Below are positions 1-64,000 of a DNA stretch of 64,000 bases, in pieces (position 1 is the first letter of the stretch; the number at the start of each line of letters is the position of its first letter). Position numbers and translations under genes: made by a program. The notes below the pieces were generated by a model, which worked only from the letters and a program-made list of their open reading frames with translations, did no database searches and had not been told where the DNA came from. Location of the stretch: the sequence record OL631482.1. The stretch is one strand, 5' to 3'. Origin of the DNA: Escherichia phage ECML-359.

Positions 1-945
1 AATCCATTTGCATCGACCACAGAAACAGTGTTATCTGATGTTCTGCAAGAAGGTCTTATTGCATCGACTATTCGTTTAGTTCCTGATGCTGCACACACCG
101 AAAAATTCGAAGCTGGTGATGTTGAAATTAGCAATGCTGTATTCCAGGTTAATAAATGGAATGCTCCGGTTAAAACACGTAAATTGAAAACTGCATTAAC
201 TGTTGAACTTGCTCAGGATATGGAAGCAAATGGTTTTAACGCTCCTGCATTCTTGGAAGACCTGCTTGCCACTATTATGGCAGATGAAATTAACAAAGAT
301 GTTCTTCAGTCTCTTATTACCGTTTCCAAGCGTTATAAAGTAACTGGTGTTTCTGACAATGGCACCATCGATTTAACATACGATGCAGCCCCAGAAGGTG
401 CACGTAAACTGTACGAACTGGTTTGCGAAATGAACTCCGAAATTCAGAAAACTACATCTTATTCCGGTACCTTTGTTGTTGCCTCTAGCCGTGTTGCTGC
501 TATGTTGGCCGGTTCTGGTTGGTTGAAACACAGGCCAGAAGACGAACAGTGGCTCCCCGAAACAGCGTACGGTTATTTGATTAATGGCCTCCCTGTATTC
601 TGTGATGTTAACAGTCCATTGGATTATGTAACTGTTGGTGTTAAAGAAAATTACGGCGGAAACGAAGTCGTAGGCTCAATTTTCTATGCTCCTTATACCG
701 AAGGCCTGGACTTGGATGATGAAGAGCACGTTGGTGCGTTTAAGGTCATTGTGGACCCAGACAGCTTGCAGCCATCTATCTCTCTGATGGTTCGTTACGC
801 ACTTTCAGCTAACCCGTACACCGTTGCTAAAGACGATAAAGAAGCTCGTATTATCGATGCAACCAATATGGATTTAATGGCCGGTCAGAGCAATATGTCT
901 TATCTGCTCGGTGTTAAACTTCCGCCAATCATTTATGAGGCGTAA
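1..945 (+). CDS. gp24-like head vertex protein, paralog copy 1 (5' partial; reading frame open from window edge)
   Basis: Frame 1 is open from nt 1 and ends TAA 943-945. The product aligns colinearly with the C-terminal ~300 aa of the adjacent 427-aa gp24 ORF at roughly 60% identity (RKLKTALTVELAQDMEANGF, ANPYTVAKDDKEARIID, LGVKLPP). Confidence 0.8.
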   Translation, partial: NPFASTTETVLSDVLQEGLIASTIRLVPDAAHTEKFEAGDVEISNAVFQVNKWNAPVKTRKLKTALTVELAQDMEANGFNAPAFLEDLLATIMADEINKDVLQSLITVSKRYKVTGVSDNGTIDLTYDAAPEGARKLYELVCEMNSEIQKTTSYSGTFVVASSRVAAMLAGSGWLKHRPEDEQWLPETAYGYLINGLPVFCDVNSPLDYVTVGVKENYGGNEVVGSIFYAPYTEGLDLDDEEHVGAFKVIVDPDSLQPSISLMVRYALSANPYTVAKDDKEARIIDATNMDLMAGQSNMSYLLGVKLPPIIYEA

Positions 946-2229
946 ATGCAAAAGATTAATGCACTAATTCACGAATCAACATTAACGGCGGCCAACCAGG
1001 TCGCCCGTCCTAATTTGCTTTCTTATACCCAGGCTACGAATAAACGAATTTTTAAAGCACTCGTGGCCGAACAGAAAACTACCCAGCCTGTTGCAGCCCT
1101 GTATGGTGTTCGTGTTCTGAACCCAGATGATAAAATGACTTATCTCGGTGGAGCAACATTTGCAGGTCAGATTGGTATGTTCGAGCGTAAGAATATTCCA
1201 GAATTTACAAACAAAGACGAAGCTTATGCAGTCGGCGATATGTTCCAGTTTGAAAGTGTTGTGTTCAAAGTTTTGGAAGCATCCCCATTCGCCGGTACAC
1301 TCGAAACTGATTTAGGTGAAGTTATTTCTGAAGCCATTGCTGCTGGGCATATAAGAATGATGTCAGATGCTGCTTTCACTGATAAATTTGAAAAGGGGCA
1401 TCCTGAAATTGCTGAAGCTGGTTTTCGTATCGATAAATGGCAGACTGAAGTTAAATCCAGAAAGTTGAAAACTTCTTTAACTGTCGAGCTTGCCCAGGAC
1501 CTGGAAGCAAACGGTTTTGATGCAACAGACTTCATCGATAATATTCTCGGCATTCAAATGGCAGAGGAAATTAATAAGGATGTACTGCAATCTCTTATTA
1601 CTGTTAGTTCCCGTTTCAAGGTGCAAGGTGTTTCTGAAAAAGGTGTATTGAATCTTACTGACCCGAAATATGATAACGCACAGGACCGCGCACGAACCCT
1701 GTATTATTATATGTGTGAAATGAATTCTGCAGTTCAACGTCAGACTTCGTTTGCTGGTACATATGCAGTTGCTTCTTCCCGTTGTGCAGCTATTTTAGCC
1801 GCTTCTGGCTGGGTTGAGAAAAAGGAAGACCAGGATGAATTGGCCTATGGTGTTCTGAAGAACGGTTTGCCTCTTTACGCTGATATGAATAGTCCATGCG
1901 ATTATGTTATTGTTGGTGTAAATGCAGATATGGGTGAAGGTCAGACGGTCGCATCTTTATATTATGCGCCTTATACGGAAGGACTTAGCGAAGTTGATGA
2001 TGAGGGGGATACCTCGGTTGGGGAATTCAAGGTTATTGTTGACCCTGAAAGCTTACAGCCTACGGTTGCACTGTTAGCTCGTTATGCTTTGACTGCAAAC
2101 CCTTACACCGTTGCTAAAGATGATAAAGAAGCTCGCCTTATTGATGGAGCTGATATGGATAAGATGGCTAACCAAAGCCAATTGAGTTCTTATCTTGGCG
2201 TTAAACTTCCACCGCTGGAAAAAGAATAA
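946..2229 (+). CDS. 24: head vertex protein gp24
   Basis: 427 aa, same length as T4 gp24 and the expected position before rnlB. ATG lies directly after the stop of the preceding paralog. Confidence 0.85.
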   Translation: MQKINALIHESTLTAANQVARPNLLSYTQATNKRIFKALVAEQKTTQPVAALYGVRVLNPDDKMTYLGGATFAGQIGMFERKNIPEFTNKDEAYAVGDMFQFESVVFKVLEASPFAGTLETDLGEVISEAIAAGHIRMMSDAAFTDKFEKGHPEIAEAGFRIDKWQTEVKSRKLKTSLTVELAQDLEANGFDATDFIDNILGIQMAEEINKDVLQSLITVSSRFKVQGVSEKGVLNLTDPKYDNAQDRARTLYYYMCEMNSAVQRQTSFAGTYAVASSRCAAILAASGWVEKKEDQDELAYGVLKNGLPLYADMNSPCDYVIVGVNADMGEGQTVASLYYAPYTEGLSEVDDEGDTSVGEFKVIVDPESLQPTVALLARYALTANPYTVAKDDKEARLIDGADMDKMANQSQLSSYLGVKLPPLEKE

Positions 2230-2249
2230 GGGCCTTGCGGCCCTTTTTT
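2230..2249. terminator. bidirectional rho-independent terminator between convergent genes 24 and rnlB
   Basis: GGGCC-ttgc-GGCCC hairpin flanked by T-runs on both strands. Confidence 0.6.
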
Positions 2250-3255
2250 ATTCACTAATTAATGCAATCCATACATGTCTTAATGTTTCTTTTACATTTG
2301 CGATAAGTTGCTTTTTAACTTCAACAGGATTTTCTGTCTGGGTTAATTCAAGTCCTTCACGACCCGCTTCTTCCAGGATATCCTGAACAGTCAAACCCAT
2401 TACCTTCCCAAAATCCTTCGGCGATACTTCCCCAATCTTACTGATAACATTGTTAATACGGTTGACAGTCACATAATCAGTAAACTTCCATAAAACATCC
2501 AGGTCTTCCTGGGACAACACAACAGCAGCCTTAATAGGCTTATCAGACTTTTTCTTTTCGCTGAATTTAGAGTTCTTACATTTAATCGCTACACGCTCGC
2601 CGTTAGGTAACCATGCAGGAACATCAGGTTTTAATACAAATCCTTCAGCAGTGAATACTTTACCTTCCACCTTTGCATCAAAATCAGTGGTATTTGCTGT
2701 AGTCAATCCTGCGTTATCCACTGTAAAATTGTAATCAGGGACCACAGAATCCAGGTCATTAGGGAGCTTAATCAAGTCTTCAAAGCTTCCGGTAGCCAGG
2801 CGCGGAGCAACTTTAAACTTATGAATAATACAAAAGGCTTCCATCAGTGTGTCAGTCAGGACGGATTCAGTTCCATCTTCTTTAGTAACGCGAATATCAA
2901 ACACATAAAAATCTTTATCACCGTAATCCACATTCTTCTGGATACCTGCCCCGGCAAACTCACCATAAATCTGATATGCCTGGTAATTAATATCCTGCAA
3001 AAGTTTCTGCACAGATTTAATAGAATCTGCGTAGTTCTTTAATACAATTTCATAACCATAGAAATCTTCTGCAGGTAGGATAGGTCCAGTGCGTTTCGCG
3101 CATGTCACATTGTCTTGTTCAATGATTAATGAAAAGTTGGTACCATGAATTTTCTCACGAGCTACCCATTCACCGCTGGTGAAGCCTTGCAGGCGAATCT
3201 TTTCAATGAACTTGTTATTATAGTGATTTTCAAGGCTGTTGTATTTCTTAAACAT
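2248..3255 (-). CDS. rnlB: RNA ligase 2
   Basis: 335 aa with nucleotidyltransferase motif KIHGTNFS and strong resemblance to T4 Rnl2 (MFKKYSSLENHYN...). Syntenic with T4. Confidence 0.85.
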
Positions 3256-3352
3256 AATCTCTCACTTTTGATGTTATAAATATCATTATAAATTAGACCC
3301 GCTATACTTTCTTTCTTTGAAAGGAATTAATAGTCACAAAGGGTCTAGAACC

Positions 3353-3380
3353 ATTATACCGCATTTTTATTTGAAGCAAA
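3353..3380 (-). promoter_or_regulatory. T4-type middle promoter (MotA box TTTGCTTCA, 13-nt spacer, TATAAT) upstream of rnlB
   Basis: Minus strand reads cccttTTTGCTTCAaataaaaatgcggTATAATggttctagaccc. Matches the MotA-box consensus at about -30 with a sigma70 -10. Confidence 0.5.
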
Positions 3381-3385
3381 AAGGG

Positions 3386-3649
3386 TCAGAATTTTACATA
3401 CAGCATTGGCTTGGATTCTTGCCAATCATAATTCCAGGTAAAAGATGTAAATTTTTCTGCTCGCAGAAATTCAGATATCTTTGCGCGGTTTCCTTCTTCA
3501 TACTCTTTTTCAGAAACTGCCATATTAACAGCATCTTTGCCGTTCTCGGCGGCGGCAATAGCCACTTTGCGAAATATAGAAATAAAGTCATTTGCAACTT
3601 TATCTTGTGACTCTTTGGCTATTTGGCGTAGTTCTTCTGCGAATGTCAT
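3386..3649 (-). CDS. hypothetical protein (T4 24.2 position)
   Basis: 87-aa ORF in the T4 24.2 position. Confidence 0.5.
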   Translation of the reverse strand: MTFAEELRQIAKESQDKVANDFISIFRKVAIAAAENGKDAVNMAVSEKEYEEGNRAKISEFLRAEKFTSFTWNYDWQESKPMLYVKF

Positions 3650-3849
3650 TTCTTCACCTTTTTGTTATTCAAACGTTTACGATAAACAATCTTTTCTTTC
3701 GCTTTAAATTTAGCTTTGGCTTGTTCTACATCAACCCAGGCCTTTGCCATCTCTTTAGCAGTCCCGCCTAATACCTTGGCGATTTCAATAAATGTCATAC
3801 CAGATTCATGCAGAAAATGTACTTTAACCTTATCCATAATGATTCTCAT
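3646..3849 (-). CDS. hypothetical small basic protein (T4 24.3 position)
   Basis: 67-aa ORF with a lysine-rich C-terminus; its stop overlaps the downstream start. Confidence 0.5.
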   Translation of the reverse strand: MRIIMDKVKVHFLHESGMTFIEIAKVLGGTAKEMAKAWVDVEQAKAKFKAKEKIVYRKRLNNKKVKK

Positions 3850-3984
3850 GTTGAGTTAGTGAAGCTATCTTAACATGGAATTTTTAACTTGTAAACATGA
3901 TTTTTATGCCAGATGAACAATTGCATGGTATGGTCACAAAGACTCACTAGAGAAGGGTCCAGGTAACATTTGCCCAGTACCATA

Positions 3985-4012
3985 AAAATAAAGGGACCAA
4001 AGGTCCCTTTTT
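3985..4012 (-). terminator. rho-independent terminator downstream of hoc
   Basis: GGGACC-aaa-GGTCCC hairpin followed by a T-run on the minus strand. Confidence 0.6.
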
Positions 4013-4014
4013 AA

Positions 4015-5148
4015 TTAATAAACGTAATCGTATATAATACCAGTTTCTAAAGCGGTGCGATGAATAACTCGACCATTACGAGATTCTTGTACATCAACCT
4101 CTGGATAGTCGGTAATCATTTTTTGAAGTGTGTATCGGTGCAAATAATACGGGCTATCCGGGTCATCAGTTTTCCAGTCTTGGCCGGCAAGAGTCATTTT
4201 CTGAATTTCATCCATAACCCACCAACCACACCAGATATAAGCTGAATTACGTACTGGCAATGGGTGAATATATGGTAATTCGCCATCTGGAACTGGTGCG
4301 ACTTTAGCCGTGACTGTTACATTACCAGTTTTGGTAACGGTTACAGGGTTATAATCTGTAGCAGATACAACAACAGAAACTTCAATTAACTGGGAACCTT
4401 CGGCGCTTGTATCGATTGCTAAAGTATCCGTGGTACCAGCGACTGGTGAACCATCTTTCTTCCAAGAATAGGCAAAAGTAGCACCAGCAGGCGCACCGGC
4501 TACAGTAGCTTTAAAAGAAGCCGGAGTTCCTTCAGGAACATTAATAGAGGTCGGTGCTAAAGTAACAGAAACACCCGACATAGTTTTCTTAACAAAAGTT
4601 ACCGCAGCTCCTTTAGATGCGGTGCCATTATTATAATCGGGTGCAGAAACAGTAACTTCACAGTTCAATGTATAATTTGCTTCTGCTGATTCGGTGACGG
4701 TAATAGTTTTACCAGTTTGACCTGCGATTACGCTAGTGTTACGTTTCCAAACGTAAGCGATTGTTGCACCAGAAGGAGCGCCTGTCACGTTAGCAGTAAC
4801 AACTTGAGATTGCCCCACTTCTTTAGTAACAGAGGCAGGGTCTAAAGTCAATGTAATAGCAGGCATTGTTTTATTCTGGATAGTTAAAGTTGTCTCAGCC
4901 TCAGCAGTTTCCGGTTCACCGTCTGCCGGAGTGGTAGTTGCAACAACTTTAATAGTCTTACTGCCTGCTGGGCCAACAGCGACATAAGTCATTGCTGCAG
5001 TCACAGAAGATTGAGGAACGCCATCAACGGTCCATACAAATGATTCAACACCTTCAGCTGCAGCGCCAGACCCGGTTGCAGTGAAATTGGTTGTTGCTCC
5101 AATAACGGCCGTAGCCGCCAAAGGAGCAATAGCTACGGTATAAGCCAT
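4015..5148 (-). CDS. hoc: Hoc, highly immunogenic outer capsid protein (tandem Ig-like domains)
   Basis: 377 aa with repeated beta-rich T/V/A-rich modules and a conserved C-terminus (YIHPLP...WCGWWVMDEIQKMT...YYLHRYTLQKM) matching T4 Hoc. Confidence 0.85.
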   Translation of the reverse strand: MAYTVAIAPLAATAVIGATTNFTATGSGAAAEGVESFVWTVDGVPQSSVTAAMTYVAVGPAGSKTIKVVATTTPADGEPETAEAETTLTIQNKTMPAITLTLDPASVTKEVGQSQVVTANVTGAPSGATIAYVWKRNTSVIAGQTGKTITVTESAEANYTLNCEVTVSAPDYNNGTASKGAAVTFVKKTMSGVSVTLAPTSINVPEGTPASFKATVAGAPAGATFAYSWKKDGSPVAGTTDTLAIDTSAEGSQLIEVSVVVSATDYNPVTVTKTGNVTVTAKVAPVPDGELPYIHPLPVRNSAYIWCGWWVMDEIQKMTLAGQDWKTDDPDSPYYLHRYTLQKMITDYPEVDVQESRNGRVIHRTALETGIIYDYVY

Positions 5149-5157
5149 AATAAACCC

Positions 5158-5823
5158 TTATTTTAAAGTGACAAAAGATGAGTTACGAGTTTCTCGTACT
5201 AGAACAGACCCATTACGATTGATGTAATAAATCAAACTGAATAGGGTTTGATGCGCGGTGGGATGTGGGAAAGCAGTTGGACGTTCTTTCCAATCCGGAG
5301 TCTCAGAAATCCACTGATAAATCCACCATGGAACAGTACAGAATCCAGGGTTCTTGCCAATAAGCATAAGATTTGGACTAAAGTTTTTTGGTAGAGCAAA
5401 TACAGGTTTTTCAGATTCGATAACCTTAGCAACAGCTGCTTCGAACTTTTCTTCGATAAAAGGAACATCTTCTTCGACCAAAACAACTGGTTCTTCGATT
5501 TCAACAACTTCAACCTTTGCTTCGGTTAGAGCATCAAATAAGAGTTTAGCTTCTTCTTTAGCTGACTCATCGCCATCAAATTTAGCACCTGACAATTCAT
5601 CGTCAGCATCAATAAGGTCGGTGATGCTCAGGCCTTCATTATCATCAGGCATAGGCATGTCAGCAAATGCTTTAAGTCCTGCTTCCAGGTCAGCCAACAT
5701 ATTATCAAAGGTTTTTGTTTTCTTAACATCAACGCCAAGTGATGCTGCGTATTCGGCTAATTTTTCTTTGGCTTCTTTTTTCTCGAGGACACGAATTTCC
5801 TCAATGTAGTTCTTGTCAATCAT
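5158..5823 (-). CDS. inh: Inh-like inhibitor of prohead protease
   Basis: 221 aa with an acidic, coiled N-terminal half, in the T4 inh position between hoc and uvsW. Confidence 0.65.
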   Translation of the reverse strand: MIDKNYIEEIRVLEKKEAKEKLAEYAASLGVDVKKTKTFDNMLADLEAGLKAFADMPMPDDNEGLSITDLIDADDELSGAKFDGDESAKEEAKLLFDALTEAKVEVVEIEEPVVLVEEDVPFIEEKFEAAVAKVIESEKPVFALPKNFSPNLMLIGKNPGFCTVPWWIYQWISETPDWKERPTAFPHPTAHQTLFSLIYYINRNGSVLVRETRNSSFVTLK

Positions 5824-5841
5824 GATGAACCTCGGTTAGTG

Positions 5842-5849
5842 TATAAATA
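5842..5849 (+). promoter_or_regulatory. T4 late promoter TATAAATA upstream of uvsW
   Basis: Exact TATAAATA about 29 nt upstream of the uvsW ATG. Confidence 0.6.
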
Positions 5850-5877
5850 TAGATATATTTATTACCTTGGAATCATC

Positions 5878-7377
5878 ATGGATATTAAAATCAACTTTCT
5901 AAATTTTAGTCACGTGCATGTTGAATGTGAAGATGGAATCTTCTACGAACTCCGTGATTACTTCAGCTTCGAAGCTGAAAACTATCGCTTCAATCCAAAA
6001 TTCAAGCAGGGAGTTTGGGACGGACGAATCCGCCTCCTGGATTACAATCGTAAATTACCATACGGTTTGGTTAATCAAATTAAAAAGTTCGCTGACCAGT
6101 TTGGCTATTCATTCTGGATTGACCCACAAATCACCGAGAAAGAAGAAATCTCTCGCGAAGAATTCGACAAATGGGTCGAGTCAAAAGAAATCTATTCAGG
6201 CAATACTAAGATAACGCCCCATTGGTATCAATCTGACGCCGTATATGATGGTCTGGTCAACAGAAGAAAGATTCTGAACTTACCTACGTCTGCGGGTAAA
6301 AGCCTCATCCAGGCGCTTCTGGCGCGATATTATCTCGAGAACTATGAAGGCAAGGTGCTTATCCTTGTTCCTACAACCGCGCTTGTTGACCAGATGATTA
6401 ATGACTTTGTTGATTATCGGCTTTTCCCTCGTGAAGCTTGTCTGGGTATTCGTTCCGGGACTAAACGCGATTCTGATGCGATGATTTATGTATCGACTTA
6501 TCAGACGGCTGTAAAACAACCTAAAGAATGGTTTGAACAGTTCGGCCAGTTTATGAATGACGAATGTCACATGGCTACAGGTAAATCAATTTCGACGGTT
6601 ATCGAAGGCCTTACGAATTGTATGTTTAAATTTGGTCTGTCAGGCTCACTCCGTGACGGCAAAGCCAACCTTATGCAATATATGGGTCTGTTTGGTGATA
6701 TCTTTAAACCAGTATCAACATCTAAATTGATGGAAGACGGTCAGGTCACCGACCTTAAAATAAATAGTATTTTCCTTCGTTATCCTGATGAATTTACCGT
6801 TAAAATGAAAGGTAAAACTTATCAGGATGAAATTAAGGTAATTACAAAAGCTACACGCCGAAATAAATGGGTAACAAATCTTGCTCTCAAGCTTGCTAAA
6901 AAAGATGAAAACGTCTTTTTGATGTTTAAGAATATCGAGCATGGCAAATCGATGTTTGAAATGCTTAAGGAAGCTGGTCATGAGAAAGCGTATTATGTTT
7001 CCGGGGAAGTTGATACCGAAACCCGTAATGCTCTGAAGGTCATGGCAGAGAATGGAAAAGGAATTATCGTTGTAGCTTCATATGGTGTATTCTCGACGGG
7101 GATTTCCGTTAAAAACCTCCATCACATTATTTTCGCCCACCCGGTCAAGTCAAAGGTAATTGTACTTCAGACAATTGGTCGTGTACTTCGAAAACATGAA
7201 TCTAAATCGACCGCAAACGTGTGGGACATTGTGGATGATATGGGGGTCAAACCCAAATCAGCAAACGCTAAAAAGAAATATGTTCATATTAACTTTGCGC
7301 TTAAACATGCATTAGAACGTATTCAGCGGTATGCAGACGAACAATTCAATTATGTAATTAAACAGGTGGAAATATAA
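5878..7377 (+). CDS. uvsW: UvsW recombination/repair helicase (SF2)
   Basis: Starts MDIKINF as in T4 UvsW (MDIKVHF); Walker A PTSAGKS and helicase motifs. The ORF-track start at 5839 is a GTG artefact; 5878 is the first ATG. Confidence 0.9.
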   Translation: MDIKINFLNFSHVHVECEDGIFYELRDYFSFEAENYRFNPKFKQGVWDGRIRLLDYNRKLPYGLVNQIKKFADQFGYSFWIDPQITEKEEISREEFDKWVESKEIYSGNTKITPHWYQSDAVYDGLVNRRKILNLPTSAGKSLIQALLARYYLENYEGKVLILVPTTALVDQMINDFVDYRLFPREACLGIRSGTKRDSDAMIYVSTYQTAVKQPKEWFEQFGQFMNDECHMATGKSISTVIEGLTNCMFKFGLSGSLRDGKANLMQYMGLFGDIFKPVSTSKLMEDGQVTDLKINSIFLRYPDEFTVKMKGKTYQDEIKVITKATRRNKWVTNLALKLAKKDENVFLMFKNIEHGKSMFEMLKEAGHEKAYYVSGEVDTETRNALKVMAENGKGIIVVASYGVFSTGISVKNLHHIIFAHPVKSKVIVLQTIGRVLRKHESKSTANVWDIVDDMGVKPKSANAKKKYVHINFALKHALERIQRYADEQFNYVIKQVEI

Positions 7378-7610
7378 TGAAATCCTTTGAAGAAATTATG
7401 TACGAAGCATCAATTGAAGGCTTTATGGCTAAGATTGGTTCCTGTCAGACCATGGACGGTCTGAAGGAGTTGGAAGGCTATTATAAAAAACGCAGCAAAG
7501 AAGCTGAACTAAAAGATTCCGATGATATCAGTGTTCGTGATGCTCTTGCCGGTAAACGCGCCGAGCTTGAGGATATGGACGAAGACGAAGACGAAGACGA
7601 AGATTTCTAA
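7377..7610 (+). CDS. uvsW.1: UvsW.1 small acidic protein
   Basis: 77 aa with a DMDEDEDEDEDF tail; TAATG overlap with the uvsW stop. Confidence 0.7.
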   Translation: MKSFEEIMYEASIEGFMAKIGSCQTMDGLKELEGYYKKRSKEAELKDSDDISVRDALAGKRAELEDMDEDEDEDEDF

Positions 7611-7611
7611 A

Positions 7612-7640
7612 TAAAAAGGCCCCAACCAAAAGGAAGGGGC
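7612..7640 (-). terminator. weak rho-independent terminator (minus strand)
   Basis: GCCCC...GGGGC stem with a 12-nt loop followed by CTTTTTAT on the minus strand. Confidence 0.3.
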
Positions 7641-7668
7641 AAAACCAAAAAATGGTTAACAACACTAG

Positions 7669-7836
7669 CTAAATTAAAAGTTGGGTCTCGTTCAGTTGCT
7701 CTTCTGTATTTTCCGTAACTGGCAAACTCTGAACATAATTATAACAGGCGCCCGGATGCACCGGACCTTGGTCTGTATCCACAACCAATGCAGAATCGAT
7801 TGGAGTTTTACAGACAACACAAATCTTATCTGACAT
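7669..7836 (-). CDS. small Cys-containing protein (T4 uvsY.-2 position)
   Basis: 55-aa ORF found by hand (MSDKICVVCKTPIDSALVVDTDQGPVHPGACY...). Below the ORF-track size cutoff. Confidence 0.45.
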   Translation of the reverse strand: MSDKICVVCKTPIDSALVVDTDQGPVHPGACYNYVQSLPVTENTEEQLNETQLLI

Positions 7837-7975
7837 GATTGTCTCCTCAGTTAAACTTACATATCTATTTAGTGCTCTTCATAATAGCAGCACGAGCTTT
7901 CATCTCATTAACAATTTCAGTTATTCGGTTTGCAGAGATAACCATCTCGTCGAGAATCTTACTAATATTTTTCAT

Positions 7976-8209
7976 TTAATTTTCCTTAAAGTATCTCATA
8001 CCAGTATCTATCCCCATATTGTGAGAATAGAACGCATCATCGATGTATCCTGCAAATTTACCTTTAACATAGATAACATCTTCACCGCAAGGGTGGTCAG
8101 CGCAGATACGAATATCTGCACGATTCAATTTCCATTCCTTCATCATATACTTAATTTCTTCTTCGAACTCTTCGTCTTGGTTAAACGCATCGTCGATAGA
8201 ATATCGCAT
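7976..8209 (-). CDS. hypothetical protein (T4 uvsY.-1 position)
   Basis: 77-aa ORF; its ATG overlaps the uvsY stop. Confidence 0.5.
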   Translation of the reverse strand: MRYSIDDAFNQDEEFEEEIKYMMKEWKLNRADIRICADHPCGEDVIYVKGKFAGYIDDAFYSHNMGIDTGMRYFKEN

Positions 8210-8643
8210 TATTTGCCTGCCTCGAATTGTCTTATTTCTAACATATGTTTAAGTGCGAAACTTCGCGACTTAACACCATCTAATGCAGCGCTACAGAAGT
8301 CCTGGAGTAGTGCCCAATACTGAATTGAAGTATCAATCTTCAGTATGTTTGAATCTGCTGCCATGACTGTTTTCAATTCCGACTTCTCGTATACATCCAT
8401 GCATACTTCTTCCCCTGGGTCACCTCTTCCCGTATAATGGTCTAGTCGTTTTTTCAGTGCAGTTTTCTTCTGAATCTCAAGACGCATTATTTCTTTCTTG
8501 CAGTTGGTATACAATCTCAACCATTTGCTATGCAACAAAACGTTGTTTTGTGTTTCATATTGAAGTTGCGTACCATCAATTTTTAAATCTGCATCTAACT
8601 CATCCTGAAAGACTTCTAACTTATATTCAATCTCTGTTTTCAT
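8209..8643 (-). CDS. uvsY: UvsY recombination mediator
   Basis: Resembles T4 UvsY (...HSKWL...EIMRLEIQKKTALKKRLDHYTGRGD...KSRSFALKHMLEIRQFEAGK). Start moved to internal Met11, because the ORF-track start lies inside the promoter -10 element. Confidence 0.8.
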   Translation of the reverse strand: MKTEIEYKLEVFQDELDADLKIDGTQLQYETQNNVLLHSKWLRLYTNCKKEIMRLEIQKKTALKKRLDHYTGRGDPGEEVCMDVYEKSELKTVMAADSNILKIDTSIQYWALLQDFCSAALDGVKSRSFALKHMLEIRQFEAGK

Positions 8644-8672
8644 AATGTATCCAATGTAAGGGTCTAGAACCA

Positions 8673-8698
8673 TTATACAGCCATAAAATTAAAGCATT
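8673..8698 (-). promoter_or_regulatory. T4-type middle promoter upstream of uvsY (MotA box AATGCTTTA, 12-nt spacer, TATAAT); corresponds to the T4 oriF position
   Basis: Minus strand reads ttAATGCTTTAattttatggctgTATAATggttctagaccc. Confidence 0.5.
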
Positions 8699-9086
8699 AA
8701 CCGTTTTGACTTAACTGAATCCTAATTTGTTCGAGGGTATCAGGGTCATCAACAATGCTGAACTGAACCGTTACGATAATGGAGTTATCATCATACATAG
8801 GGACAACTGCAACCTGTAGATTACTTATTCTTGGTTCGAAGTTCCGCACCGCGGAGACGATGTTGCGTTTAATGGTATCTGTAATTAACGGTGTGATATT
8901 CTCAAAAAGCTGATTACTTATATCACATCCAAATTCGGGCATAAAAGGCCGTGACCCTTTTCTTGTGGTGATTATTCCCAGAAGACTGTTCTTAACAGAC
9001 CTTGCACCAGTTACTTTAGCAACGTCTTTATCCCAACTTGTAGATAAGTTGGGAGATACATCGCTATACATTTTGTTTATATTCAT
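8697..9086 (-). CDS. 25: baseplate wedge subunit gp25
   Basis: 129 aa, similar to T4 gp25 (...RSVKNSLLGIITTRKGSRPFMPEFGCD...). Confidence 0.85.
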   Translation of the reverse strand: MNINKMYSDVSPNLSTSWDKDVAKVTGARSVKNSLLGIITTRKGSRPFMPEFGCDISNQLFENITPLITDTIKRNIVSAVRNFEPRISNLQVAVVPMYDDNSIIVTVQFSIVDDPDTLEQIRIQLSQNG

Positions 9087-9710
9087 TTACATAAACTTAA
9101 AGAATTCTTTAAGCCCCTTAATTACATGGACAGAATGCGCTCCGCACTCGCAAGAGATAGGAATAGCCATTTGGACCTGTGGCTTGAGAAGTTCTTCGGT
9201 TAGTGCATTTATATCATCGAGGGTAATTGCGTTGTATAGGTCCTCGATTTCGGCTTCATTTAAGTCATCAACAACGATGCGCTCGCCACCTTCCGTGATA
9301 ATATATTCGATACAACAAGCAATCATTTTACCTTTATCGCCGTCTTCAAACAACCCAGGATAACGGAATTTAATTTTAAATGCCCCGAAATCACGAATAA
9401 CTTCAGACTCATCCACGATGCTTGCACGACTTATAGTCACAGGAATATCTTGTTCCTTTCCACATTCGCATACCCATGTATGTTCGACATTAACAACCCC
9501 AAGACTATTTGCCCAGAGAATAATAAGAAGCAGCTCAGCTTCCTGTTTGTTTAACCCTTTAGCATCAGTGCATTTATTAAGCAGTTCAATTATTGCAGGT
9601 TCCATACGCTTTTCTAATTTTGCCTGAAGCAAATCTTTGTATTCGCGCAATGTAAAAGCCCTACAATTTATAGTTTTATTTTTAATTTGGACAATAAATT
9701 CATAAGTCAT
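9087..9710 (-). CDS. 26: baseplate hub subunit gp26
   Basis: T4 synteny. Start moved to Met12 (207 aa), which is preceded by AAGGAG and by a minus-strand TATAAATA late promoter; the ORF-track start is TTG. Confidence 0.75.
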   Translation of the reverse strand: MTYEFIVQIKNKTINCRAFTLREYKDLLQAKLEKRMEPAIIELLNKCTDAKGLNKQEAELLLIILWANSLGVVNVEHTWVCECGKEQDIPVTISRASIVDESEVIRDFGAFKIKFRYPGLFEDGDKGKMIACCIEYIITEGGERIVVDDLNEAEIEDLYNAITLDDINALTEELLKPQVQMAIPISCECGAHSVHVIKGLKEFFKFM

Positions 9711-9727
9711 AATTTGCTCCTTTACTG

Positions 9728-9735
9728 TATTTATA
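9728..9735 (-). promoter_or_regulatory. late promoter TATAAATA for gene 26 (minus strand)
   Basis: Part of the palindrome TATTTATAAATA; followed on the minus strand by AAGGAG and the gp26 ATG. Confidence 0.5.
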
Positions 9736-9739
9736 AATA
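9732..9739 (+). promoter_or_regulatory. late promoter TATAAATA for gene 51 (plus strand)
   Basis: TATAAATA about 25 nt upstream of the gene 51 ATG. Confidence 0.55.
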
Positions 9740-9763
9740 TCAATAAAGATAAAAGGGGATTCT

Positions 9764-10516
9764 ATGGCCAATATCGTAAGATGTGAAATGCCAGACGGAG
9801 TTCATCGTTTCAAACCGTTTACAGTCGCTGATTACCGTGATTTACTGCTTGTGCGAAACGACATGAACAACAAACCCGTCGAAGAACAAAAACAATTATT
9901 AGACGAACTGTTGGAAGATTATTTTGGAGAGTATCCAAAAGCATGGAGGCCTTACATATTCCTGAAGGTATTCACTTCCTCTATCGGTAAGACAAAAGTC
10001 CCGGTAGCGTTTGAATGTCAAAAATGTAAAAAGACAAAGCAGACTTTGTTTAATATGAGTCAAGGTCCATTGACAAATCCAACAATGGAAACCGCGGGGA
10101 TAAAAATACAATTTAAGTTCCCTGAAGTAGAATATAAAGATAAGTCGGAGCTTGTTCTAAACACCATCCAGACTGTCGAAGACTCAGAACAAAAATACAA
10201 TTGGGAAGACCTTCCTGAAGAAACGAAGATGCAGGTTATTGATGCAATTGATATAGAGAGTCTCGAAGAGCTCCTTAAGAAAATGCATTCAGTTTATATT
10301 CCATTTACATATGGTTGCTGCGAAAAACACAAAACCGAATATACAGACTTGATTGATGTCTTTAAGCTTATCCTTAACCCGGATGAAGTCTTTGTATTTT
10401 ATCAAATTAACCACTTACTGGTAAAGAATCAATATACACTGGATAGCATCATGCACATGATTCCTATCGAACGAGGTATTGCTTTATCGTTAGTTGAGAA
10501 GGACTTGAAGAAATGA
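9764..10516 (+). CDS. 51: baseplate hub assembly catalyst gp51
   Basis: 250 aa in the T4 gene 51 position, with a late promoter upstream. Confidence 0.75.
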
Positions 10517-11682
10517 CAGCTAAATCTATGCAGCGTGAAGGCTTTCCTAATATCAGTATACGCCTTTACGAAGATTATGATGCCTGGCTCGAACACCGTT
10601 TTGTAGAACTGGCTGCGACATTTACAACCATGACCATGCGTGATTCCCTTTACGGAAGAAACGAAGGTCTGTTGCAATTCTACGACACAAAGAACTTACA
10701 TACAAAAATGAACGGTGAACAAATTATACAAGTCTCCGTTAAGAATGCCAACTCAGACCGAACCCAATCCAGAATATATGGAAGCAAACACTTTGCAGTT
10801 TCTGTGGATTCAAAAGGCGATAATATAATTACAATTCAGCTGGCTCCTATTCACGAAATTGAAGACCTGAAATTTAGTCGTATGTTTTACCCGAGTGTAC
10901 AGGAAACATTAGTCGAAATGACCGGGGTAATTTATCAGGATAGACCGTTGCTTTCTCCACCAATAAACGGCATAAACGTTTATGCTCCTAACGTTCCATG
11001 GTGTGATTCGATGAACCGATATATGGAATTCATAAGGGAAGTTGGTCTGGCAGTAGAAACTGATAAATTTGTTTTTGTATGGGAAGATATTGATGGAATA
11101 AGTATCCAGGATTATGAATGGTTAACATCACAAGAGCCAATTAATTTCGTGGTGGGTGAACCTCGATTGGTTGGCCAGTTTGTACAAAACCTCGAGACTC
11201 CATTGGCCTTCGATTTTGAATGGTTAACAAAGGCGAACCAACACACAAGAAAACCATACGAAAACGCAACCGTGTATGCACATTCATTCCTTGACAAGAA
11301 CGCAACCAGAATAACTTTTGGGGAAGGACAAAACAGCATTCTGGTATCTCGTTCAGGCGGCTATTCGGATTATACATACCGAAACGGTTTCGAAGAAGCG
11401 CAACGATTAATAACCATGTCTCAATATGATGGTTACGCGCATTGCAAAACATACGGGAACTTTGAATTAACCCCGGGTGATAAGATAAATTTCTATGACC
11501 CGAAGAACCAATTCAAATATGATTTTTACGTAGACGAAGTTATTCATGAAGTGAGTAACAATACATCAATTACAAACCTCTATATGTTTACCAATGGTAA
11601 GCCTATTGAAGTTGAAGAGCCACCAAAGGTTAAAAATGAACTTAAAACTGATTCTGCCGACGAAGAAAATACAGCTGGGTGA
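10513..11682 (+). CDS. 27: baseplate hub subunit gp27
   Basis: 389 aa (T4 gp27 is 391 aa); ATGA overlap with gene 51. Confidence 0.85.
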
Positions 11683-12154
11683 TAAAGAGATTCACATTCC
11701 TAAGCTGGGTCTTAAACATCACAATCTGATTAAAAACGAACCTAACCCATACGCTGCCTTAAAAAAGATTATGCAATCGATATTCCCTAATCTTACAGCA
11801 GCTGAATCCGACTTTGTATCTTTACATCTTCTGGAATTTAATGGTAAGCTAAAAGACAAACGCGAGATTGATGGGTTTACATATAAGCTGGATGATGTTT
11901 ATATCTGTCAGCGCCTTGAATTCTCTTATCAAGGAAAAACATTTAAATTCCGCTCTAATAAACCGTATGAAGAATTCGGACCAGTAGACAATCTCCTGGA
12001 GACCCTTTATCTCGGGGAAGACGTTCCAGACTTTCTGGATATGCCTGCTTTTGTTGCTAAGTGGGCAGACGATATCACAAGCACATTAGCAATCCCGGGA
12101 CCGAATGGTCCTGTTAAGGGGTTACTGAAAATAATGGAACTCCTAAATGAATAA
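11636..12154 (+). CDS. 28: baseplate hub distal subunit gp28
   Basis: First ATG of the ORF (MNLKLILP...), 172 aa; overlaps the gp27 3' end. Confidence 0.65.
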
Positions 12155-13892
12155 GAACTCCGAACAAACAAGCTTCAGACGCGGTGGACCGAATAAAAAG
12201 CTTATTGAAGAATTAGCACCACAAAGGAGGGCGGAAGCCCTCTCTGCCGAACAGAATGACGAACTATCGAATCTGAATACAACTCTTACAAATACACAAG
12301 CTGCAACCGAACTTGTGTCGGAAGCTATTGAGGATAAGGGTAATCAGATTATCGAGAATATCCAAACCAATAATGGAGTCCTCCAGGATATCAGTGCTGG
12401 GGTCGAACTGACGGCCGAAGCCACCGAGAAGACTCAACAAGGGATTAAAAACCTCACGGATATTCTCTCGGATAAACTCGACAAACTCAGTGCAATGATA
12501 AGTGGTAAACTAGGTGTCACGTCTCCTGTAGCTGGTTCTGAAAGCCTTAAACCTGTGGAGGATGCATTACCAGAGCCTGAAGAGAATAAGCCCACGGCGA
12601 GCGTTCCAGAGCTCATACCGCCAGAAGAACAAAAGCCAGACGCAGACTTCATTCCAGAACCAGAACAACCAAAAAACGATGCAGAAGGCAAAGAGACTAA
12701 TACCTGGTCACTTAGCGATAAGCTTGACACCCTTTCAAAGATAACCGAAAAAGGATTTAAGGCATCGATTTCTGTTGCTGACCGAATCTCTGGGATGTTG
12801 TTCAAATACACAATTACGGCCGCTGCCGAAGCAGCCAAGCTTATTGGTGGATTATTGCTGTTGGTATTTGGTATCGATGCGATACGAGTTTATTTTCAAT
12901 ATTTCATGAAACAATTCGAAAAAGGATGGGCCGAATTTAATGACAAGTTCAAAGAATGGGGGCCATTACTCGAAGGACTAATGACTTGGGCTAAGAATGC
13001 TGAAGCGATGTTTAGTGAAAGGAACTGGTTGGGATTAGCTGAAGCTATTATCCGTGGGATGGTTAACTTAACGAAGAACATGGCTCAACTTCTTATGCTT
13101 GGGATTTCGAAACTGATTTCAGCTATCTTAAGCAAAATCCCTGGGATGGGTGATTTAGCAGATAATGTGGAAGCCTCGGCTTTGATGTCTTATCAGCAAA
13201 ATACAGGGGCAACTCTGGATGATGAAGACCAAACCAAGATAGCAAAATATCATGACAAACGTTCGGCTGAAGCAATGAAAGCTGCAGAGAAGATGAATAA
13301 GAAGTATAAGGATAAGCCTGAACTAATTAATCAAGCCGAAAAATATGGTAACCTTACCAAGGAACAAGCTGACCAGCTTCGCGCGGGTGGTATTGACACA
13401 AGCTTCAGAGACCTTCCAGAAGAAGAACGTCTGGACTATTTCAAGAAGCGTGACAAAGCACAGGCTGATATTATTCGTTTGACCCAAACTGCTGACAACC
13501 TAATGAAGCCAGATGCGACCGATAAAAAGAATGCGCTGGAAATGAGAGCTAACATTGAAAAACAATTAGCTGACCCTGCTATGGCAAAAGGTGGAGCTCC
13601 GAAAGACTTGAATATGCGTGCTCTCCTGGAAAAACTTGATAAGTCTCTTGAGAAGTTCAAAGATGAACCAAAGGTTAAACCGCCAGACATTAAGACTTCT
13701 CCGGATGCGCAACAAGCCGCGAAGGTTGATGAAGGCATGAAGGCCAAAGAAAATAAATACAAGGATGTACCAGCTCAGGCCCAAATTAACACGGTCAATA
13801 ATATTCAGAAGACTTCCAGGACGCACTACAATATGCCTCCCCAAAGTTCAACCCCTGCCCCTGGCATGAGACAGGCTACGAGAATTAACTAA
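12147..13892 (+). CDS. 29: baseplate hub / tail-length determinator gp29
   Basis: 581 aa in the T4 gene 29 position; ATG overlaps the gp28 stop. Confidence 0.8.
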   Translation: MNKNSEQTSFRRGGPNKKLIEELAPQRRAEALSAEQNDELSNLNTTLTNTQAATELVSEAIEDKGNQIIENIQTNNGVLQDISAGVELTAEATEKTQQGIKNLTDILSDKLDKLSAMISGKLGVTSPVAGSESLKPVEDALPEPEENKPTASVPELIPPEEQKPDADFIPEPEQPKNDAEGKETNTWSLSDKLDTLSKITEKGFKASISVADRISGMLFKYTITAAAEAAKLIGGLLLLVFGIDAIRVYFQYFMKQFEKGWAEFNDKFKEWGPLLEGLMTWAKNAEAMFSERNWLGLAEAIIRGMVNLTKNMAQLLMLGISKLISAILSKIPGMGDLADNVEASALMSYQQNTGATLDDEDQTKIAKYHDKRSAEAMKAAEKMNKKYKDKPELINQAEKYGNLTKEQADQLRAGGIDTSFRDLPEEERLDYFKKRDKAQADIIRLTQTADNLMKPDATDKKNALEMRANIEKQLADPAMAKGGAPKDLNMRALLEKLDKSLEKFKDEPKVKPPDIKTSPDAQQAAKVDEGMKAKENKYKDVPAQAQINTVNNIQKTSRTHYNMPPQSSTPAPGMRQATRIN

Positions 13893-13900
13893 GGAATAAT

Positions 13901-14995
13901 ATGAAAGTAAAAGAACTCGATATTGATATTGCGGGTTTGTTTAACGGAGGTTCTAAGACCTCCGCGGGGCAGTCAAAAGCTGCCCCGACTCAAGCTACTA
14001 TTGTGGCGCAATATCCAGCAGAACGAGCTTCCGGTAATGATTCTTCAGATGATATGCGAGTTAATGACCTTTATAAAAATGGTCTGTTATTCACGGCATA
14101 CAATTTCAGTTCAAGAACATCTCCGGAATTACGCTCAGATAGGTCAAGCCAATTGACTTCATTAAAGAACGTTTCAAATGGTGCTTCATTTAACCCGGTT
14201 AAAAGTTTAACATCTTTTGCTAAATCGAAATTAACCGGGGCTGGCTCAACAGGTAAAAGTTTTGATTCAAATGCTGTTGCAAATATCCTGTTGCCTCGTT
14301 CGAAGTCTGATGTAGAATCCGTGTCGCATCGATTCAATGATGTTGGTGAATCTCTTATTACGAAAGGGGGTGGCTCAGCCACCGGTATTCTTAGTAACAT
14401 CGCATCGACTGCAGTTTTCGGCGCACTCGAATCAGTTACAAACGGTGTAATGGCCGACCACGGTGAACAGATTTACACAACCGCACGAAGCATGTATGCT
14501 GGCCCGGACAACAGGACAAAAGTTTATACCTGGGAAATGACTCCACGTTCGGCCCAGGACTTAATCCAGATAGTGAAGATATACGAGATTTTTAACTATT
14601 ACTCCTATGGGGAAACAGGTAAAAGTTCGTTTGCTTCCGAGTTGAAAGATAAAATCGACACATGGTATAAATCCACCTTCAAAAAAGAAGCAATCGATAA
14701 CTTTGATGGTAAGTTACTCGGTGAAGAGATAACAAGCTTCCTAACGAACGTTCTGGTGGTCTCTAACCCTACTATCTGGTATATCCGCAACTTCGGTGAT
14801 ACAAGCTCGTATGATGGTCGTGGGGAGCTATTTGGGCCATGCCAGATTCAGAGCATAAGATTTGATAAATCTCCGGATGGTCATTTCGGTGGATTAGCTA
14901 TTGCTCCTAACCTGCCATCGACTTTTGTACTTGAAATCACTTTCCGTGAAATCATTACGCTTAACCGTGGCTCGTTATATGCGGAGGGTTTCTAA
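13901..14995 (+). CDS. 48: baseplate tail-tube junction protein gp48
   Basis: 364 aa, same length as T4 gp48; AAGGA Shine-Dalgarno. Confidence 0.85.
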   Translation: MKVKELDIDIAGLFNGGSKTSAGQSKAAPTQATIVAQYPAERASGNDSSDDMRVNDLYKNGLLFTAYNFSSRTSPELRSDRSSQLTSLKNVSNGASFNPVKSLTSFAKSKLTGAGSTGKSFDSNAVANILLPRSKSDVESVSHRFNDVGESLITKGGGSATGILSNIASTAVFGALESVTNGVMADHGEQIYTTARSMYAGPDNRTKVYTWEMTPRSAQDLIQIVKIYEIFNYYSYGETGKSSFASELKDKIDTWYKSTFKKEAIDNFDGKLLGEEITSFLTNVLVVSNPTIWYIRNFGDTSSYDGRGELFGPCQIQSIRFDKSPDGHFGGLAIAPNLPSTFVLEITFREIITLNRGSLYAEGF

Positions 14996-15954
14996 TGTTT
15001 ACTTTACAAGAATTCCAAACGCAGGCGATTAATATCGACTTACAAAGGAATAACCTTTTTAGTGTGGTCTTCGCGACCACACCTTCCTCCAAATCTCAGA
15101 ATCTTCTGGACCAGTTTGGTGGCGCATTATTCAGCAACCTTCCTGTTAACTCAGATTGGTTTGGTTTAACGCAAGGCGACTTAACTCAAGGGATAACAAC
15201 TCTTGTTACTGCTGGGACACAAAAGCTTATTCGCAAATCAGGGATAAGCAAATATCTTATCGGGGCAATGAGTAACCGTGTTGTGCAATCATTATTGGGG
15301 GAATTCGAGGTTGGTACTTACCTGCTTGATTTCTTTAATATGGCCTATCCAACGGCTGGTCTATTGGTCCACTCTGTTAAGCTTCCGGATAACACGTTGA
15401 ACTACGAAATGGACCTCAACCATAACGCACCAAATATCAAGATAACAGGAAGAGAATATTCTCCATTGGTATTGAGCTTTAGAATGGATTCAGAGGCAGG
15501 GAACTACAGAGCATTTAACGATTGGGTTAACTCTGTGCAAGACCCAGTTACCCAGCTAAGGGCCTTGCCTGAAGACGTTGAAGCTGATATTCAGGTTAAC
15601 CTTCACTCACGTAATGGATTGCCGCATACGGTTGTTATGCTAACTGGTTGTGTTCCTGTAAGTGTATCAGCGCCTGAATTGAGTTATGAAGGGGATAATC
15701 AGATAGCTACATTTGATGTGACTTTTGCTTATCGCGTTATGTCAACTGGTGCGGTGGGAAGAGCTGCTGCATTGGAATGGTTAGAAGATAAGGTTATTAA
15801 GGGTGTATCTGGTATTAGTTCAGATAATAACTTGAACGCCGAAGTTGCCAAATTGAGTCGCTTGTCTGGTGCTCAATCTGGATTAACAAGTCTATACAAT
15901 ACGTTCACTGGTTCTGGGAGAACAATCTCCGGTGGAAGTCAACGTATATTATAA
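14995..15954 (+). CDS. 54: baseplate tail-tube initiator gp54
   Basis: 319 aa (T4 gp54 is 320 aa); TAATG coupling with gene 48. Confidence 0.85.
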   Translation: MFTLQEFQTQAINIDLQRNNLFSVVFATTPSSKSQNLLDQFGGALFSNLPVNSDWFGLTQGDLTQGITTLVTAGTQKLIRKSGISKYLIGAMSNRVVQSLLGEFEVGTYLLDFFNMAYPTAGLLVHSVKLPDNTLNYEMDLNHNAPNIKITGREYSPLVLSFRMDSEAGNYRAFNDWVNSVQDPVTQLRALPEDVEADIQVNLHSRNGLPHTVVMLTGCVPVSVSAPELSYEGDNQIATFDVTFAYRVMSTGAVGRAAALEWLEDKVIKGVSGISSDNNLNAEVAKLSRLSGAQSGLTSLYNTFTGSGRTISGGSQRIL

Positions 15955-15961
15955 AAAGAAA

Positions 15962-15985
15962 GGGACCCGAAGGTCCCTTTTTATT
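15962..15985. terminator. bidirectional rho-independent terminator after gene 54
   Basis: GGGACC-cgaa-GGTCCC hairpin with a T-run on the plus strand and T-rich flank on the minus strand. Confidence 0.65.
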
Positions 15986-16271
15986 TGCGGAATGAAATGA
16001 AACCTGCTGCAGTCATTACAGCTTCTTTCTTAGCAAAGACTGTAATTGCAATTGGTGCTTCAGATTCAAGTTGTCCAGTTACTACACCATTAAAAATATT
16101 TTCTGTTTGTTCAGAATTTACAAAGTTTTCAACAGGGCGAAGGTCAAACTTCTTATCTTCACCAAATACACGGCGCAATTCATTACCCACCGCGCTGTCA
16201 AACTCTTCTGAAGCCGGGATAACATTCTCAACTACCAGTTCCTGACCGTTAAAGCGAAAAGATGATTTCAT
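15981..16271 (-). CDS. hypothetical protein (T4 alt.-1 position)
   Basis: Start placed at Met12, which is preceded by the RBS motif ACACATGAGGAAAACAAA also found before the ORF at 26801. Confidence 0.5.
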   Translation of the reverse strand: MKSSFRFNGQELVVENVIPASEEFDSAVGNELRRVFGEDKKFDLRPVENFVNSEQTENIFNGVVTGQLESEAPIAITVFAKKEAVMTAAGFISFRK

Positions 16272-16334
16272 TTTGTTTTCCTCATGTGTAATTGATATGA
16301 ACATTGTATCGCACTTCCTTGTGCTTGTAAACCC

Positions 16335-18395
16335 CTATGAAAGGAATTTAGGAGGAATAGCTTCCAAATTAATACAACTAGCAAGAATACCAAGCCCTTG
16401 ATTGACTTTCTTCGTTACCCCAGAGGATGCAAACGATGCAAAGTCAACAGATTCTACTGGCTCTTCTGTTTCCTCGCCCTGATAAACGACAAGCTCACCA
16501 GTTTCTATCAACACATCACCATCATAGATAACTGCATTTTCATCCAGTTGGTCCGTGGTCTGGATATCAGCTTCCAGCATTTTGACGTTCGCGTTTCCTT
16601 GATACGAAGCATCAGTAATTTTGGTAATCTTAACTACAGTCCCACGAGGAAGAATAACTTCCTGCTCGGATGGGTTGCTTGACAATTCCCCAGGAACAAT
16701 TACGTTAATTAAGTCCGCCCCAGAAATTTTCCAACCAACATGCATCATTACGTGGTCGCGGCGTGCTTCCGGCATATCTGGTAAAACAATTTCGTCATCA
16801 GCCTGGAAAGATGTCCCATCACGATAGTCCTGATGAACTGCAGCCATAGCAACGTTCGCCACCCAGCCACCAAAGATAATCGGTTTAAACGACGTTGATA
16901 CATAGTTCCTGAAATAAAATAATTTAGATTTCTTAATTTTATCAAATGTAGGAACGTTTAAATATTGACCACGCCAAAGAGTTGTATTAGGCGGCAACTT
17001 ATGTCCAATTTCAAAGGCCGAATCCAATTCCTTAATTGTTTCGACAACTCTGTCTAGATTTAGGAATTCAGCTTCTTCTTCATAATATTTGCCCATCAAA
17101 TAATTATTAATATCGGCATAGTTTGCTCCACAATAATCTGCAATTGCTTCTCGCTGACCATAATGGAAACGGTTGTCAGTATACCCTGCTGTGAAATTAA
17201 GAGTATTTTCTGATGCTTCTTCAGCAAAGTCTTTAACTGCAACACGAATGGCGCTTGTGTATTCTTTTTCCCAGAGCGAGGCTGCATAAGTGGCTGCATC
17301 CACATTAGGAGGAGCATCATTCATTTTTCTTTCGATAAATGCGGCTTTGCGAAGGTTAAGAATCTCTGCGCATGATTCGGCAAAAATCTGCATCTGCTTC
17401 ATACTACCAACTGGAGCACGTTTAAGTTCGCGATGCATACGGTTAAAAATTGGGTCAGAGTCTTCAACACGAATTTCTTCTTTCCAAACACCATTTGCTC
17501 GCATAGCCGTATCTGCTGCGCGCATACGAGCCATAGTATTCGTTTCGGAAGGTCGAACAAAAATTTCCAGTTCTTCATAATCATCGATAAGTTCTGCCGT
17601 AGCCGGTCGACTAAACTTAGCAGCTTCTGCATCAATTTCGTCCCAACCTTCTGGCACGGAATCCATTGGGGCGTACTGGGCTTGTGCAATAGCTCGGCGA
17701 CTGATTTTAGTTTTCTGGGCAACAGCAGCATCGGTCTTTTTGTTTGCTGCGTCAATCAGAATCTCGGCTGCAATTTCTTGTTTGGATACTTGTGCACCAT
17801 TATCTTTATTGGTGAATACATCACCAACTTTAGTTTCGACTTTTTTATATTTCTCAGGGACTGGTGGCATACCATCGACTGAAAGCAGGTCAACACCCCT
17901 TTTGTACATAATTACATAAGCGTTCTTTTTACCAAGGCCAGAAGCATTCGGAAGAACATGATAACGTCCGCTGGTTTTCATTTGAATCAGTCGATTCATA
18001 ATACGAATAATAGCTTGGTCTTGTCCTTTCATCTTTTTGGATGGGAAACGGAACAAGACTACATCAGGTTTGCCTAGTTTAATGCTTTCCCAGACTGTAG
18101 TAAAAATCAAGTTAATTGCATCAAGAGGTTTTTCACCTAAACCACCCTTCAGAGGAACAGCATGGCCATGTGAAGTCCCGGATAACAGAAATACCTCGGC
18201 AATTGCATCACCGCGTTTATATTGTTTAACTGTTTCTTTGCCCGTGAATTGCATCAAACGGGCCATAAGAGAATTGGTCCCAGGAACACCGAATTGCCAA
18301 ACCTGTGGGACCTTGTATTTTGGATTCATATTAATGACAGGATAACCGAAGGTTTCGATATATTTGTCAAAGAGTTCATTTAATTGTTCAGACAT
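16335..18395 (-). CDS. alt: Alt ADP-ribosyltransferase (virion-packaged)
   Basis: 686 aa (T4 Alt is 682 aa) with T4 synteny and a late promoter upstream. Confidence 0.85.
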   Translation of the reverse strand: MSEQLNELFDKYIETFGYPVINMNPKYKVPQVWQFGVPGTNSLMARLMQFTGKETVKQYKRGDAIAEVFLLSGTSHGHAVPLKGGLGEKPLDAINLIFTTVWESIKLGKPDVVLFRFPSKKMKGQDQAIIRIMNRLIQMKTSGRYHVLPNASGLGKKNAYVIMYKRGVDLLSVDGMPPVPEKYKKVETKVGDVFTNKDNGAQVSKQEIAAEILIDAANKKTDAAVAQKTKISRRAIAQAQYAPMDSVPEGWDEIDAEAAKFSRPATAELIDDYEELEIFVRPSETNTMARMRAADTAMRANGVWKEEIRVEDSDPIFNRMHRELKRAPVGSMKQMQIFAESCAEILNLRKAAFIERKMNDAPPNVDAATYAASLWEKEYTSAIRVAVKDFAEEASENTLNFTAGYTDNRFHYGQREAIADYCGANYADINNYLMGKYYEEEAEFLNLDRVVETIKELDSAFEIGHKLPPNTTLWRGQYLNVPTFDKIKKSKLFYFRNYVSTSFKPIIFGGWVANVAMAAVHQDYRDGTSFQADDEIVLPDMPEARRDHVMMHVGWKISGADLINVIVPGELSSNPSEQEVILPRGTVVKITKITDASYQGNANVKMLEADIQTTDQLDENAVIYDGDVLIETGELVVYQGEETEEPVESVDFASFASSGVTKKVNQGLGILASCINLEAIPPKFLS

Positions 18396-18420
18396 AATAG
18401 GTTCCTTATAAAATATGATG

Positions 18421-18428
18421 TATTTATA
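18421..18428 (-). promoter_or_regulatory. late promoter TATAAATA for alt (minus strand)
   Basis: Minus strand reads agTATAAATAcatcatattttataAGGAACctattATG. Confidence 0.55.
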
Positions 18429-18430
18429 CT

Positions 18431-18453
18431 AAAAAAGGGCCGAAGCCCTTTTG
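18431..18453 (-). terminator. rho-independent terminator downstream of gene 30
   Basis: GGGC-cgaa-GCCC hairpin followed by a T-run, just after the ligase stop. Confidence 0.6.
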
Positions 18454-19986
18454 TTATTTTAATCCAGTCTTTGACCAGTCGCCAAATACATCTTCGAATG
18501 TGTCTGCATGGTCTTTATCAAAACGGAACCCTTTGATAATCGACAGGAACAATGCAACCGTATTATCTTTACGAGTCTCGGAAGTCAACCAACCATTGCA
18601 TTCACAGTCGGCAATCATTCCAACCAATTCACCTTTACGTGCTTTAACCATCAAGGCTTCACGGTCCATTTCATGACGCTCCTCAATCGGAATAGTAACC
18701 CATTTTTTGGTTTTCTTATCTTTGACTTGAGTTGTGTCTTTAAAACCAGAACCACAGTTATTTGTAATCTTACCACAAGAAGAACGAAGCACCACACCGC
18801 CAATCTTATTCGGGTCTTTATCGTGCTCGTAATATCCAATGATTTCCATTGCAATGTCAATTACTTCTTTGAACTTATACAGGTTCTTTGAGCGCTTGTT
18901 TTCCCAAATCGATGCCATGTTCTTAAGGATAATACCTTCAAGGCCTTCATCCACGTATTTCTTATAGATAACTTTCGCTTCATCAAGATTGTTAACAACA
19001 TGGTTTTCAATCAGAATCATGCGGTCAAAACCATGCAGCACCACGTTATCTGCAATCATCTTTTCCAGAACAGCAAAACGCACATCGTATTTCAACGGAT
19101 TGAGAATCTTAACATCAGAATAGACTTCAATCAGCGGAACATAATCCCAAACCTGGAATTTCATACAAGAAGCTTCTGCTGCAGAAATAGTTCCTTTCAA
19201 TGATTTGTTTGCCATACCATTTGAAAAGGTTCTTGATTCAGCAGTTTCTTTTGCAGGAGCAATCTCATCTGAATCGTCAAAAAGGAAGCCCAAACCGTCA
19301 TTCTGGGGAGCTATTTTCTGTTCATGGTATACTAACTCGCCATCAATTAAAACGCCCTCAGGATGTCTCTCGCGCGCTTCACGAGTAGCTTCAATCAATT
19401 CCTTTTTAAGGAGGTCAAGCTTGAGGTACTCATTTCCGGCTCGGGATAACAATCGAACATCATCCAACTCATCGCCGCGAACTTCTGCAAAACACCGAGC
19501 GCCATCGGCTTTCAATTGTGCAAAGGCCGGGAACTTAATGTTCTTAGCAATACCAGCTTCATCATAAGAAGAAGCGAGCATCTGCGGTTGTTCAGGAATT
19601 AAACCTTTCCAAACCTTATTCGCAATTGATACAGATGCACCACATTCCAGGTCACGCATCATCACACGCCGCAAGACTTCAACATCGGCCTTTTTACCAT
19701 CTGCAATATAACCAGATAATTCCTCGATTGCCGCATTACCTGTTAATTTGCGAGAGGCTAATGTGAATTCGATAAAGTCAAGCATATCATCGATATTCAA
19801 CATACCAAAGCTTTGAGTCGTTGCCCCAGGTTTTGGCCATTTCTTTATATAGAACTGGATGCCTTTGGAATATGTCAAACGATACACGCGTTTAAGGGTT
19901 TCATTATCAGAATACGATTCTAAGATAGCTTGTTTCTCTTTAGTAGAATCGGTTGCAGCAATTTCATTTAAAATATCTAAAATCAT
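18454..19986 (-). CDS. 30: ATP-dependent DNA ligase
   Basis: Adenylation motif KADGARC; N- and C-termini match T4 ligase (MIL.ILNEIA..., ...TFEDVFGD). Confidence 0.9.
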   Translation of the reverse strand: MILDILNEIAATDSTKEKQAILESYSDNETLKRVYRLTYSKGIQFYIKKWPKPGATTQSFGMLNIDDMLDFIEFTLASRKLTGNAAIEELSGYIADGKKADVEVLRRVMMRDLECGASVSIANKVWKGLIPEQPQMLASSYDEAGIAKNIKFPAFAQLKADGARCFAEVRGDELDDVRLLSRAGNEYLKLDLLKKELIEATREARERHPEGVLIDGELVYHEQKIAPQNDGLGFLFDDSDEIAPAKETAESRTFSNGMANKSLKGTISAAEASCMKFQVWDYVPLIEVYSDVKILNPLKYDVRFAVLEKMIADNVVLHGFDRMILIENHVVNNLDEAKVIYKKYVDEGLEGIILKNMASIWENKRSKNLYKFKEVIDIAMEIIGYYEHDKDPNKIGGVVLRSSCGKITNNCGSGFKDTTQVKDKKTKKWVTIPIEERHEMDREALMVKARKGELVGMIADCECNGWLTSETRKDNTVALFLSIIKGFRFDKDHADTFEDVFGDWSKTGLK

Positions 19987-19996
19987 TAATCACCTC

Positions 19997-20275
19997 TTAG
20001 TCGTTGACTCTATTATATGCCACGTCTTCCAAAAGCAAATCCAGCCGCTTATGATAAGTGAACACAAATTTAGTTGCCCCGTCTGGTTTCATTTTGGTCA
20101 TGAAGTGAATATAGATAAATCCTTGCTCAACGCATTCACGCCAAACGGGGTTATCTTTAGCCGGATTAATATCAAACGAGTAATTATGATTCACATGACG
20201 AATAAACTGATTAACATGACCGTAATCCATCGTGGTAGTTGGACCATGGTCAGAAATAGTATGAACGACAAACAT
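19997..20275 (-). CDS. hypothetical protein (T4 30.1 position)
   Basis: ATG is the second codon of the ORF-track entry; overlaps the stop of the upstream gene. Confidence 0.55.
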   Translation of the reverse strand: MFVVHTISDHGPTTTMDYGHVNQFIRHVNHNYSFDINPAKDNPVWRECVEQGFIYIHFMTKMKPDGATKFVFTYHKRLDLLLEDVAYNRVND

Positions 20276-21099
20276 CAATTACCCCCTTGGCCACCGGTCG
20301 GTTGATTGTACCAGTATTCAATACCAGTACCTACACGCTGGCCATATTGATATGGATATGCTGGATTATATCCAGGAGTCCACGGTTGACCAGGCTGCCA
20401 GCCTTGCTGCATTTGTTGTTGAAGGCGTCGAGTTTCACGAAACAGCTCTTCCAGTTTACGGAGTTCATCTGGAGTGAATTCTGGTTTGACTGGTTCATCT
20501 TTGTGTTTCAGTTTAAGCTGTCCAGCAACATCGTCCCAATTAAAAACTTTGGAAGCTGTTTTAGGAATAGCATCACGTTCGCCGCGGGCCATCCAATAAA
20601 CCGGAACCTCAAGAATTTCACTCGCATGGTCGCAATGGTGTGCAAGGTCATCAATATAACAAATGACATTATATTTGTCTTTTGCCTTCTGAAACAAATC
20701 CTCTTTAGAGGCTGTATGGCCACACATCATCACTTCTTTAAACGCTCCAGGGAACAAAGCATTCAGGTTAAATTGACGATTCAAGCGTGCGTCAATGGAA
20801 TCACCCAGGGCTGTAACAGCCACAAAATCATATTGCTCTTTGAGGTTATTGATAACCCTTAATGCATCCGCATAAGGAGACAAATAGCGAATAAAGTCTG
20901 AACAGTTATATTTTTCAATTAACTGCGCGCCTAACTCTTCATCACAATTGAAAAGTTTACCAGGGGTCACAAATTTTTCGTCCTGAATCATCTTAAGGAT
21001 ATGTTCCAGGGGTAAATTATATTTTTGAGCGAAATAAGGTAAGCCAGACTGCCATGACAAACATACGCCATCAATATCTGTTAAAATAACGGGTTTCAT
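20275..21099 (-). CDS. HAD-like hydrolase with Q/P/Y/G-rich C-terminal tail (T4 30.2 position)
   Basis: N-terminal DIDGV HAD motif I; C-terminal low-complexity tail QQQMQQGWQPGQPWTPGYNPAYPYQYGQRVGTGIEYWYNQPTGGQGGN. Confidence 0.6.
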   Translation of the reverse strand: MKPVILTDIDGVCLSWQSGLPYFAQKYNLPLEHILKMIQDEKFVTPGKLFNCDEELGAQLIEKYNCSDFIRYLSPYADALRVINNLKEQYDFVAVTALGDSIDARLNRQFNLNALFPGAFKEVMMCGHTASKEDLFQKAKDKYNVICYIDDLAHHCDHASEILEVPVYWMARGERDAIPKTASKVFNWDDVAGQLKLKHKDEPVKPEFTPDELRKLEELFRETRRLQQQMQQGWQPGQPWTPGYNPAYPYQYGQRVGTGIEYWYNQPTGGQGGN

Positions 21100-21554
21100 A
21101 ATGCATCTCTCAATTGGTTAAGTATGTCAATAAATTCTTGTTCAGTCAATATTGTATCATGAACAGTAAGGTGGCTCGCCATCGAATGCTTTAAAACTTT
21201 GCCTTTTGTGGATTGTAACGCATTGCGGAATCCTTGGTTCTGGAGCGCTGCTTCAAAATATGCATTTGTATACAGCTCTTTCCATGCTGCAGAGTATCTT
21301 GAAAAGGGAATTCCAAGCCAGAAAAGCGTCCCACGGTCCGCAGCTCTTGCATAAGCTCTTCCACTTTGCTGGGCGGCCAATCCGGACATCCCAAATATAC
21401 GTTTTTGTTGTTCATGATTTCTCACCTTGCACCCTTGTAGGAAGCCTTCAAGACCTCCAAACTGGATACCCTCCATAACAAAAGGCCATTTAGCAAAGTT
21501 ACTTAATGCACATGATGGCCATGGGAAATTGCTTCTGATTTCTAACTCAGACAT
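21096..21554 (-). CDS. NADAR/YbiA-like (DUF1768) domain protein (T4 30.3 position)
   Basis: Motif LSNFAKWPF matches the YbiA/NADAR signature FSNFAAWP. Start set at the first ATG (Met4). Confidence 0.55.
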   Translation of the reverse strand: MSELEIRSNFPWPSCALSNFAKWPFVMEGIQFGGLEGFLQGCKVRNHEQQKRIFGMSGLAAQQSGRAYARAADRGTLFWLGIPFSRYSAAWKELYTNAYFEAALQNQGFRNALQSTKGKVLKHSMASHLTVHDTILTEQEFIDILNQLRDAL

Positions 21555-21759
21555 TTTTGACACTGATAATCTCTACATCAGCCCAATGACCATAACCAGG
21601 TAAACGGTCTTTAATAGATAATCCGCCGTCAGATTTCAGCATTTTAATTGTTTTAGTATATGGTTCAATATTTCGGGCCCATGGACTTACGTCAGTCACG
21701 CGATAAGTAACTTCAACCATTTCTGTTCCCAAAATTTTCTGAATCAGTTTCTTAAACAT
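21547..21759 (-). CDS. hypothetical protein
   Basis: 70-aa ORF in the 30.x cluster. Confidence 0.45.
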   Translation of the reverse strand: MFKKLIQKILGTEMVEVTYRVTDVSPWARNIEPYTKTIKMLKSDGGLSIKDRLPGYGHWADVEIISVKNV

Positions 21760-21760
21760 A

Positions 21761-21955
21761 TTATCCTCGCTTTAAACATTTGATTACAGACAACTCACCA
21801 CCCATGCGAACGTCTTCAGTTCCATCAACCCACAAGACTGCATATGCTTCTTTAATTTGGGTATTGCCTAATTTAAACGCAGGCAGGACCTTTGAAATCA
21901 TTCCAGGAATACCCACACCTTTTAACTGAACAGTTTGTGATAAGAATAATTTCAT
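21761..21955 (-). CDS. hypothetical protein
   Basis: 64-aa ORF in the 30.x cluster. Confidence 0.45.
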   Translation of the reverse strand: MKLFLSQTVQLKGVGIPGMISKVLPAFKLGNTQIKEAYAVLWVDGTEDVRMGGELSVIKCLKRG

Positions 21956-22245
21956 TAGAACCTCATCTGGAAACCGTGTGATTTAACATTACCGCCATTA
22001 ATATCAGATGAATTAATTTCACGTGCTGCAATTGGGGCAATATCAATGTCGCGTCTAAGCTTGGTGATTGCCAGAGTATCGCGTCCATTAACAGTCCGGA
22101 ATTCTAGTGGGCAAACTACATCAACATAGTTCTTAATGGAATCACGTGTTGGTTCACACCCAGCAGGAACATTAGGGCCTTTTTTAGAGAAAACAACTTC
22201 ACAGAAATTTTTACGTGTATCAAAGTAAGTAGTCATAAACATAGT
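21955..22245 (-). CDS. hypothetical protein
   Basis: Start placed at the internal Met with a GAGGAAA RBS (96 aa). Confidence 0.45.
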   Translation of the reverse strand, partial: TMFMTTYFDTRKNFCEVVFSKKGPNVPAGCEPTRDSIKNYVDVVCPLEFRTVNGRDTLAITKLRRDIDIAPIAAREINSSDINGGNVKSHGFQMRF

Positions 22246-22279
22246 ATTTTCCTCAAGGGGCTTTCGCCCCCATTTAAGA

Positions 22280-22645
22280 TTAGATATCAAATTCATTAAG
22301 AACTACATCAAAGATTGCTTCCAGGTGTTCAGGTTTTGCTTTGTTGCTCAGGATGTGACGAATCCAAGTTTTAACCAGAAGCTTGCGATTAACACCATTC
22401 CAGCAAGGATGAGTCCCTAAATCACGTTCACGGAAATCATCATCTAATGCGATTTTGAATACCGAACCTTCCATCGTGATTGAAAGAGTGATACCATTTT
22501 CAAATCGCATATAAACGTAGTTAGGAGTCATATATTGTTCAATTTCACACACTGAACCGTTTTGATGTTTCCACAAGCAAATAACTTCAGAAGAACCTGG
22601 GATGCAGTTAGAAACATATTTGCGTTCAAAGTTGATGTAGTTCAT
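22280..22645 (-). CDS. hypothetical protein
   Basis: 121-aa ORF preceded by the conserved RBS CTGGAGAATAAAATG. Confidence 0.5.
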   Translation of the reverse strand: MNYINFERKYVSNCIPGSSEVICLWKHQNGSVCEIEQYMTPNYVYMRFENGITLSITMEGSVFKIALDDDFRERDLGTHPCWNGVNRKLLVKTWIRHILSNKAKPEHLEAIFDVVLNEFDI

Positions 22646-22716
22646 TTTATTCTCCAGTTGTTTTCATTTGTTGGTACAGGTCTATAATATCATAACCTGT
22701 ACCAAAGTAAACTGTT

Positions 22717-23085
22717 TTATGCGACTTTAATCCAATTATCTAAATTTAATTCACCTTTAGCTTTCATTTTTTCAATCAGAAGGTCTGCAGTGGTGCGACC
22801 ATTTTGATACCATGTAACATCTTCAGAATAACCAGTTTCTTCATCTTCATAGGTCTTACAACGAATCTTACCCAAAATCAAAGTTTTCAGTTCGTAGGTA
22901 TCACCAGTAAAAAAGTTTGTTACCATAATTTTCCAGGAGAAGTCATCAGAAGGACCTTCAGGAGTCATACAACCAACAAATTCAAACTGTTCTTTATACA
23001 AGTGCCATTGCATTTCTTTAGTTTCAATGGCTTTGTAACCGTCGTGGTCTTTACCTTTGATGTATGAGTTAAGATTGATTTTCAT
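22717..23085 (-). CDS. hypothetical protein
   Basis: 122-aa ORF preceded by an early promoter and the conserved leader motif. Confidence 0.5.
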   Translation of the reverse strand: MKINLNSYIKGKDHDGYKAIETKEMQWHLYKEQFEFVGCMTPEGPSDDFSWKIMVTNFFTGDTYELKTLILGKIRCKTYEDEETGYSEDVTWYQNGRTTADLLIEKMKAKGELNLDNWIKVA

Positions 23086-23106
23086 TTTATTCTCCAGTGT
23101 TTTATT

Positions 23107-23131
23107 GTGTAACTCAGTATGGAATCATTAT
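23107..23131 (-). repeat. conserved 25-nt early-leader motif, copy 1 of 4 (plus-strand gtgtaactcagtatggaatcattat)
   Basis: The same 25-mer recurs near 40358, 57266 and 61493, each immediately downstream of an early promoter -10 on the minus strand. Confidence 0.6.
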
Positions 23132-23156
23132 GCACTGGGCAAATCCTGTTGTAAAC
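23126..23156 (-). promoter_or_regulatory. T4-type early promoter (-35 GTTTACA, -10 cATAAT)
   Basis: Minus strand reads ggggTTTACAacaggatttgcccagtgcATAATGattcc. Confidence 0.5.
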
Positions 23157-23173
23157 CCCTTTATGGAAAATAA

Positions 23174-23200
23174 AAAAGGGACTCCGAAGAGTCCCTGAAC
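23174..23200 (-). terminator. rho-independent terminator
   Basis: GGGACTC-ttcg-GAGTCCC hairpin followed by TTTTTTATTTT on the minus strand. Confidence 0.6.
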
Positions 23201-23362
23201 TTATGCTTTCGGCTTACCAAAGCAAGCTGCATCGGCGCGCAATACCGCACGAGCACGAGCCTGAAGTTTATCAGTCACCTGATTGATTCGCTTGTTGGAC
23301 GCACGCTTGTAACCAGCGCGTTTGGAGGAGCCATCAACAACTTTAACTTCTTTCTTAGCCAT
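23201..23362 (-). CDS. small basic protein (53 aa)
   Basis: Hand-found ORF MAKKEVKVVDGSSKRAGYKRASNKRINQVTDKLQARARAVLRADAACFGKPKA, immediately followed by a terminator. Confidence 0.4.
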   Translation of the reverse strand: MAKKEVKVVDGSSKRAGYKRASNKRINQVTDKLQARARAVLRADAACFGKPKA

Positions 23363-23759
23363 ATTAAATTCTCTTTAAAATAGAAGCAGGACTTATTGGC
23401 ATTGCCTGCGCAAGCCCTCGAAGGGAACATTAGGTTTCGGATATTTAACGACAGGATAACCATAAACCTCGTCATCATACCTTATAGCTCTTATCTGTTG
23501 CACACCGTTAGCTTAAAGGTTCCGGGTTCGATTTCTCGAGGATAAGATATATACTGATGGATATATAGGCCTTGAGGCGTACTCCCGATTGGCCATCACC
23601 TCGGGGTAGCATGCACTTGCCGCTATAAGAATAACATTCAAGAGGTACACCGTAAAACTGCCGGGGTCTTAAAACTATAATGATTCGCAAATCATTAATC
23701 AGACGGTTCGACGGCTCCTCGATTTTCTAGCCGCACTAAGGTAGCGAATCACCTACAGC

Positions 23760-24014
23760 TTACTTCAGGGTTACGACAAAATGGCGAACAGCTTTACGGG
23801 CAGCAGATGCCAGCGGCTTAGCAAATTTCAGTTCATCTTTTGCTTCGAGCACTGCGCGAAGGTCGGTTTGAACCGGGTTAAGATGTTTGAAATACTGCAG
23901 AATTTCCAGTGCTTCGGCTTCAACATCAATAGATGCGCCGTAGTTTTCGTGACCGTTATTCCATGCAGTGCGTTGCAGTTCGAGAGCGTGTTGTAATTGT
24001 TTGTTTAAAGACAT
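23760..24014 (-). CDS. rIII: rIII lysis-inhibition accessory protein
   Basis: Start placed at internal Met24 (84 aa; T4 rIII is 82 aa); sequence MSLNKQLQHALELQRTAWNNG... Confidence 0.7.
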   Translation of the reverse strand: MSLNKQLQHALELQRTAWNNGHENYGASIDVEAEALEILQYFKHLNPVQTDLRAVLEAKDELKFAKPLASAARKAVRHFVVTLK

Positions 24015-24185
24015 TTTAGAAGCCTCAATATGAGGTGAATATTTGGTGGACACGTTCTTCTGAATTTCACTTCCTTTCGGCAAGTCTCTCAGTTGTAGTC
24101 CACCGTTTAGGATTAGCTAACCCCATACACCAGCAAAGCTCTGTATGACATCAACCAATCCATATTATTATTTATAACGCTAATT

Positions 24186-24533
24186 TTACTTATAAAGACA
24201 AGGAACAGCTTTATAATGACAGGTCACAAATTTCTGCTTAACTTCTTTAGCCTGCTTAAGTCCCAGTGCAACCAGAGGATGTGGAACGTTTGCAATCTTG
24301 CCAACCGGAAGAGGAGTCAAATCACCTACTTCGCAGAATCCTTCAGGAACATCCGGACCAACCGAAAATACTTCACACATCTCCGGGATTTCACCCTGAT
24401 GGAGTTTTCCGATAACGATACCTGATGCCGTAGTTTCTTCATCACCAGCTTGCTTTGGCTCAGAAACCAAAATAATATATTCACCTACTGCTTTAATTGG
24501 TAATTCCATATTTAATCCATGTTGTTTGGTCAT
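24186..24533 (-). CDS. 31: gp31 co-chaperonin (GroES-like)
   Basis: Strong similarity to T4 gp31 (...[19 protein letters not shown]...[15 protein letters not shown]). Confidence 0.85.
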
Positions 24534-24564
24534 GTATTAATAATAACATGCATTGTTTGAAGCA

Positions 24565-24864
24565 TTAAAGGACTAGCAAAGTCTCGGTCTGCAGTCCATT
24601 CACGGAAATCAATTTATTGAAACAGAATGAACGCCATTCATTAAGCTTGGTATCAAATACCCGGATATAGCTAACTGGTTCTTTATTGACTTCTGGTCCA
24701 GGGGCCTGGATTTCTTTATACGGAAGCAGGTCCAGGTCGCGAGTACAAGTCATACGACGGATGCTACCATCTGCTTTTTCAAACAGAACTTCATGAAAGC
24801 CGACAGACAAGATAGTCTTGACTTTTTCGCGAAGGCGAATTGTTTCTTGTTCAGTTAAAATCAT
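24565..24864 (-). CDS. hypothetical protein (T4 31.1 position)
   Basis: 99-aa ORF. Confidence 0.5.
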   Translation of the reverse strand: MILTEQETIRLREKVKTILSVGFHEVLFEKADGSIRRMTCTRDLDLLPYKEIQAPGPEVNKEPVSYIRVFDTKLNEWRSFCFNKLISVNGLQTETLLVL

Positions 24865-24866
24865 AA

Positions 24867-25100
24867 TTATTCCAAAACAGTTTTAATAGTGGTTGCATTA
24901 CGCTCTTTTAGAGCACTCAGCAGGGATTTACATTTTTCAAAAACCGGGTCCGTTTTATACCGGATGCTTTCGTCAATCCATTCGGATTTATAGTAAGACT
25001 TCCAGCGAGAGAAGAAATACTTTTTGTATTCCACCGAAAAAGAGATTATACCCGTCCCCCGAGGACTAAGGCTGGTTATTTTAACCATACGAAATTTCAT
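24867..25100 (-). CDS. hypothetical protein (T4 31.2 position)
   Basis: 77-aa ORF. Confidence 0.5.
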   Translation of the reverse strand: MKFRMVKITSLSPRGTGIISFSVEYKKYFFSRWKSYYKSEWIDESIRYKTDPVFEKCKSLLSALKERNATTIKTVLE

Positions 25101-25681
25101 TATTCACCACAAAATTCGTTAATGTTTTCCCAGTTCAATTTGTCTAGACTACGCTTAGGCACATTGAACACCTCAATTCCCGCGTTCTTCAGGATATCAT
25201 CCCAACCAGGAATATTCTTATCATACGTTTCACAGTAAACCAATTTCTTGATTCCTGATTGAGAAATTGCCTTTGCACAGTCAGGACAAGGGGAAAGCGT
25301 CACATACATAGTAGCGCCTTCAATTGACGAACCCATCCTTGCTGCAAACAGAATTGCATTAAGCTCAGCATGGATTTCGTTGTTCTTTGACCAGGCAGAA
25401 TGGGCTTCGCGATGGGCTTTCGCCAATACAAAACGGTCAACATTACTGAATCTCACACATTCTGGCTTGTGACCGGGGACGAGAACGGGTTTAGGTTTAT
25501 TCAGTAACCAACCTTGCTCTTCCGCATGCTCGCAACAGTTGACCCCACCTGCAGGGGAACCATTATACCCTGTAGAAATAATGCGCCCATTCTTTTCAAT
25601 AACAGCTCCCACTTTCCAGGAGCAACATTTGGATTCTTGAGATACAAGGTATGCGATTTGCAGAACAGTAGTTGGTTTCAT
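25100..25681 (-). CDS. cd: dCMP deaminase
   Basis: 193 aa, same length as T4 Cd; zinc-binding motifs HAE and PCPDC. Confidence 0.9.
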   Translation of the reverse strand: MKPTTVLQIAYLVSQESKCCSWKVGAVIEKNGRIISTGYNGSPAGGVNCCEHAEEQGWLLNKPKPVLVPGHKPECVRFSNVDRFVLAKAHREAHSAWSKNNEIHAELNAILFAARMGSSIEGATMYVTLSPCPDCAKAISQSGIKKLVYCETYDKNIPGWDDILKNAGIEVFNVPKRSLDKLNWENINEFCGE

Positions 25682-26017
25682 TTACATCACCACGAGATAA
25701 TTGGTTTTAATAGTTTCAACACGATATAATTCATGTCGCAATTTAGTAATGCTCTTAACATGTGTTGTAATTATACTATCACCGTCGCTGAAGCGTTTTT
25801 TCTTATCGTCAAAAATCACCCCAAACATTCGCTCACCAATTTCTACAGGAGCTTCTGTGATAACAACCGCATCATAATTACTTGGGTGAATACTTTTAAA
25901 CAGAGCATCATTCGCAAGCGTTACTTTGATAAATGCAGTTGTTTCTGGGTCCAACTTACGATGGTCACCTAAATCATTTTTAAGTGATTCTTTGAAAATA
26001 TCCATTAAATTCATCAT
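25682..26017 (-). CDS. hypothetical protein (cd.1 position)
   Basis: 111-aa ORF. Confidence 0.5.
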   Translation of the reverse strand: MMNLMDIFKESLKNDLGDHRKLDPETTAFIKVTLANDALFKSIHPSNYDAVVITEAPVEIGERMFGVIFDDKKKRFSDGDSIITTHVKSITKLRHELYRVETIKTNYLVVM

Positions 26018-26259
26018 TGAATATACACTCGCTGCGCTTCAACCAGACCATCAGAACCCAATTTTAGTTGGGTCAACTGGTCACCACCTTTTAGAGTAAT
26101 TTTAGGATTAATGACAATCATAAAACTGCGTGCAGATTCCTGAATAACTTGCAAAGTCGCGGCAGGGAATCGCTGTGATACGCGGTTAATCATCTCTTGA
26201 GCAAATGCCTTCACTTTTTCGTGAAACTCTTCAACAGTAATTGGGGTTTCGCTAAGCAT
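26014..26259 (-). CDS. hypothetical protein (cd.2 position)
   Basis: 81-aa ORF with overlapping start and stop. Confidence 0.5.
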   Translation of the reverse strand: MLSETPITVEEFHEKVKAFAQEMINRVSQRFPAATLQVIQESARSFMIVINPKITLKGGDQLTQLKLGSDGLVEAQRVYIQ

Positions 26260-26801
26260 CAGATTGTCTCCTGTTTAACTTGTTTAACGATAGAAACTTT
26301 TGCGATATCGCCTTTGATAATATAGCAATCTTCTGCAGTACCACGGTTTAACAGACGCTCGGCTTCGCCTTCCGCATATTCTTTTGACACATGACGAGAG
26401 TTAATCTCAATCTTGCCATTTTTAACCACAAGCAATTTCCAAACTGATGCAAGTTTTACTGGCACAGGTTCAACTTCTGGCTTAACACCAACTTCCGCCT
26501 GGATGAAATAATCAAATTCATCTGACAATGGACCAGCGGAAACAAACATTGCTCCACGATGCCTATTCTGTGCGCCAGATATTTTTGCCAAATCCACAAA
26601 ATCATTTTCATCAATCAAACGAATCTCACAAACTTTTTTACCGCCGCTAACAGTATCAGGTAAAATCTTAACTTCAAACGGAGTCATACCGATGTATCCA
26701 GCAATTTGGTAATTAGCTGCCCAACCACCGGAGACAAATTGTTTTTTGGCATTTTCAGATACAAATTTGTAAAACTTACCTTCTTCAAAGAAATTACTCA
26801 T
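26259..26801 (-). CDS. hypothetical protein (cd.3 position)
   Basis: 180-aa ORF preceded by the RBS motif ACACATGAGGAAAACAAA. Confidence 0.55.
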   Translation of the reverse strand: MSNFFEEGKFYKFVSENAKKQFVSGGWAANYQIAGYIGMTPFEVKILPDTVSGGKKVCEIRLIDENDFVDLAKISGAQNRHRGAMFVSAGPLSDEFDYFIQAEVGVKPEVEPVPVKLASVWKLLVVKNGKIEINSRHVSKEYAEGEAERLLNRGTAEDCYIIKGDIAKVSIVKQVKQETI

Positions 26802-26861
26802 TTTGTTTTCCTCATGTGTCGATGAAATTCATTATACACCATCCGTGGTGAAAGTAAACAC

Positions 26862-27140
26862 TTAAATTGCTTCTGCAATTGCAGTTTGATTCTGGAAGTC
26901 AACCTTGCACGAAACGGTCAAAGTGGCTCCATCAATTTTAAACGGAACAATTGCGAATGCTGCACCAGACGTGAGTTTGACAGTGATTGCATCAACTGCA
27001 TCCGGGAACATGATTTCCAGAATAGCAGACAAACGACCGTGCACCTTTAGTTCAGTCGACACGTCGACGCTTTCGTATAGATAATCAGATACAATCTGAC
27101 TAAAAACTACTTTAACAATTTCAGAATACGTAGGAAACAT
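26862..27140 (-). CDS. hypothetical protein (cd.4 position)
   Basis: 92-aa ORF. Confidence 0.5.
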   Translation of the reverse strand: MFPTYSEIVKVVFSQIVSDYLYESVDVSTELKVHGRLSAILEIMFPDAVDAITVKLTSGAAFAIVPFKIDGATLTVSCKVDFQNQTAIAEAI

Positions 27141-27187
27141 TTCTTTTCTCGCTTAGTTATTGGGGTTATCCAAAGGACCTAGACCCA

Positions 27188-27213
27188 TTATAACATAAAA
27201 TTTTTAAAGCGTT
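27188..27213 (-). promoter_or_regulatory. middle-promoter-like element (MotA-like box AACGCTTTA, 12-nt spacer, TATAAT)
   Basis: Minus strand reads taACGCTTTAaaaattttatgtTATAATgggtctaggtcc; shares the post -10 sequence GGTCTAG with the other two middle promoters. Confidence 0.4.
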
Positions 27214-27427
27214 AATGGACGGTATGCACCTTGACATTAACGATGAATCGGTCAATGACTTCAGTCAGCGGAACGAATTCAACATAATATTCGCCCTTGT
27301 ATCGTTCGTTGATATCATTACGCAGTGCAGCCAGGTTGTTGATAAGAGCAGGAGACATATTCTGCCCTACCAGTTTCTGAAGCTCTTTATAAGCTTCTTC
27401 TTCAACTTCATGGTGTTTGTTATACAT
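27212..27427 (-). CDS. hypothetical protein (cd.5 position)
   Basis: Start placed at internal Met (MYNKHH...); overlaps the upstream stop by 8 nt. Confidence 0.45.
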   Translation of the reverse strand: MYNKHHEVEEEAYKELQKLVGQNMSPALINNLAALRNDINERYKGEYYVEFVPLTEVIDRFIVNVKVHTVH

Positions 27428-27616
27428 AATGTTCTTCCAAGAAGGCCAAGAGTTCTGGAGCGGATTTAAAGATACCGCCATCAACCTTGTCTTCATCTTT
27501 ATAGTCCATTACATCCAGGCCAATACGTCCATCGGTTAAAGGCCACACGCCGAAGAAAAAGCATTTACGTTTTTCAATTTCTTCGATTGTACGAAAAATC
27601 TTTTCGATATTATTCA

Positions 27617-27617
<1 letters not shown>
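27420..27617 (-). CDS. hypothetical protein
   Basis: 65-aa ORF. Confidence 0.45.
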
Positions 27618-28835
<1,218 letters not shown>

Positions 28836-28839
<4 letters not shown>

Positions 28840-29318
28840 ACACCAAGCTCCTTATAAAGTTCTTCGCGGCAGGTTTTAAGGATTTTACCAGTTTCATAAG
28901 CTGCACTTTCAGAAACATCACCAAGTGCAGCGGCAGATTGCATTTGACCATGGCGTTTAGCTGCATATTCAAAACTTTTTACTAGCTCACGAATACGTTC
29001 TTTTTCATTGTACTCTTCAATGAATTCAGGGTATTCCCAAACTGGGCGCATCATACGATACCACTGTTGGATGGTAATATAATTACTTCCATCCAGATTA
29101 ATAATTTGCGAAGGCTTAATAGCGCCCGGGGCATAAAAAGTTACCTGTCTTACTACATCAATACCGTCCACAATAGCCCAAGCAAAATCGAAAGTTGCCT
29201 TCTTTTCAATTGGTGTACTTGCACAGGACCCTAATTTTAAGAGCTTTTGTAATGCAGGGGATTTAACACCTGAAATGTATTCAGGATTAGCTACAAAAGA
29301 ATTGTCACGTAAAGTCAT
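28836..29318 (-). CDS. hypothetical protein
   Basis: Start moved to Met13, because the ORF-track ATG lies inside the -10 element of an early promoter. Confidence 0.45.
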
Positions 29319-29352
29319 AGTCATTTCCTCAAATTTTATAATCCGTAGGAGC

Positions 29353-29384
29353 ATTATACTCTGCTCCCATGAGTTTGTACACTA
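29353..29384 (-). promoter_or_regulatory. early promoter cassette (GTGTACA -35, TATAAT -10)
   Basis: Minus strand reads aagtaGTGTACAaactcatgggagcagagTATAATgc; near-identical copies at about 59880 and 60293. Confidence 0.5.
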
Positions 29385-29485
29385 CTTTCCAAAAAGACCT
29401 TGAACACATAAAGTGGCCGCAATTCCAAAACAAAAACAGAATGCACCAAATCTAACAATATCCCAACCAAGGCTACAGGTCTCTA

Positions 29486-29776
29486 TCATTTGCAACGTTC
29501 CTCTTTTAGTTCAGAACGATAATAACATAACATACCTTTTTGGTCACGTACATATCTTTTTACATCATTCATCCAAATCCTGAATTCTTGCGATGCTTCA
29601 AAAGGCATACCAACCCAGGCTTGGCCCTCAATTACCTTCACTTCCCATTGCTGTTTGTAATCAGCCAATGCAACAGGCCAATTAGGATGAACTTGGATTG
29701 TGGGCTCCACAACGGGCTTCTGGGCACATGAAACGAGTCCAATAGCCAAACATACTGCCATGATAGATTTCATCAT
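29486..29776 (-). CDS. pseT.2: o-spanin, outer-membrane lipoprotein (T4 pseT.2 type)
   Basis: Signal peptide with lipobox (MMKSIMAVCLAIGLVSC), 96 aa; ATGA overlap with the i-spanin gene. Confidence 0.7.
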   Translation of the reverse strand: MMKSIMAVCLAIGLVSCAQKPVVEPTIQVHPNWPVALADYKQQWEVKVIEGQAWVGMPFEASQEFRIWMNDVKRYVRDQKGMLCYYRSELKEERCK

Positions 29777-30126
29777 TTGGTGAGCTCCTGGAAGTCCTGG
29801 GCGAACTTATCAAAAGACTGATTAATCTGTTTTTCAACTAATTTAGGCTTCGCTGCCACAACCTTAGTACGTTTTGCATCTGCACGAAGTTTATCATTTT
29901 CCTTCTGTAAGTGTTCAACATATTCCTGGCGCTGTTGGTCAAGGAGATTAATTTGATTAACCTGGTCTTTTATTGATTGCAGATTTTTCGCATTATCTTC
30001 TGCGACTTTGGTGACTTCCGCCACCGCTGTCTTGAGATTATCCACTTTTGCTTTTAGATAGAAACCACTACCAGCAGTTACTACCAGGGCGAGCATAAGC
30101 CCTGCAGTGAGATTACTTATTTGCAT
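29773..30126 (-). CDS. pseT.3: i-spanin, N-terminal TM helix plus periplasmic coiled coil (T4 pseT.3 type)
   Basis: N-terminal hydrophobic helix LTAGLMLALVVTAGSGFYL followed by a charged coiled coil, 117 aa. Confidence 0.7.
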   Translation of the reverse strand: MQISNLTAGLMLALVVTAGSGFYLKAKVDNLKTAVAEVTKVAEDNAKNLQSIKDQVNQINLLDQQRQEYVEHLQKENDKLRADAKRTKVVAAKPKLVEKQINQSFDKFAQDFQELTK

Positions 30127-30620
30127 AACTTGATGATTACCTCAACAATATCATCCTGGGATAAACCATTCAGGAGGATGTGATTTGTACTGTCAGATGC
30201 TGAAATGCGGAACTGATTACCAACTTCATCCGCCATATCATCCTGGGTTAACACTGGGTGTTTAATTCCCAGGCGGTGTTGAAGTGTCAGGGGTTCAACC
30301 ACAACATAACAAACACATCCATTGATATGCACATTAGGTTGGGTCTGATTGATGAACACTTCTGCATCATATTTAACCAAATGGTTCTTTAAGAAGTCAA
30401 CCATTTCAGGAACAGATTCATGCAGTGCTTCTTTCCGCTCTTCTGATTTTTTATCGCGGTATTCTTTTTGTTTCGCTTTCAACTTTTTATTGGAGGCGAG
30501 TTTTTTCCGCAAGTCAGTCATGAGACCAATTTTCTTGGTCCCTTTATAGACATAAATTCCGTCATGACGGTCACCATATTCATTGACAATCATTTCATTT
30601 GAAATCAGTTGCATATCCAT
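30117..30620 (-). CDS. alc: Alc-like protein (167 aa)
   Basis: First ATG with a GAGGAAA RBS gives 167 aa, the length of T4 Alc, in the T4 alc position between the spanins and rnlA. Identity by position and length only. Confidence 0.5.
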   Translation of the reverse strand: MDMQLISNEMIVNEYGDRHDGIYVYKGTKKIGLMTDLRKKLASNKKLKAKQKEYRDKKSEERKEALHESVPEMVDFLKNHLVKYDAEVFINQTQPNVHINGCVCYVVVEPLTLQHRLGIKHPVLTQDDMADEVGNQFRISASDSTNHILLNGLSQDDIVEVIIKLCK

Positions 30621-30633
30621 AATATTTTCCTCA

Positions 30634-30867
30634 TTAGTAGCGGTTATAACCCCGGGGACCAAAAGAGTTGGCACCCAGGCGCTCATCTTTCTTTTTGGCT
30701 CTTGCTCTAAACCCAGAATCACCTGTTTGAGCTTTCAGTTCTTTTAACAATTTGGCCTTCAGGTCAGTAATGAAACCAATCCGGCGGTCTCCCTTGTAGA
30801 CATAGATTCCATCATTTCTGTCACCATATGCCTGTGTAACTCTTTCATTTGTAATTAAGTTTAACAT
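30634..30867 (-). CDS. truncated paralog of the Alc-like N-terminus (77 aa)
   Basis: Residues 1-45 (MLNLITNERVTQAYGDRNDGIYVYKGDRRIGFITDLKAKL) are about 55% identical to the downstream Alc-like N-terminus; the underlying DNA is also a direct repeat. Own GAGGA RBS. Confidence 0.45.
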   Translation of the reverse strand: MLNLITNERVTQAYGDRNDGIYVYKGDRRIGFITDLKAKLLKELKAQTGDSGFRARAKKKDERLGANSFGPRGYNRY

Positions 30868-30897
30868 GTTTTAGTCCTCATCAGTAGTTGATGGAAC

Positions 30898-30927
30898 CAT
30901 TATGTATAGAAAGGAGGGGCTTGTACA
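30898..30927 (-). promoter_or_regulatory. early promoter (GTGTACA -35, cATAAT -10)
   Basis: Minus strand reads aaaaaaggggtGTACAagcccctcctttctatacATAATGgttcc. Confidence 0.45.
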
Positions 30928-30938
30928 CCCCTTTTTTA

Positions 30939-32075
30939 TTATTCAGGAAGGATTACTTCCGCTTGGTAGTCCGACGGAATGTAAAGTTTATGATTTTTAA
31001 GGAAAACTTTATTGATTTGAGCAATCGTTTGTTCAGTTTCCTGTGGGCGTTGATAGGTGTTCATTAATACGGAGAACAATCCCGGGTACGGTTTGCACAA
31101 CTCTTGACCTTTAATCGCGAACTCGCGACGGTCTTTCCCTGCTAACTGTTTCTGGGCATCAAGCAACAATCCAAGAGTGTTGGACAGATAATCCAGATGC
31201 GTTACAGTAAAGGCATTAACTTTTTCGCGAGCATATGTATCGCCAGTAAACATGGCAATAACATCATCAGCGCCGCCAGCAACAACAACTTCAAACAGAC
31301 GCTCATTATTATTAATGGAGTCTTTAGTATGATGTAGAGCACAATACCATTCTGTTTTCATCTTGAACTTCTGACCGTTAGCCAGCTCATAGACGAAGCC
31401 TTCAATCTCTTTCATACCACGAACATTCTCAATGCTCGCCGGGTCATATGCTTCAACCAGGAAAGGACGGAGCGCAGCATCTTTGAACAGTTCCTGATAA
31501 GGAATATATTCACCAGTTTCATTATGGCGAACGTTCAGTAAAATCAGGTCACGTTCCTGGTAAGGCAAAACAATGCGGTTGGTTGGTGCAACATATTCCA
31601 TATTGCATGTATAACCAGCTTCAGTGATTTCAGTTACGCGAGCCCTGAATGCACTGCGATGCTCTTGTTTAAACACCTGCAAGGATTCAGCGGCCTGTGA
31701 GCTTTTGATTGACCCTTTGGATTTAAAGGCGATATTAGTCTGGTCCATATAAGTAGAAACCAAACTACCATCAGCTTTTGCAGTAACCAGGACAACCTCA
31801 TCAAGGTTAAGGTCCATGGTCATTGGATTCTCACCCAGATTAAAGAATTTTTCCATAGGCCGGGCGGCAATGCGAACTGGACCATTGTCATCCATTTCAA
31901 ACATAATGCCACGGCACTCCAGCGCATCATCAAGAAGCCAATCACTATAGGAAGCATAGTTATAGCTAAAGATGCGGAACTTAGTTTCAAATGGAGAAAC
32001 AAAATCCGTATAGAAAAACTTACCTTTATCGGATTCGGCGCAAAGCTTCATTAAGTTATCATATAATTCAATCAT
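30939..32075 (-). CDS. rnlA: RNA ligase 1
   Basis: 378 aa, similar to T4 RnlA (...FFYTDFVSPF.TKFRIFSYNYASYSDWLLDDALECRGIMFEMD...). Confidence 0.85.
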   Translation of the reverse strand: MIELYDNLMKLCAESDKGKFFYTDFVSPFETKFRIFSYNYASYSDWLLDDALECRGIMFEMDDNGPVRIAARPMEKFFNLGENPMTMDLNLDEVVLVTAKADGSLVSTYMDQTNIAFKSKGSIKSSQAAESLQVFKQEHRSAFRARVTEITEAGYTCNMEYVAPTNRIVLPYQERDLILLNVRHNETGEYIPYQELFKDAALRPFLVEAYDPASIENVRGMKEIEGFVYELANGQKFKMKTEWYCALHHTKDSINNNERLFEVVVAGGADDVIAMFTGDTYAREKVNAFTVTHLDYLSNTLGLLLDAQKQLAGKDRREFAIKGQELCKPYPGLFSVLMNTYQRPQETEQTIAQINKVFLKNHKLYIPSDYQAEVILPE

Positions 32076-32482
32076 TTCTTCACCTTATGTTGGTAATTCC
32101 ACGGGGGATTAAAAAGCTTGATGAACATCGGCTCTTCCAGAGACATCGTTTCGACTGACATTGTGCCAAGTTCATTGGTCATTGACAGATTGAAACATTG
32201 TCGTGCATAGAATATCACCTTTTTACCTTCTTGTAAAGCTTCATGTATCATCCGGGATTTGTTTGAATCACTCGTCTGTTCGATTCGGTTAATTGCAGTC
32301 CGGTAATAGTTGATACGCTTCTTAAGGTTGTTCGTCTTACCAATATACACTAGTTCATCATCAACTGAAATAGCATAGATAACATTTTTCTTGTTTGCGA
32401 GAGTAAGGATAGGGATTTTACCATCGACTAACTCTAACTCCGCGTATTTTATAAAACTGTATTCATCAGCGATTTGTTTCAT
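32072..32482 (-). CDS. denA: endonuclease II (GIY-YIG family)
   Basis: GIY-YIG-like motif VIYAISVDDELVYIGKT. First ATG gives 136 aa, the length of T4 DenA; the ORF-track start is TTG. Confidence 0.75.
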   Translation of the reverse strand: MKQIADEYSFIKYAELELVDGKIPILTLANKKNVIYAISVDDELVYIGKTNNLKKRINYYRTAINRIEQTSDSNKSRMIHEALQEGKKVIFYARQCFNLSMTNELGTMSVETMSLEEPMFIKLFNPPWNYQHKVKK

Positions 32483-32485
32483 GGG

Positions 32486-32508
32486 CAAAAAGGGCCGAAG
32501 CCCTTTCC
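32486..32508 (-). terminator. rho-independent terminator between nrdB and denA
   Basis: GGGC-ttcg-GCCC hairpin followed by a T-run on the minus strand. Confidence 0.5.
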
Positions 32509-33687
32509 TTATAGATATTTACGGAAACCAGCAAGAACATTCTCATCGACGTCATTGTCAATCTGGGCTACCAGGTAAGCAGACAACTCAACTTCTTGTG
32601 GCGCAGATTGCACATTATCAGAGTTAAGATATTCACGAATCCATGGAATCGGGTGCTTAGTAGATTCTAACACGATTTCACAAGGGAGACCGCATTGCTT
32701 CATACGAGAAACTGTCAAATAATCGATGAACCGGTTAAGAATCTCGACGCTCAACCCGGGGAGTCCACCATCTTTAAACAGATGCACGGCCCATTCTTTT
32801 TCCTGGCGGTTAACTTCCATGAAAATGGCTGCGGCTTCTGCTTCACATTCGTGTGCGATTTTAACCCATTCGTCACCGTCTACACCAGTTTGCAGCTGAC
32901 GAAGAATATATTGTGTCCCCTTAAGGTGAAGCTGTTCATCACGGGCGATGAACTTCATTATTTTCGCATTACCTTCCATGATTTCCATGTTCTTATGGAA
33001 GTTGAAAGTACATGCAAAAGATACATAAAAACGAATAGCTTCCAGTGCGTTAATAACATGCAGGCAGAGATAAAGAGACTTCATCAATGCTCGTTTGGCG
33101 ATAGCTTCTTGTTTGATAGCTCGTTCCAAACGTTCGTCCGCTTCGGGAGTTTCTTTGGCCAGTTCAACAAAAGCAATCTGGTTTTGCCATTGACGAGTTT
33201 TATTCAGAACATCATCATAGTAATGACCAATGGATTCTGCGCGCTTCATGATTGCATCATCTAACAGGATTTCGTCGAATACCTTCGCCGGGTCCGTATA
33301 GAGATTTCGCATTATGTGCGTATAAGAACGAGAGTGAATTGTCTCGCTGAATGTCCAGGTCTGAATCCATGTATCAAGACTCGGGTCAGAAACTAATGCG
33401 GCTAATGCTGCAGCTGGAGCACGACCCTGAATACTATCCAGAAGTGATTGGTATTTCAGGTTATTTGTAAAAATATTTTGCTGATGGACAGGAAGCTTAT
33501 TAAATTGAGCTCCGTCCATCATCAGGTTTACTTCCTCTGGGCGCCAGAAGAATGATAATTGCTTTTCTGTTAATTCTTCGAAAACTTTATGACGCTGGAT
33601 ATCATAACGTGCGATGCCCAATCCAGAACCGAAGAACATCGGCTCGGCTAAAACATCCACTGGAGTGGTATTAAAAACTGTACTCAT
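32509..33687 (-). CDS. nrdB: ribonucleotide reductase small subunit (intron-less)
   Basis: 392 aa, uninterrupted, T4 synteny. Confidence 0.9.
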   Translation of the reverse strand: MSTVFNTTPVDVLAEPMFFGSGLGIARYDIQRHKVFEELTEKQLSFFWRPEEVNLMMDGAQFNKLPVHQQNIFTNNLKYQSLLDSIQGRAPAAALAALVSDPSLDTWIQTWTFSETIHSRSYTHIMRNLYTDPAKVFDEILLDDAIMKRAESIGHYYDDVLNKTRQWQNQIAFVELAKETPEADERLERAIKQEAIAKRALMKSLYLCLHVINALEAIRFYVSFACTFNFHKNMEIMEGNAKIMKFIARDEQLHLKGTQYILRQLQTGVDGDEWVKIAHECEAEAAAIFMEVNRQEKEWAVHLFKDGGLPGLSVEILNRFIDYLTVSRMKQCGLPCEIVLESTKHPIPWIREYLNSDNVQSAPQEVELSAYLVAQIDNDVDENVLAGFRKYL

Positions 33688-33725
33688 TTTATTTCCTCAA
33701 TAGCTCATCCATGAGCATAATTATA

Positions 33726-35981
33726 TCAAAGTTTACAGGCGGAGCAGTCTTCTGCTTTAGGAGCTTCGATTTCGTAATCGTCTGTTCCGGAACCATCTCT
33801 AGTGTTATGATAATAAAGGTTTTTTCCACCAAAATACCAGAAGTACATCAGGTCGTCAAGCATAACTGACATCGGAACTTTTCCTTTCGGATAATTCTGC
33901 GGGTCATAATACGTATTTGCTGATGCTGACTGACAAATCCATTTCAACATAATCGCGACTTGGGTCAGATAAGGTTTGTTACCTTGCTTAGCTAGCACCC
34001 ATGCGTAATCGTACAATCCTTTATTGTGCTCAATATTGGGCACGACTTGATTAAAGGAACCCTCTTTTGACTCTTTAATAGAGACTGGCCCACGCGGAGG
34101 TTCGATACCGTTTGTACTGTTAGAAACTTGGGAAGATGACTCACAAGGCATAAGTGCTGATAATGTGCTATTACGGATGCCATGTTCAACCAGGTCTTCC
34201 CGCAACTGCGCCCAGTCACAAACGTAGTTTGGAGCTGCGATTTGGTCAATCTTTTTATTGTACCAGTCGATAGGTAATTCGCCTCGAGCCCAACGAGTGT
34301 CTGAATAATATTCGCAAGGTCCTTTTTCTTTGGCGAGCTTGATTGATGCTCGGATAAGGCCATATTGTAATCTCTCGAACAGTTCATGCGTTAAATCGTT
34401 TGCATCAGCGTAGGAAGCGAAATTGCTTGCCAACCATGCAGCATAGTTAGTAACCCCAACACCCAGGTTGCGGCGTTTTTTGGCTTTCAGAGCTTCTTTA
34501 ACCGGATAACCCTGGTAGTCCAACAGGTTATCAAGAGCACGAACCTGAACTTCAGCCAGCTCGTTAATCTTATCTTGGTCCTGCCAGTCAAAACTATCCA
34601 GAACAAATGCAGAGAGGGTGCACAATCCGATTTCAGCGTCTTCGCTGTTCACATCAGTAGTCGGGATTGCAATTTCACAACAAAGGTTCGATTGACGAAT
34701 CGGAGCCTTATCGCGGATGAACGGAGTATAGTCATTCACGTTATCAACGAACTGTGGATAAACCCTGGCTGTACCGGAACGTTCGGTCATGAATAATTCG
34801 AACAGGTCTTTTGCTTTGATGCGCTTCTTACGAACTGTCGGGTCTTTTTCCAAGGCTTCGTATAACTCACGGAATTTATCCGGGTTATCAAAATATGAAT
34901 AATACAATTCACCACCGGCTTCGTGCGGACTAAACAGAGTGATGTAATCATTCTTAGCCAGTCGTTCCATCATCAGGTTATTCAACTGGACACCATAGTC
35001 CATATGTCTGATGCGGTTTTCTTCAACACCCTTGTTATTCTTTAGAACGAGTAAATTTTCAACTTCCAAATGCCAAATAGGATAATAAGCAGTAGCAGCG
35101 CCGCCACGGATTCCACCTTGTGAACATGATTTAACAGCCGTTTGGAAATGTTTCCAGAACGGAATAACACCAGTATGCTTGACTTCGCCCATACCGATTT
35201 TAGAACCTTCAGCACGAATCATGCCAACGTTGATACCGATACCTGCACGCTTACTGATATATTCGATGATTGAATTAGCAGTCTTATTGATTGACTTCAG
35301 GGAGTCCGCCGCTTCGATAACCACACAGGAACTGAACTGCCTGGTAGGTGTTCTGGCGCCCGCCATGATAGGTGTGGGCAACGAAACCTGACGTGTGGAT
35401 ACTGCATCATAAAAACGGCAAACGTGCTTCAGACGGTCCGTTGGTTCATCCTGGTGCAGTGCCATGCCGATAGCCATGATAGCGAATTGCGGAGTCTCGT
35501 AAATTTTACCGGTGGTTTTATCTTTAACCAGGTATTTCTCTTTCAACTGCATCGCGCCTGCATAAGTCAGGTCAAAATCACGTTCGTGCTTGATACGAGA
35601 TTCCAGATAAGTAATCTCTTCGGCAGAATAACTTGATAACAGTTCCGGGTCATATTTGCCTTCATTGACACAATAAGAAATCTGGTCAATAAAAGAACGC
35701 GGTTCGAACTGGCCATAAACATCTTTACGCAGAGCAAACATCGTAGCCTTCGCTGCAACGTATTGGTAATCTGGTTCTTCAACCGAGATAAGCCCAGCAG
35801 ACACTTTGATGATAACCGTCTGAATATCGCGGGTAGTCATACCATCGCGCAGATGTGGTTTGATTGTTTCGTATAATTCATACGGGTCGATATTAGTTCC
35901 TTCGCATGACCAGGAAAGAACTTTAATAATTTTCTGGCCATCAAAATCTTGAGAGACGCCACTACTTTTTTGTACTTGCAT
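33726..35981 (-). CDS. nrdA: ribonucleotide reductase large subunit
   Basis: 751 aa with the NLCCEIA active-site motif and C-terminal Cys pair (CSACKL). Confidence 0.95.
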   Translation of the reverse strand: MQVQKSSGVSQDFDGQKIIKVLSWSCEGTNIDPYELYETIKPHLRDGMTTRDIQTVIIKVSAGLISVEEPDYQYVAAKATMFALRKDVYGQFEPRSFIDQISYCVNEGKYDPELLSSYSAEEITYLESRIKHERDFDLTYAGAMQLKEKYLVKDKTTGKIYETPQFAIMAIGMALHQDEPTDRLKHVCRFYDAVSTRQVSLPTPIMAGARTPTRQFSSCVVIEAADSLKSINKTANSIIEYISKRAGIGINVGMIRAEGSKIGMGEVKHTGVIPFWKHFQTAVKSCSQGGIRGGAATAYYPIWHLEVENLLVLKNNKGVEENRIRHMDYGVQLNNLMMERLAKNDYITLFSPHEAGGELYYSYFDNPDKFRELYEALEKDPTVRKKRIKAKDLFELFMTERSGTARVYPQFVDNVNDYTPFIRDKAPIRQSNLCCEIAIPTTDVNSEDAEIGLCTLSAFVLDSFDWQDQDKINELAEVQVRALDNLLDYQGYPVKEALKAKKRRNLGVGVTNYAAWLASNFASYADANDLTHELFERLQYGLIRASIKLAKEKGPCEYYSDTRWARGELPIDWYNKKIDQIAAPNYVCDWAQLREDLVEHGIRNSTLSALMPCESSSQVSNSTNGIEPPRGPVSIKESKEGSFNQVVPNIEHNKGLYDYAWVLAKQGNKPYLTQVAIMLKWICQSASANTYYDPQNYPKGKVPMSVMLDDLMYFWYFGGKNLYYHNTRDGSGTDDYEIEAPKAEDCSACKL

Positions 35982-36014
35982 GTTTTCCTCTATAGTTCAA
36001 AAGGGTTGGGAACC

Positions 36015-36260
36015 TTAAATTGTCTCTGGCAGTTCCGAAGACATTTCATCATTATATTCTTCTTCTGACTGGACGGTGATGTCAAAATATGACTGGACGT
36101 CACCGGCTGCATCATGACAGTAGACACGTTCATGACGTTTGGCCAGAAATTTGATTCCGTCAATAGTGATATAAGAATTTGGTGCCGGTAAATCCTGTTC
36201 GGTAAATTGTATCATTTCAAAAATGACTTCGCCAGTCTGGCGTTTAAATCGTAAATTCAT
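36015..36260 (-). CDS. hypothetical protein (nrdA.1 position)
   Basis: 81-aa ORF. Confidence 0.5.
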   Translation of the reverse strand: MNLRFKRQTGEVIFEMIQFTEQDLPAPNSYITIDGIKFLAKRHERVYCHDAAGDVQSYFDITVQSEEEYNDEMSSELPETI

Positions 36261-36319
36261 AATTTCCTCTCATTAAATTTTAAATAATTATATCACAGTG
36301 CCCTGAAGCGGAATCGTAT

Positions 36320-36619
36320 TTATGTTCCCAAATCCTCGAGCGAAAAGGTGTCTTTGAAAAGTTTATTAACGACCAGGGCGATAACATCACCATGACATGA
36401 CTTTGGTTTGCATGTACAGGCTAATCGCATTCCGCGGAGGGTTTCAAGGTGTTCTCTTTTAATTTCACCCGATTTAATCTTTGATATGAAATATTCTTTA
36501 AAGTTCTTTATGTTTTCTTCTCGGGTACCATCTTTATATGGGTTTCCCCACATGGTACCCCGTTGAATATTCACATCAAAGTCAGATTGATATTTGTTAA
36601 CAACCCGACATGCTTTCAT
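36320..36619 (-). CDS. hypothetical protein (nrdA.2 position)
   Basis: 99-aa ORF. Confidence 0.5.
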   Translation of the reverse strand: MKACRVVNKYQSDFDVNIQRGTMWGNPYKDGTREENIKNFKEYFISKIKSGEIKREHLETLRGMRLACTCKPKSCHGDVIALVVNKLFKDTFSLEDLGT

Positions 36620-36680
36620 AGTAGGAAGTTAAGTCCGACCATTACGACCAGAAATAAAATACCGGCAATTTGAATTTTCA

Positions 36681-36877
36681 TTAGACCTCGACAATAAACC
36701 AGATAGACCGATTGAAATCATCATATTCATACGATTTAACCACACGCATAACATAAAGTTCTTTGTTCTGGACAAAAATCGTTGTTTTCTCTTTAGGCAG
36801 TTCATCGAGACTTATGTTCATTTTTTCAAACAGCACCTCATTGGTACCGTATCTATTGTTTACTATACGAATATTCA

Positions 36878-36878
<1 letters not shown>
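36681..36878 (-). CDS. hypothetical protein
   Basis: 65-aa ORF whose stop overlaps the td start. Confidence 0.45.
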
Positions 36879-38654
<1,776 letters not shown>

Positions 38655-38746
38655 TATATTTTCCTCAAATTCATTTAAATCAAGACTATGCAATTTTTAA
38701 AGCATTGCATAATAGAATTCATCATTCATAAACTCAAATACAAAAA

Positions 38747-39106
38747 TTATATTATCTCCCATCGAAAAGGGTCAGGAGCATATCCGATAGAGTTAATCAT
38801 TTTAACTAAAGTTACCATTCCTTTGTTAACTGCTTGTGCGATTTCATCAAAAACTTCATCGCTATCATCATAAAGGTCATTAAAAAGTTCTAACACGTTC
38901 TTCTGAACTTTTAATTTATGACCAACAATCTCGCCTACAGTAAATTCGTTTCCGCCGATTCCAGTGTAAAACGTAATTACACCAGTTAACAGACTTTCGC
39001 GAGAATCTAGGTCATGTGATAAATTAATATAAGCCATCCCGGGTGCAGTTTTAAGTTGGCAACGAATTCTTACTTGGGTAATTCCGGTTACATGAATGTC
39101 GGACAT
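38747..39106 (-). CDS. hypothetical protein (frd.2 position)
   Basis: 119-aa ORF. Confidence 0.5.
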   Translation of the reverse strand: MSDIHVTGITQVRIRCQLKTAPGMAYINLSHDLDSRESLLTGVITFYTGIGGNEFTVGEIVGHKLKVQKNVLELFNDLYDDSDEVFDEIAQAVNKGMVTLVKMINSIGYAPDPFRWEII

Positions 39107-39116
39107 ATTATTTTCC

Positions 39117-39359
39117 TCAAACAGACTTTTTCACAATTTTCCAGTCAGCTTTAAATTGGTCAACATCAGAGTGGTGAATCCAGAAACCAGATGAGCTACC
39201 ATCTTCATAAAGAGGGCAACCATCACACTCATCTTTCCAACCCATTGCACACAAAGTTTCTTCAGCTTTTTCCAGAGCTTCTGGATTGTTACCCTGGATT
39301 GTGAAGTACCATTTACCTTTAACTTCTGAATCTTTGATGCTCTCACGTTGTAATTTCAT
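39117..39359 (-). CDS. hypothetical protein (frd.3 position)
   Basis: 80-aa ORF. Confidence 0.5.
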   Translation of the reverse strand: MKLQRESIKDSEVKGKWYFTIQGNNPEALEKAEETLCAMGWKDECDGCPLYEDGSSSGFWIHHSDVDQFKADWKIVKKSV

Positions 39360-39417
39360 TTTATTCTCCTCAAGTTGGTAAGGCTATAGTATCATTACCA
39401 TAGCCTGTTGTAAACAT

Positions 39418-39645
39418 TTATTTTTGGATTAAGCCCATATAAAATTCAGCATCTTCAACATGCATACCATCACAATACTCGTCAGTCATAAAACGAGTAA
39501 GGTCTTCAAGAGGACCTTGGATTTCAATTTGGATACTGAAGAATTGGGTATCTTTAATATAAGTCATACTCAAAGAAGGATAACGATTACGGATAACTTC
39601 GTAAGTGTATTCAAAATCAACAATATCAATATTAACTTTAGCCAT
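39418..39645 (-). CDS. hypothetical protein
   Basis: Start placed at Met7, which has a GAGGAAA RBS. Confidence 0.45.
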
Positions 39646-39712
39646 TTTATTTTCCTCACTCATTAGTTGATAGGTCTATAATAACATAATCATAGACATT
39701 ATACACTACTTT

Positions 39713-39979
39713 TTAAATTTTGTCGAGCCATTTACCAAGTTTGGTCATTTCTTTGGTAGCTTTTTCCAGACTTCTGAACTTGACTAACAAAGGATAAGTA
39801 TCTACACCCATAACTAAAGTGGTTACAAGACTATGCTCGCCTACAAGCCATAGAGAATACGTTTGAACATCAAGTCCGTAATTTCGGTCTTTATGGACAC
39901 GTACACCCATCACTTCAAACTGTTCGCTGGCTTTTTCTACTGCATCCAGGAAATCATCTTTAGTCATATTAAATTCCAA
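39713..39979 (-). CDS. hypothetical protein
   Basis: 88-aa ORF. Confidence 0.5.
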   Translation of the reverse strand: MEFNMTKDDFLDAVEKASEQFEVMGVRVHKDRNYGLDVQTYSLWLVGEHSLVTTLVMGVDTYPLLVKFRSLEKATKEMTKLGKWLDKI

Positions 39980-40334
39980 AGGTAGCTTTAATCAAGGCAA
40001 TGACTTCAGCAGCATTTTTGTGATTAACCTGCACATGAATGGTTTGCGTGTCAACAACAGGAGCATCTTCATCAACTTCCAGGAAGTGGCGGAATTCCCA
40101 TTCAGCGAGTTCAAAGTACTCATCAGCATCATCCATACTATCCAAGATGGTACCATCTTTCATTTCAACTTTTTCAACAAAATAATCGCCATCAATAAAG
40201 CACATATCCAGGACTTTGAAGGAACTGCCATGCTGTTCCATCAGCTTGACCATGCGCGAATTATCATCAGGACTACCAGCGATGAAATGTTTTTTAGCAG
40301 CAGGGTCTAATACGTAAGTTTTACCAGTTTCCAT
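39969..40334 (-). CDS. hypothetical acidic protein
   Basis: 121-aa ORF, first gene downstream of an early promoter and leader motif. Confidence 0.5.
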   Translation of the reverse strand: METGKTYVLDPAAKKHFIAGSPDDNSRMVKLMEQHGSSFKVLDMCFIDGDYFVEKVEMKDGTILDSMDDADEYFELAEWEFRHFLEVDEDAPVVDTQTIHVQVNHKNAAEVIALIKATFGI

Positions 40335-40357
40335 TTTGATTTCCTCGGTTGTTTATC

Positions 40358-40382
40358 GTGTAACTCAGTATGGAATCATTAT
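40358..40382 (-). repeat. conserved 25-nt early-leader motif, copy 2 of 4
   Basis: gtgtaactcagtatggaatcattat, as at 23107. Confidence 0.6.
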
Positions 40383-40408
40383 GCCTTAGCTCAAAGGACT
40401 TGTACACT
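40377..40408 (-). promoter_or_regulatory. early promoter (GTGTACA -35, cATAAT -10)
   Basis: Minus strand reads aaaaagtaGTGTACAagtcctttgagctaaggcATAATGattcc. Confidence 0.5.
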
Positions 40409-40421
40409 ACTTTTTGAAAAT

Positions 40422-40444
40422 AAAAAAGGGACCCGAAGGTCCCC
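40422..40444 (-). terminator. rho-independent terminator downstream of gene 32
   Basis: GGGACC-cgaa-GGTCCC hairpin followed by a T-run. Confidence 0.65.
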
Positions 40445-40449
40445 TTATA

Positions 40450-41361
40450 TTAAAGGCCAGCCAGAAGGTCGTCAAGACCATCATCAGAAGGCTCTGGAGT
40501 GCTTGGAGCAGTCGCAGTGCGTTCAGACTTAGCAGGTTTACTGGAAGTGAAATCTTCCATATCTTTATCAAAATCGTCCAGGTCAGCGCCCAGTTTATCA
40601 GCTTGTGCAGCAGCTTTAGAAGCAGCACCGCCGAGAGCAGCCGTACCCATTACTTTAGAGAATTTCTTCTGATTCTCTTCAAGGGATTTAAACACCAGCA
40701 ATTCATTCAGGTCAGACATTTCGTCCCAAAGTTTTTTCTGGAATGCTTCATCATTGATACCAGCGATTTCGGACTGGTTCATGAATTTGGAATCATCGTA
40801 GTTTTTATAACCGGAAACCAGTTTAGATTTCAGTACAAAGTTTGCACCTTCAAAAGGACAAGTTACGTCAATAGCTGTTTCGCCCATGTCAACATCGACT
40901 TCAACCATCTGGTTAATTTTGTCCATGATTTTCTTGCCGAAGCGATATTTGAATACTTGGCCTTCGTTAGACGGAACAGCAGGGTCTTTAATGACCAGGA
41001 TGTTAGCCCAGTAAGAAGTATTACGCTTCAGTTTACGATATTCGGATTCGTTTGTATTGTACAGGTCATTCTTATTCATGTACGCACACACAGGGCAGTT
41101 TTCATAGTCACCGTGAGTGGAAGTACAGTTTTCAATATACCATTGACCCGCATTTTTAAAGCCGTGGTTAACGAGCTTAATGAACGGAGATGGATTTTCT
41201 TCATTCTTAGAAGGCAGGAAACGAATAACCGCAGAGCCGACGCCATCAGTATCTTTCAGTTTCCATTCTTTTTTATCGTCAGAAGAGAAACCAGAACCAC
41301 CTTTCAGAGCGTTAAGGGAAGCAGCCAGGTCAGCAGGGTTTTTACGTTTAAACATAGACAT
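40450..41361 (-). CDS. 32: gp32 single-stranded DNA-binding protein
   Basis: Similar to T4 gp32 (MFKRK..., acidic C-terminus ...[11 protein letters not shown]). Confidence 0.9.
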
Positions 41362-41421
41362 ATGATTTTCCTTAGATTATTTGATTTTTAGCAGTTGTTT
41401 TGATTACGTATTAATTATACT

Positions 41422-42090
41422 TCAAAGTGTTTGAAGCGTTATTTGACAGTTTTTAACGGTCTCAATGAACAATTTACGAGCTTCAAGAGAATCGATATTT
41501 AAGATTTTCTTATAGGCATTTAGTTTGGTTGAATACTTTTCCCAAACCAAGTCGTTAGTCTGTTCATCATGTTTATTTATAATATCTAAAAATGAATCAA
41601 GCAAACAAAACGTTTCAAATGAGATAACATTCGATTGGAGAAGTTTGAAAATATAACTTGTGTTCACTTTAGTGTTATACTCGAAAATCTCTTGAAGCGA
41701 TTTGACTTCGACTTTCTTACTGAAGTAATAGATATTCTTTATATCATCTTCGTATACTTGTTTAATTCTTTTAAGTCTGCCAATGTATTCTCGATAAAAT
41801 ATCAGAGCATCAGCATCACTTATATCACCTATCCATGCATCCTGGTTCGCAACCAGGTTTGACATGAATATTAACGTTAATTCTTTGAGAGTGTACTTAT
41901 CACTAAGCTTTTCGAAAAAATACTTATCGCGACGTTTTTGATAAGCACTATCGGAGATTCGCATGGTCCAGTTATATTTGATAATATCATAACGACCCGA
42001 AAAATGCTGTTTGATGGATAAGTACAGTTGATATACTGATTTACCATTTATGTATCGGTTGTTATTTGGAGGCATGCGAATCGTAATCAT
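41422..42090 (-). CDS. 59: gp59 helicase loader
   Basis: 222 aa in the T4 gene 59 position (T4 gp59 is 217 aa). Confidence 0.75.
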   Translation of the reverse strand: MITIRMPPNNNRYINGKSVYQLYLSIKQHFSGRYDIIKYNWTMRISDSAYQKRRDKYFFEKLSDKYTLKELTLIFMSNLVANQDAWIGDISDADALIFYREYIGRLKRIKQVYEDDIKNIYYFSKKVEVKSLQEIFEYNTKVNTSYIFKLLQSNVISFETFCLLDSFLDIINKHDEQTNDLVWEKYSTKLNAYKKILNIDSLEARKLFIETVKNCQITLQTL

Positions 42091-42380
42091 AACAAAAAGT
42101 CCAGCGTATTAGTTTTCTGTGTACGAGACATACTCGGACGAAGCAGGTTATCATCATAGGCTTCGTTCATAATCTTATCAATGATTCCCGCAGGAATGTA
42201 TCGCGCAAAATTACCTTCAGGAATTCCACGTTCTTCCAACCAGGCAGTCGCAGCTTCCAGATAAGACATTTCAGTTGACTCAACCATGGCTTCAATATCA
42301 AGCCCGTTTTGCTGCTTACTAATCGCCCCGGAAGGCGATTCAGTTTTCTGTGTATCAAAATTAACTAAAGAGGACATCAT
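42087..42380 (-). CDS. 33: gp33 late-transcription co-activator
   Basis: Position between gene 59 and dsbA. Start is ambiguous (Met23 or Met32); Met32 was chosen. Confidence 0.55.
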   Translation of the reverse strand: MMSSLVNFDTQKTESPSGAISKQQNGLDIEAMVESTEMSYLEAATAWLEERGIPEGNFARYIPAGIIDKIMNEAYDDNLLRPSMSRTQKTNTLDFLL

Positions 42381-42630
42381 AGAGCTCCACAGCTTCGGTT
42401 TTTTCATCTTCAAAACGTTCACGAGTGCCTTTATGATACAGGCCGAGCTGTGTATTGAACATCTTACCGTCAACGCCTAATTCAGTTTTTGCCTTATCTT
42501 TAAGGTCTTTAATTTCGTCTGCATATGCTTCCATTTTTAATTTGGTATCGGAAGCAGCTTTAATCAGCTTGGCTAGCTCAGCACCATGAGTATCAGGACA
42601 AAATTCAACTTTCACTTTTTTCTCTTTCAT
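42361..42630 (-). CDS. dsbA: DsbA double-stranded DNA-binding protein
   Basis: 89 aa, same length as T4 DsbA, in the expected position. Confidence 0.6.
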   Translation of the reverse strand: MKEKKVKVEFCPDTHGAELAKLIKAASDTKLKMEAYADEIKDLKDKAKTELGVDGKMFNTQLGLYHKGTRERFEDEKTEAVELYDVLFS

Positions 42631-42638
42631 AATATACC

Positions 42639-43583
42639 TTAATAAAATTCAGCAATGTTTGCAGTTAGTTTAGACAGACCAGACTTAACAAAGTAAGGAT
42701 AAACTTTACTTTTGGCTGGGATAACGTAGTTATTATATCGTTCTAAGATTGAAGCAGATATTTCCGTTGGGATAAAGTCCATATCAATCAACAATTGGTT
42801 TTCACAGAATCTATTATATTGCTCTTCTGTTAAAAGCGTTTTCAGCACGTCATGGTCGTAATAGTTGAGTGCAATTTGTTCAAGCTCAGCTGCGCGGGTC
42901 GGCGGAGTACGTTCACCTTCTTCACGAGTGTAATAAAAATCACCGCGAACCTTGATGCTTGACACGTTATCTTTTTTGTCACCTTTAACAACCTTTGTCA
43001 CGCAATCCATAAGAGCATCGCCTGATTTAGTTTTGACATATTTTTTCTGCATCGGTGACCATTGTTTCACCCCAGGGAATTTATGTAACTGGGTAAAGTC
43101 GCCATCCGAAGAAACAATCATAACCGGATGCCCGAGACCAGTGAGCAATTTCGTTAATACTGCAATATGGTCGTCAGCCTCAATTTTATCCATATTCATC
43201 ACGATGTAAGGCATATGTTTTTCCATTTCATCAATGATAATGTGCATGGCAGCATGTAGGCCTTCCCAATCAAATTGTGACTCTTCACGAGCTTTTGCAC
43301 GGTTTTTCTTATAATAATAAGATTTCGTGCGTCGCCAATAACCATTCTTCGAATTATCAACACAAATAATCGGAATCGTATAACCGAGCTTCTTGAACTG
43401 CACAATATTTTTTCGGATGGAGTTCAGAACCAAGTGTCTGGTCATTGCAGTTGTTACTTTCGGAAAGCCTGCGTCTTTGCCGAATTCCTGGAAGGCAGCA
43501 GCCATGATAAGCTGACTAAAATCGAGTAACTGAAAACCTTCTTTTTGACGGTCTTCTTCAGGGAGTAAAAAATCTAAATTCAT
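42639..43583 (-). CDS. rnh: RNase H / 5'-3' flap exonuclease
   Basis: 314 aa, similar to T4 RNase H (...EADDHIAVL...SSDGDFTQLHK...KQWSPM...). Confidence 0.9.
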   Translation of the reverse strand: MNLDFLLPEEDRQKEGFQLLDFSQLIMAAAFQEFGKDAGFPKVTTAMTRHLVLNSIRKNIVQFKKLGYTIPIICVDNSKNGYWRRTKSYYYKKNRAKAREESQFDWEGLHAAMHIIIDEMEKHMPYIVMNMDKIEADDHIAVLTKLLTGLGHPVMIVSSDGDFTQLHKFPGVKQWSPMQKKYVKTKSGDALMDCVTKVVKGDKKDNVSSIKVRGDFYYTREEGERTPPTRAAELEQIALNYYDHDVLKTLLTEEQYNRFCENQLLIDMDFIPTEISASILERYNNYVIPAKSKVYPYFVKSGLSKLTANIAEFY

Positions 43584-43640
43584 ATGAACCTCTGTTCAAT
43601 TAATTGACTCGATTATATTAGCATAAAAATTTTAAAGCAA

Positions 43641-43648
43641 TATAAATA
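43641..43648 (+). promoter_or_regulatory. late promoter TATAAATA for gene 34
   Basis: TATAAATA about 31 nt upstream of the gene 34 ATG. Confidence 0.6.
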
Positions 43649-43678
43649 CACATATACCAATCAATAAGGATAAAGCAC

Positions 43679-46600
43679 ATGGCCGATATTTTAAAACCAG
43701 CATTCAGAGCAACATCCGGTCTCGATGCTGCTGGTGAGAAAGTCATTAATGTCGCAAAAGCTGATTACTCAGTTTTATCAGACGGCGTTAACGTAGGTTT
43801 CTTTATAGAAGAAAACACAGTTCAACAATATGATGCAACACGCGGATACAAAAAGAACTTTGCAGTTATTAATGATAACCGTATTTGGGTTGCTCAACGT
43901 GATATTCCGGCACCAGCTGGAGCATTTACCCCTCAGTATTGGTTAGCAACTCGTACTGACCCGAAATGGGAAACTGTTGCATCTCCAACTCGTCAGCTTA
44001 GCTCCGGGGAATTTATCGCAGTCGACTCAGCTGCAAGCTTTACCACATTTACATTGCCTCCGAACCCGACTGATGGTGATACCATCGTTATTAAAGATAT
44101 CGGCGGTAATACCGGTTATAATGAAATTAAAATCCAGTCAAGCAACGTGCCTGGCCAAGGTAACCAAAAGATTGTTCGCTTTGGTAATCAGTATTCAGAA
44201 GTTTTAATTACCAAACCATTCTCTTATAACATGCTTATCTTTTCAAACCGCTTATGGCAATTTTGGGAAGCAGGTAACGAAGAACGTGGTATCAGAGTAG
44301 AACCGTCGACCGGACGTTTCCATGCACAAGCTGGCGACTTTATTATGCGTCGTTATACAACTGGTGCACCGATTACTTTCATTCTTCCTAAGTATGCAAA
44401 CCAGGGTGATATTGTCAAATCTGTTGATATCGATGGCATGGGGCCAACGTTCCACCTGATGGTTGAAACCTTTGACACCAGTTCCAGTCTTGGTAAAGCT
44501 GGCCAGCATCAAATGGAATTCCGTACCACAGGTGATGGTTTCTTCGTTTATAATGCTGCCGAAAAACTCTGGTATGTTTGGGACGGTGATTTTAAAACTC
44601 GTCTTCGCGTTATTCGCGACAGCGTTAAACTTTTACCAAACGAAAGTGTCATTGTATTTGGCGAAGATAACTCAACTCCAGCAACGATTAATATCGATTT
44701 GCCAACTAATGTTTTGCAAGGCGACATTGTTAAAATTGCATTGAACTATCTCCGTAAATCACAGACTGTTAATATAAGAGCTGCTGTTGGCGATAAGATT
44801 GCAACTGACATTAAATTACTGCAATTCCCTAAACGTTCCGAGTATCCACCAGATACAACTTGGGTGCTGGTTGATTCATTGACCTTTAATGGCAACATCA
44901 GTTATACTCCGGTTATTGAATTATCATATGCAGAAGATACAGTGTCTGGAACAAGTTATTGGGTTGTCGCTCAGAACGTCCCGACTGTCGAACGAGTTGA
45001 CTCATTAAATGATTCCACGCGTGCACGTCTTGGTGTTATTGCTCTGGCAAACCAGACTCAGGCAAACGTTGACCATGAAAATAACCCAGAAAAAGAACTC
45101 GCAATTACCCCTCAGACTTTAGCCAACCGTGTTGCTAAAGAGAACCAACGAGGCATTGCCAGAATCGCAACGACTGCCCAAGTAAATCAGAACAGTGATT
45201 TTGCATTTGTTGATGATGTAATTATTTCTCCGAAAAAACTCAATGAACGTACGGCAACAGAAACGAGACGTGGACTCGCAGAACTCGCCACACAGCAAGA
45301 AACCGATGCGGGTGTAGATGATACCACAATTATAACTCCAAAGAAACTGCAAGCTCGCCAGGGCTCAGAATCGCTATCCGGTATTGTAACTTACGTTTCA
45401 ACGACTGGTGCAACTCCTGCTGCTTCGCGTGAATTAAATGGTACAAACGTTTATAATAAAAATACGGTTAATCTGGTTGTTTCTCCGAAAGCTCTTGACC
45501 AGTACAAAGCTACTTACACTCAACAAGGTGCGGTTATTCTTGCGGTTGAAAGTGAAGTAATCGCTGGTACTTCTCAATCTGGCTGGGCAAACGCAGTCGT
45601 TACTCCAGAAATGTTGCATCGCAAAACTGCTCTTGATTCCCGTATCGGTTTAATCGAGATTGCTACTCAGGTTGAAACAGATGCAGGAACCGATTATACC
45701 AGAGCTGTGACTCCTAAAACGTTAAATGACCGTAAAGCATCAGAAACGTTAACCGGCATAGCCGAGATTGCTACGCAATCAGAATTTGATACTGGAACTG
45801 ATGATACTCGTATCTCAACTCCATTAAAAATTAAAAATAGATTTAATAATACTGCTCGTACTTCTGTTAATGCATTAAGTGGTTTAGTAGAAACAGGGAC
45901 GCTCTGGGACCATTATAGCCTGAATATTCTTGAAGCAAATGAAACTCAACGTGGTACAGCAAGATTAGCGACTCAGGGTGAAGTCAATACAGGCACTGAC
46001 GATAAAACAATCGTTACTCCGCTTAAATTGATGTCGAAAAAAGCCACTGAAAACGCCGAAGGTATTGTTCGCATCGCGACAAACACAGAAGCAACAGCAG
46101 GCACATCAAAAGTCTTGGCCATTAGTCCGTCTGCGCTGAAATATATTGCCCAAACGGAAACAACTTGGGAAGCATCTGAAACACTGCGTGGATTTGTTCG
46201 TTTATCTTCCGGTGCAGCTACTTCGGCCGCAACTACAACGACGGGCGCGGGATTTACATATGAAAATGGTGTGTATACCCCGGACCCAAGTAAACTGGTT
46301 AGCTATGCGAAATCTGGATATGCAGTTTCGCCTTACGAATTAAACCGCATATTGCAAAACTTCTTACCGATAAATGCGATGGCTGTTAATGCTGAAAAAC
46401 TGGATAACCTCGATTCGACCCAGTTTATTCGTCGTGATATTGCTCAGACCGTTGAAGGCGTATTAACCCTTACTAAGCAGACAAATATCTCTGCTCCGGT
46501 TGTATCGACGAGCACTGCGGTGTTTACTGATGTAACGGCTGGTACTTCGACGTTCGGAACTGTGAATGTTGTTAATGGAACTAACAAGTGGAAAATCACT

Positions 46601-47635
46601 GCTCCTTCCACCGGAACGACAATGACTATTGGTGATACGACTAACGTATTGACATTAAACACCGCCTCGGGTAATGCTGCAGTATTGAACAACCTTAGCG
46701 CCGGAAATGATGTTCAAGCCAAAAATAATTACGTTCTAAATGGTCGTACTATCGCAACCACGACGGGTGAAGTTTCTGGTGCAACTTTGTCTCTGGGTGA
46801 TAACTCACAGAATTTAGTGCTCAAAACTCTTGATGCTGGTAATATCATAGCAAATGGTGGCGGTGCATTTAAAGTTCTGACCGAGAAAAACGCAGTAGAA
46901 ATTGTTGATAGAAACTTTGTTAACCAGGCTGGTGATACAATGTCTGGTGTACTCCGTGTGAATGCTCCAGTCCGTGTATTCGGTACGAAACCAAGTCTTA
47001 TCGCACAAGCTCCGACTGCGGATACTGTTGGTTTCTGGTCTGTCGATATCAATGATGAACCGACTTATAGCCAGTTCCCTGGTTATTGGACAATGAAGTT
47101 AAAACGTCAAGTAAACATTGATACGGTTCAAACTAAACCTGCTGGGGTAACTGATGAAGTTTGGAATGCTTCTGGTTGGTTAACTGAAAACGGAACTTTT
47201 GCCTCGCCCGCTATTCGTTATCGTACTGATGATGGTACACTCGGTGATGAAGTATTAGGTAGCTCCGGACAGAAACTGCGCGGAACCTGGTTTGACTATT
47301 CAGTTCGTGATAAACAAATTAAATATCCTGGTACATTGACTCAGTTTGGTAATACGCTGGATTCGTGCTATCAAGATTGGGTTTGTTATCCAACTGGATT
47401 GAACGGTGGTACTATTCGTTATACTCGTACATGGCAGAAAAATAAATCAGCATGGACGACTTTCGCAATGGTTTATACCGCGGATAACCCTCCGTCTGCA
47501 GAGGATGTTGGCGCATTACCGGCTGACAACACAACGATGGGGAACTTAACCATTCTTGATTGGTTGCGTATCGGTAACGTGCGTATCATCCCAGACCCGA
47601 CCACTAAATCCGTTAAGTTTGAATGGATTGAATAA
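43679..47635 (+). CDS. 34: long tail fibre proximal subunit gp34
   Basis: 1318 aa with recurring ~35-aa motifs (E..RG.A.IAT..E...G.DD...I.P..L). Confidence 0.9.
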   Translation: MADILKPAFRATSGLDAAGEKVINVAKADYSVLSDGVNVGFFIEENTVQQYDATRGYKKNFAVINDNRIWVAQRDIPAPAGAFTPQYWLATRTDPKWETVASPTRQLSSGEFIAVDSAASFTTFTLPPNPTDGDTIVIKDIGGNTGYNEIKIQSSNVPGQGNQKIVRFGNQYSEVLITKPFSYNMLIFSNRLWQFWEAGNEERGIRVEPSTGRFHAQAGDFIMRRYTTGAPITFILPKYANQGDIVKSVDIDGMGPTFHLMVETFDTSSSLGKAGQHQMEFRTTGDGFFVYNAAEKLWYVWDGDFKTRLRVIRDSVKLLPNESVIVFGEDNSTPATINIDLPTNVLQGDIVKIALNYLRKSQTVNIRAAVGDKIATDIKLLQFPKRSEYPPDTTWVLVDSLTFNGNISYTPVIELSYAEDTVSGTSYWVVAQNVPTVERVDSLNDSTRARLGVIALANQTQANVDHENNPEKELAITPQTLANRVAKENQRGIARIATTAQVNQNSDFAFVDDVIISPKKLNERTATETRRGLAELATQQETDAGVDDTTIITPKKLQARQGSESLSGIVTYVSTTGATPAASRELNGTNVYNKNTVNLVVSPKALDQYKATYTQQGAVILAVESEVIAGTSQSGWANAVVTPEMLHRKTALDSRIGLIEIATQVETDAGTDYTRAVTPKTLNDRKASETLTGIAEIATQSEFDTGTDDTRISTPLKIKNRFNNTARTSVNALSGLVETGTLWDHYSLNILEANETQRGTARLATQGEVNTGTDDKTIVTPLKLMSKKATENAEGIVRIATNTEATAGTSKVLAISPSALKYIAQTETTWEASETLRGFVRLSSGAATSAATTTTGAGFTYENGVYTPDPSKLVSYAKSGYAVSPYELNRILQNFLPINAMAVNAEKLDNLDSTQFIRRDIAQTVEGVLTLTKQTNISAPVVSTSTAVFTDVTAGTSTFGTVNVVNGTNKWKITAPSTGTTMTIGDTTNVLTLNTASGNAAVLNNLSAGNDVQAKNNYVLNGRTIATTTGEVSGATLSLGDNSQNLVLKTLDAGNIIANGGGAFKVLTEKNAVEIVDRNFVNQAGDTMSGVLRVNAPVRVFGTKPSLIAQAPTADTVGFWSVDINDEPTYSQFPGYWTMKLKRQVNIDTVQTKPAGVTDEVWNASGWLTENGTFASPAIRYRTDDGTLGDEVLGSSGQKLRGTWFDYSVRDKQIKYPGTLTQFGNTLDSCYQDWVCYPTGLNGGTIRYTRTWQKNKSAWTTFAMVYTADNPPSAEDVGALPADNTTMGNLTILDWLRIGNVRIIPDPTTKSVKFEWIE

Positions 47636-47643
47636 GAGGTAAT

Positions 47644-48774
47644 ATGGAAAAATTTATGGCAGAGTTTGGACAAGGATACGTCCAAACGCCAGTTATATCA
47701 GAAAATAATGCCGTTAAATTTAAAATGAGTATAGCAGGGAGCTGTACTCTTTCCACGGTGAAATCGTATATCAAATTTCAGGATGAACGAATTGGACCAA
47801 CTACTTTTGGTAATGGTCTGACTCTATTGGAAATTGATACAACTACGAATAAAATTGTTAACACGAAAAACTATTCATTAACTAGCACACATGATGCAAT
47901 CAGTCAGGCATTAATCACCTTTGTGGAATCTGTTCCAGCCGGAAGATTGATTGCTTTTATTTCTTCAGGGAAACTAAACGCATCACAGCCATTAATTGAT
48001 TGGTTCCGTAAATGTGGTTCAAGAGCATTCCCAGATAAATGGCTGATTGATAAAGTTGATACATCGTACTCGGCTTTTTACATAACCGGCCGGAATGTAA
48101 TTGTTTCGGAGCATGTTAAGTATAATGACGGGAAGTTAGTTGAGGATGTTTCGACTCCGCTTGAAGTCATTTATGATACCTTTAGTGATATAGGAGCAAC
48201 AGGCTATCCTGTACGCATAACGGAAGACGAGAGCACGTATTCATCAACAGGTGATGGAACATCAACCACAATTAAAAGGTTCCCCACAGAGGACCTGGTG
48301 ACTCCTATGGACACCTATAACCTTTTACCTTTGGATGTGCTTTACTTGAAGTTTCAGATGTCATTTGACGCTGCACTGAAAGCTGCGGGGACCGTAAGGA
48401 CTTCGGTTCGATTCTTTAAAAGCCCCAGCACTTCGCCGATATCAAATACAAACATCGATATCGCAGCAAACGTTCCTGCCGGGGCTTGGGCGAGTTTCGA
48501 AAGATATGTCGAGATTCCGCCAGGAGCTGATGGCTTTACAGTAGTAACATCAAGAACTGTAGCTACCGGAACTGGGTCAATACGCAATATTGTTATTGGT
48601 GAGATAACCAGAGGTGACTCTGCGTTCAAACCGGCTGAATTTGGTGTCAACGGCATAAGGATGTCATATGCAAACGATGCAACAAATACAGGCAATACAA
48701 TTGTAACATTCCCGGATGCGCAAGCTCCAAGAGCCGGCAAGATATACGCAGCCGAACTACGAGAAAAACAATAG
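47644..48774 (+). CDS. 35: long tail fibre hinge connector gp35
   Basis: 376 aa (T4 gp35 is 372 aa). Confidence 0.8.
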   Translation: MEKFMAEFGQGYVQTPVISENNAVKFKMSIAGSCTLSTVKSYIKFQDERIGPTTFGNGLTLLEIDTTTNKIVNTKNYSLTSTHDAISQALITFVESVPAGRLIAFISSGKLNASQPLIDWFRKCGSRAFPDKWLIDKVDTSYSAFYITGRNVIVSEHVKYNDGKLVEDVSTPLEVIYDTFSDIGATGYPVRITEDESTYSSTGDGTSTTIKRFPTEDLVTPMDTYNLLPLDVLYLKFQMSFDAALKAAGTVRTSVRFFKSPSTSPISNTNIDIAANVPAGAWASFERYVEIPPGADGFTVVTSRTVATGTGSIRNIVIGEITRGDSAFKPAEFGVNGIRMSYANDATNTGNTIVTFPDAQAPRAGKIYAAELREKQ

Positions 48775-48796
48775 GACTCTTCGGAGTCCTTTTTTC
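48773..48796 (+). terminator. rho-independent terminator after gene 35
   Basis: AGGACTC-ttcg-GAGTCCT hairpin followed by TTTTTT. Confidence 0.6.
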
Positions 48797-48798
48797 GT

Positions 48799-48806
48799 TA
48801 TAAATA
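48799..48806 (+). promoter_or_regulatory. late promoter TATAAATA for gene 36
   Basis: TATAAATA about 36 nt upstream of the gene 36 ATG. Confidence 0.6.
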
Positions 48807-48841
48807 CAAAATATCATATGCCGGTTGAAGAGGACTTATAA

Positions 48842-49489
48842 ATGGCAGATTTAAAACTAGGCTCAACAGCCGGAGGTTCGGTCCTCTGGCACCAGGGTAA
48901 TTTCCCATTAACACCAGTCAGTAATGACTTATATTTCAAAACTTATAAAATTTATTCCGAATATAACAAGCCACAAGCAGTCGATAACGATTTTGTTTCT
49001 AAAGCTCTGGGTGGTAATTATAAAGCAAATGTGTATTTCGAACAGGGTCTGACATTTAACGATTCAAATGGTTACGGGATTAAGTTAGGAGCAAGAACAG
49101 GCGGAACACCATTTACAGCATCTTTCCGTATTAAAGGACCATTCGGATTTGAGACTGAAACGGGAACACCATTTGTTATTTTTGACCCTGATACTACGAC
49201 AGGAGCAAAACGTCTTACTGTTATGGGTGATACGTTAGCTCGACAAATTTATGATGAAACAGGTCGTGTATTTTCTCCAGGGAATACTCCGTCAAAAGCT
49301 CAAGTTGGTCTTGGTAATGTAACTAACCAGCAACAGGTAGAACTAAATAATAGTACATTGCAAACAATGACAGGTAACTTGTCAGCACCTAATTTCTTCT
49401 CTAGGAACCCAGCATCAGACCCGGCCCATGTGCCTCGTTTTGACCAAATCGTTCTTAAAGACTCCGTACAAGATTTTGGATATTATTAA
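48842..49489 (+). CDS. 36: long tail fibre distal connector gp36
   Basis: 215 aa (T4 gp36 is 221 aa). Confidence 0.8.
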   Translation: MADLKLGSTAGGSVLWHQGNFPLTPVSNDLYFKTYKIYSEYNKPQAVDNDFVSKALGGNYKANVYFEQGLTFNDSNGYGIKLGARTGGTPFTASFRIKGPFGFETETGTPFVIFDPDTTTGAKRLTVMGDTLARQIYDETGRVFSPGNTPSKAQVGLGNVTNQQQVELNNSTLQTMTGNLSAPNFFSRNPASDPAHVPRFDQIVLKDSVQDFGYY

Positions 49490-49497
49490 GAGGCATT

Positions 49498-52400
49498 ATG
49501 GCTACTTTAAAACAAATACAATTTAAAAGAAGTAAGGTTGCCGGCGTTCGTCCGGCGCCAACAGTTCTTGCTGAAGGTGAACTGGCTATCAACCTGAAAG
49601 ACCGCTTACTTTTTACTAAAGATGACACCGGCGCCATTATCGACCTTGGTTTTGCCAAAGGCGGTAATATTGATGGTAATGTTATTCATAACGGTAATTA
49701 CAATCAAACTGGTGATTATACCCTGAATGGTACTTTTACCCAAACTGGTGATTTTAATTTAACCGGCATTGCTCGTGTAACTCGCGATATTATTGCCGCG
49801 GGTCAGATAATGACTGAAGGTGGTGAACTTATTTCTAAGAGTGCATCGACTTCGCATCTTCGTTTTTTTGATGGTGCATCACGCGAACGCGGTATTATCT
49901 TTTCTCCTAACAATGCGGGTTTGACAACTCAGGTAGTTAATATACGAGTGCAAGATTATGCCGCTGGTAGCGAAAGCACTTACGCGTTTTCAGGCAATGG
50001 TCAATTTACTTCACCTGAAGTATCAGCATGGAAATCTATTTCATCCCCACAAATTCTGACTGATAAAGTTATTACAAATGGTAAGAAAGCTGGTGATTAT
50101 GATATCTATTCATTAGCAAATAATAATTCTAACACAGATAAAAATAATTTACGTGTTGTGCGTACTGATGCAGCCGCCGCAATGCTCCATGAAATTTGTG
50201 AAAATAACGGTATCAGTTGGTATTCTGGTTCAACCCCTACTGATTATATGTTATCTTTTGCTTATTCAGGTGGTTTTCAAGCTGGACATTCGATTGCAGT
50301 GGGTATGGAATCAGGGCCTATGACATATTCAGCCTTAGGTAAGGGTTCTATTGCTCTTGGTGATAATGACACCGGGTTAAAATGGTACCAAGATGGTTAT
50401 TTCTATGCAGTAAACAATGGTACGAGAACTTTCCTTTACAGCCCTGAATCAACTGTAAGCCTTAGAAAAATGGTCATGGGTTATTCTGTAAACGGTAACG
50501 ATTTAACTACGCCGCCGACAGAAAACTATGCGCTTGGTACCGTTGTTACTTATCATGATAATAATGCCTTCGGTGATGGACAAACTCTTTTAGGATATTA
50601 TCAAGGTGGAGCATATCACCACTATTTTCGTGGTAAAGGCACTACAAACATTAACACCACGGGTGGTTTGTTGGTTACTCCGGGTAATATCGATGTGATT
50701 GGCGGTTTAATTAATATCGACGGCCGCAGTAATGCTTCAACCTTACTGTTTAGTAGCTATACGTCTGGTCAAAGCTCTGTCGATAATATGAATATACGCG
50801 TTTGGGGCGATACTTTTACCACTGTAGACGGTACTCGCAAAAACGTAATGGAAATATCTGATGCTACTAGCTGGATGCAATATATTCAACGAACAACTGC
50901 TGGTAAAGTCGAATCGGTTCTAAATGGCTCCCAGATTGTTAATGAAAACCTGACCGTAGTAAAAAATGCTACATTTGATGGTACAATCAGCGCACATGGT
51001 GAAATTGCAGGTAATGCTGTTAATGCCCTTAGAATTTGGAACGACGATTACGGTGCTATTTTCCGTCGCTCAGAAGGAAGTCTTCATATTATTCCTACAG
51101 CGTTTGGTGAAGGACAGGGCGGTGATATCGGTCCACTTCGCCCATTTAGTATGGCTTTAGATACTGGTAAAGTTACTATTCCAGATTTACAATCAAGTTA
51201 CAATACGTTCGCAGCAAACGGCTATATTAAATTTGTTGGTCATGGGGCTGGTGCAGGCGGTTACGATATTCAATATGCACAAGCAGCTCCTATTTTCCAA
51301 GAAATTGATGATGCCGCAGTAAGTAAATATTATCCTATTGTTAAGCAGAAATTCTTACAAGGAAAAGCTGTTTGGTCTTTAGGTACTGAAATTAATTCCG
51401 GGACTTTTGTTTTACACCATCTTAAAGAAGACGGGACCGAAGGACATACCTCAAGATTTAATGCCGATGGTACAGTTAACTTCCCCGATAACGTGCAGGT
51501 TGGTGGTGGTGAAGCTACTATTGCCCGAAATGGTAATATCTGGTCCGATATTTGGAAAACGTTTACTTCAGCAGGCGATGTAACTAATATTCGCGATGCC
51601 ATTGCTACTCGTGTTGCTAAAGAAGGCGATACAATGACAGGCAAGCTGACAATAGAAGCCCCTGGTGATGCTTTAGTATTAAGAACAACTACAGGTAATA
51701 GTTCACATATCCGTTCTGATGTAAATGGTACCGGCAACTGGTATGTCGGTAAAGGTGGCAGCGATAATGGAATAGGCCTTTACAGCTATGCTACTAACTG
51801 TGGCCTGTATATCACCAATAACGGTGAATTCAACGTAGACCTTTCTGGTGCTGGTCTGGCAATGCAAATGAATTATTATCGCATGTATGTTAACGGTCGA
51901 GCATGGGTTAATACTCAAGGTCATGGTTACGGAAACCAATGGCAAACAGAAGCTCCTTATTTCGTTGACTTTGGTGAATCCGTTCCTAAAGATAGTTATA
52001 TGCCAATTATCAAAGGAAAAAGCACTCTAGCTACTGAAGGATATTCTACTAAAGCAGACTTCGGTATTATTCGATTAGGTGGAGCGGCTACCTGGGGTTC
52101 TGCTGTTATTCGTGTGGGTTCTGCTGAAAGCGGCGATGCAAGCCATCCTAATGCGATATACGTTTTTGGCGCCGACGGCACCTTAACCGCCCCTAATGCT
52201 TTGAATGCTGCGTCTCGAATGGGCATTGGTACATCATGTTCATTACCAAATGCTTCTATTGCTATTGGCGATAACGATACAGGTCTTGCTACTAGAGGTG
52301 ATGGTAGTCTAGGCGCGTATGCTAATGCGCAGAGTGTATTTTTCTGGGAAGCTGGCGGTATTACGACCGAGCAAAATAAGTTTCTAAACGTTAACGCCGG

Positions 52401-52764
52401 TATGTATGTTCGTGACAACATCGATGTTAACGACGTTTATATCCGTTCTGATATTCGCTGTAAGTCAGAAATTAAGCTTATAGAAAATGCCCAAGAGAAA
52501 TCTAAACTCTTAGGCGGTTATACTTATCTGCTTAAAAACTCTGTCACAGATGAAGTTAAACCGTCTGCTGGTTTAATTGCTCAGGAAGTTCAAGAAGTAT
52601 TGCCTGAACTTGTGACTGAAGATAAAGAGACCGGCTTACTTCGTTTAAACTATAACGGTATTATCGGTTTAAATACTGCTACTATCAACGAGCATACTGA
52701 CGAAATCAAGGAATTGAAATCTGAAATTGCTGAGTTGAAAGCATTAATTAAATCATTATTATAA
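49498..52764 (+). CDS. 37: long tail fibre distal subunit gp37 with C-terminal intramolecular-chaperone-like domain
   Basis: 1088 aa. C-terminus carries the SDxRxK-type motif ([13 protein letters not shown]) followed by a coiled-coil tail, typical of self-cleaving tail-fibre chaperone domains. Confidence 0.85.
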
Positions 52765-52793
52765 GAAAGGGCCTTCGGGCCCTGGAGGTTTTT

Positions 52794-53573
52794 ATGGCAG
52801 TAGTAGGAATTCCTGGTTGGATTGGAACATCAGCAGTGGCTGAAACAGGCCAGCGATGGATGTCTGCAGCGGCTGGACAGTTAAGATTGGGACTACCGGT
52901 ATCAATGTCGCAATTTGCTGGTCGGTCCCGTGAGATTATTCACACACTTGGTGCGGACCACAACTTTAACGGGCAATGGTTTAGAGACCGTTGCTTTGAA
53001 GCCGGCGGTGCTCCTATAGTGTTTAATATCACAGGCAACTTAGTATCATATACTAAAGATGTTCCGTTGTTCTTTATGTACGGTGATACCCCTAACGAAT
53101 ATGTTACTTTGAATATTCATGGTGGTGTTCATATGTGGGGCCGAGGTGGCAACGGTACAGTAAATGGAAGCCCGGGCACTAATGGTGGTGACGTAATCCA
53201 AAATGATATTGGTGGACGACTTCGCATTTGGAATTATGGTGTGATAGCCTCCGGTGGTGGTGGCGGCGGTGCCGCATCATTACAGAATAGTTGGCCTGCA
53301 AATGCTACAGCAGGTGGCGGTGGCGGCAGACCATTTGGTCTCGGCGGCGGTGGTGTTAATTGGCCAGGCGGCAATGCTAGTTATGATGGTCCAGGTGGCG
53401 GTGGTAATGCAAGCCAATTTGGCGGTGGCAATGGCGGTGATGCTGGAGGCGCTGGTGGCGCTGGATGGGGTAATAACTTATCCAGGTCGGGTGGTGGTGC
53501 TCCTGGTAGAGCAGTATTCGGTTCCTCCCCATCATGGGGCGCGACAGGCACTATCTACGGCTCATGGTTATAG
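52794..53573 (+). CDS. 38: gp38 tail-fibre adhesin, T2/K3 type with glycine-rich motifs
   Basis: 259 aa. Conserved N-terminal region followed by poly-Gly motifs ([50 protein letters not shown]) separated by short variable segments. Confidence 0.8.
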
Positions 53574-53584
53574 TACATAAGCGC

Positions 53585-53592
53585 TATAAATA
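53585..53592 (+). promoter_or_regulatory. late promoter TATAAATA for holin gene t
   Basis: TATAAATA followed by AAGGAG and the ATG. Confidence 0.6.
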
Positions 53593-53610
53593 TCTTTAAA
53601 GGAGAAAAGT

Positions 53611-54264
53611 ATGGAACCAAAAGTAGGAATATCAATACCCGACCTACTTTTTGGACTTCTTGATAGAATTTTTAAAGATAATGCGACCGGGAAAGTTGTT
53701 TTTTCCCGGGTACTAGTTATTGTTCTATTATTTTTAATGGCGGTAATCTGGTATAAAGGTGATGCACTTTTAGATGCGTACAGGGATGCTTCATATGCCT
53801 CATACACTGAAATGATAAGGCAAGACCAGGATAACAGATTTAAAATTGCAGCTATCGAGCAAATCCAGATAGTCCACTCGTCAAGTGGGGCAGACTTTAC
53901 AGCAATATATTCTTTTAGGCCAACTAACCTTAACTACTTTGTGGATATGGTGGGTTACGAGGGGATATTGCCTGATACAGTCGACGAAAAAAATTTAGGT
54001 GGGTTTCCAATAGATAAGACTTCAGCGGAATATTTGGCGGGGGTTAATGGTAATTATTTTGAATCCAGTGTGGAATCTGTATTCTTACCAACAAAGAAAA
54101 AAAGCAGCTTCACATATATGTTCAGCTGCCCATTCTTTAATTTGGAAAACGTTTATGCAGGCACAGTCTCACTGTACTGGTATAAGCAAAAACCCGACCT
54201 TGGTTTTGATAGGCTTTCTTCTATGTGTGGACAAGCAGGTCGTACGCTCGGGCGTACACGTTAG
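53611..54264 (+). CDS. t: holin T
   Basis: 217 aa, similar to T4 holin (...LFGLLDRIFKDNATGKV...LNYFVD...), with a single N-terminal TM segment. Confidence 0.85.
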   Translation: MEPKVGISIPDLLFGLLDRIFKDNATGKVVFSRVLVIVLLFLMAVIWYKGDALLDAYRDASYASYTEMIRQDQDNRFKIAAIEQIQIVHSSSGADFTAIYSFRPTNLNYFVDMVGYEGILPDTVDEKNLGGFPIDKTSAEYLAGVNGNYFESSVESVFLPTKKKSSFTYMFSCPFFNLENVYAGTVSLYWYKQKPDLGFDRLSSMCGQAGRTLGRTR

Positions 54265-54536
54265 AATCCGGAGGTATACATCATAAGATAACGGTGTATA
54301 TCTTCGAATCCTTCGTTAAATTGTTCAATGATTTGTTCAATTTCATCTTCAGATAAACTTTTAAACAATTTGTTAAACGATACATTGTTTAACTCATTCC
54401 CATTCTCATTTCTCAATCCCAACTCATTCAAAAACGCGATAAACACATCGCGCTTCATCGTAATATCTTCCCGGTCGGTTTTAATCAAAATTGAAGTTAT
54501 AGTAACAATTTCAGAAACGATTTCAAATTTAGTCAT
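54261..54536 (-). CDS. asiA: AsiA anti-sigma70 factor
   Basis: 91 aa, similar to T4 AsiA (...EIVTITSILIK..REDI...FIAFLNE...FNEGFE...RYL.MYT). Confidence 0.85.
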   Translation of the reverse strand: MTKFEIVSEIVTITSILIKTDREDITMKRDVFIAFLNELGLRNENGNELNNVSFNKLFKSLSEDEIEQIIEQFNEGFEDIHRYLMMYTSGF

Positions 54537-54585
54537 TTTAATTTACTCAAGTATTCAATAAGACATTCAATTATTCAGTAAGGGT

Positions 54586-54616
54586 ATTATACTATTATTC
54601 CTCTGGGTTGTACACA
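54586..54616 (-). promoter_or_regulatory. early promoter upstream of asiA (GTGTACA, 17 nt, TATAAT)
   Basis: Minus strand reads aatcatGTGTACAacccagaggaataatagTATAATaccc. Confidence 0.5.
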
Positions 54617-54759
54617 TGATTTTCCATCTGTACAACATATTCCTGATACATCTGTTCAACTGGTTCCTGGAACTTAAAATCAGCTCCAAGGAATTCCTCA
54701 AAGCAAGCCTGCTCGTGCGTACGTTGACCGGTGATGGTGTTCTCTAAGTTATGACTCAT
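54595..54759 (-). CDS. hypothetical small acidic protein (54 aa)
   Basis: Hand-found ORF MSHNLENTITGQRTHEQACFEEF... with an AGGGAA RBS; its 3' end overlaps the asiA promoter. Confidence 0.3.
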   Translation of the reverse strand: MSHNLENTITGQRTHEQACFEEFLGADFKFQEPVEQMYQEYVVQMENHVYNPEE

Positions 54760-54868
54760 AATGATTCCCTTTGTGCTTCTGCTTACGTTTGGACTGCATT
54801 TTGGTTTTCTTCTTGTCCTTATGGACAGACGCCTTATTGAAATCGTGCTTAGCTACCAGATTGTTCAT
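54749..54868 (-). CDS. hypothetical small lysine-rich protein (39 aa)
   Basis: Hand-found ORF MNNLVAKHDFNKASVHKDKKKTKMQSKRKQKHKGNHYES with an AAGGAAA RBS. Confidence 0.3.
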   Translation of the reverse strand: MNNLVAKHDFNKASVHKDKKKTKMQSKRKQKHKGNHYES

Positions 54869-55127
54869 GCAATTTCCTTAATTGATATTCAAGAGAACTG
54901 ATAATTTCTTTATTAGTTGCAATATACATATCACGTAGGAAGGGTTTCAGACCTTCTCTAACTCTATACGTGTTATCACTAATATCCTTTATATATTCAT
55001 GGTCTAAAGCATCCCAAGCCGGCTGGTTAACATAAGTTCCCCAGTTGTCTTCCATCATAGTGTTCAGACGTTTGATATGATTGATATGGGTTTCGATTGC
55101 ATCAATCTGGAGTTGTTTAAGGTTCAT
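54849..55127 (-). CDS. hypothetical protein (92 aa; T4 arn region)
   Basis: Length equals T4 Arn (92 aa) and the position fits the arn region, but the sequence was not recognised. Confidence 0.45.
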   Translation of the reverse strand: MNLKQLQIDAIETHINHIKRLNTMMEDNWGTYVNQPAWDALDHEYIKDISDNTYRVREGLKPFLRDMYIATNKEIISSLEYQLRKLHEQSGS

Positions 55128-55738
55128 TAATAAAGGTCCTCTGAATAAAGTTCTTTTTCACTACCGCCACGTTCAATACGCACTTGATTTGCATAAGTCG
55201 CAATAATCATTGCTTCTTCGCGGGTCCAGTAATTGCTGTACTGGTCAATGAATCCTTGATTATCACCACAAACATGGTCTGACACAAGTTTATCACTTAC
55301 TTGGTCAAGCACTTCTGCCATATCCTTGGAATAATGTCTGGCACCAGGAATAACCAGAGTCCCACCATCTTTTAACTTAAATCGGTTGGCGGCACATACA
55401 ATCCGTCGCTGATATTTTTCATTGTTATTCCAATGCGCAATCTGCCAACAGATTTCTGGGACTTCTTCCAGAATATCTTTTTCATCGCATGTGTATCCAT
55501 GTGCTTTAAATTTTTCAGCGAGGCTTTTGGGGGTTTCACGCGATTCTGGTGCTGGTAACATTTCTAAACGAGTGATAAACGGATTCATTTCACAATTACC
55601 TTCTTCATTATATTCGGTGTAATCACCGTATGCATGTAATTTAGCAGCGAGACTTTCAGGAGTCTCCCGAGAAAGAGCTTTATCTAACAAGGCCATACGG
55701 TCTTTAAAGGATAATGCTTTACCTTTTAATGGATTCAT
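55127..55738 (-). CDS. hypothetical protein with internal tandem repeat
   Basis: Two ~25-aa repeats ([23 protein letters not shown] and [23 protein letters not shown]) precede a C-terminal domain. Confidence 0.5.
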
Positions 55739-56082
55739 TTGAAAATCACCTTATAACCGTTATCTTTAGCGAATTCTTGAATTTTAGCGGCGGTTTCAAT
55801 TAAATCACCTTTATAATAGGATGATAATTTAATATCAACTGTTTTGCCTTCGCCATACGAAGTTATATTCACTTTTTCCGTAAAAATAAGCTCAAGAAAT
55901 CGCAATAGCTGCATACCAAATTCAAGAGTAACATTATCAATCTGGAGGTTAAGTTGATAAGTTTTCTTAATACCATTCACCAGCGCACAGCGCTCATCCC
56001 AAGCGTTACGTTGTTCTTCAATCAATTTAAGGGAATGACCTTCGCCATCCCAATTTAGTTCCATAGGAATCATTTGAACCAA
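55735..56082 (-). CDS. hypothetical protein
   Basis: 115-aa ORF. Confidence 0.5.
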
Positions 56083-56402
56083 CCTTTAACACGTTGCCAC
56101 AGACTTTTCTGTTGAGCTTTATTAACACCAATTGAGCGAATAACTGGTTGTGATTCCAGGTATTCTTTATAGTCAGCTTTATAGACTTCATATGCTGCTG
56201 GAACAAAGGCACCAATCGCCGCCATGAAGTTCTTGCGAGCACCAAATGGAGCTACTGCATCATCCTGGCGATGGATAAGATACTGACCAGCTTTGACCTT
56301 GACAATAGTCCCAAGGTAAGCGCCATGATACCAAACATCCCAACCCTCTTGAGTAGGTTCTACGCAAGCACGCAATTCATTAACAATATTCAGCTTATTC
56401 AT
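56070..56402 (-). CDS. hypothetical protein
   Basis: 110-aa ORF. Confidence 0.5.
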   Translation of the reverse strand: MNKLNIVNELRACVEPTQEGWDVWYHGAYLGTIVKVKAGQYLIHRQDDAVAPFGARKNFMAAIGAFVPAAYEVYKADYKEYLESQPVIRSIGVNKAQQKSLWQRVKGWFK

Positions 56403-56409
56403 AATTTCC

Positions 56410-57018
56410 TCACTTTAAGATGTTAATAACATGTTGAATGTTTTCAGTTGACATATGATTGTCAATGTAGGTATTCAATCCACCTACTTTAACGCTAAAT
56501 CCCACGTCTGTAAACTGTTTTACTATCTTTTGTTCAGTATTATACGCATGCACACGAATCTGACCATCACGACGTACATCAATCTGTTTTAATGTCTTGA
56601 TACGCTTGAACTTCACAATCAGATTGCTGCGGTCTTCTGAAATGCTCTTAAAGTCAATACCAATAGACAATAATTGCTCTTTGATATATTCTGCAGTCGC
56701 TTCCATTTCATCAGTCACACCGCGTTTTGTTCTTGTCTTCTTCACTTCCAGAAGGTCAGGATTATTTTCATTCGCCCACAGTTCAGCTGCATCCAGAATA
56801 AGGTCAACACCTTTTTCTGTAACCATCAAACCATCACCAGAAGCTTCAACATAGTTGTTATTCAACAATGTCTGCACGCTATCAATTGACGTGTTCTGCT
56901 GGCCTAAAACAACCTCAGGACGCACGAAGTTGTTTTTATATACAAACACCAGAGCATTAACATCAGTCTCATGTAGAGCGTTCTGGGAGCATTTAACGAT
57001 ATAATTTAGCTTGTTCAT
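56410..57018 (-). CDS. motA: MotA middle-transcription activator
   Basis: 202 aa; C-terminus resembles T4 MotA (...KQFTDVGFSVKV...STENIQHVINILK). Confidence 0.8.
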   Translation of the reverse strand: MNKLNYIVKCSQNALHETDVNALVFVYKNNFVRPEVVLGQQNTSIDSVQTLLNNNYVEASGDGLMVTEKGVDLILDAAELWANENNPDLLEVKKTRTKRGVTDEMEATAEYIKEQLLSIGIDFKSISEDRSNLIVKFKRIKTLKQIDVRRDGQIRVHAYNTEQKIVKQFTDVGFSVKVGGLNTYIDNHMSTENIQHVINILK

Positions 57019-57020
57019 AA

Positions 57021-57236
57021 TTATCCCTTAATAGATTTCATGTAATTTGATGCATATGATTGTACCACAGTACGTTTCATATGGGAAGTAGAAACAATAA
57101 CATCAATCGCTTGTTTACGTTCTTCTTTAGAATTCGCCAGTTTGAACATGTCAAAGTAATAATAGCAAGCTTCTTTATTAGATTTGAATTTAGCGTTAAT
57201 GTATTCTTGACCTTCATTCTGTTGTGCAGTAAACAT
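57021..57236 (-). CDS. hypothetical protein
   Basis: Start placed at Met5, preceded by the RBS TGGAGAATAAA; the ORF-track start is TTG. Confidence 0.5.
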   Translation of the reverse strand: MFTAQQNEGQEYINAKFKSNKEACYYYFDMFKLANSKEERKQAIDVIVSTSHMKRTVVQSYASNYMKSIKG

Positions 57237-57265
57237 TTTATTCTCCAAAGTTTTTGTGATTCATT

Positions 57266-57290
57266 GTGTAACTCAGTATGGAATCATTAT
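57266..57290 (-). repeat. conserved 25-nt early-leader motif, copy 3 of 4
   Basis: gtgtaactcagtatggaatcattat. Confidence 0.6.
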
Positions 57291-57316
57291 GCATCAGGTC
57301 AAGGGTCATGTACACT
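57285..57316 (-). promoter_or_regulatory. early promoter (GTGTACA -35, cATAAT -10)
   Basis: Minus strand reads aaaaaagtaGTGTACAtgacccttgacctgatgCATAATgattcc. Confidence 0.5.
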
Positions 57317-57338
57317 ACTTTTTTAAATATTTTAAAAT

Positions 57339-57362
57339 AAAAAAGGACCCCGAAGGGTCCTA
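57339..57362 (-). terminator. rho-independent terminator
   Basis: GGACCC-ttcg-GGGTCC hairpin followed by a T-run. Confidence 0.6.
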
Positions 57363-57458
57363 GTCTTTATCTATCTTATTGCCAATAAACATACCAACAA
57401 TCACACCTGCGATTGCCGCAAAAATACAAAGCAATGCAAACTCAACTCCAAAACTCAT
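57360..57458 (-). CDS. small hydrophobic membrane peptide (32 aa), translationally coupled to gene 52
   Basis: Hand-found ORF MSFGVEFALLCIFAAIAGVIVGMFIGNKIDKD with a GGAGG RBS; ATGA overlap with the gene 52 stop. Confidence 0.4.
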   Translation of the reverse strand: MSFGVEFALLCIFAAIAGVIVGMFIGNKIDKD

Positions 57459-58834
57459 AGAGCCTCCAAATCATTAAGGTATTCAGTTTTAACATCAGTT
57501 GTCTTCCAGTACTCATGCTCAGCTTTCTTAGCCTTTGCTTCGTCTGCAAGCTTCTTGGCTTCATCAGAGGTCATATGGTAGATGTTCATCGCCACTAACT
57601 TCTCTGCATAATCGCCATATATTTCACTCGCCTGGAGTTCCTCAATCAACTTCTTACGAGGTTTCCCCTGGATAACAACCTTACCATCAATCACTTCTTT
57701 AATAAAGAAGACTTTTGCCCGGGCCAGTTTAAACGCGGCTTCAGTTTCTTTAATCTTACTGTCAATTCGCACTTGAACATAAGTCTTACGGACATCCACG
57801 AAATCGCGAATCAGGTCAAGCGTGTTGGTGTATTCAGCCAGTTTGCCTTTATGATTAAGCACTGTTAAGTTCTGGGAGAGCTTCTCAATCAGACCAAAGT
57901 CTTTCATGATTTTCTCATGATTTTCTTCTTCGGTGCCATCCAACTTGTATTCTTTACGGAATTTAATCTTAAACCCAAAACCATGTTCGCCGCAGTTATC
58001 TTTCCAGGTGATAAAACCTTTCTCTTCCAGCGGGTCCAGGATTTTACTTGTGTACTTTTCCAGGTTCCATTGGACCGGGATTTCAGTAATTTCCATTTGG
58101 GTCCTGGACGTCATTTTGTATGTGCCATGAAGCTCATACTTACCAGGCTCTTCCAGCTCAACAACTTTACCACGGAATTCTGGATATTTTACTTTCGGAG
58201 CAACCGGTTCACGACCTTCCACGATAGCTTTAACAGCTTCCTTAACGTCCTGGAACGAATGAGGAAGGATATCAGTAGCAAAGCCAACAGCAATCCCAGA
58301 AGTGGCGTTAAGTAATACAGTAGGAATAACAGGAAGATAAAAAGCAGGAGGCTTATGTTCTTCATCAGGATGGACCGGAGCATATTCTGTATCCTTAAAC
58401 AAGTTGTAAAAGTTCTTTGAAACCCTTGCGAATACATAACGAGCCGATGATGCTTCTGGCACCATTCTGGAACCAAAGTTACCTTGCCCATCAAACATAG
58501 GATATTCATTTTTATATGTTGCAACCAGACCAGAAGTTGCTTCTTCCGCTGATGCTTCACCATGGTGATAACCATAATCAGCTACGCCACCTGCGATGGA
58601 TGCAACCTTATGGAATTTATTCTTATCACCACGTGCCAGGTCTAATGCTCTCGCCATAACAAATCTGTGAACTGGTTTAAAACCATCAATCATGTTTGGG
58701 ATGGCACGACCTTCCACAGTGTAGATAGCATATGACAATGCTTCCACATCAATAATGTCTTTTAGACTGCGTGGGTTAAGGGTCCCCATAGAATCACTGA
58801 ACTGTTTGGACATCATACTTAAAACGTCAGACAT
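57455..58834 (-). CDS. 52: DNA topoisomerase II medium subunit
   Basis: 459 aa with gyrase-A-like breakage-reunion motifs (...AIPNMIDGFKPVHRFVM...). Confidence 0.9.
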   Translation of the reverse strand: MSDVLSMMSKQFSDSMGTLNPRSLKDIIDVEALSYAIYTVEGRAIPNMIDGFKPVHRFVMARALDLARGDKNKFHKVASIAGGVADYGYHHGEASAEEATSGLVATYKNEYPMFDGQGNFGSRMVPEASSARYVFARVSKNFYNLFKDTEYAPVHPDEEHKPPAFYLPVIPTVLLNATSGIAVGFATDILPHSFQDVKEAVKAIVEGREPVAPKVKYPEFRGKVVELEEPGKYELHGTYKMTSRTQMEITEIPVQWNLEKYTSKILDPLEEKGFITWKDNCGEHGFGFKIKFRKEYKLDGTEEENHEKIMKDFGLIEKLSQNLTVLNHKGKLAEYTNTLDLIRDFVDVRKTYVQVRIDSKIKETEAAFKLARAKVFFIKEVIDGKVVIQGKPRKKLIEELQASEIYGDYAEKLVAMNIYHMTSDEAKKLADEAKAKKAEHEYWKTTDVKTEYLNDLEAL

Positions 58835-58842
58835 ATATCACC

Positions 58843-58983
58843 TTACCAGATTAACGAATGTACTGCCATTATAGCATCAGAAATAAAAAGCACAACCTGC
58901 ACTAACGCAAACACAACTCCGTAATACAGCGCCACCAATAAGGTAGCAAGGACTAACGAGTAGCCCAAGATTTTCTTAATCAT
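58843..58983 (-). CDS. small membrane protein (46 aa)
   Basis: Hand-found ORF MIKKILGYSLVLATLLVALYYGVVFALVQVVLFISDAIMAVHSLIW; overlaps the upstream ORF stop by 8 nt. Confidence 0.4.
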   Translation of the reverse strand: MIKKILGYSLVLATLLVALYYGVVFALVQVVLFISDAIMAVHSLIW

Positions 58984-59131
58984 TTTTATCCAATAATTTA
59001 AATAGTGATAAAACTGCTAATACACCTTGAGCTGTTGACTGCAGAAATACTGAAGTTTCACCAGTTATTAATGTTCCAACAAATAAAAATGACCAGCAGA
59101 AAAAAGCTACACCATGAACAAATTTATTCAT
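58976..59131 (-). CDS. small membrane protein (51 aa); possible ac homologue by size and position
   Basis: Hand-found ORF MNKFVHGVAFFCWSFLFVGTLITGETSVFLQSTAQGVLAVLSLFKLLDKND with a GAGGA RBS. Confidence 0.4.
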   Translation of the reverse strand: MNKFVHGVAFFCWSFLFVGTLITGETSVFLQSTAQGVLAVLSLFKLLDKND

Positions 59132-59211
59132 ATTTTCCTCAAGGACGTCCGAAGACGCCGGTTAATTTCAGATTATGACGATGCCATTGCATCACATGTT
59201 CGTTATGGAAA

Positions 59212-59385
59212 TTACTCATATATACCACACATTTTGCATAAGCGTTCAAAACAGATATACCCACCACTAAAGCACATAGTAACAGCAACTTTATCATTAA
59301 ATGGAGCACCAAAGGCTATAAAGGCTCCTGTAATAACAAATAGGGCTAAAACAAATAGGTAACCCATTGTAAAGAAATGTCTCAT
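59212..59385 (-). CDS. small membrane protein (57 aa)
   Basis: Start placed at the internal Met directly after the ndd stop; hydrophobic core [19 protein letters not shown]. Confidence 0.4.
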
Positions 59386-59386
59386 A

Positions 59387-59836
59387 TTAATAGCTCTGCA
59401 GAATGAATTTAAAGTTATCAGCAAGCATGCGATTCATTTCTGAAAGGGTCTGGCAATCAGAACTATGTGAGCGAGTGAACGCCATCGCAATTTGACCTTT
59501 ACCATAACCAGTTGTCAGAGGTTTCATTTTAGAAACTGGGACAAACAGGACTTCATAGATAACCCCATTGTTCGCCATTGTGCGAGACAGTTGAGAACGC
59601 TGTTTGCGGATGTGACTTAATACAGTGTCAAACCCTTGTTGTGAACGTTGGTTACCAACATAAAAACGTGCAGCAACAATACGTGATTCGCCTTCACCTT
59701 TAACCACGAAATAAAAACCTGGTTGAGTGATAGCTTCTTTAGTTGGGCGACCGGCAACATAATTACCATTATGGATATAAGCAACAGTGGTAGCACCAGC
59801 ATTCAGTACGTCACGACGGGTCATGTAAGTAGACAT
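59387..59836 (-). CDS. ndd: Ndd nucleoid-disruption protein
   Basis: 149 aa, similar to T4 Ndd (...LNAGAT...PGFYF...[28 protein letters not shown]...[36 protein letters not shown]). Confidence 0.8.
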
Positions 59837-59879
59837 ATTAATTTCCTCAGTAAGTTAAAGTTTTGTGCTCCAGTGGGGT

Positions 59880-59911
59880 CATTATACTCTGACCCCAAGA
59901 GTTTGTACACT
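59880..59911 (-). promoter_or_regulatory. early promoter cassette upstream of ndd
   Basis: Minus strand reads aaaatagtGTACAaactcttggggtcagagTATAATgac. Confidence 0.5.
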
Positions 59912-60254
59912 ATTTTTGTAGTTGTTCTAAAATAAATCCACTGGTGTAAAGGCTTGCATTATACAGACGGTCAAGAGACAACGAATCCAACCCATAAGCT
60001 TCACGAATTGCATTCACAACACTTTCATAACTTGTATAATAAACATCGCGATAATCGCGGTCCATAGTCATGCGGAACTTAATAAATTTATAGAAACCAG
60101 TTTCAGGGTCCTGATAGAATGCAAATTCAGCAGACATCAAATTTTTAAGGTTAACAGCTTTTGTGCCACCTGAATAACTTAAATCAAATGCTTCTGATAT
60201 GCTAATTTGTTTAAAGAACATAATGTTGCGATTACCAAAAAATACTTTAGACAT
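59910..60254 (-). CDS. hypothetical protein
   Basis: 114-aa ORF. Confidence 0.5.
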   Translation of the reverse strand: MSKVFFGNRNIMFFKQISISEAFDLSYSGGTKAVNLKNLMSAEFAFYQDPETGFYKFIKFRMTMDRDYRDVYYTSYESVVNAIREAYGLDSLSLDRLYNASLYTSGFILEQLQK

Positions 60255-60292
60255 AATATTTTCCTCAATTAAATTTTATTATCCACGGGAAC

Positions 60293-60322
60293 ATTATACT
60301 CTGCTCCCAAGAGTTTGTACAC
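60293..60322 (-). promoter_or_regulatory. early promoter cassette (near-identical copy of the one at 29353)
   Basis: Minus strand reads gaatagtGTACAaactcttgggagcagagTATAATgt. Confidence 0.5.
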
Positions 60323-60567
60323 TATTCTACATCAACTGCGTCATCCCACAAGTCAACTTCTTCTGATGATTCCATCAGTTCATCAACTGTGAAGCACTCA
60401 GTATTATTTTCAATTGCAAAACGTTTCTGATAAAAAGGATAATCCAAACAGTTTTCAGTGCGCACAGGACGCTCGCTGTTATCCATTAAAGGTGAAATGC
60501 GAATCAGTTGTTGACCATTACCCAGGACAAATTTTTCACCAACTGCAATGTCTTTAAAAAGTTTCAT
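60322..60567 (-). CDS. hypothetical acidic protein
   Basis: 81-aa ORF. Confidence 0.5.
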   Translation of the reverse strand: MKLFKDIAVGEKFVLGNGQQLIRISPLMDNSERPVRTENCLDYPFYQKRFAIENNTECFTVDELMESSEEVDLWDDAVDVE

Positions 60568-60770
60568 TGCTTAGCTCCATTCCAAATTACATCAACAACA
60601 GACTTCAAACCATTATCCTGGATTTGTGTGAACACTTCAGCAGCAATCCAGAGCTGGAAACCAATCATTGCAATGGCACCAATGAAAATCAGGATAATCA
60701 TCGCCACAATAAACTTGAACATAAAATCAAAGCGACGATTGGATTTCTGAAATTGTGAATTGTAATTCAT
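60564..60770 (-). CDS. hypothetical membrane protein
   Basis: Internal Met start; single TM segment FIVAMIILIFIGAIAMIGFQLWIAA. Confidence 0.45.
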   Translation of the reverse strand: MNYNSQFQKSNRRFDFMFKFIVAMIILIFIGAIAMIGFQLWIAAEVFTQIQDNGLKSVVDVIWNGAKQ

Positions 60771-60780
60771 AATATTATCC

Positions 60781-60897
60781 TCAAAAGAAATAGTTAAAGT
60801 AAACACGCACATGGTCAATCATAAAAACAATTGGGAAAATGCTCAGGACAACAAACAGTACAAACATGTTCCAAATGGCTTTAAGTAACTTTTTCAT
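60781..60897 (-). CDS. small hydrophobic peptide (38 aa)
   Basis: Hand-found ORF MKKLLKAIWNMFVLFVVLSIFPIVFMIDHVRVYFNYFF with a GGAG RBS, downstream of an early promoter. Confidence 0.35.
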   Translation of the reverse strand: MKKLLKAIWNMFVLFVVLSIFPIVFMIDHVRVYFNYFF

Positions 60898-60923
60898 AAT
60901 CATCTCCAGTAGTTGATAGGTTC

Positions 60924-60952
60924 ATTATACTACAACCACTGGAGATGTACAC
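60924..60952 (-). promoter_or_regulatory. early promoter (GTGTACA, TATAAT)
   Basis: Minus strand reads aaaagagtGTACAtctccagtggttgtagTATAATgaa. Confidence 0.45.
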
Positions 60953-61042
60953 TCTTTTATGCAAGTTTCATTAATAATAAACTAAAACAAACGCAAATTA
61001 CTGGGATACACAGCATCCAGATAAGGCACCAGGTTTTGCTGC

Positions 61043-61309
61043 TCAAAATATCACCTCTTTGATTTCAATCAATCCTCTGTACAATGCAGTGCGAAGGTCA
61101 TAAAGAATATCTATACCATCAACATTATCCAGCTTGCCATCAATAAGCTTTTTTAAATCTTCCTTTGATGCAATCAATGGACGAAGAAATTTACAATCAG
61201 AAAGAGACAATTCTGTGGTAACATCATCACCATCACCTGATGCATCATACATAGCAGCAACAACCATACCTGTAACTTTGTGTTTGGCGTAGTATAATTT
61301 AATATCCAT
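61043..61309 (-). CDS. hypothetical protein
   Basis: Start placed at the internal Met (MDIKLYY...) with a GAGGAAAATAAA RBS. Confidence 0.45.
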   Translation of the reverse strand: MDIKLYYAKHKVTGMVVAAMYDASGDGDDVTTELSLSDCKFLRPLIASKEDLKKLIDGKLDNVDGIDILYDLRTALYRGLIEIKEVIF

Positions 61310-61319
61310 TTTATTTTCC

Positions 61320-61475
61320 TCATGCATAACGATTGTATGTATTTTTGCGACATGCGTAAAATTGACGCTCAGTAACTGCAAAACTTTTTCCACGCTGATG
61401 CATTAATTTAAAAAATTCAGTAATATCGCCATTAACTTCAAGGTATAAAGTCATTGCATATTGAGCAGGTTTCAT
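61320..61475 (-). CDS. hypothetical small protein (51 aa)
   Basis: Internal ATG with the RBS CTGGAGAATAAAATG; the ORF-track start lies inside the promoter. Confidence 0.4.
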   Translation of the reverse strand: MKPAQYAMTLYLEVNGDITEFFKLMHQRGKSFAVTERQFYACRKNTYNRYA

Positions 61476-61492
61476 TTTATTCTCCAGTATTT

Positions 61493-61516
61493 GGTAACTC
61501 AGTATGGAATCATTAT
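61493..61516 (-). repeat. conserved early-leader motif, copy 4 of 4
   Basis: ggtaactcagtatggaatcattat (one 5' mismatch). Confidence 0.55.
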
Positions 61517-61541
61517 ACATAGACGCCATACTGATGTACAC
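61511..61541 (-). promoter_or_regulatory. early promoter (GTGTACA -35, TATAAT -10)
   Basis: Minus strand reads aaaaagtaGTGTACAtcagtatggcgtctatgTATAATgattcc. Confidence 0.5.
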
Positions 61542-61551
61542 TACTTTTTAA

Positions 61552-61827
61552 TTAATTGTGCATTTGTTCTTTAACTTCTTTATATGCGCCAACTGCATTC
61601 ACGACCCCAGTAAAATCTGCAGTCCCACGATAGAGATAGAAAGCGATTTCAGTCAGGTGGTAGACTTCAAATTCTGAAAGATAAATGATAACGTCATAAT
61701 AGGCAACTTGTCCCTGGACTTCGTTGAATACTACATCAAAAATTTCATGGGTTGGAAAATTGATGTTGTTGTTTTTGAGTGCTTGAATAAGAATTTGTTT
61801 GATGTTATTAGTAGTAACGTGTTCCAT
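61552..61827 (-). CDS. hypothetical protein
   Basis: Start placed at the internal Met (MEHVTTNN...), whose GAGGA RBS sits in the 3' arm of a 10-bp inverted repeat. Confidence 0.45.
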   Translation of the reverse strand: MEHVTTNNIKQILIQALKNNNINFPTHEIFDVVFNEVQGQVAYYDVIIYLSEFEVYHLTEIAFYLYRGTADFTGVVNAVGAYKEVKEQMHN

Positions 61828-61874
61828 GATAATGTCCTCATTTGTTGGTGTGAGGACATTATTACATGGTTGGT

Positions 61875-62507
61875 TCAGCTTGTAAACCGGTGATAGGGAA
61901 ATTTTTCTTCTGAACAAGAACGGAGGTACCAGCCATCCCCTTGTGACTTCTGCACAAGACCAGACTCAGGAACGAAAGCGCCAGGTCCAGCAAGGAATTT
62001 TGGTTTAAATCTATAACCTTTGATAGTCTCTTTTACATTAAACATAATCATAAGGTCAGCAAGCTTGTGCTGCATAAAAGGACCAAGATTGACCCCGTAA
62101 CCATGCGGATAATCACCATGGCTGCCAGTGTGCACGGATATCCATTTGGAGCCAGACTGATGAGTTTTGACTTCGATTCTTACCCCTTCTTTCGAAACTA
62201 CATCAAATGCAAAGGAATAAGGATTATCGTAATCTTCATCGCCACCACATAAAAAACCGGAGGTCCATTTAGCAATAGCTTGTTCAGCCATTGTAGCCAC
62301 CATACATCTTTGCATGACTTGCTCACGGTCCTGGCCAGGGTCTTTACGCAATGAATACCTGGCAGTGTCTACAATCTTTTGCAGGGATTCGGGGGTTAAG
62401 TCTTCTTTTGTATAAAGAAAGGAGGGCATCTTTTTCAGATGCTCCCATGTTTTACTCTTCTGAATCATAATGTCATCCTTTAAAATACATATCGGATTTT
62501 TCGACAA
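61875..62507 (-). CDS. hypothetical protein (possible DenB/endonuclease IV by position near rIIB)
   Basis: 210-aa ORF; the largest ORF between ndd and rIIB. No motif recognised. Confidence 0.4.
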   Translation of the reverse strand: MSKNPICILKDDIMIQKSKTWEHLKKMPSFLYTKEDLTPESLQKIVDTARYSLRKDPGQDREQVMQRCMVATMAEQAIAKWTSGFLCGGDEDYDNPYSFAFDVVSKEGVRIEVKTHQSGSKWISVHTGSHGDYPHGYGVNLGPFMQHKLADLMIMFNVKETIKGYRFKPKFLAGPGAFVPESGLVQKSQGDGWYLRSCSEEKFPYHRFTS

Positions 62508-62793
62508 TATCTAAAGAATTTTGCTCAGCTTGCTCTTGATAATCGCTGCCAATATAAACTTTGTCCACATGAACGACGCCATAATAAATTCTGGCACTTT
62601 CGGCTAGTGTAGAATGGTCCAGACTACGAAGTTCTTCTTTCGTTGCAAGAATGATGTCCCTCGCATATAACCGCCCAGTTGACTTTGTAGAAGCATAATG
62701 ACAATCCACACAATAAACAATATCCGCAACATGATTACCATGCAACCGGATTTCGTTAATAGATTCATCGCCAACGTTCATATAGTTAATCAT
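62473..62793 (-). CDS. hypothetical protein
   Basis: 106-aa ORF. Confidence 0.45.
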   Translation of the reverse strand: MINYMNVGDESINEIRLHGNHVADIVYCVDCHYASTKSTGRLYARDIILATKEELRSLDHSTLAESARIYYGVVHVDKVYIGSDYQEQAEQNSLDIVEKSDMYFKG

Positions 62794-62796
62794 AAT

Positions 62797-62994
62797 TTAT
62801 TCACCAAAATAAGAGATACGGATTGCCAGTACATGAGCATATGCACCCATCGCATCCAGTTGGGCAATCAAAAGACCTTGTTGACGGATATCGAGAGTTT
62901 CAAAAACTCCACCCTTAATAAATTCTTCAAGAGCATTGATTTTCAAAACCAGCTGGTCATGTTCTTCAACTACACGTGCTTGGAAACCTAACAT
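62797..62994 (-). CDS. hypothetical protein
   Basis: 65-aa ORF. Confidence 0.4.
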   Translation of the reverse strand: MLGFQARVVEEHDQLVLKINALEEFIKGGVFETLDIRQQGLLIAQLDAMGAYAHVLAIRISYFGE

Positions 62995-63027
62995 AAAGCC
63001 TCATTAGGGGCCGAAGCCCCGATTAAT

Positions 63028-63999
63028 TTAGAATTGTTCAGTTACATCATCAAGGACCAGGTAACCACAAACCCTCATTTTTGAATCATTATAATCCACC
63101 GGGATACTTACAACATCGCGTGGGTGAACTTTACAGGATACGATGCGCCCATTACCATGACCAAAGCCACTTCCGATATAACCTTTAGAGCAAACATGTA
63201 ACCCGGTTGAACAGGTCTGTTCGTCATTGTCATTCACACGAGAGCGTGGCATTTTAACATATTGGCCAGGGCTGTTGTCGAATGTATTTGAGTGACAATC
63301 TTTGTATGTTGCACGAACCATTTTCCATGCGATGAAATGACCGTCTTCGGTGATTTCGATATCGTTAGCAACCAGGAAGTCAAACAAACGCTGTACTGCT
63401 TTTTCACTCGGGTTCTCAAGGAGATTCTCAAGGAATGGCAGATAGAATTCAAAGTCTTCACCATTTTGCATTGAATCAATGATACGAGTAACCAGGCCGG
63501 AGCGCAGTTCAATTCCCTGATAGAACAGACTACCACCTTCAATACGCACATCACCTTTCACATATTTTTGCACCGCAGCTTTGATTGAGATAAACTCGAT
63601 AGCATCGTCAAAACGAGATTCTTTGAGTGCCTGAATAATATCATTAAAGTGTTTATGGTCTTTTGTTGCGTTCCAGACCGTGCGACCTTCGGTGATGGAA
63701 ACGAATTTGCTTGATGCGTTCCATACGATTTCCGGGCGGCTACCGCCGATTGTATCAGCAACCGGGACTTCAACCGTTACTGTCACCGGAGCATTAATCG
63801 CCACACCAACAGCTGCTTTCAGTGATGCAGAAATGGTTTTAGCTAATTTTGATTCTTTATCATTTTTCAAAACGCGGCGAATGGTGTCAACGGACACAGC
63901 AAAATATTCTGCCAATTCAGGCTGGGTATAATTGCCCGTTGAATACATCTGGACCACATCAGCTTGTTCGGCTTTAGACATACATTTGATATTAAACAT
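63028..63999 (-). CDS. rIIB: rIIB membrane-associated rapid-lysis protein
   Basis: 323 aa, similar to T4 rIIB (MYNIKC..., ...RVNDNDEQTCSTGLHVCSK..., ...VHPRDVVSIPVDYND.KMR.C). The start codon is at the window edge. Confidence 0.85.
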   Translation of the reverse strand: MFNIKCMSKAEQADVVQMYSTGNYTQPELAEYFAVSVDTIRRVLKNDKESKLAKTISASLKAAVGVAINAPVTVTVEVPVADTIGGSRPEIVWNASSKFVSITEGRTVWNATKDHKHFNDIIQALKESRFDDAIEFISIKAAVQKYVKGDVRIEGGSLFYQGIELRSGLVTRIIDSMQNGEDFEFYLPFLENLLENPSEKAVQRLFDFLVANDIEITEDGHFIAWKMVRATYKDCHSNTFDNSPGQYVKMPRSRVNDNDEQTCSTGLHVCSKGYIGSGFGHGNGRIVSCKVHPRDVVSIPVDYNDSKMRVCGYLVLDDVTEQF

Positions 64000-64000
64000 T

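Follow-up and report, generated by a model that had tools for sequence, protein, structure and literature searches.

A conserved tandem pair of gene 24-type capsid vertex genes in a Gaprivervirus phage

Phage T4 is the textbook example of a capsid whose pentons are built from a dedicated protein that descends from the hexamer protein. The T4-type penton protein, gp24, occupies the 11 non-portal vertices as pentamers and is essential for viable heads unless gp23 carries bypass mutations, and gp23 itself is made with a 65-residue N-terminal propeptide that is absent from gp24-type proteins. The step from gp23 to gp24 was a tandem capsid-gene duplication of which the downstream copy specialised (PMC9958956). 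In T4 gp24 the first 10 residues are removed by cleavage (PMC9958956, PMC9546572), and within one pentamer the beta-strand of residues 26-29 pairs with the I-domain linker of the adjacent subunit (PMC9546572). Among the 55 gp24* subunits of the T4 head, conformation does not differ significantly from vertex to vertex (PMC9546572), so that prolate geometry does not demand two pentons. T4 gp24 (1YUE, 5VF3, 7VS5, 8GMO) is the only gp24 retrieved by our search of the PDB, and its gene is present once, at a single place in the T4 record, as the original prediction had stated.

A tandem pair of gp24 genes is already a known feature, annotated in dozens of relatives of the phage considered here. The pair occurs in about 125 of ~1,450 T4-like phage records, and is annotated in JS98, Bp7 and VR5 (Dhakavirus), VR20, UPEC07 and MN01 (Gaprivervirus), STML-198 (Gelderlandvirus), Klebsiella MY02 (Marfavirus) and many others, either as "capsid vertex protein I/II" or as two genes both named "24" in GenBank. 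The genome paper of JS98 reportedly mentions the duplicated gene 24; our literature search returned no description, proteomics, genetics or structure for any phage with a gp24 pair.

The DNA analyzed here, hereafter the window, is a 64,000-nucleotide stretch of Escherichia phage ECML-359 (OL631482.1), and belongs to the Gaprivervirus group (98.5% identity to phage TH40). Gaprivervirus genomes share 94-98.5% DNA identity with its positions 1-6000, and its copy II protein is 100% identical to that of TH22 and 98.1% identical to the VR25 "capsid vertex protein II". The feature is thus not new, as the window is near-identical to phages in which both genes are annotated; pairs of the JS98/VR20 type are the same feature, the only difference being that copy I is truncated here by the window edge (Table 1).

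Table 1. Features of the gene 24 locus, in window coordinates.
Feature	Position	Strand	Basis or remark
Gene 24-I, 3' 945 nt (capsid vertex protein I)	1..945	+	Open frame, TAA 943-945
Shine-Dalgarno GAGG for 24-II	937..940	+	In the last 24-I codons, 5 nt before ATG
24-I stop TAA (943-945) abutting 24-II start ATG (946-948)	943..948	+	TAAATG
Gene 24-II (capsid vertex protein II), 427 aa	946..2229	+	ORF, full-length 1YUE match
G+C-rich hairpin AAGGGCCTTGCGGCCCTT then TTTTTT, bidirectional intrinsic terminator	2228..2251	both	Terminator scan positive on both strands
rnlB, convergent with 24-II	2248-3255	minus	Terminator 2228..2251 between 24-II and rnlB

The upstream reading frame (frame 1) is open from base 1 of the window for 314 codons up to its stop, and corresponds to residues 113-426 of a 426-aa protein, as judged from UPEC07 copy I; the remaining 5' 336 nt of the gene, like the late promoter, fall outside the window on its upstream side. 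The original prediction had described two adjacent, same-strand paralogous ORFs, colinear at roughly 60% identity, which agrees well with the BLASTP alignment of the two products (186/316 identical, i.e., 59%, with 76% positives and an E-value of 8e-132; partial ORF residues 1-310 against 113-424 of the 24-II product), and the four sequence blocks it quoted are all found there. Both products match Pfam PF07068 (E-value 1.7e-79 for 24-I and 1.9e-97 for 24-II) and PHROG 138. The partial 24-I product aligns with T4 gp24 at 69% identity across 310 aa without gaps, and 24-II is 55% identical to the T4 gp24 structure 1YUE (E-value 4.3e-148, residues 1-424 against 1-423), compared with E-values of ~1e-12, restricted to residues 156-393, against gp23 chains. 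Both copies thus share with T4 gp24 a full-length alignment and a size of 426-427 aa (426 aa for copy I in UPEC07 and VR20), as opposed to 519 aa for gp23. On these matches, 24-I and 24-II are adjacent, same-strand gp24-type capsid vertex paralogues. Size, pI and charge are practically equal between the two, and codon adaptation is somewhat lower for copy II (0.36-0.38 vs. 0.42-0.46), which may mean lower expression. Scans of the window for tRNAs and Rfam families gave no matches.

The arrangement of the locus is that of T4 (24-I, 24-II, rnlB, 24.2/24.3, hoc, inh, uvsW in the window, with the same order in T4), except that T4 has a single gene 24 where the window has two. In all genomes checked, the T4 late promoter TATAAATA stands ~27 nt before copy I, so that in relatives the pair occupies a late-gene position behind this promoter, between gene 23 and rnlB/hoc/inh, as T4 gene 24 does after gene 23 and before rnlB. 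No TATAAATA late promoter was found within window positions 1-2400, and copy II, having no promoter of its own, would depend on read-through and coupling. The sequence around the GAGG reads ...TATGAGGCGTAAATG..., with the same junction in UPEC07, VR20, VR5 and STML-198, and in 12/12 genomes and contigs examined (from Gaprivervirus, Dhakavirus, Gelderlandvirus and Marfavirus, together with one Erwinia FBB1-like contig and four metagenome contigs) the order is I-then-II, with the stop of the first gene abutting or overlapping the start of the second. Translational coupling of 24-II to the end of 24-I is expected from this abutting TAA/ATG. With a promoter before copy I only and a terminator after copy II, the two genes are a single late operon, as predicted from these signals.

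The N-termini of both copies keep the T4 pattern at the processing site: copy II begins MQKINALIHE↓ST and copy I MAKINKLLRE↓ST, against MAKINELLRE↓ST in T4, so that both carry the motif of a putative gp21 prohead-protease site (L/I-x-E then S, after residue 10), and the I-H-E↓S of the window's copy II at residues 8-11 coincides with the T4 gp24 cleavage position. Copy II also retains 141 columns that are at least 90% conserved in both types. It differs from T4 gp24 in a signature made of R34, V57, Q244, Q335 and Y415 (T4 numbering, all present in the window's copy II) and in a distinct, invariant C-terminus, LGVKLPPLEK (...YLGVKLPPLEKE in the window). L34R and Y57V alter residues that are invariant across every other gp24 examined, E335Q alters a residue found in all outgroups but one, and P244Q and L415Y give residues absent from all outgroups. 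Of 12 fixed differences between the two types, seven are found at T4 positions 25-57.

Evolutionarily, the copy II sequences, that of the window included, form their own clade (100% bootstrap), and all copy I proteins are gathered with the single-copy gp24s of T4, JS09, CC31 and PEi20 in one core clade, also supported at 100%, that excludes copy II (neighbor-joining on corrected distances, not maximum likelihood). Copy II bears 16 unique derived columns and lacks two synapomorphies of the core clade, and the basal split between FBB1-like sequences and the rest is identical in the copy I and copy II trees. Taken together, the pair appears ancient and conserved, with copy I the likely ortholog of T4 gp24 and copy II an old derived paralog. 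When rooted with gp23, the tree makes the copy II clade the deepest branch among all gp24s; we treated this as long-branch attraction and rejected it, as copy II is nearer to the Tevenvirinae gp24s (55-65% identical) than to those of RB43, Krischvirus and Aeromonas (41-45%). The nearest single-copy gp24 to copy II is that of Jiaodavirus, only 63-65% identical; the candidate reading of it as a copy II ortholog in phages that lost copy I is weak, the two being sisters in 9-13/200 bootstraps.

Purifying selection on both copies is strong, with dN/dS ratios, for the same phage pairs, of 0.04-0.13 for copy I, 0.007-0.076 for copy II and 0.03-0.17 for gp23. At a threshold of at least 90% identity, tblastn retrieved 59 records for copy II vs. 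29 for copy I. By these measures copy II is the more conserved copy of the two, and it bears the derived residues.

We consider it probable that the locus is a two-gene late operon encoding two vertex paralogs, an ordinary one and an old, derived one, both of which would be assembled as pentons; that both are processed structural vertex proteins is most likely. Copy II would have branched off the gp24 stem before the members of the "core" Tevenvirinae gp24 clade (including T4) last shared an ancestor, and would since have stayed beside copy I, held by purifying selection no weaker than that acting on its partner. The two would be made late from one mRNA, with translation of II coupled to the end of I, and both would enter the 11 non-portal head vertices as gp24-type pentons. 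Each copy would probably form its own homopentamers, as 7/12 of the fixed differences fall at T4 positions 25-57, which include the strand (residues 26-29) that pairs with the adjacent subunit in T4; this would give a virion with two kinds of vertex in which copy II would be a sub- or neo-functionalized penton and not a spare. That the two variants alter vertex composition, as the original prediction had suggested, is plausible. Against this reading stand the uniform vertices of T4, the somewhat lower codon adaptation of copy II, and the lack of any direct evidence for copy II in virions in the literature and PDB entries searched. Phage P479, moreover, combines the same backbone with a single foreign gp24, so the pair as such is dispensable and not structurally obligatory, and as a whole it would do the work of one ordinary gp24. 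It is tempting to speculate further that the pentons are position-specific, one paralog taking a single class of vertex such as the apical one, opposite the portal (5 copies), and the other the ten shoulder vertices (50 copies) of a three-protein shell (gp23, gp24-I, gp24-II), and the single gene of T4 being a secondary loss of copy II and not ancestral; this extension we hold to be unlikely.

A different origin, which we regard as possible but clearly the less probable, is that copy II is a xenolog, i.e., a gp24 allele that recombination brought in from some distant T4-like phage and placed behind the gene 24 already there, the I-II cassette then spreading laterally. The exclusion of copy II from the clade of all copy I sequences would fit such an origin, as would the conflict between the two trees for contigs m21, m22 and m23 (a 94% clade in the copy II tree, scattered in the copy I tree) and the interleaving of two-copy and single-copy phages in the copy I tree. 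The locus is also exchangeable: the Escherichia phage P479 (Gaprivervirus) shares the backbone of the window phage (its gp23 is 98.3% identical in protein to that of UPEC07, and its gp24 flanks are 93-98% identical in DNA) but differs in having one gp24 gene, of foreign type, with copy II absent. This gp24 shares ~70% identity with copy I, and its nearest match (75%) is the Serratia 4S / PM2 / PEi20-type gp24. A windowed protein and DNA comparison found it type I-like throughout and foreign, and we rejected its interpretation as a I/II chimera formed by unequal crossing-over. P479 shows that phages exchange the gene 24 locus as a module. Against the xenolog origin, no phage was found with a type II gene as its sole gp24, the nearest single-copy gp24 being the Jiaodavirus protein at only 63-65% identity; the I-then-II order with its abutting junction is invariant; and the shared FBB1-like basal split fits one old duplication followed by losses.

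Copy II might not be a stable component of the virion, and might serve head morphogenesis otherwise, by transient vertex occupancy, as a trigger of the gp21 protease or as a decoy. The attachment of T4 gp24 to prohead vertices is thought to activate the protease (PMC9958956), so that a gp24-like protein could specialize in this, and proteomic evidence for copy II in virions was absent from the literature we searched. However, copy II keeps all structural regions, the LGVKLPPLEK C-terminus and the cleavage site, as expected of a shell subunit, and its predicted co-translation with copy I from one late mRNA likewise speaks against this role, which we judge to be quite improbable.

Slightly less probable again is redundancy, with copy II a spare, or a dosage copy, able to stand in for copy I at every vertex. 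Its length, pI, charge and conserved core equal those of copy I, and one gp24 is enough in T4 and in P479. Redundant genes are, however, normally lost from compact phage genomes, and copy II has been kept with dN/dS of at most 0.08 in at least five lineages, evolving slower than copy I, in spite of a 45% amino-acid divergence between the copies and with 16 II-specific substitutions at gp24 positions otherwise conserved.

The original prediction had further envisaged a recent duplication undergoing divergence, and here it did not hold. That the genes are tandem, same-strand and equal in length would suit a recent event within this phage lineage, but synonymous sites between copies I and II of one genome are saturated (pS 0.62-0.77), the two fall in separate deep clades, not one alignment column (0) groups the two partner copies apart from the other gp24s, and the pair occurs across at least five genus-level lineages whose basal splits are congruent. 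On these analyses recent duplication, like gene conversion, is rejected from the clades, the saturated pS and the lack of uniting columns, the dN/dS of 0.007-0.13 pointing the same way, and we give it next to no credence.

Weakest of all, to the point of being practically untenable, is the reading of the first ORF as the C-terminal part of gene 23, the major capsid gene, which would leave gene 24 unduplicated and which the original prediction had rightly doubted: its sole support is the Pfam family PF07068 common to both, and it is ruled out by the 28% identity of the partial product to UPEC07 gp23 (over 249 aa, with 16% gaps) vs. 69% gap-free to T4 gp24, by its 313/314 match to residues 113-426 of the UPEC07 "capsid vertex protein" (I), a complete 426-aa gp24-type gene and not a ~520-aa gp23 when the full ORF is sought upstream in relatives, by the separate 519-aa gp23 gene further upstream in UPEC07, VR20, JS98 and others, and by its end (...LPPIIYEA, against ...RRVYVKGI in gp23).

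The 24-I/24-II pair resembles a repeat of the older gp23/gp24 duplication, being likewise tandem with a downstream copy that would have specialized. The older pair differs in being only 22-26% identical, with all gp24s split from gp23 in the tree at 100% and with proven distinct roles (hexamers and pentamers), whereas copies I and II remain 55% identical. The sequences suggest that the second copy is the old, derived and more constrained partner, and the T4 lineage may have lost it. About 1/12 of sequenced T4-like phages carry this second, strongly conserved penton paralog, which is apparently unstudied. If both copies are in the shell, the pair would represent a further step in capsid-subunit specialization, and would offer a natural system for vertex recognition during assembly.

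The window opens with two adjacent ORFs on the same strand, a partial one and a 427-aa one, and their products align colinearly (residues 113-424 of the latter) with 186/316 identities (59%) and 76% positives (BLASTP, E 8e-132), every sequence block quoted in the original prediction lying within this alignment. Each product has matches to Pfam PF07068 (Gp23 family) and to PHROG 138, and all sequence-level defining features of the capsid vertex protein gp24 are found in copy I (24-I, the gene with its 3' part at the window start) and copy II (24-II, the 427-aa ORF). The predicted pair of paralogues is thus borne out, as is the view that the first ORF is not the C-terminus of gp23, the major capsid protein: it matches residues 113-426 of UPEC07 copy I at 313/314 positions, and its gap-free match to T4 gp24 (69% identity, vs. 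28% with 16% gaps for gp23) rules out the 3' end of gene 23.

Window positions 1-6000 are 98.5% identical to Escherichia virus TH40, and 94-98% identical to Gaprivervirus genomes including UPEC07, VR20, MN01 and pEC-M719-6WT.2. In UPEC07 and VR20, genes 20, 67, 68, 21, 22 and 23 (519 aa) and a small minus-strand ORF precede copy I (426 aa), which is followed by copy II (427 aa), rnlB, 24.2, 24.3, hoc, inh and uvsW; the downstream part of this order is matched in the window, and T4 has the same order apart from the second gene 24. The minus-strand ORF, upstream of the window, has no assigned function and lies where T4 carries the homing endonuclease gene segD. Otherwise the window's ORFs are laid out as in T4, starting at gene 24 and running past the baseplate genes (25-29, 48, 54) to the long tail fibre genes, and neither tRNA genes nor Rfam families at gathering threshold were found across the 64 kb. 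The uvsW gene is split, as also annotated in UPEC07, VR20 and JS98, whereas the T4 reference has a single 587-aa uvsW, and the hoc region varies strongly between close relatives.

Features of the gene 24 region and of the window, with positions in the sequence named
Feature	Sequence	Position	Strand	Remark
24-I, partial ORF	window	1-945	+	frame 1 open from base 1; TAA 943-945
24-II, 427-aa ORF	window	946-2229	+	ATG 946-948, the codon right after the TAA of 24-I
Terminator-like hairpin and T-run	window	2228-2251	both	3' of 24-II
hoc	window	4015-5148		377-aa Hoc
uvsW helicase ORF, ~500 aa	window	5839-7377		longest ORF, GTG start at 5839, 12 codons upstream of relatives' annotated start
77-aa ORF behind uvsW	window	7377-7610		ATGA overlap; acidic DEDEDEDEDF tail
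Long tail fibre ORF, 1318 aa	window	43679-47635		
Long tail fibre ORF, 1088 aa	window	49498-52764		
93-aa ORF	relative (L001)	5271-5552	-	between gene 23 and 24-I
hoc place	VR5 (L007)	6793-8922		additional "tail fiber" gene and second Hoc-like gene
hoc place	MN01 (L024)	5447-9732		944-aa and 472-aa ORFs
Extra genes 3' of 24-II	two-gp24 contig (L018)	2676-4506	+	
Extra genes 3' of 24-II	two-gp24 contig (L019)	4890-6427	+	
Extra genes 3' of 24-II	two-gp24 contig (L023)	5331-6856	+	
Single gp24 ORF, 426 aa	P479 (L025)	3500-4780		unannotated in the record

Adjacent gp24 genes are already annotated in JS98 (each named "24"), Bp7 and VR5 (Dhakavirus), in VR20, UPEC07 and MN01 (Gaprivervirus), in STML-198 (Gelderlandvirus) and in Klebsiella phage MY02 (Marfavirus), and the window, a near-identical relative, carries the "capsid vertex protein I/II" pair already known in JS98- and VR20-type phages. 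With tblastn, copy II recruited 1,577 places in 1,451 T4-like records and copy I 1,567 places in 1,442, which implies about 125 records with two gp24-family places; at ≥80% identity, copy II was detected in 93 records and copy I in 92. A search of 5.8 billion proteins added 21 type II clusters (66-100% identity), one of them from Erwinia phage FBB1, where a second gp24 is present too. gp24-II directly follows gp24-I in an FBB1-type contig and four other metagenome contigs (5/5), with gp23 upstream of gp24-I in all three contigs extending far enough. FBB1-like and some metagenomic two-gp24 phages carry two extra plus-strand genes directly 3' of 24-II, one of 332-352 aa (with a faint collagen-repeat match in two of three contigs) and one of 165-279 aa, which might encode decorations associated with the vertex; the window phage is without them.

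Within one genome the two copies are 55% identical, T4 gp24 being 69-71% identical to copy I and 56% to copy II, Jiaodavirus gp24 63-66% identical to copy II, and gp23 22-26% identical to either. In neighbour-joining trees of 42 gp24 sequences (200 bootstraps, two distance corrections, with the gp24s of RB43, Krischvirus and Aeromonas as root), type II formed a clade with 100% bootstrap, as did a core clade of every copy I plus the single-copy gp24s of T4, JS09, CC31/Karamvirus, Merlin, PEi20, PM2, 4S and EcS1. A copy II never grouped with its partner copy I, and the type II clade attached deeply at varying points (as sister group of the core clade, of that clade joined with Jiaodavirus/Tegunavirus, or of the Acinetobacter phages); copy II may also be xenologous in origin. 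Copy II alone was derived at 16 alignment columns and kept the outgroup state at two where the core clade, T4 included, is derived, while no column of the gp24 alignment grouped copy II with its partner. Single-copy gp24s carry the copy I residue at 14 of 17 type-discriminating columns. L34R and Y57V of copy II (T4 numbering) fall at positions otherwise invariant among the gp24s examined, E335Q replaces a residue found in all outgroups but one, and Q244 and Y415 are absent from every outgroup. Synonymous differences between the copies of one genome are saturated (pS 0.62-0.77), which excludes recent gene conversion. The basal split of FBB1-like phages from the others is identical in both subtrees; three metagenomic lineages differ in position between them.

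These comparisons identify copy I as the orthologue of T4 gp24 and copy II as an old derived paralogue, apparently older than the core clade's last common ancestor and later lost from, or exchanged out of, several lineages. Hence the gene 24 duplication of the original prediction holds in kind, and its suggestion that the duplication could be recent fails, given the separate deep clades, saturated pS and lack of shared derived columns. Counting solely phages whose single copy is verified by one place per record, at least two losses would be needed, in the T4/Mosigvirus/Karamvirus lineage and in the PEi20 lineage; possibly, then, T4 itself lost copy II.

For the same phage pairs, dN/dS (Nei-Gojobori) was 0.04-0.13 for copy I, 0.007-0.076 for copy II (minimum 0.007, UPEC07 vs. 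VR20) and 0.03-0.17 for gp23. At ≥90% identity (tblastn), copy II was found in 59 records vs. 29 for copy I, and its within-type identity was higher in most 30-residue windows. Copy II is thus more conserved than copy I in the same phages, and both genes are predicted to be functional.

A T4 late-promoter box, TATAAATA, lies ~27 nt 5' of the copy I ATG in 9/9 genomes checked, including T4, and is absent from window 1-2400. The stop of 24-I and the start of 24-II abut or overlap in 12/12 genomes, and GAGG stands 5 nt 5' of the 24-II ATG in the window. Together with the terminator-like hairpin, this arrangement points to a single late operon with coupled translation. Measured against the codon usage of gp23, copy II is slightly less adapted (0.36-0.38 vs. 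0.42-0.46 in copy I).

Along its entire length, copy II matches the crystallised T4 gp24 (E 4.3e-148), 141 columns conserved at ≥90% in each type are common to both copies, and length, pI and net charge are nearly equal. Copy II keeps the I-H-E|S motif at the site where the prohead protease cleaves T4 gp24 (PMC9958956), and its C-terminus, LGVKLPPLEK, is invariant. Seven of 12 fixed type-specific differences fall within T4 residues 25-57; in T4 gp24, residues 26-29 engage the I-domain linker of the next subunit in the same pentamer through a parallel beta interaction, and residues 11-20 extend onto a neighbouring hexamer (PMC9546572). Both copies are inferred to be shell pentons, each probably pairing preferentially with its own kind; that two vertex-protein variants could alter capsid vertex composition, as the original prediction suggested, is plausible. 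The 55 gp24* subunits of the T4 capsid show no significant conformational difference between vertices (PMC9546572), so that geometry alone would not demand two pentons, and no proteome, mutant or structure of any two-gp24 phage was found in the literature searched or the PDB.

In P479 (MW269952), which is classified as Gaprivervirus, gp23 is 98.3% identical to that of UPEC07 and the gene 24 flanks are 93-98% identical in DNA, with a single gp24 ORF replacing the pair between gp23 and rnlB. Its product is of a foreign type, nearest to Serratia 4S/PM2/PEi20-type gp24 (75%) and sharing ~70% identity with copy I, and is not a chimera of copies I and II. One ordinary gp24 can thus stand in for the pair in nearly the same backbone, and the locus is swapped as a module. 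To an already annotated pair, these analyses add evidence of its antiquity, the recognition of copy II as derived and under stronger constraint than its partner, a possible loss of copy II by T4, and a natural one-gene replacement in P479.

Follow-up and report, generated by a model that had tools for sequence, protein, structure and literature searches.

The gene analysed here lies within a 64,000-nucleotide stretch of phage DNA (the window) and is an open reading frame of 459 nt, comprising 152 codons and a TGA stop. A sequence-only reading of the window had described a product of about 152 residues carrying the motif LSNFAKWPF. The open reading frame and the motif are real, and the gene is encoded on the minus strand, which had not been stated (Table 1). 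An in-frame GTG at position 21563 would, if used as the start codon, add three residues to the product; an ATG start is annotated for gene 30.3 in T4 and in the close relative vB_EcoM_RZ. The gene, referred to as adfN for reasons given below, is flanked by homologs of genes 30.4 and 30.2, with both of which it overlaps: 8 nt (ATGTCTGA) are shared between the start of adfN and the end of 30.4, and the sequence ATGA is shared between its stop and the start of 30.2. The same overlaps with 30.4 and 30.2 are found in T4, where gene 30.3 occupies the same genomic slot. The earlier placement of the gene in the 30.x cluster is therefore correct, whereas its description as adjacent to alt was loose, since 2.7 kb containing the ligase gene, 30.1, and 30.2 separate the two. 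Alt, identified by PF03496, is the only nearby ADP-ribosyltransferase and is not a DarT.

Table 1. Features at the adfN locus, with positions in the window.
Feature	Position	Strand	Remarks
adfN / gene 30.3 CDS, 152 aa + stop	21096..21554	minus	predicted orphan NADAR-fold DNA ADP-ribosylglycohydrolase
N-terminal NADAR signature LSNFAKWPF, residues 17-25	21480..21506	minus	translation; alignment with YbiA
E36 codon, distal-ribose coordination	21447..21449	minus	equivalent to PnNADAR E43 and E. coli C7 NADAR E88
K43 codon, phosphate coordination	21426..21428	minus	equivalent to PnNADAR K50 and E. coli C7 NADAR K95
H123 codon, last beta-strand	21186..21188	minus	His instead of YbiA Glu or DarG1-type Asp
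C-terminal helix, residues 138-152	21099..21143	minus	absent from the defective RB69 allele
Gene 30.4 homolog, 70 aa	21547..21759	minus	phrog_2042
Gene 30.2 homolog, 274 aa	20275..21099	minus	phrog_420, E = 1e-78
Embedded +1-frame ORF, 74 aa	21191..21415	minus	T4 annotation 30.3'
alt ADP-ribosyltransferase	16335..18395	same strand as adfN	PF03496

The ORF embedded in adfN is uninterrupted in the window and in T4, vB_EcoM_RZ, and vB_YenM_P8; in RB69 it is cut to 34 aa, and distant homologs lack it. In comparison with T4, third positions of the adfN frame show no reduction in change across the overlap (27 of 76 codons inside, 24 of 60 outside), which makes it unlikely that 30.3' is a constrained gene; it is probably neither conserved nor functional. 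Promoter and terminator scans of the region returned sites no more numerous than in shuffled sequence. A strong terminator-like hairpin with a T-run (8-bp stem, five G-C pairs) is present on the minus strand at 23177..23196, just upstream of 30.8, and promoter-like sites come after it at 23084..23155 on the same strand; these elements may mark the start of an early transcription unit that extends through adfN. The base composition of positions 18000..25000 is unremarkable. Between the 30.9 and rIII homologs, about 400 bp (23363..23759) contain no long ORF and have a G+C content of 0.45–0.47, above that of their surroundings; an Rfam search of 18000..25000, including this interval, gave no match.

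The adfN product aligns with T4 gp30.3 over all 152 residues without gaps, at 84% identity (25 substitutions). Its sole Pfam match is to PF08010 (Phage_30_3), which it covers from position 2 to position 138 of 138 (E = 1.1e-62; 210.4 bits against a cut-off of 36), and it also matches phrog_652, a PHROG entry without an assigned function. Judged by its sequence, the product belongs to the gp30.3/AdfN clade (PF08010) in every feature by which that clade is recognized. At the DNA level, adfN is 100% identical to its counterparts in the Escherichia phages TH22, TH55, and UPEC07 and 97% identical to that of vB_EcoM_RZ, a member of the closest genus, Gaprivervirus; T4 belongs to a different genus. 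The RB69 allele carries a frameshift, and its product ends after residue 137; the window allele is full length and retains every residue that is invariant in an alignment of 54 homologs. Over the first 136 codons, 40 codons differ from T4 synonymously and 21 non-synonymously, and third positions account for 51 of the 82 base differences. Because change relative to T4 is mostly synonymous and concentrated at third positions, the reading frame is under purifying selection. The adfN gene of the window is thus an intact ortholog of T4 gp30.3/AdfN from a Gaprivervirus-like T-even phage.

Direct sequence searches did not connect the product to the NADAR superfamily. The Pfam NADAR profile PF08719 gave no match to it at E ≤ 1, phmmer matched no chain in the PDB, a PADLOC search (including DarG) found no match, and an NCBIfam search returned noise only; a PDB search with the homolog P0029 yielded chance matches only, and no record was found for the Methylocystis homolog P0043. 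The relationship is visible only through profiles, intermediate sequences, and a structure model. The profile search that the sequence-only reading had proposed as a check therefore failed for the product itself but succeeded for its relatives: 18 of the 54 family homologs individually match PF08719, with a best value of 1.5e-7. The missing direct match is a limit of model sensitivity, with PF08010 covering the clade. A profile built from the family matches E. coli YbiA (2b3w) at E = 0.008, in an alignment that spans the SNF motif and the E-x6-K element. LSNFAKWPF is aligned there with FSNFAAWP (YbiA residues 29–36), the signature to which it had been likened. Across all six translated frames of the window, a loosened form of the motif is found at one place only, and L17, S18, N19, and F25 are invariant in the 54 homologs.

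The structure prediction agrees with the profile data. An AlphaFold2 model of the adfN product, computed from an alignment of 53 sequences with the T4 row left out, has a pLDDT of 93.9 and a pTM of 0.88. In a Foldseek search of the PDB, its top three matches were YbiA, a Phytophthora NADAR with ADP-ribose (8bau), and the Geobacter lovleyi NADAR (8bat), and all further matches had E > 2. The modeled fold is YbiA-like, with an alpha-helical core and two small flanking beta-sheets. By fold and motif, the modeled product is a member of the NADAR superfamily, as the YbiA/NADAR-like assignment had held.

Three positions define the putative active site. A glutamate and a lysine seven residues apart follow the SNF motif (E36 and K43) and align with the corresponding residues of YbiA; the equivalents of these residues are responsible for coordinating the distal ribose (Glu) and the phosphates (Lys), as described by Schuller et al. 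2023 (PMC11543638). The third catalytic position distinguishes subfamilies: Glu marks YbiA-type proteins, Asp the DarT1-linked NADARs, and His those of phages (PMC11543638; the substitution is also described in PMC11825919). Here it is H123. The alignment of the homolog P0094 to YbiA stops one residue before the histidine, which places that residue opposite the YbiA glutamate after L-V. E36 and H123 are invariant in the 54 homologs, and K43 is conserved in at least 90% of them. The catalytic residues whose absence would have spoken against the assignment are thus in place, with the third in the form typical of the clade. In T4 AdfN, E36A impairs function in vivo and abolishes activity on ADP-ribosylated DNA in vitro, K43A is likewise impairing, and truncation at an RB69-like position reduces activity (PMC11825919). 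Residues 138–152 are present in the window allele, and the model contains a helix at residues 138–151. E36, K43, H123, and the C-terminal helix are common to T4 gp30.3 and the window protein, and comparison of the two sequences suggests no functional difference.

The function of the T4 protein, described in the sequence-only reading as poorly characterized in T-even phages, was published between 2023 and 2025. In vitro, T4 gp30.3 hydrolyzes guanine-ADPr but not thymine-ADPr, and it is unable to protect uninfected cells against DarT1 (Cihlova et al. 2024, PMC11125620). The DarTG1 resistance of T2 and T4 was mapped to gene 30.3, which was renamed adfN, for anti-DarT factor NADAR; its deletion renders T4 and T2 sensitive to DarTG1, its ectopic expression rescues RB69, and the purified T4 protein takes ADP-ribose off DNA (Johannesman et al. 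2025, PMC11825919). DarTG2 is not countered by T4 AdfN (PMC11825919). In a 2025 transposon-screen preprint, insertions in T4 30.3/adfN were lost only with DarTG1 present, and the gene was dispensable on E. coli K-12 without DarTG1. T4 gp30.3/AdfN is therefore a guanine-specific DNA ADP-ribosylglycohydrolase that is necessary and sufficient for T-even DarTG1 resistance (Schuller 2023; Cihlova 2024; Johannesman 2025; preprint). The gene is thus already known and explained in the literature, and the present analysis adds no new biology to it.

Comparison with other NADARs sets the window protein apart from two cellular subfamilies. DarG1, represented by the DarT1-linked antitoxins of the BC4488 subfamily (G. 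lovleyi 8bat, 219 aa), contains an N-terminal beta1-beta2-alpha1 extension that is absent from the 152-aa adfN product; the latter aligns with 131 of the 219 residues of 8bat, and its SNF motif begins at residue 17 of 152. DarG1 uses a catalytic Asp where the adfN product has His, and it is encoded in an operon with DarT1, whereas no DarT gene adjoins adfN. Furthermore, T4 AdfN cannot replace DarG1 in uninfected cells (PMC11825919). An identity as a DarG1 antitoxin is ruled out by the lack of a DarT neighbor, the missing extension, and the His in place of Asp. YbiA of E. coli (2b3w, PF08719) carries Glu in the last strand, and its gene serves a housekeeping role in the host from within an operon under LexA control (PMC11125620); membership of the YbiA subfamily is ruled out by the His at the Glu position. 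AdfN(Bas32), AdfN(Bas60), and further phage NADARs from outside the T4 superfamily are likewise orphan proteins that counter DarTG1 via guanine de-ADP-ribosylation (PMC11825919). They represent other NADAR clades, stem from independent acquisitions, and are effective without a T-even context (PMC11825919).

The gp30.3 family is found in 1510 phage records, mostly of T4-like phages infecting enterobacteria, Aeromonas, Acinetobacter, and Vibrio. Relatives at 35–43% identity are encoded at 262 bacterial and archaeal loci (one-per-species genomes), and E36, K43, and H123 are kept in all 79 ORFs recovered from such loci (L009–L088, with the match usually at about 5001–5450). His-type NADARs thus occur outside phages as well, and gut bacteria commonly carry them as stand-alone chromosomal genes. 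Many of the bacterial relatives lie on contigs of 0.35–1.4 Mb among housekeeping genes (GroEL, LysRS, Der, trigger factor). Among the immediate neighbors, the commonest Pfam families are Cpn60 (5), a second PF08010 gene (5), ADP-ribosylglycohydrolase (4), NUDIX (4), and GLF (3; UDP-galactopyranose mutase), and DarT is not among the 25 recurrent neighbor families listed. Since the bacterial His-type NADARs stand alone, with no recurrent DarT neighbor, the T-even enzyme may descend from such genes, and the phage clade may thus have its origin in stand-alone bacterial NADARs and not in a DarG1 antitoxin. These relatives bear on the proposed DarG1 origin of AdfN.

On a 466-kb metagenomic contig (L004), a gp30.3-type NADAR at 6001–6468 is surrounded by dense, small, unannotated ORFs, and the contig may represent a jumbo phage. 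Genes of NUDIX, Thg1-like, and GLF-like type are found no more than 6 kb from this NADAR. The two genes that follow it were tested as homologs of 30.2 and ligase and proved not to be.

Based on these data, the gene in the window is, with a probability of about 0.87, an AdfN ortholog that removes DarT1-attached ADP-ribose from phage guanine. AdfN would be made early in infection from the tightly packed 30.x gene string. Host DarT1 would attach ADP-ribose to guanine N2 in phage DNA and block replication; AdfN, as a small stand-alone NADAR-fold N-glycosidase, would hydrolyze the guanine-ribose bond, releasing ADP-ribose and restoring the base, so that the phage could replicate in DarTG1 hosts. 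In the window, the basis of this reading is orthology, a full-length allele, the NADAR fold, and the conserved E36, K43, and H123, with the enzymology coming from the T4 protein. The 84%-identical window allele would be expected to act like T4 AdfN in activity and phenotype. The suggestion made at the outset, of an anti-defense role through reversal of a DarT-type DNA modification, is likewise supported for the predicted product by the published activity of its ortholog.

T4 AdfN exerts its full effect only in T-even infections, with non-T-even phages partly rescued (PMC11825919; PMC11125620). Its failure to neutralize DarT1 in uninfected cells, together with the partial rescue of non-T-even phages, indicates a T-even-specific component in vivo. 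One proposal, which we consider unlikely, is that this component is the product of an overlapping gene, either the HAD-phosphatase-like gp30.2 or gp30.4, making the locus a two-part counter-defense module, and, separately, that the T-even enzyme came from stand-alone bacterial genes and not from DarG1. The HAD-phosphatase-like motifs of gp30.2, DIDGV at residues 8–12 and YIDD, were read from the sequence. The protein has a C-terminal low-complexity tail rich in Q, G, P, and Y, and only its N-terminal ~190 residues are conserved in distant phages. Searches of gp30.2 against Pfam, NCBIfam, and PADLOC gave no match, and weak matches were obtained to a polynucleotide kinase phrog. Gene 30.2 is present in 1448 phage records, compared to 1510 for 30.3, with nearly equal host breakdowns; these similar counts are uninformative on functional coupling because both genes are widespread in T4-like phages.

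Two further alternatives to the removal of ADP-ribose from DNA concern the substrate. The main substrates could be soluble ADP-ribose derivatives, such as immune signaling nucleotides or RNA-repair by-products, as Iyer et al. 2022 (PMC9503650) argued on context, before experiments, for the NADAR and Macro domains of phages. The recurrent ADP-ribosylglycohydrolase and NUDIX neighbors of the bacterial His-type relatives are in line with such a role, as is the NUDIX gene on the viral-like contig described above. However, T4 AdfN works directly on ADP-ribosylated DNA in vitro, its loss results in a specific DarTG1 phenotype, and a second substrate is unnecessary to explain the data, which leaves this alternative quite improbable. 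The enzyme could instead be an eraser for the phage's own Alt, ModA, and ModB, limiting or recycling protein or RNA modifications. Such a role would explain the proximity of alt on the same strand, and T4-like NADAR genes are expressed early, with ARTs (Iyer et al. 2022, PMC9503650). The NADAR-ligase-alt neighborhood is also kept in Proteus phage phiP4-3. In Aeromonas phage 31, however, the NADAR gene is located near nrd genes, and this loss of linkage indicates that the gene and alt do not form a conserved functional unit. The target of Alt is arginine in proteins, whereas the NADARs assayed cleave the N-glycosidic guanine-ADPr bond. With the dispensability of adfN on E. coli K-12 lacking DarTG1 also counting against it, a role in erasing the phage's own modifications is very unlikely.

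[quoted passage not shown] Nor is there much to recommend a decaying or inactive allele like that of RB69: truncated and fused alleles are common in databases, but the intact length, preserved invariant residues, and mostly synonymous divergence of the window allele leave almost no room for it. Removal of DarT1-attached ADP-ribose from guanine is accordingly retained as the preferred reading.

Natural adfN alleles are often truncated (126, 109, or ~90 aa) or fused to PF11097 or PF06919 (gp30.7) (proteins P0004–P0006 and P0013–P0019), and one phage (OL770073.2, 77518–77676) retains only residues 100–152. This pattern suggests repeated gene loss, as in RB69.

In related GenBank records, the gene is nearly always annotated as "hypothetical protein" or mislabeled as "DNA ligase" or "baseplate hub". 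In Yersinia phage vB_YenM_P8 (PP693301.1, with 30.3 at 8001–8498), 30.3 is labeled "DNA ligase", 30.4 "baseplate hub protein", 30.1 "baseplate tail tube cap protein", and 30.7 "head vertex protein"; MW250787.1 is listed with it among the records that mislabel gene 30.3 and its neighbors. A correct annotation is now possible: adfN, anti-DarTG1 DNA ADP-ribosylglycohydrolase. Orthology predicts that the phage of the window, unlike RB69, should plate on DarTG1 hosts, a prediction that is useful in picking phages for DarTG1-carrying strains.

Follow-up and report, generated by a model that had tools for sequence, protein, structure and literature searches.

The start block and its promoters

The window (the whole 64,000-nt stretch of DNA analyzed here) belongs to a VR7/VR26-like T4-type coliphage of the genus Gaprivervirus. 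Four putative early promoters on its minus strand, upstream of gene 30.8, frd.2, the motA operon, and an ORFan, carry nearly the same 25-mer (Table 1). Across the whole window, GTGTAACTCAGTATGGAATCATTAT occurs exactly on the plus strand at copies 1 to 3, and a fourth plus-strand copy has two mismatches (TGGTAAC...); the 17-mer core ATTCCATACTGAGTTAC is exact in all four. Chance or low complexity is rejected as the origin of the repeat, because GTGTAACTCAGTATGGAATCATTAT had no match in 100 dinucleotide-preserving shuffles. The four downstream proteins are unrelated, which rules out a remnant of duplicated genes and points to a regulatory repeat. A recent segmental duplication is likewise rejected, given wholly different spacers beside an identical block.

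Table 1. Features at the four copies of the start block, in window coordinates.
Feature	Position	Strand	Details
Class A block copy 1	23107..23131	-	ATAAT GATTCC ATACTGAGTTACAC; predicted start A at 23120
Early promoter 1	23127..23155	-	TTTACA, 17 nt, CATAAT
Intrinsic terminator closing upstream unit	23177..23196	-	UUCG-loop hairpin and T-run
Remaining 5' UTR and gene 30.8	22717..23106	-	AATAAAACACTGGAGAATAAA at 23086-23106; 122 aa, PF06019
Class A block copy 2	40358..40382	-	Predicted start 40371
Early promoter 2, just after gene 32	40378..40406	-	TGTACA, 17 nt, CATAAT
Intrinsic terminator after gene 32	40425..40446	-	
Leader tail with SD and frd.2	39969..40357	-	121 aa, PF03197
Class A block copy 3	57266..57290	-	Predicted start 57279
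Early promoter 3, after gene 52	57286..57314	-	TGTACA, 17 nt, CATAAT
Intrinsic terminator after gene 52	57344..57361	-	
Leader tail, 71-aa ORFan (57021-57236), and motA (56410-57018)	56410..57265	-	motA: PF09114/PF09158
Class A block copy 4	61492..61516	-	Tail CCA, not CAC; predicted start 61505
Early promoter 4, without upstream terminator	61512..61540	-	TGTACA, 17 nt, TATAAT
Leader tail and 51-aa ORFan	61320..61491	-	Missing in VR7; between block and next gene's SD

On the minus strand, each copy opens at the second base of the (C/T)ATAAT hexamer and reads ATAAT, GATTCC, then ATACTGAGTTAC. Each of the four lies at −11 to +14 relative to the predicted start of a sigma70-type early promoter, +1 being placed only by the spacing to the −10 element. 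The order along the strand is an A-tract, (T/G)TGTACA, a variable 17-nt spacer, (C/T)ATAAT, GATTCC, and ATACTGAGTTAC. At every site, the −35 hexamer is TGTACA or TTTACA, set 17 nt from (C/T)ATAAT; the A-rich UP-like tract before it is AAAAAGTAG at three sites and TAAAGGGG at 23127, GATTCC supplies a C-rich −3 to −1 ahead of +1, and an ATG with a Shine-Dalgarno sequence (SD) lies 30 to 43 nt beyond the predicted start. An independent consensus scan recovers all four promoters at the positions in Table 1. Intrinsic terminators were found by scan just upstream of the first three promoters, and none was found there for the fourth (61512). At promoter 4, a 9-bp inverted repeat brackets the −10 element, its spacer arm TCAGTATGG (61526-61534) being the reverse complement of CCATACTGA (61499-61507).

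T4-like early promoters have a GTGTAC −35, an A-tract, and C at −3 to −1 (Nolan 2006, PMC1524935), all of which are matched here. Hexamers and spacing, the A-tract with the C-rich −3 to −1, and the early-strand location together mark the window sites as probable early (sigma70) promoters of T4 type. A preliminary description of this DNA had reported a near-identical 25-mer at four sites, which starts inside the −10 element of an early promoter and extends into the 5' leader of the unit's first gene. We find the same at all four, three copies being exact and one carrying the two mismatches. Its plus-strand start positions 23107, 40358, and 57266 stand, whereas the fourth copy starts at 61492 rather than 61493. 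The extent had been underestimated: the likeness goes on through the −35 element and the A-tract to the terminator hairpin.

Distribution among T4-like phages

We use 'class A' as the label for a start block with the invariant core CCATACTGAGTTA (−2 to +11). VR7 has 11 class A copies, each on the early strand and immediately behind a −10 element; about one-third of VR7 early promoters carry one. Each of 36 Gaprivervirus records holds 9 to 14 matching places. In another genus, Morganella phage MP1 (Gualtarvirus) has the core at three annotated promoters, and Dhakavirus IME341 holds one complete transferred class A cassette. The search of related T4-like genomes that had been proposed earlier as a check thus places class A in about 36 Gaprivervirus genomes, MP1, and IME341. 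Scans of IMG/VR and metagenomes with a 16-mer and with a 13-mer in context returned mostly chance matches in unrelated contigs, without promoter context, and on these scans class A in promoter context appears only in those three. A literature search covering promoter analyses and transcript maps of VR7, Gaprivervirus, and MP1 gave nothing on the class A block and turned up no 5'-end or RNA-seq data for the clade. The block can serve as a reliable annotation marker of early transcription-unit starts in VR7-like genomes.

The window promoters share much with T4 early promoters (extended UP/−35/TGn/−10, 'uber'): the strand, the 30.8, frd.2, and motA neighborhoods, a GT(T/G)TAC −35, an A-tract near −42, 17-nt spacing, a C-rich −3 to −1, and a consensus that goes past the hexamers. 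T4 early promoters hold extra consensus regions that are unexplained (Hinton 2010, PMC2988021). Unlike those of T4, the window promoters have no TGn extended −10, and their −10 is often CATAAT. Start regions differ as well: 92 of 595 VR7 promoter pairs share at least 10 of 12 positions, whereas 0 of 78 T4 pairs share at least 8 of 12, a comparison that covers only the 13 T4 promoters caught by regex. Because these 13 promoters do not have stereotyped starts, we reject stereotypy as a general T-even property, and strong early promoters would not require it.

Constraint on the block

Conservation was assessed in alignments of the four window sites and of sets of 47 to 54 cassette instances. Within ortholog groups, diversity is 0.011 at +1 to +12, 0.003 in the −10 element, 0.011 in the −35 element, and 0.09 in the spacer, the block being about eightfold less diverse than the adjacent spacer. 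Polymorphic sites number 3 of 108 in +1 to +12, as against 28 of 153 in the spacer (P = 6.8 × 10−5). On these alignments, the start block matches the core promoter elements in conservation. In the discriminator, which is not transcribed, variants occur (GATTCC, GTTCCC, TATCCC, GATTTC). Between MP1 and VR20, the ORF of the orthologous MKLQR cassette is identical at 161 of 320 positions (~50% nucleotide), and CCCATACTGAGTTAACAA is identical at 18 of 18. The original idea of a shared cis element behind the conservation past the hexamers is therefore upheld, both by the invariance of +1 to +12 beside a varying spacer and by a core that is unchanged in another genus despite the divergent downstream ORF. 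Gene conversion among copies could add to the invariance of the block.

A sister block and modular exchange

At the post-gene-32 promoter of VR7, a sister start block, ATCAACTACTG... (class B), takes the place of class A: between the window promoter at 40378 and the same promoter at VR7 145757, the sole difference is ACTGAGTTACAC (window) versus CAACTGCT (VR7). Either the two classes do the same job, or the invariance overstates how much the exact sequence matters. Class B is a T-even leader, ATCAACTACTGGAG(AATAAAATG), that, like class A, sits from +1 of early promoters in the same genomes. It has a wide range, with 714 phage records among which are T4, T2, and Klebsiella T4-likes, whereas the range of class A is narrow, and it leads directly into the SD, whereas class A has another 18 to 31 nt of leader first. 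Class B is also linked with inverted repeats around the −10 element at internal-protein loci; elements like the promoter-early stem-loop (PeSL) were noted at these loci by Repoila et al. 1994, as cited in PMC2839356.

Identity to VR7 shifts across the block, from 97.8% to 82.8% at 40378 and from 85% to 96% at 57286, and at 61512 the window carries, relative to VR7, a 51-aa ORF insertion just past the block. Junction cases between relatives comprise three ORFs behind one promoter (a different one in each of three phages), promoter/leader fusions, a 181-nt insertion, and the block swap. VR26 has a fusion of the VR7-65099 promoter with the VR7-64730 leader and gene, and further chimeric cassettes occur on metagenome contigs (L071, L076, and L069). 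In chimeric cassettes, the junctions fall at, or adjoin, the block. Such comparisons indicate that the block marks sites of gene-cassette swapping. The preliminary description had missed that the block is one module of a terminator/UP/−35/−10/leader/SD cassette, that a sister block can be swapped for it, and that it lies at recombination junctions.

Likeness to PeSLs

PeSLs were described in RB49 and phi1 as repeated intergenic elements with an AT-rich tract, a sigma70-type early promoter, a GC stem-loop, an SD, and an ATG (Arbiol et al. 2010, PMC2839356). Their enrichment is beside ORFans of hyperplastic regions. Close relatives differ from one another at these elements, in part through crossovers that fall between the −10 element and the ATG, and T-even elements are treated as their analogues, not homologues (PMC2839356). 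Recombination on short homology is efficient in T4-type phages (PMC2839356).

Set against that published description, class A cassettes are alike in several respects. An AT-rich tract, early promoter, SD, and ATG are repeated in intergenic spots and conserved over ~100 bp, and insertion, deletion, or replacement junctions between close relatives fall in the cassettes. GC-rich stem-loops are present as the upstream terminator hairpins at three of the four sites, although not universally for class A; there are also GGGG..CCCC hairpins over the −35 (e.g., at window 30899) and inverted repeats around the −10. ORFans are neighbors here as well (by simple count, 8 of the 11 VR7 copies precede non-T4 'VR7ORF' genes). 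Unlike the RB49/phi1 PeSLs, class A cassettes belong to another genus, have a GTGTACA −35, a specific invariant start block not reported there, and two interchangeable start blocks, and their stem-loop is mostly a separate upstream terminator, not within the promoter. The best reading, by analogy, is that class A cassettes are PeSL-like mobile early-promoter cassettes.

Stems of at least 6 bp occur at 27% of VR7 promoters, compared with 8% of mismatched controls, and apparent compensatory pairs (TCAGTATGGGA/TCCCATACTGA) are seen in VR7. A hairpin across the −10 is real in a subset. It is rejected as the cause of conservation: of the four window copies only one has it, and most class A copies do not.

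Interpretation

With moderate confidence, we favor the view that the 25-mer is the −11 to +14 start-site/initial-transcribed module of PeSL-like mobile early-promoter cassettes in Gaprivervirus. The full cassette comprises (an intrinsic terminator,) a UP-like A-tract, a (G)TGTACA −35, a free 17-nt spacer, (C/T)ATAAT, and a C-rich discriminator; from the predicted start it goes on with A(+1)TACTGAGTTAC, an unstructured leader rich in CA/A, and then GGAG, AAUAAA, and AUG. In cis, the block would extend the sigma70 early promoter on its downstream side, within the −50 to +20 footprint of RNA polymerase, where it may fix the start at the A seven bases past the −10, set initiation and escape behavior, and give all transcripts of the class one common single-stranded 5' end. 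It is a portable unit, joined with various spacers and genes and exchangeable for class B. Because its copies are identical, it may also be a short homology patch where phage recombination swaps, inserts, and deletes ORF cassettes. Position, copy number, strand bias, invariance against the flanks, conservation in another genus, module swapping, and chimeric junctions are direct observations; this molecular role is inferred, along with where transcription starts, how the block affects initiation, and how recombination proceeds.

Published work treats the initial transcribed sequence as a unit in its own right that strongly affects promoter output (PMC5961368, PMC12464699), and the output of phage T5 N25 depends on the first 10 to 20 transcribed bases (PMC12464699, PMC5961368). 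Compared with T5 N25 and the sigma70-dependent pause elements (lambda PR'), class A has a −10-like hexamer and a YG step among its first transcribed bases, and its sister class is without the −10-like hexamer. The YG step (T+5/G+6) is a motif reported to favor initiation pausing, so class A is not obviously optimized for fast escape, and we do not claim an escape-optimized sequence.

The block is real, though as a phage regulatory module it is of a mostly familiar kind. In one T4-like genus, about one-third of early promoters share an identical start block besides the hexamers, exchangeable as a unit. These promoters are natural matched constructs, one promoter having class A or B starts and one block having a dozen spacers, which could probe initial-transcribed tuning of very strong phage promoters and any part in early shut-off. 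The PeSL idea, that regulatory cassettes are linkers for gene shuffling, now reaches beyond RB49/phi1 to the VR7/SP18 clade, where the junctions are clear and one transfer has crossed between genera.

Alternative explanations

The functional unit might instead be the first 12 to 23 nt of the mRNA (AUACUGAGUUA[A/C]CAAAUAAAAC), which we think unlikely; translation, stability, or processing would be controlled through a single-stranded 5' end read by a ribosomal protein, an RNase, or a phage factor, and this too we would not expect. The most invariant stretch, −1 to +11, is nearly all transcribed while the untranscribed discriminator varies, and the leader tail is CA/A-rich and unstructured, as S1-dependent initiation would expect. 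The SDs after the block (GGAGAAUAAAAUG) seem to resemble RegB/S1 targets. However, a RegB/S1 cleavage site combines single-stranded GGAG/GGA with an A-rich tract behind it, and ATACTGAGTTAC contains no GGA, which is found only in the SDs downstream; the block is rejected as a RegB site on that ground. Fold z-scores of the leader range from −0.35 to +1.29 with no consensus pairs, and an Rfam search of it gave 0 family matches; a structured or riboswitch-like leader is rejected on these results. Complementarity of the block to 16S rRNA spans 6 nt, equaled or bettered in 436 of 500 shuffles, and a 7-nt match to 5S rRNA (5/500) fails correction over nine tests, which removes a translational enhancer acting by rRNA pairing. 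Class B, with another 5' sequence, stands in at the same gene, and a block-SD distance of 18 to 31 nt is unusual for a translational element. Inspection of the block found no notable palindrome; on this and the absence of leader structure, an Rfam family, GGAG, and 16S complementarity, the suggestion of a processing or regulator-binding site made in the preliminary description was not sustained.

Binding of the block by a phage or host factor (e.g., in early-promoter shut-off), or re-engagement of sigma70 by the −10-like CATACT (−1 to +5) to give a regulatory promoter-proximal pause, seems to us quite unlikely. The block varies as little as the −35 and −10, also across genera, and T4 early-promoter shut-off is not explained by ModA or AsiA (PMC2988021). 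CATACT matches TATAAT at four of six positions, including A2 and T6, the YG step follows at +5/+6, and the scan scores TTGACC, 16 nt, CATACT at 57302->57275 as promoter-like. A sigma70-dependent pause element of this type would join such a hexamer in the initial transcribed region to a pause some 10 to 12 nt farther on and to use by an antiterminator. There is a slim chance that a trans factor or RNA polymerase state governing early promoters recognizes the start blocks (class A CCATACTGAGTTA and possibly class B); the candidate controls, both decidedly doubtful, would be the early switch-off ~3 min post infection, independent of ModA/AsiA, or a sigma70-dependent checkpoint at CATACT/YG. If true, block conservation would reflect regulation, not promoter strength. 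Yet dyad symmetry is limited to ACTnAGT, no candidate binding protein was identified, and class B, which has no −10-like hexamer, takes the place of class A at an orthologous promoter. Because class A is on only ~1/3 of VR7 early promoters, it would not alone explain global shut-off. We disfavor, as very improbable, a functionless block whose identity stems from recent cassette spread and short-patch gene conversion. Recombination and module replacement are evident at or beside the block, and the efficient short-homology recombination of these phages would suit this explanation, but paralogs pair wholly different spacers with an identical block at sharp common boundaries, and both the roughly eightfold deficit of within-ortholog diversity and the contrast between ORF and block in the MP1/VR20 cassette argue against it.

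Repeated start block at four early promoters

The sequence GTGTAACTCAGTATGGAATCATTAT is present in exact copies at 23107, 40358 and 57266 and in a fourth copy at 61492 whose far end has two mismatches, and dinucleotide-preserving shuffles gave no match to this 25-mer (0/100). The repeat reported in the preliminary description is thereby confirmed. The inner 17-mer matches exactly at all four window sites. About 12 early-type promoters lie on the minus strand of the window, four of which carry the block; each is named here by the end of its −10 element.

Aligned as minus-strand sequence, the sites remain similar well past the 25-mer. All have an A-tract, AAAAAGTAG, then a −35 element (TGTACA or TTTACA), a 17-nt spacer of which no two copies are alike, and a −10 element, (C/T)ATAAT. 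Downstream of this, GATTCC leads into ATACTGAGTTAC(AC), followed by a CA/A-rich stretch, a GGAG-type Shine-Dalgarno (SD) sequence, AAUAAA, and ATG. Directly upstream of three of these sites stands a UUCG-loop GC hairpin together with a T-run. Assuming the usual spacing, transcription would start at the A seven bases past the −10 element, so that the 25-mer spans −11 to +14. The four downstream genes are unrelated, and the repeat is therefore regulatory.

Coordinates of promoters, terminators, and neighboring features in the window
Feature	Position	Strand	Basis	Gene behind or detail
Promoter 1	23155→23127	minus	independent consensus scan	gp30.8 (PF06019)
Promoter 2	40406→40378	minus	independent consensus scan	Frd.2 (PF03197)
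Promoter 3	57314→57286	minus	independent consensus scan	71-aa ORFan, then motA (PF09114/PF09158)
Promoter 4	61540→61512	minus	independent consensus scan	51-aa ORFan
Terminator upstream of promoter 1	23196-23177	minus	independent consensus scan	
Terminator upstream of promoter 2	40446-40425	minus	independent consensus scan	
Terminator upstream of promoter 3	57361-57344	minus	independent consensus scan	
Overlapping promoter-like site	57275-57302	minus		TTGACC, 16 nt, CATACT
Divergent promoter-like site	57309-57338	plus		TGTACA, 18 nt, TAAAAT
Divergent promoter-like site	59904-59933	plus		TGTACA, 18 nt, TAAAAT
Class B block ATCAACTACTG	30882-30892	minus		−10 ends at 30899
Class B block ATCAACTACTG	60907-60917	minus		−10 ends at 60924
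Class B block, weaker	39661-39671	minus		
51-aa ORF	61320-61475	minus		directly behind class A block; no PHROG or Pfam match

Two further arrangements were seen in the window. The overlapping site takes its −35 from part of the spacer and its −10 from the start of the block; the VR7 65617-type promoter has it too, and it may be either a tandem promoter or a chance match. Note that the −35 hexamer TGTACA is a palindrome and, with the A/T-rich tract upstream, creates divergent promoter-like sites on the opposite strand, aimed into the upstream terminator. These are probably a by-product of composition.

Distribution among related phages

The window is 93 to 97% identical to Gaprivervirus coliphages of the VR7/VR26/TH57 type. 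A BLAST search placed the block in 36 records of the clade, at 9 to 14 places each, and in Morganella phage MP1 at lower identity. The complete VR7 genome has 11 copies with at most two mismatches, every one on the early strand and directly past a −10 element (11/11 for both). They precede srd, ORF045c, nrdC.8, ORF098c, ORF145c, ORF146c, ORF147c, ORF190c, 30.8, ORF277c (which precedes motA), and ORF287c; for 8 of the 11, the downstream gene is a non-T4 ORF. ORF190c, an ORFan, lies between genes 23 and 24. There, at 103433 (sequence L003), a class A promoter drives this small opposite-strand ORF inside the late structural module, as a moron-like early cassette within a late region.

Scans of IMG/VR and metagenome collections returned many chance matches within unrelated sequence. 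Promoter context was limited to Gaprivervirus genomes and contigs, MP1, and one Dhakavirus, IME341. This JS98-like phage has one complete cassette within the frd hyperplastic region. We found no description of the block in the literature, nor anything on it for VR7 or Gaprivervirus; the MP1 paper reports just 12 MEME-predicted promoters.

Start-region classes

The start regions of the roughly 30 early promoters of VR7 can be sorted into a few classes. Class A (ATACTGAGTTAC) has 11 promoters, class B (ATCAACTACTG(G/A)) has about 10, internal-protein loci included, and class C (ACTGGAG) has 2. The class B leader is old and widespread, occurring in 714 phage records, among them T4, T2, and Klebsiella T4-likes. 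Among VR7 promoter pairs, 92 of 595 share at least 10 of the 12 positions from +1 to +12; in T4, 0 of 78 pairs share even 8 or more, so that stereotypy of the VR7 kind is absent from the 13 T4 promoters that our regular expression caught and to which this comparison applies.

Constraint on the block

For this comparison, 54 distinct instances, taken from metagenome contigs and five genomes, were grouped by promoter. Mean within-group diversity was 0.003 in the −10 hexamer, 0.011 in both the −35 region and +1 to +12, 0.022 in the discriminator, 0.09 in the spacer, and 0.17 in +13 to +28. Polymorphic group-sites numbered 3 of 108 in +1 to +12 versus 28 of 153 in the spacer (P = 6.8 × 10−5). The strongest test of constraint is an orthologous cassette common to MP1 (Gualtarvirus) and VR20. 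Its ORF (MKLQR...) has a nucleotide identity of just 161/320, yet both phages have the same AAAAAGTAGTGTACA and ATAAT and an uninterrupted CCCATACTGAGTTAACAA (18/18). The core also stands at three consecutive annotated MP1 promoters that differ in spacer and discriminator. Purifying selection thus acts on the block to an extent comparable with the core promoter elements, and its invariance cannot be put down to recent duplication.

The ORF of this cassette belongs to a family, MKLQR(E/H)SIK..., of about 80 to 90 aa that accompanies a class A cassette in each of three genera: Gualtarvirus (MP1, sequence L080, 1420-2450), Gaprivervirus (VR20, L091), and Dhakavirus (IME341, L085). In MP1, the ORF carries an insertion of 9 aa and is about 50% identical to the others in nucleotides.

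Exchange of modules at the block

The block is a frequent recombination junction. At the promoter after gene 32, the window is almost identical to VR7 both between the terminator and the discriminator and in the stretch running from the leader tail into frd.2, and the start block between them is ACTGAGTTACAC in the window versus CAACTGCT in VR7, class B replacing class A. Identity to VR7 drops from 97.8% upstream of the block to 82.8% downstream at 40378, and shifts from 85% to 96% across it at 57286. At 61512, the window carries an insertion missing from VR7, a leader tail and the 51-aa ORF (181 nt), which separates the block from the SD of the following gene. Behind one and the same upstream promoter, three different ORFs are found: the 51-aa ORF in the window, another at this position in VR26, and a third in VR7/VR20/VR25. 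In VR26, a fusion that deletes ORF146c also places the VR7-64730 leader and gene behind the VR7-65099 promoter, and more chimeras occur in metagenome contigs L071, L076, and L069/L072.

The same behavior is known from the promoter-early stem-loop (PeSL) cassettes of RB49 and phi1, repeated AT-rich/promoter/stem-loop/SD units adjoining ORFans (PMC2839356), whose crossovers map between the −10 element and ATG (PMC2839356). The element belongs to the T4-type early-promoter class and acts in the manner of a PeSL cassette. PeSL-type stem-loops occur here as well, in the form of upstream terminators, hairpins over the −35 (GGGG..CCCC), and inverted repeats on either side of the −10. Stems of 6 bp or more were found in 27% of VR7 promoters versus 8% of mismatched spacer/start pairs. 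Among the window copies, the one at 61512 alone has such an inverted repeat (9 bp) around its −10, and a stem of this kind thus does not explain the conservation of the block.

Possible function

The preliminary description read the repeat as a shared cis element, such as a processing or regulator-binding site. This reading is supported in part: at −2 to +12, early promoters carry a discrete and portable module that is strongly constrained. It probably forms the downstream portion of an extended sigma70 promoter, and it lies inside the polymerase footprint of −50 to +20 (PMC12464699). Initial transcribed sequences are known to behave as units in their own right that strongly affect escape and output (PMC5961368), and T4 early promoters hold unexplained extra consensus (PMC2988021). 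We do not claim that the block optimizes escape, because its T+5/G+6 step is of the type favoring initiation pausing.

A role at the RNA level is less likely, given an unstructured leader with no Rfam match, rRNA complementarity not beyond chance, and the lack of GGAG. An operator or pause function, though improbable, would suit the unexplained early shut-off in T4, and CATACT at −1 to +5 resembles a −10; against it, class B has no −10-like hexamer yet substitutes for class A. It is notable that the start block matches the hexamers in tightness of conservation and that a sister block can take its place. It is chiefly of use as a natural experimental system in which to study how initial transcribed sequences function and how cassettes are shuffled.

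Other features of the window

Two consecutive plus-strand ORFs (28-945 and 946-2229) lie where VR7 annotates capsid vertex genes 24(1) and 24(2), and gene order suggests that they are tandem capsid vertex genes. A third promoter subfamily, with −10 ends at 29353, 59881, and 60293 (minus), shares a near-identical spacer, AACTC(T/A)TGGG(A/G)(G/T)CAGAG, that holds the inverted repeat ACTCT..AGAGT. At 59881, a 7-bp stem, TGGGGTC/GACCCCA, brackets the −10. This subfamily has the PeSL-type layout, with a stem-loop between or over the boxes.

Follow-up and report, generated by a model that had tools for sequence, protein, structure and literature searches.

A probable array of apparently undescribed structured RNA modules in the rIII-30.9 spacer of T4 and its relatives

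What occupies an unusually long stretch of non-coding DNA next to the lysis inhibition gene rIII of Escherichia phage ECML-359? We addressed this question in a window of 64,000 nucleotides from sequence record OL631482.1, the window being the whole stretch of DNA that was analysed. A preliminary description of this DNA had pointed to a gap of about 400 bp downstream of rIII; the gap is real and measures 397 bp, and "downstream" is true on the minus strand. The minus-strand order is cd, gene 31, rIII, the gap, gp30.9, a terminator and gp30.8, with the following features:

25100 to 25681, minus strand: cd (gene call)
24186 to 24533, minus strand: gene 31 (gene call)
23760 to 24008, minus strand: rIII, lysis inhibition accessory protein, the upstream gene of the unit (phrog_1457, E 3e-42; named rIII in relatives)
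23363 to 23759, modules on the minus strand: gap of 397 bp between gp30.9 and rIII (ORF list)
23363 to 23385, minus strand: AU-rich spacer with the Shine-Dalgarno-like AAAGAG of gene 30.9 (sequence; AAGAGAAUUUA motif)
23201 to 23362, minus strand: gp30.9, 53 aa and very basic, the downstream gene of the unit (phrog_1427, E 3e-26; same name in VR26, T4 and RB69)
23177 to 23196, minus strand: intrinsic terminator 3' of gene 30.9, with an 8-bp stem, a UUCG loop and a U tract (terminator scan)
22717 to 23085, minus strand: gp30.8 (gene call)

The claim that the gap is exceptionally long was also confirmed. In VR26, a close relative with a curated annotation, the corresponding 30.9-rIII gap of 398 bp is the largest among 73 intergenic gaps in 49 kb; the runner-up is 169 bp and the majority are shorter than 75 bp. 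When both strands of 23363-23759 were scanned, neither promoter-like nor terminator-like sites were found, and the T4 late-promoter TATAAATA is absent from both strands of the gap. The first terminator-like site 3' of rIII is the one at 23177-23196. A cassette consisting of a terminator and an early promoter adjoins the gap at 23101-23195, and three more copies of it are present in the window.

The preliminary description had further seen no credible reading frame in the gap, and comparison bears this out. Across the core of the central segment (module C below, 137-144 nt), stops interrupt all six frames in nearly all 15 homologues and no frame is conserved. More generally, no ORF is kept in both frame and length among the gap homologues, and what comparison with T4-like relatives reveals at this locus is a set of conserved RNA modules rather than a conserved protein-coding ORF. 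The frame that opens at the AUGAUG of module B ranges from 10 to 67 codons among homologues, with 10 codons in KpV477, and the "hypothetical proteins" annotated within the gap in GenBank differ in strand and frame from record to record. The comparison thereby corrects a recurrent mis-annotation, in which spurious "hypothetical proteins" have been called over the modules in many GenBank records. Searches for known RNAs were likewise negative. ARAGORN reported zero tRNA in the whole 64-kb window and, in five homologous loci, no tRNA besides the true tRNAs of phage A5-4. Rfam 15 (4227 models) gave zero matches in the 64 kb at gathering thresholds; in runs at E<=10, for which progressively smaller pieces were used, matches inside the gap were at chance level only, with E values of 4-7 (a snoRNA, a miRNA and a TYMV element) far under threshold, and nothing was matched in 23480-23765. 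Since no Rfam family matched in the gap, we reject the identities of group I intron, riboswitch, known ribozyme and known sRNA.

Conservation at the locus was examined by BLAST. About 1000 T4-type phage records match the gap, and the matches fall in blocks: some genomes match 98-100% of it, T4-type genomes match about 60% as two pieces, and phages of Klebsiella, Enterobacter and Edwardsiella match only its central 135 bases, at 93-96% identity. In module C the window is 91-95% identical to KpV477, PEi20, a Karamvirus and Kpn BM7, whereas rIII, 30.9 and gene 31 are 69-81% identical in those same pairs; for modules A, B and D, the window and T4 share 95-98% identity, compared with 77-84% for the genes. 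The gap is the best-conserved DNA of its neighbourhood. A non-coding rIII-30.9 spacer is present in all Tevenvirinae examined. In T4 itself it measures 244 bp (NC_000866, 130541-130784) and holds no annotated feature, while rnaC and rnaD are annotated in the same record. Comparison of the spacers (the BLAST module map) delimited modules A to E, which occur in the following orders, given in gene direction:

Window: E-D-C-B-A
T4: E-D-B-A
RB69 and Bp7: D-F-B-A
A Mosigvirus: F-B-A
A Karamvirus: C-B-A
KpV477 and Kpn BM7: G-B-E-C-A
PM2: G-B and other sequence

Modules F and G are two further small hairpins with compensatory changes noted by eye. Module orientation is constant across genera, presence and order vary, and each module is single-copy in the window. 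From these comparisons, the gap very probably encodes, on the minus strand, a series of conserved structured RNA modules arranged head to tail. The alignments show five modules, in the RNA order E, D, C, B, A, each predicted to fold independently and to be closed by its own terminal helix; they also show, for each, the signs of strong purifying selection on structure and loop sequence, and the behaviour of a cassette that is present, absent or re-ordered among phages. As judged from these sequences, the modules are apparently undescribed structured RNA families that are present in T4 itself.

The largest of the five, module C, is predicted to fold as a four-way junction:

23480 to 23630, minus strand: module C, 151-nt four-way junction (RNAalifold; covariation; model R2)
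23622 to 23626 with 23484 to 23488, minus strand: closing stem P0, formed from the flanks
23568 to 23621, minus strand: long irregular arm P1
23548 to 23567, minus strand: hairpin P2, 7 bp, with UAUAUA arms
23489 to 23547, minus strand: arm P3, with a GNRA-capped hairpin and a hairpin with the near-invariant 15-nt loop GAACCUUUAAGCUAA

On the gene-sense strand, RNAalifold leaves zero unpaired nucleotides in the junction. The alignment comprises 15 distinct sequences, including divergent Pseudotevenvirus copies (JC221 and Citrof4), and pairing is maintained in 97.4% of 703 cells over 47 pairs. In the alignment, 21 of the 47 pairs have changed on both sides; column shuffles yield 7.9±1.9 such pairs (0/500), and sliding the partners by 1-3 columns yields 1-5. 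All 5 pairs of helix 1, which is formed by terminal "inverted repeats", are changed on both sides. Covariance model R2 matches the window at 176 bits on the minus strand. Tevenvirinae and Pseudotevenvirus share GGAACCUUUAAGCUAACGGUGUGCAAC, a segment of about 27 nt, with almost no variation.

Module D was analysed in the same manner, using an alignment of 13 distinct sequences that includes the copies of phages A5-4 and SU10:

23632 to 23726, minus strand: module D, 95-nt irregular hairpin of four stacked helices (alignment; covariation; model R1)
Helices of D: P1 GAGG/CCUC; P2 GCCGU/ACGGU; P3 AACCGUC/GGCAGUU; P4 AAUGAUU-UGCG-AAUCAUU
Internal loops of D, near-invariant: CUGAUUA, UAUAGUUUUA and UUUU

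Pairing is kept in 98.6% of cells, and 11 of 25 pairs are changed on both sides compared with 2.0±1.3 in shuffled alignments (0/500) and 0-1 with slid partners. Variable columns make up 6 of the 33 unpaired columns versus 26 of the 50 paired ones. Covariance model R1 matches the window at 117 bits, again on the minus strand. Sarcin-ricin and k-turn readings of the internal loop were considered by eye and did not fit the consensus.

Module B is predicted to form a pseudoknot:

23429 to 23478, minus strand: module B, H-type pseudoknot (hand structural alignment)
23467 to 23473 with 23450 to 23455: stem S1, GACGAGG with CCUGUC
23458 to 23461 with 23433 to 23436: stem S2, GGUU with AACC
23439 to 23449, minus strand: conserved linker GUUAAAUAUCC; AUGAUG lies 5' of the module

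Because the MAFFT alignment was inconsistent with the structure, the alignment of B was made by hand with the pairing in view, so that its statistics, 8 of 12 pairs changed on both sides among 11 distinct variants (reached in 3/2000 shuffles), are weaker than those of C and D. Stem 1 occurs as GAC/GUC, GUC/GAC, GUG/CAC, GGC/GCC and GUU/AAC, and stem 2 as GGUU/AACC, GUGAG/CUCAC and GUAGUU/AACUAC. An A-rich strand 3' of stem 1 is common among H-type pseudoknots. Two further readings, of AUGAUGA and CUGA as a box C/D motif or kink-turn and of UAUGG/CCUAAU as an 11-nt receptor for GAAA, were tried by eye and showed no consensus fit.

The two remaining modules lie at the ends of the array:

23386 to 23428, minus strand: module A, gene 30.9 leader of two hairpins (always the last module before 30.9 in Tevenvirinae)
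23415 to 23425, minus strand: hairpin A1, CCCUUCGAGGG, followed by the conserved hinge CUUGCG
23386 to 23409, minus strand: hairpin A2, GCAGG...CCUGC
23727 to 23753, minus strand: module E, small hairpin with core CGCUACCUUAGUGCG (23732-23746), then GAAAAU (BLAST module map)

Module A lies right against the 30.9 ribosome-binding site in all genera, and by eye its hairpin A2 occurs as GCAGG/CCUGC, GGGAGC/GCUCCC and GGGAAC/GUUCCC. Since it constantly adjoins that site, module A is most simply read as a cis-acting leader of gene 30.9. An earlier suggestion that the gap is a regulatory leader may hold to this extent, limited to the last module. In module A, GGCUUGCG was considered as a MotA box, a reading that was dropped because by eye there is no TAnnnT at the correct spacing. 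Module E precedes D in the window and in T4 and precedes C in KpV477-type phages, and it also adjoins the divergent C copy of Yersinia phage JC221. Between the window and T4, G:U and A:U pairs alternate in module E, as seen by eye.

The strand of the RNA can be read from the same alignments. Pairing falls from 97.4% on the gene-sense strand to 90.3% on the opposite strand in C, and from 98.6% to 90.8% in D, a drop that is due to G:U cells (53 in C and 26 in D). Tetraloops, GAAA/GUAA in C and the UNCG-type UGCG/UACG in D, exist on the minus strand only. By these signs the RNA strand is the gene-sense (minus) strand. The array has the properties of a generic conserved structured RNA, with compensatory changes in excess of both shuffled and slid-partner controls and with G:U strand asymmetry. 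When the gap is folded as a whole, its minimum free energy does not improve on that of shuffles (z -0.11 on the minus strand and +0.45 on the other), so that the case for structure is made by comparative evidence only, and single-sequence folding would have missed the array. The alignments hold 11-15 distinct sequences, many of them close kin, and the shuffle statistics consequently overstate independence; the slid-partner controls are a fairer test and are likewise clear.

These results recast several leads of the preliminary description. The two copies of GATATATA at 23546 and 23560, which it had listed as a direct repeat, are present, but with TATATA being self-complementary, each copy supplies one arm of hairpin P2 in module C, and the pair is not a functional repeat. 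Its T-loop-like GGTTCGATT at 23525 is present as well, yet it is the antisense complement of the GNRA-capped hairpin UCGA-GAAA-UCGA in arm P3; the tRNA lead thus lay on the wrong strand, and it yielded no cloverleaf and was negative by ARAGORN and the Rfam tRNA model. The idea that a lost gene or mobile element left a decayed trace here is at odds with DNA that is the best conserved locally and carries compensatory base-pair changes. The suggestion of a small structured RNA held as regards structure, although covariation points to several RNAs instead of one, and to the minus strand. Finally, a search with covariance models had been proposed as a check. No Rfam family matched, yet de novo covariation was strong for C, D and B, and to take the silence of Rfam as decisive would have wrongly discarded the finding.

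Copies of the modules were also found outside T4-type phages. Phage A5-4 (Vequintavirinae) carries D and B in a 675-bp stretch whose longest ORFs do not exceed 41 codons; a sigma-70-like site lies 5' of the two modules, and a tRNA-like sequence, tRNA-Met and an rnaD-like sequence follow directly on their 3' side. Its sister phage A73 carries D and is missing exactly the 61-nt B unit. The AAGAGAAUUUA of the 30.9 ribosome-binding region is kept after D-B in A5-4 and after D in A73, and because both keep it, the sequences point to capture of this DNA from a T4-type phage. Phage arall (Stephanstirmvirinae) carries a nearly T4-identical E-D-B-A block in a tRNA cluster; this copy looks circularly permuted, with TTTATT flanks. 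Among Kuravirus phages, D is present in 28 of 74 matching records. Comparison of SU10 with phiEco32 reveals a clean insertion of about 95 nt that corresponds exactly to the D fold, located in SU10 between a gene's stop codon and the terminator preceding terL, about 20 nt upstream of that terminator; phiEco32 has the same terminator and terL without D. The D copies of A5-4 and SU10 are 79-85% identical to the T4 type, with every helix kept via compensatory changes, which indicates that the fold was maintained after transfer, in contexts without rIII and 30.9. Finally, Pseudotevenvirus phages carry a divergent C copy between uvsW.1 and uvsY.-2. This site is presumably near the region of T4 oriF.

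Database counts gave the same picture of a phage-borne distribution. Among 50,697 phage records, C was found in 406 and D in 657. Both were absent from 5,426 E. coli genomes and 72,556 plasmids, and hence have no blastn-detectable similarity to those host or plasmid sequences. A loose pattern for D returned 36 matches in 185,579 genomes (one per species), of which the covariance model accepted 1, a Kuravirus contig filed in a bacterial MAG. Thirteen metagenome contigs contain C, with a T4-type context in all that were examined. A scan of viral contigs with an AT-rich 15-mer gave 120 chance matches and was uninformative.

How might such an array act? Since the gap holds neither promoter nor terminator, the array would be co-transcribed as part of the rIII-30.9 RNA, and as T4 rIII is reported to be under early, middle and late promoters (PMC9409239), it would be made throughout infection. 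We propose that D, C and B are stable structured RNAs, either excised or surviving as decay-resistant fragments, and that they may act via their invariant loops on a host or phage protein or RNA partner, for instance as a decoy, an aptamer or an RNP component. They would thereby resemble rnaC and rnaD, which travel with tRNA genes, and would not regulate the adjacent genes; module A, as a cis leader of gene 30.9, would be the exception. We favour such a trans-acting role because D and B have been retained elsewhere, in a tRNA cluster that is RNA-only and 5' of an unrelated gene, because the loops are more constrained than the stems, and because several different modules are lined up like tRNA genes. 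In Tevenvirinae the array always occupies the same mRNA slot, an observation that also fits a cis role and counts against a trans-acting one. Taken as a whole, the statement that a structured module array gives rise to trans-acting stable RNAs appears to us evenly poised between right and wrong.

Several other explanations were weighed. The modules may instead be cis-acting UTR elements that stabilise the rIII/30.9 mRNAs against exonucleases, RNase E or RegB, block Rho loading, or control 30.9 translation. The constant location of the array within the rIII-30.9 transcription unit of Tevenvirinae, the position of module A against the 30.9 ribosome-binding site and the lack of an internal promoter or terminator would all agree with this, as would the GGAG conserved at the 5' edge of D, GGAG being the RegB cleavage motif. 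Nevertheless, we consider a purely cis-acting role unlikely: D and B persist with compensatory changes where both rIII and 30.9 are lacking (the A5-4/A73 cluster and Kuravirus terL), simple protective hairpins would have no need of loops of 10-27 nt that are near-invariant across genera, and five different modules exceed what one protective role requires. A different action in cis would be on RNA polymerase. The put RNAs of phage HK022 bring about processive antitermination, and the modules could in like manner promote read-through of downstream terminators. D is orientation-specific, self-contained and portable among transcription units, and it lies upstream of an intrinsic terminator both in SU10 (before terL) and in the window (23177-23196). 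This idea is drawn from position alone, however, and seems very unlikely given that phiEco32 keeps the terminator and terL without D, that there is no sequence or shape likeness to any Rfam family, and that an array of several modules is unexpected for such a role.

Only slightly more remote, and likewise improbable, is the proposal that the polycistronic RNA is cut by at least one of the modules, acting as a self-cleaving ribozyme or as a processing signal. B shares with the env25 pistol ribozyme a P1 loop pseudoknot and the string CGUUAAAUA, and the modules sit at junctions where cuts would be needed if separate species were made. Still, B is without P2, P3 and the GU junction, nothing 3' of B in A5-4 could supply them, an A-rich strand after stem 1 is common in pseudoknots of this type, and the pistol, hammerhead, twister, hatchet and HDV models of Rfam are all silent at E<=10. 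Pistol ribozymes are often phage-associated (PMC4604425), which speaks for the proposal. We give little credence to selfish or DNA-level explanations, whether mobile non-coding cassettes of the MITE type, ssDNA recombination or replication signals, or conservation mimicked by recent horizontal transfer. Such explanations would account for the clean boundaries at which modules are present or absent, the transfer to phage families that are unrelated, the apparent circular permutation and TTTATT flanks of the arall copy, and the proximity of the divergent Pseudotevenvirus C to uvsW.1 and uvsY.-2. On the other hand, the terminal "inverted repeats" of C covary at all 5 pairs of helix 1 and are not conserved, and therefore form an RNA stem and not transposase sites; compensatory changes across all helices argue for a selected fold; the transcribed strand bears GNRA and UNCG loops, which points to RNA; and no transposase or homing endonuclease gene is adjacent. 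Hardly any credence is left for a tRNA or tRNA-like gene, a group I intron or a missed small protein gene. The plus-strand GGTTCGATT at 23525 and the short ORFs annotated in the gap in several GenBank records had suggested these, but the former is on the antisense strand, ARAGORN is negative in the window, no tRNA or intron model matched at E<=10, stops fall in all six frames, and the annotated ORFs disagree in strand and frame.

Although T4 is among the best-studied genomes, its rIII-30.9 spacer has stood unannotated, and this spacer together with its larger versions in relatives contains RNA modules, at least five to seven in number, that fold separately. These modules combine tighter conservation than the surrounding genes, near-invariant loops, the lack of an Rfam counterpart and exchange with unrelated coliphage families. 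It is possible, though in our view less likely than not, that T4 and its relatives encode several apparently undescribed RNA gene families (D, C, B, F and G), which would be trans-acting effectors (for instance decoys or aptamers directed against a host defence or RNA-processing factor) or a new ribozyme class, and would be portable as cassettes among unrelated virulent coliphages (Straboviridae, Vequintavirinae, Stephanstirmvirinae and Kuravirus). The modules, small at 60-150 nt and amenable to genetics, are candidates for novel RNA functions in phages; deletions, compensatory mutants and host-defence panels are routine in this model system.

Among known elements of T4-type phages, the gene 32 mRNA leader contains an H-type pseudoknot that is the autoregulatory nucleation site of gp32 and is conserved among relatives. 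Module B shares with it the H-type fold and an untranslated location within a T-even mRNA, and differs in sequence and position and in not being bound to one gene: B shifts position within the gap and into the tRNA cluster of an unrelated phage. The PeSL (promoter-early stem-loops), which Arbiol et al. are said to have described in 2010, are reportedly mobile regulatory cassettes of T4-type phages. The modules resemble them as short, non-coding, shuffled intergenic cassettes in T4-type genomes, but have no promoter, are single-copy in the window, form far more elaborate folds and keep their sequence across genera. The neighbouring element at 23101-23195, an early promoter with a stem-loop/terminator that is repeated, does fit the PeSL description. 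Pistol ribozymes (RF02679), as represented by env25, share with B a P1 hairpin and a pseudoknot between its loop and sequence farther 3', S1 and S2 of B both covarying, and the 9-nt string directly after P1 is identical in B and env25 (PMC6101554). The pistol architecture further comprises P2 and P3: the junction between the 5' strands of these two stems holds the pseudoknot strand, and the cleavage site lies in a GU junction of strictly two nucleotides (PMC4604425). Inspection of the sequence 3' of B revealed neither a P2 partner nor a P3-GU-P2 arrangement in the window, T4, KpV477 or A5-4, and the pseudoknot partner of B lies 13-15 nt after P1 with no intervening P2 strand, unlike that of pistol. 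B, which has neither P2 nor P3 nor the GU junction, is therefore not a pistol, and the likeness is one of sub-structure only.

Candidates of the same kind as these modules, drawn from IMG/VR phage contigs by comparative genomics and covariation, have been presented by Fremin et al. 2023 (PMC10690425), whose main text names no T4-like or Straboviridae motif and whose supplementary lists may hold a module anonymously. The literature searched, outside of which lie key older T4 papers and the 2003 genome review, contains no description of an RNA in the rIII-30.9 spacer, and RNAC and RNAD are the only such RNAs reported in a T4 omics paper. These two, rnaC (species 1) and rnaD (species 2) of the T4 tRNA cluster, are the nearest analogues in kind, being like the modules phage-encoded, non-coding, 100-150 nt long and co-transcribed with other genes. 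In blastn-short comparisons with the window and all loci, they gave no match in the gap and no similarity to any module, and matched the rnaD-like sequence of A5-4. They differ in that the modules of Tevenvirinae lie inside an mRNA between protein genes and outside the tRNA cluster, and in that rnaC and rnaD are stable RNAs whereas the modules are predicted here from sequence comparison. In A5-4 and A73, D (with B in A5-4) shares a single RNA-only cluster with tRNA-Met and the rnaD-like sequence.

Divergent copies of module C, one of the structured RNAs of the rIII-30.9 spacer, are found in Pseudotevenvirus, where they score 114-118 bits with R2, the covariance model of this module. Since the Pseudotevenvirus copy is flanked by uvsW.1 and by uvsY-side small genes, the same RNA sits at another position of the genome in this second genus. 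Copies of module E lie nearby, together with a hairpin resembling A1, the first hairpin of the gene 30.9 leader.

Spacer modules and related elements in other phages and contigs (coordinates local to each locus)
L007 (Yersinia phage JC221), 1486-1643: divergent module C
L142 (Citrobacter phage Citrof4), 1484-1639: divergent module C
L141 (Escherichia phage arall), ~1340-1700: T4-type E-D-B-A block, inside a tRNA cluster
L168 (metagenome contig QZLZ01027750.1), ~850-1000: D-C-B-A1 in a T4-type contig
L006 (Escherichia phage A5-4), ~1200-1300 and 1395-1480: rnaD-like sequence and tRNA-like element; same in L152 (A73)
L153 (RB69), 732-994, L005 (Bp7), L008; L143 (Kpn BM7), L154 (PM2): module F/G loci
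L002, 1415-1558; L143, 1514-1731; L152, 1174-1323; L144, 750-968: inconsistent "hypothetical protein" calls

The E-D-B-A insertion of phage arall is circularly permuted, such that the last ~25 codons of rIII are joined to the 30.9 start codon, and TTTATT is present on either side of the block. As this arrangement hints, a circular or tandem intermediate may have been involved in the capture. On the metagenome contig, hairpin A1 is followed directly by sequence from midway through the coding region of 30.9; the RNA modules are intact while the gene is apparently truncated. The module D copy of this contig carries additional compensatory changes in helices P3 and P4.

In the Vequintavirinae tRNA cluster of A5-4 and A73, parts of T4 rnaD (species 2 RNA) are matched by a sequence at 93-100% identity. 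The same cluster contains a tRNA-like element with acceptor GCGCGGG/CCCGCGC, T arm GAAGG-UUCGAGU-CCUUC and a 7-nt loop, CUUCUAA, for which ARAGORN made no call.

Two more small modules, both with compensatory changes by eye, are present in the rIII-30.9 spacer of other genera: module F (CAYG..CAGM-AAAAGGUUA-KCUG..CRUG), positioned between D and B, and module G, a hairpin that follows rIII and has UGUACG as its loop. Public records place "hypothetical proteins" over the RNA modules in strands and frames that disagree between records, and several name gp30.9 "1,4-alpha-glucan branching enzyme"; both look like annotation artefacts.

Within the window, a crude ORF-coverage scan revealed further stretches of 165-287 bp lacking an ORF of at least 60 codons. 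In addition, a ~95-bp cassette, in which a T4 early-promoter-like site (TTTACA-17-CATAAT) comes after an intrinsic terminator, is present in four copies with 72-90% identity.

Additional features of the window
23101-23195; 40352-40443; 57260-57360; 61488-61519: terminator-promoter cassette copies
54562-54848; 58835-59113; 7611-7834; 60819-61042; 3850-4014: stretches without an ORF of at least 60 codons

PeSLs are mobile regulatory cassettes in T4-type phages, and the ~95-bp cassette is similar to them.
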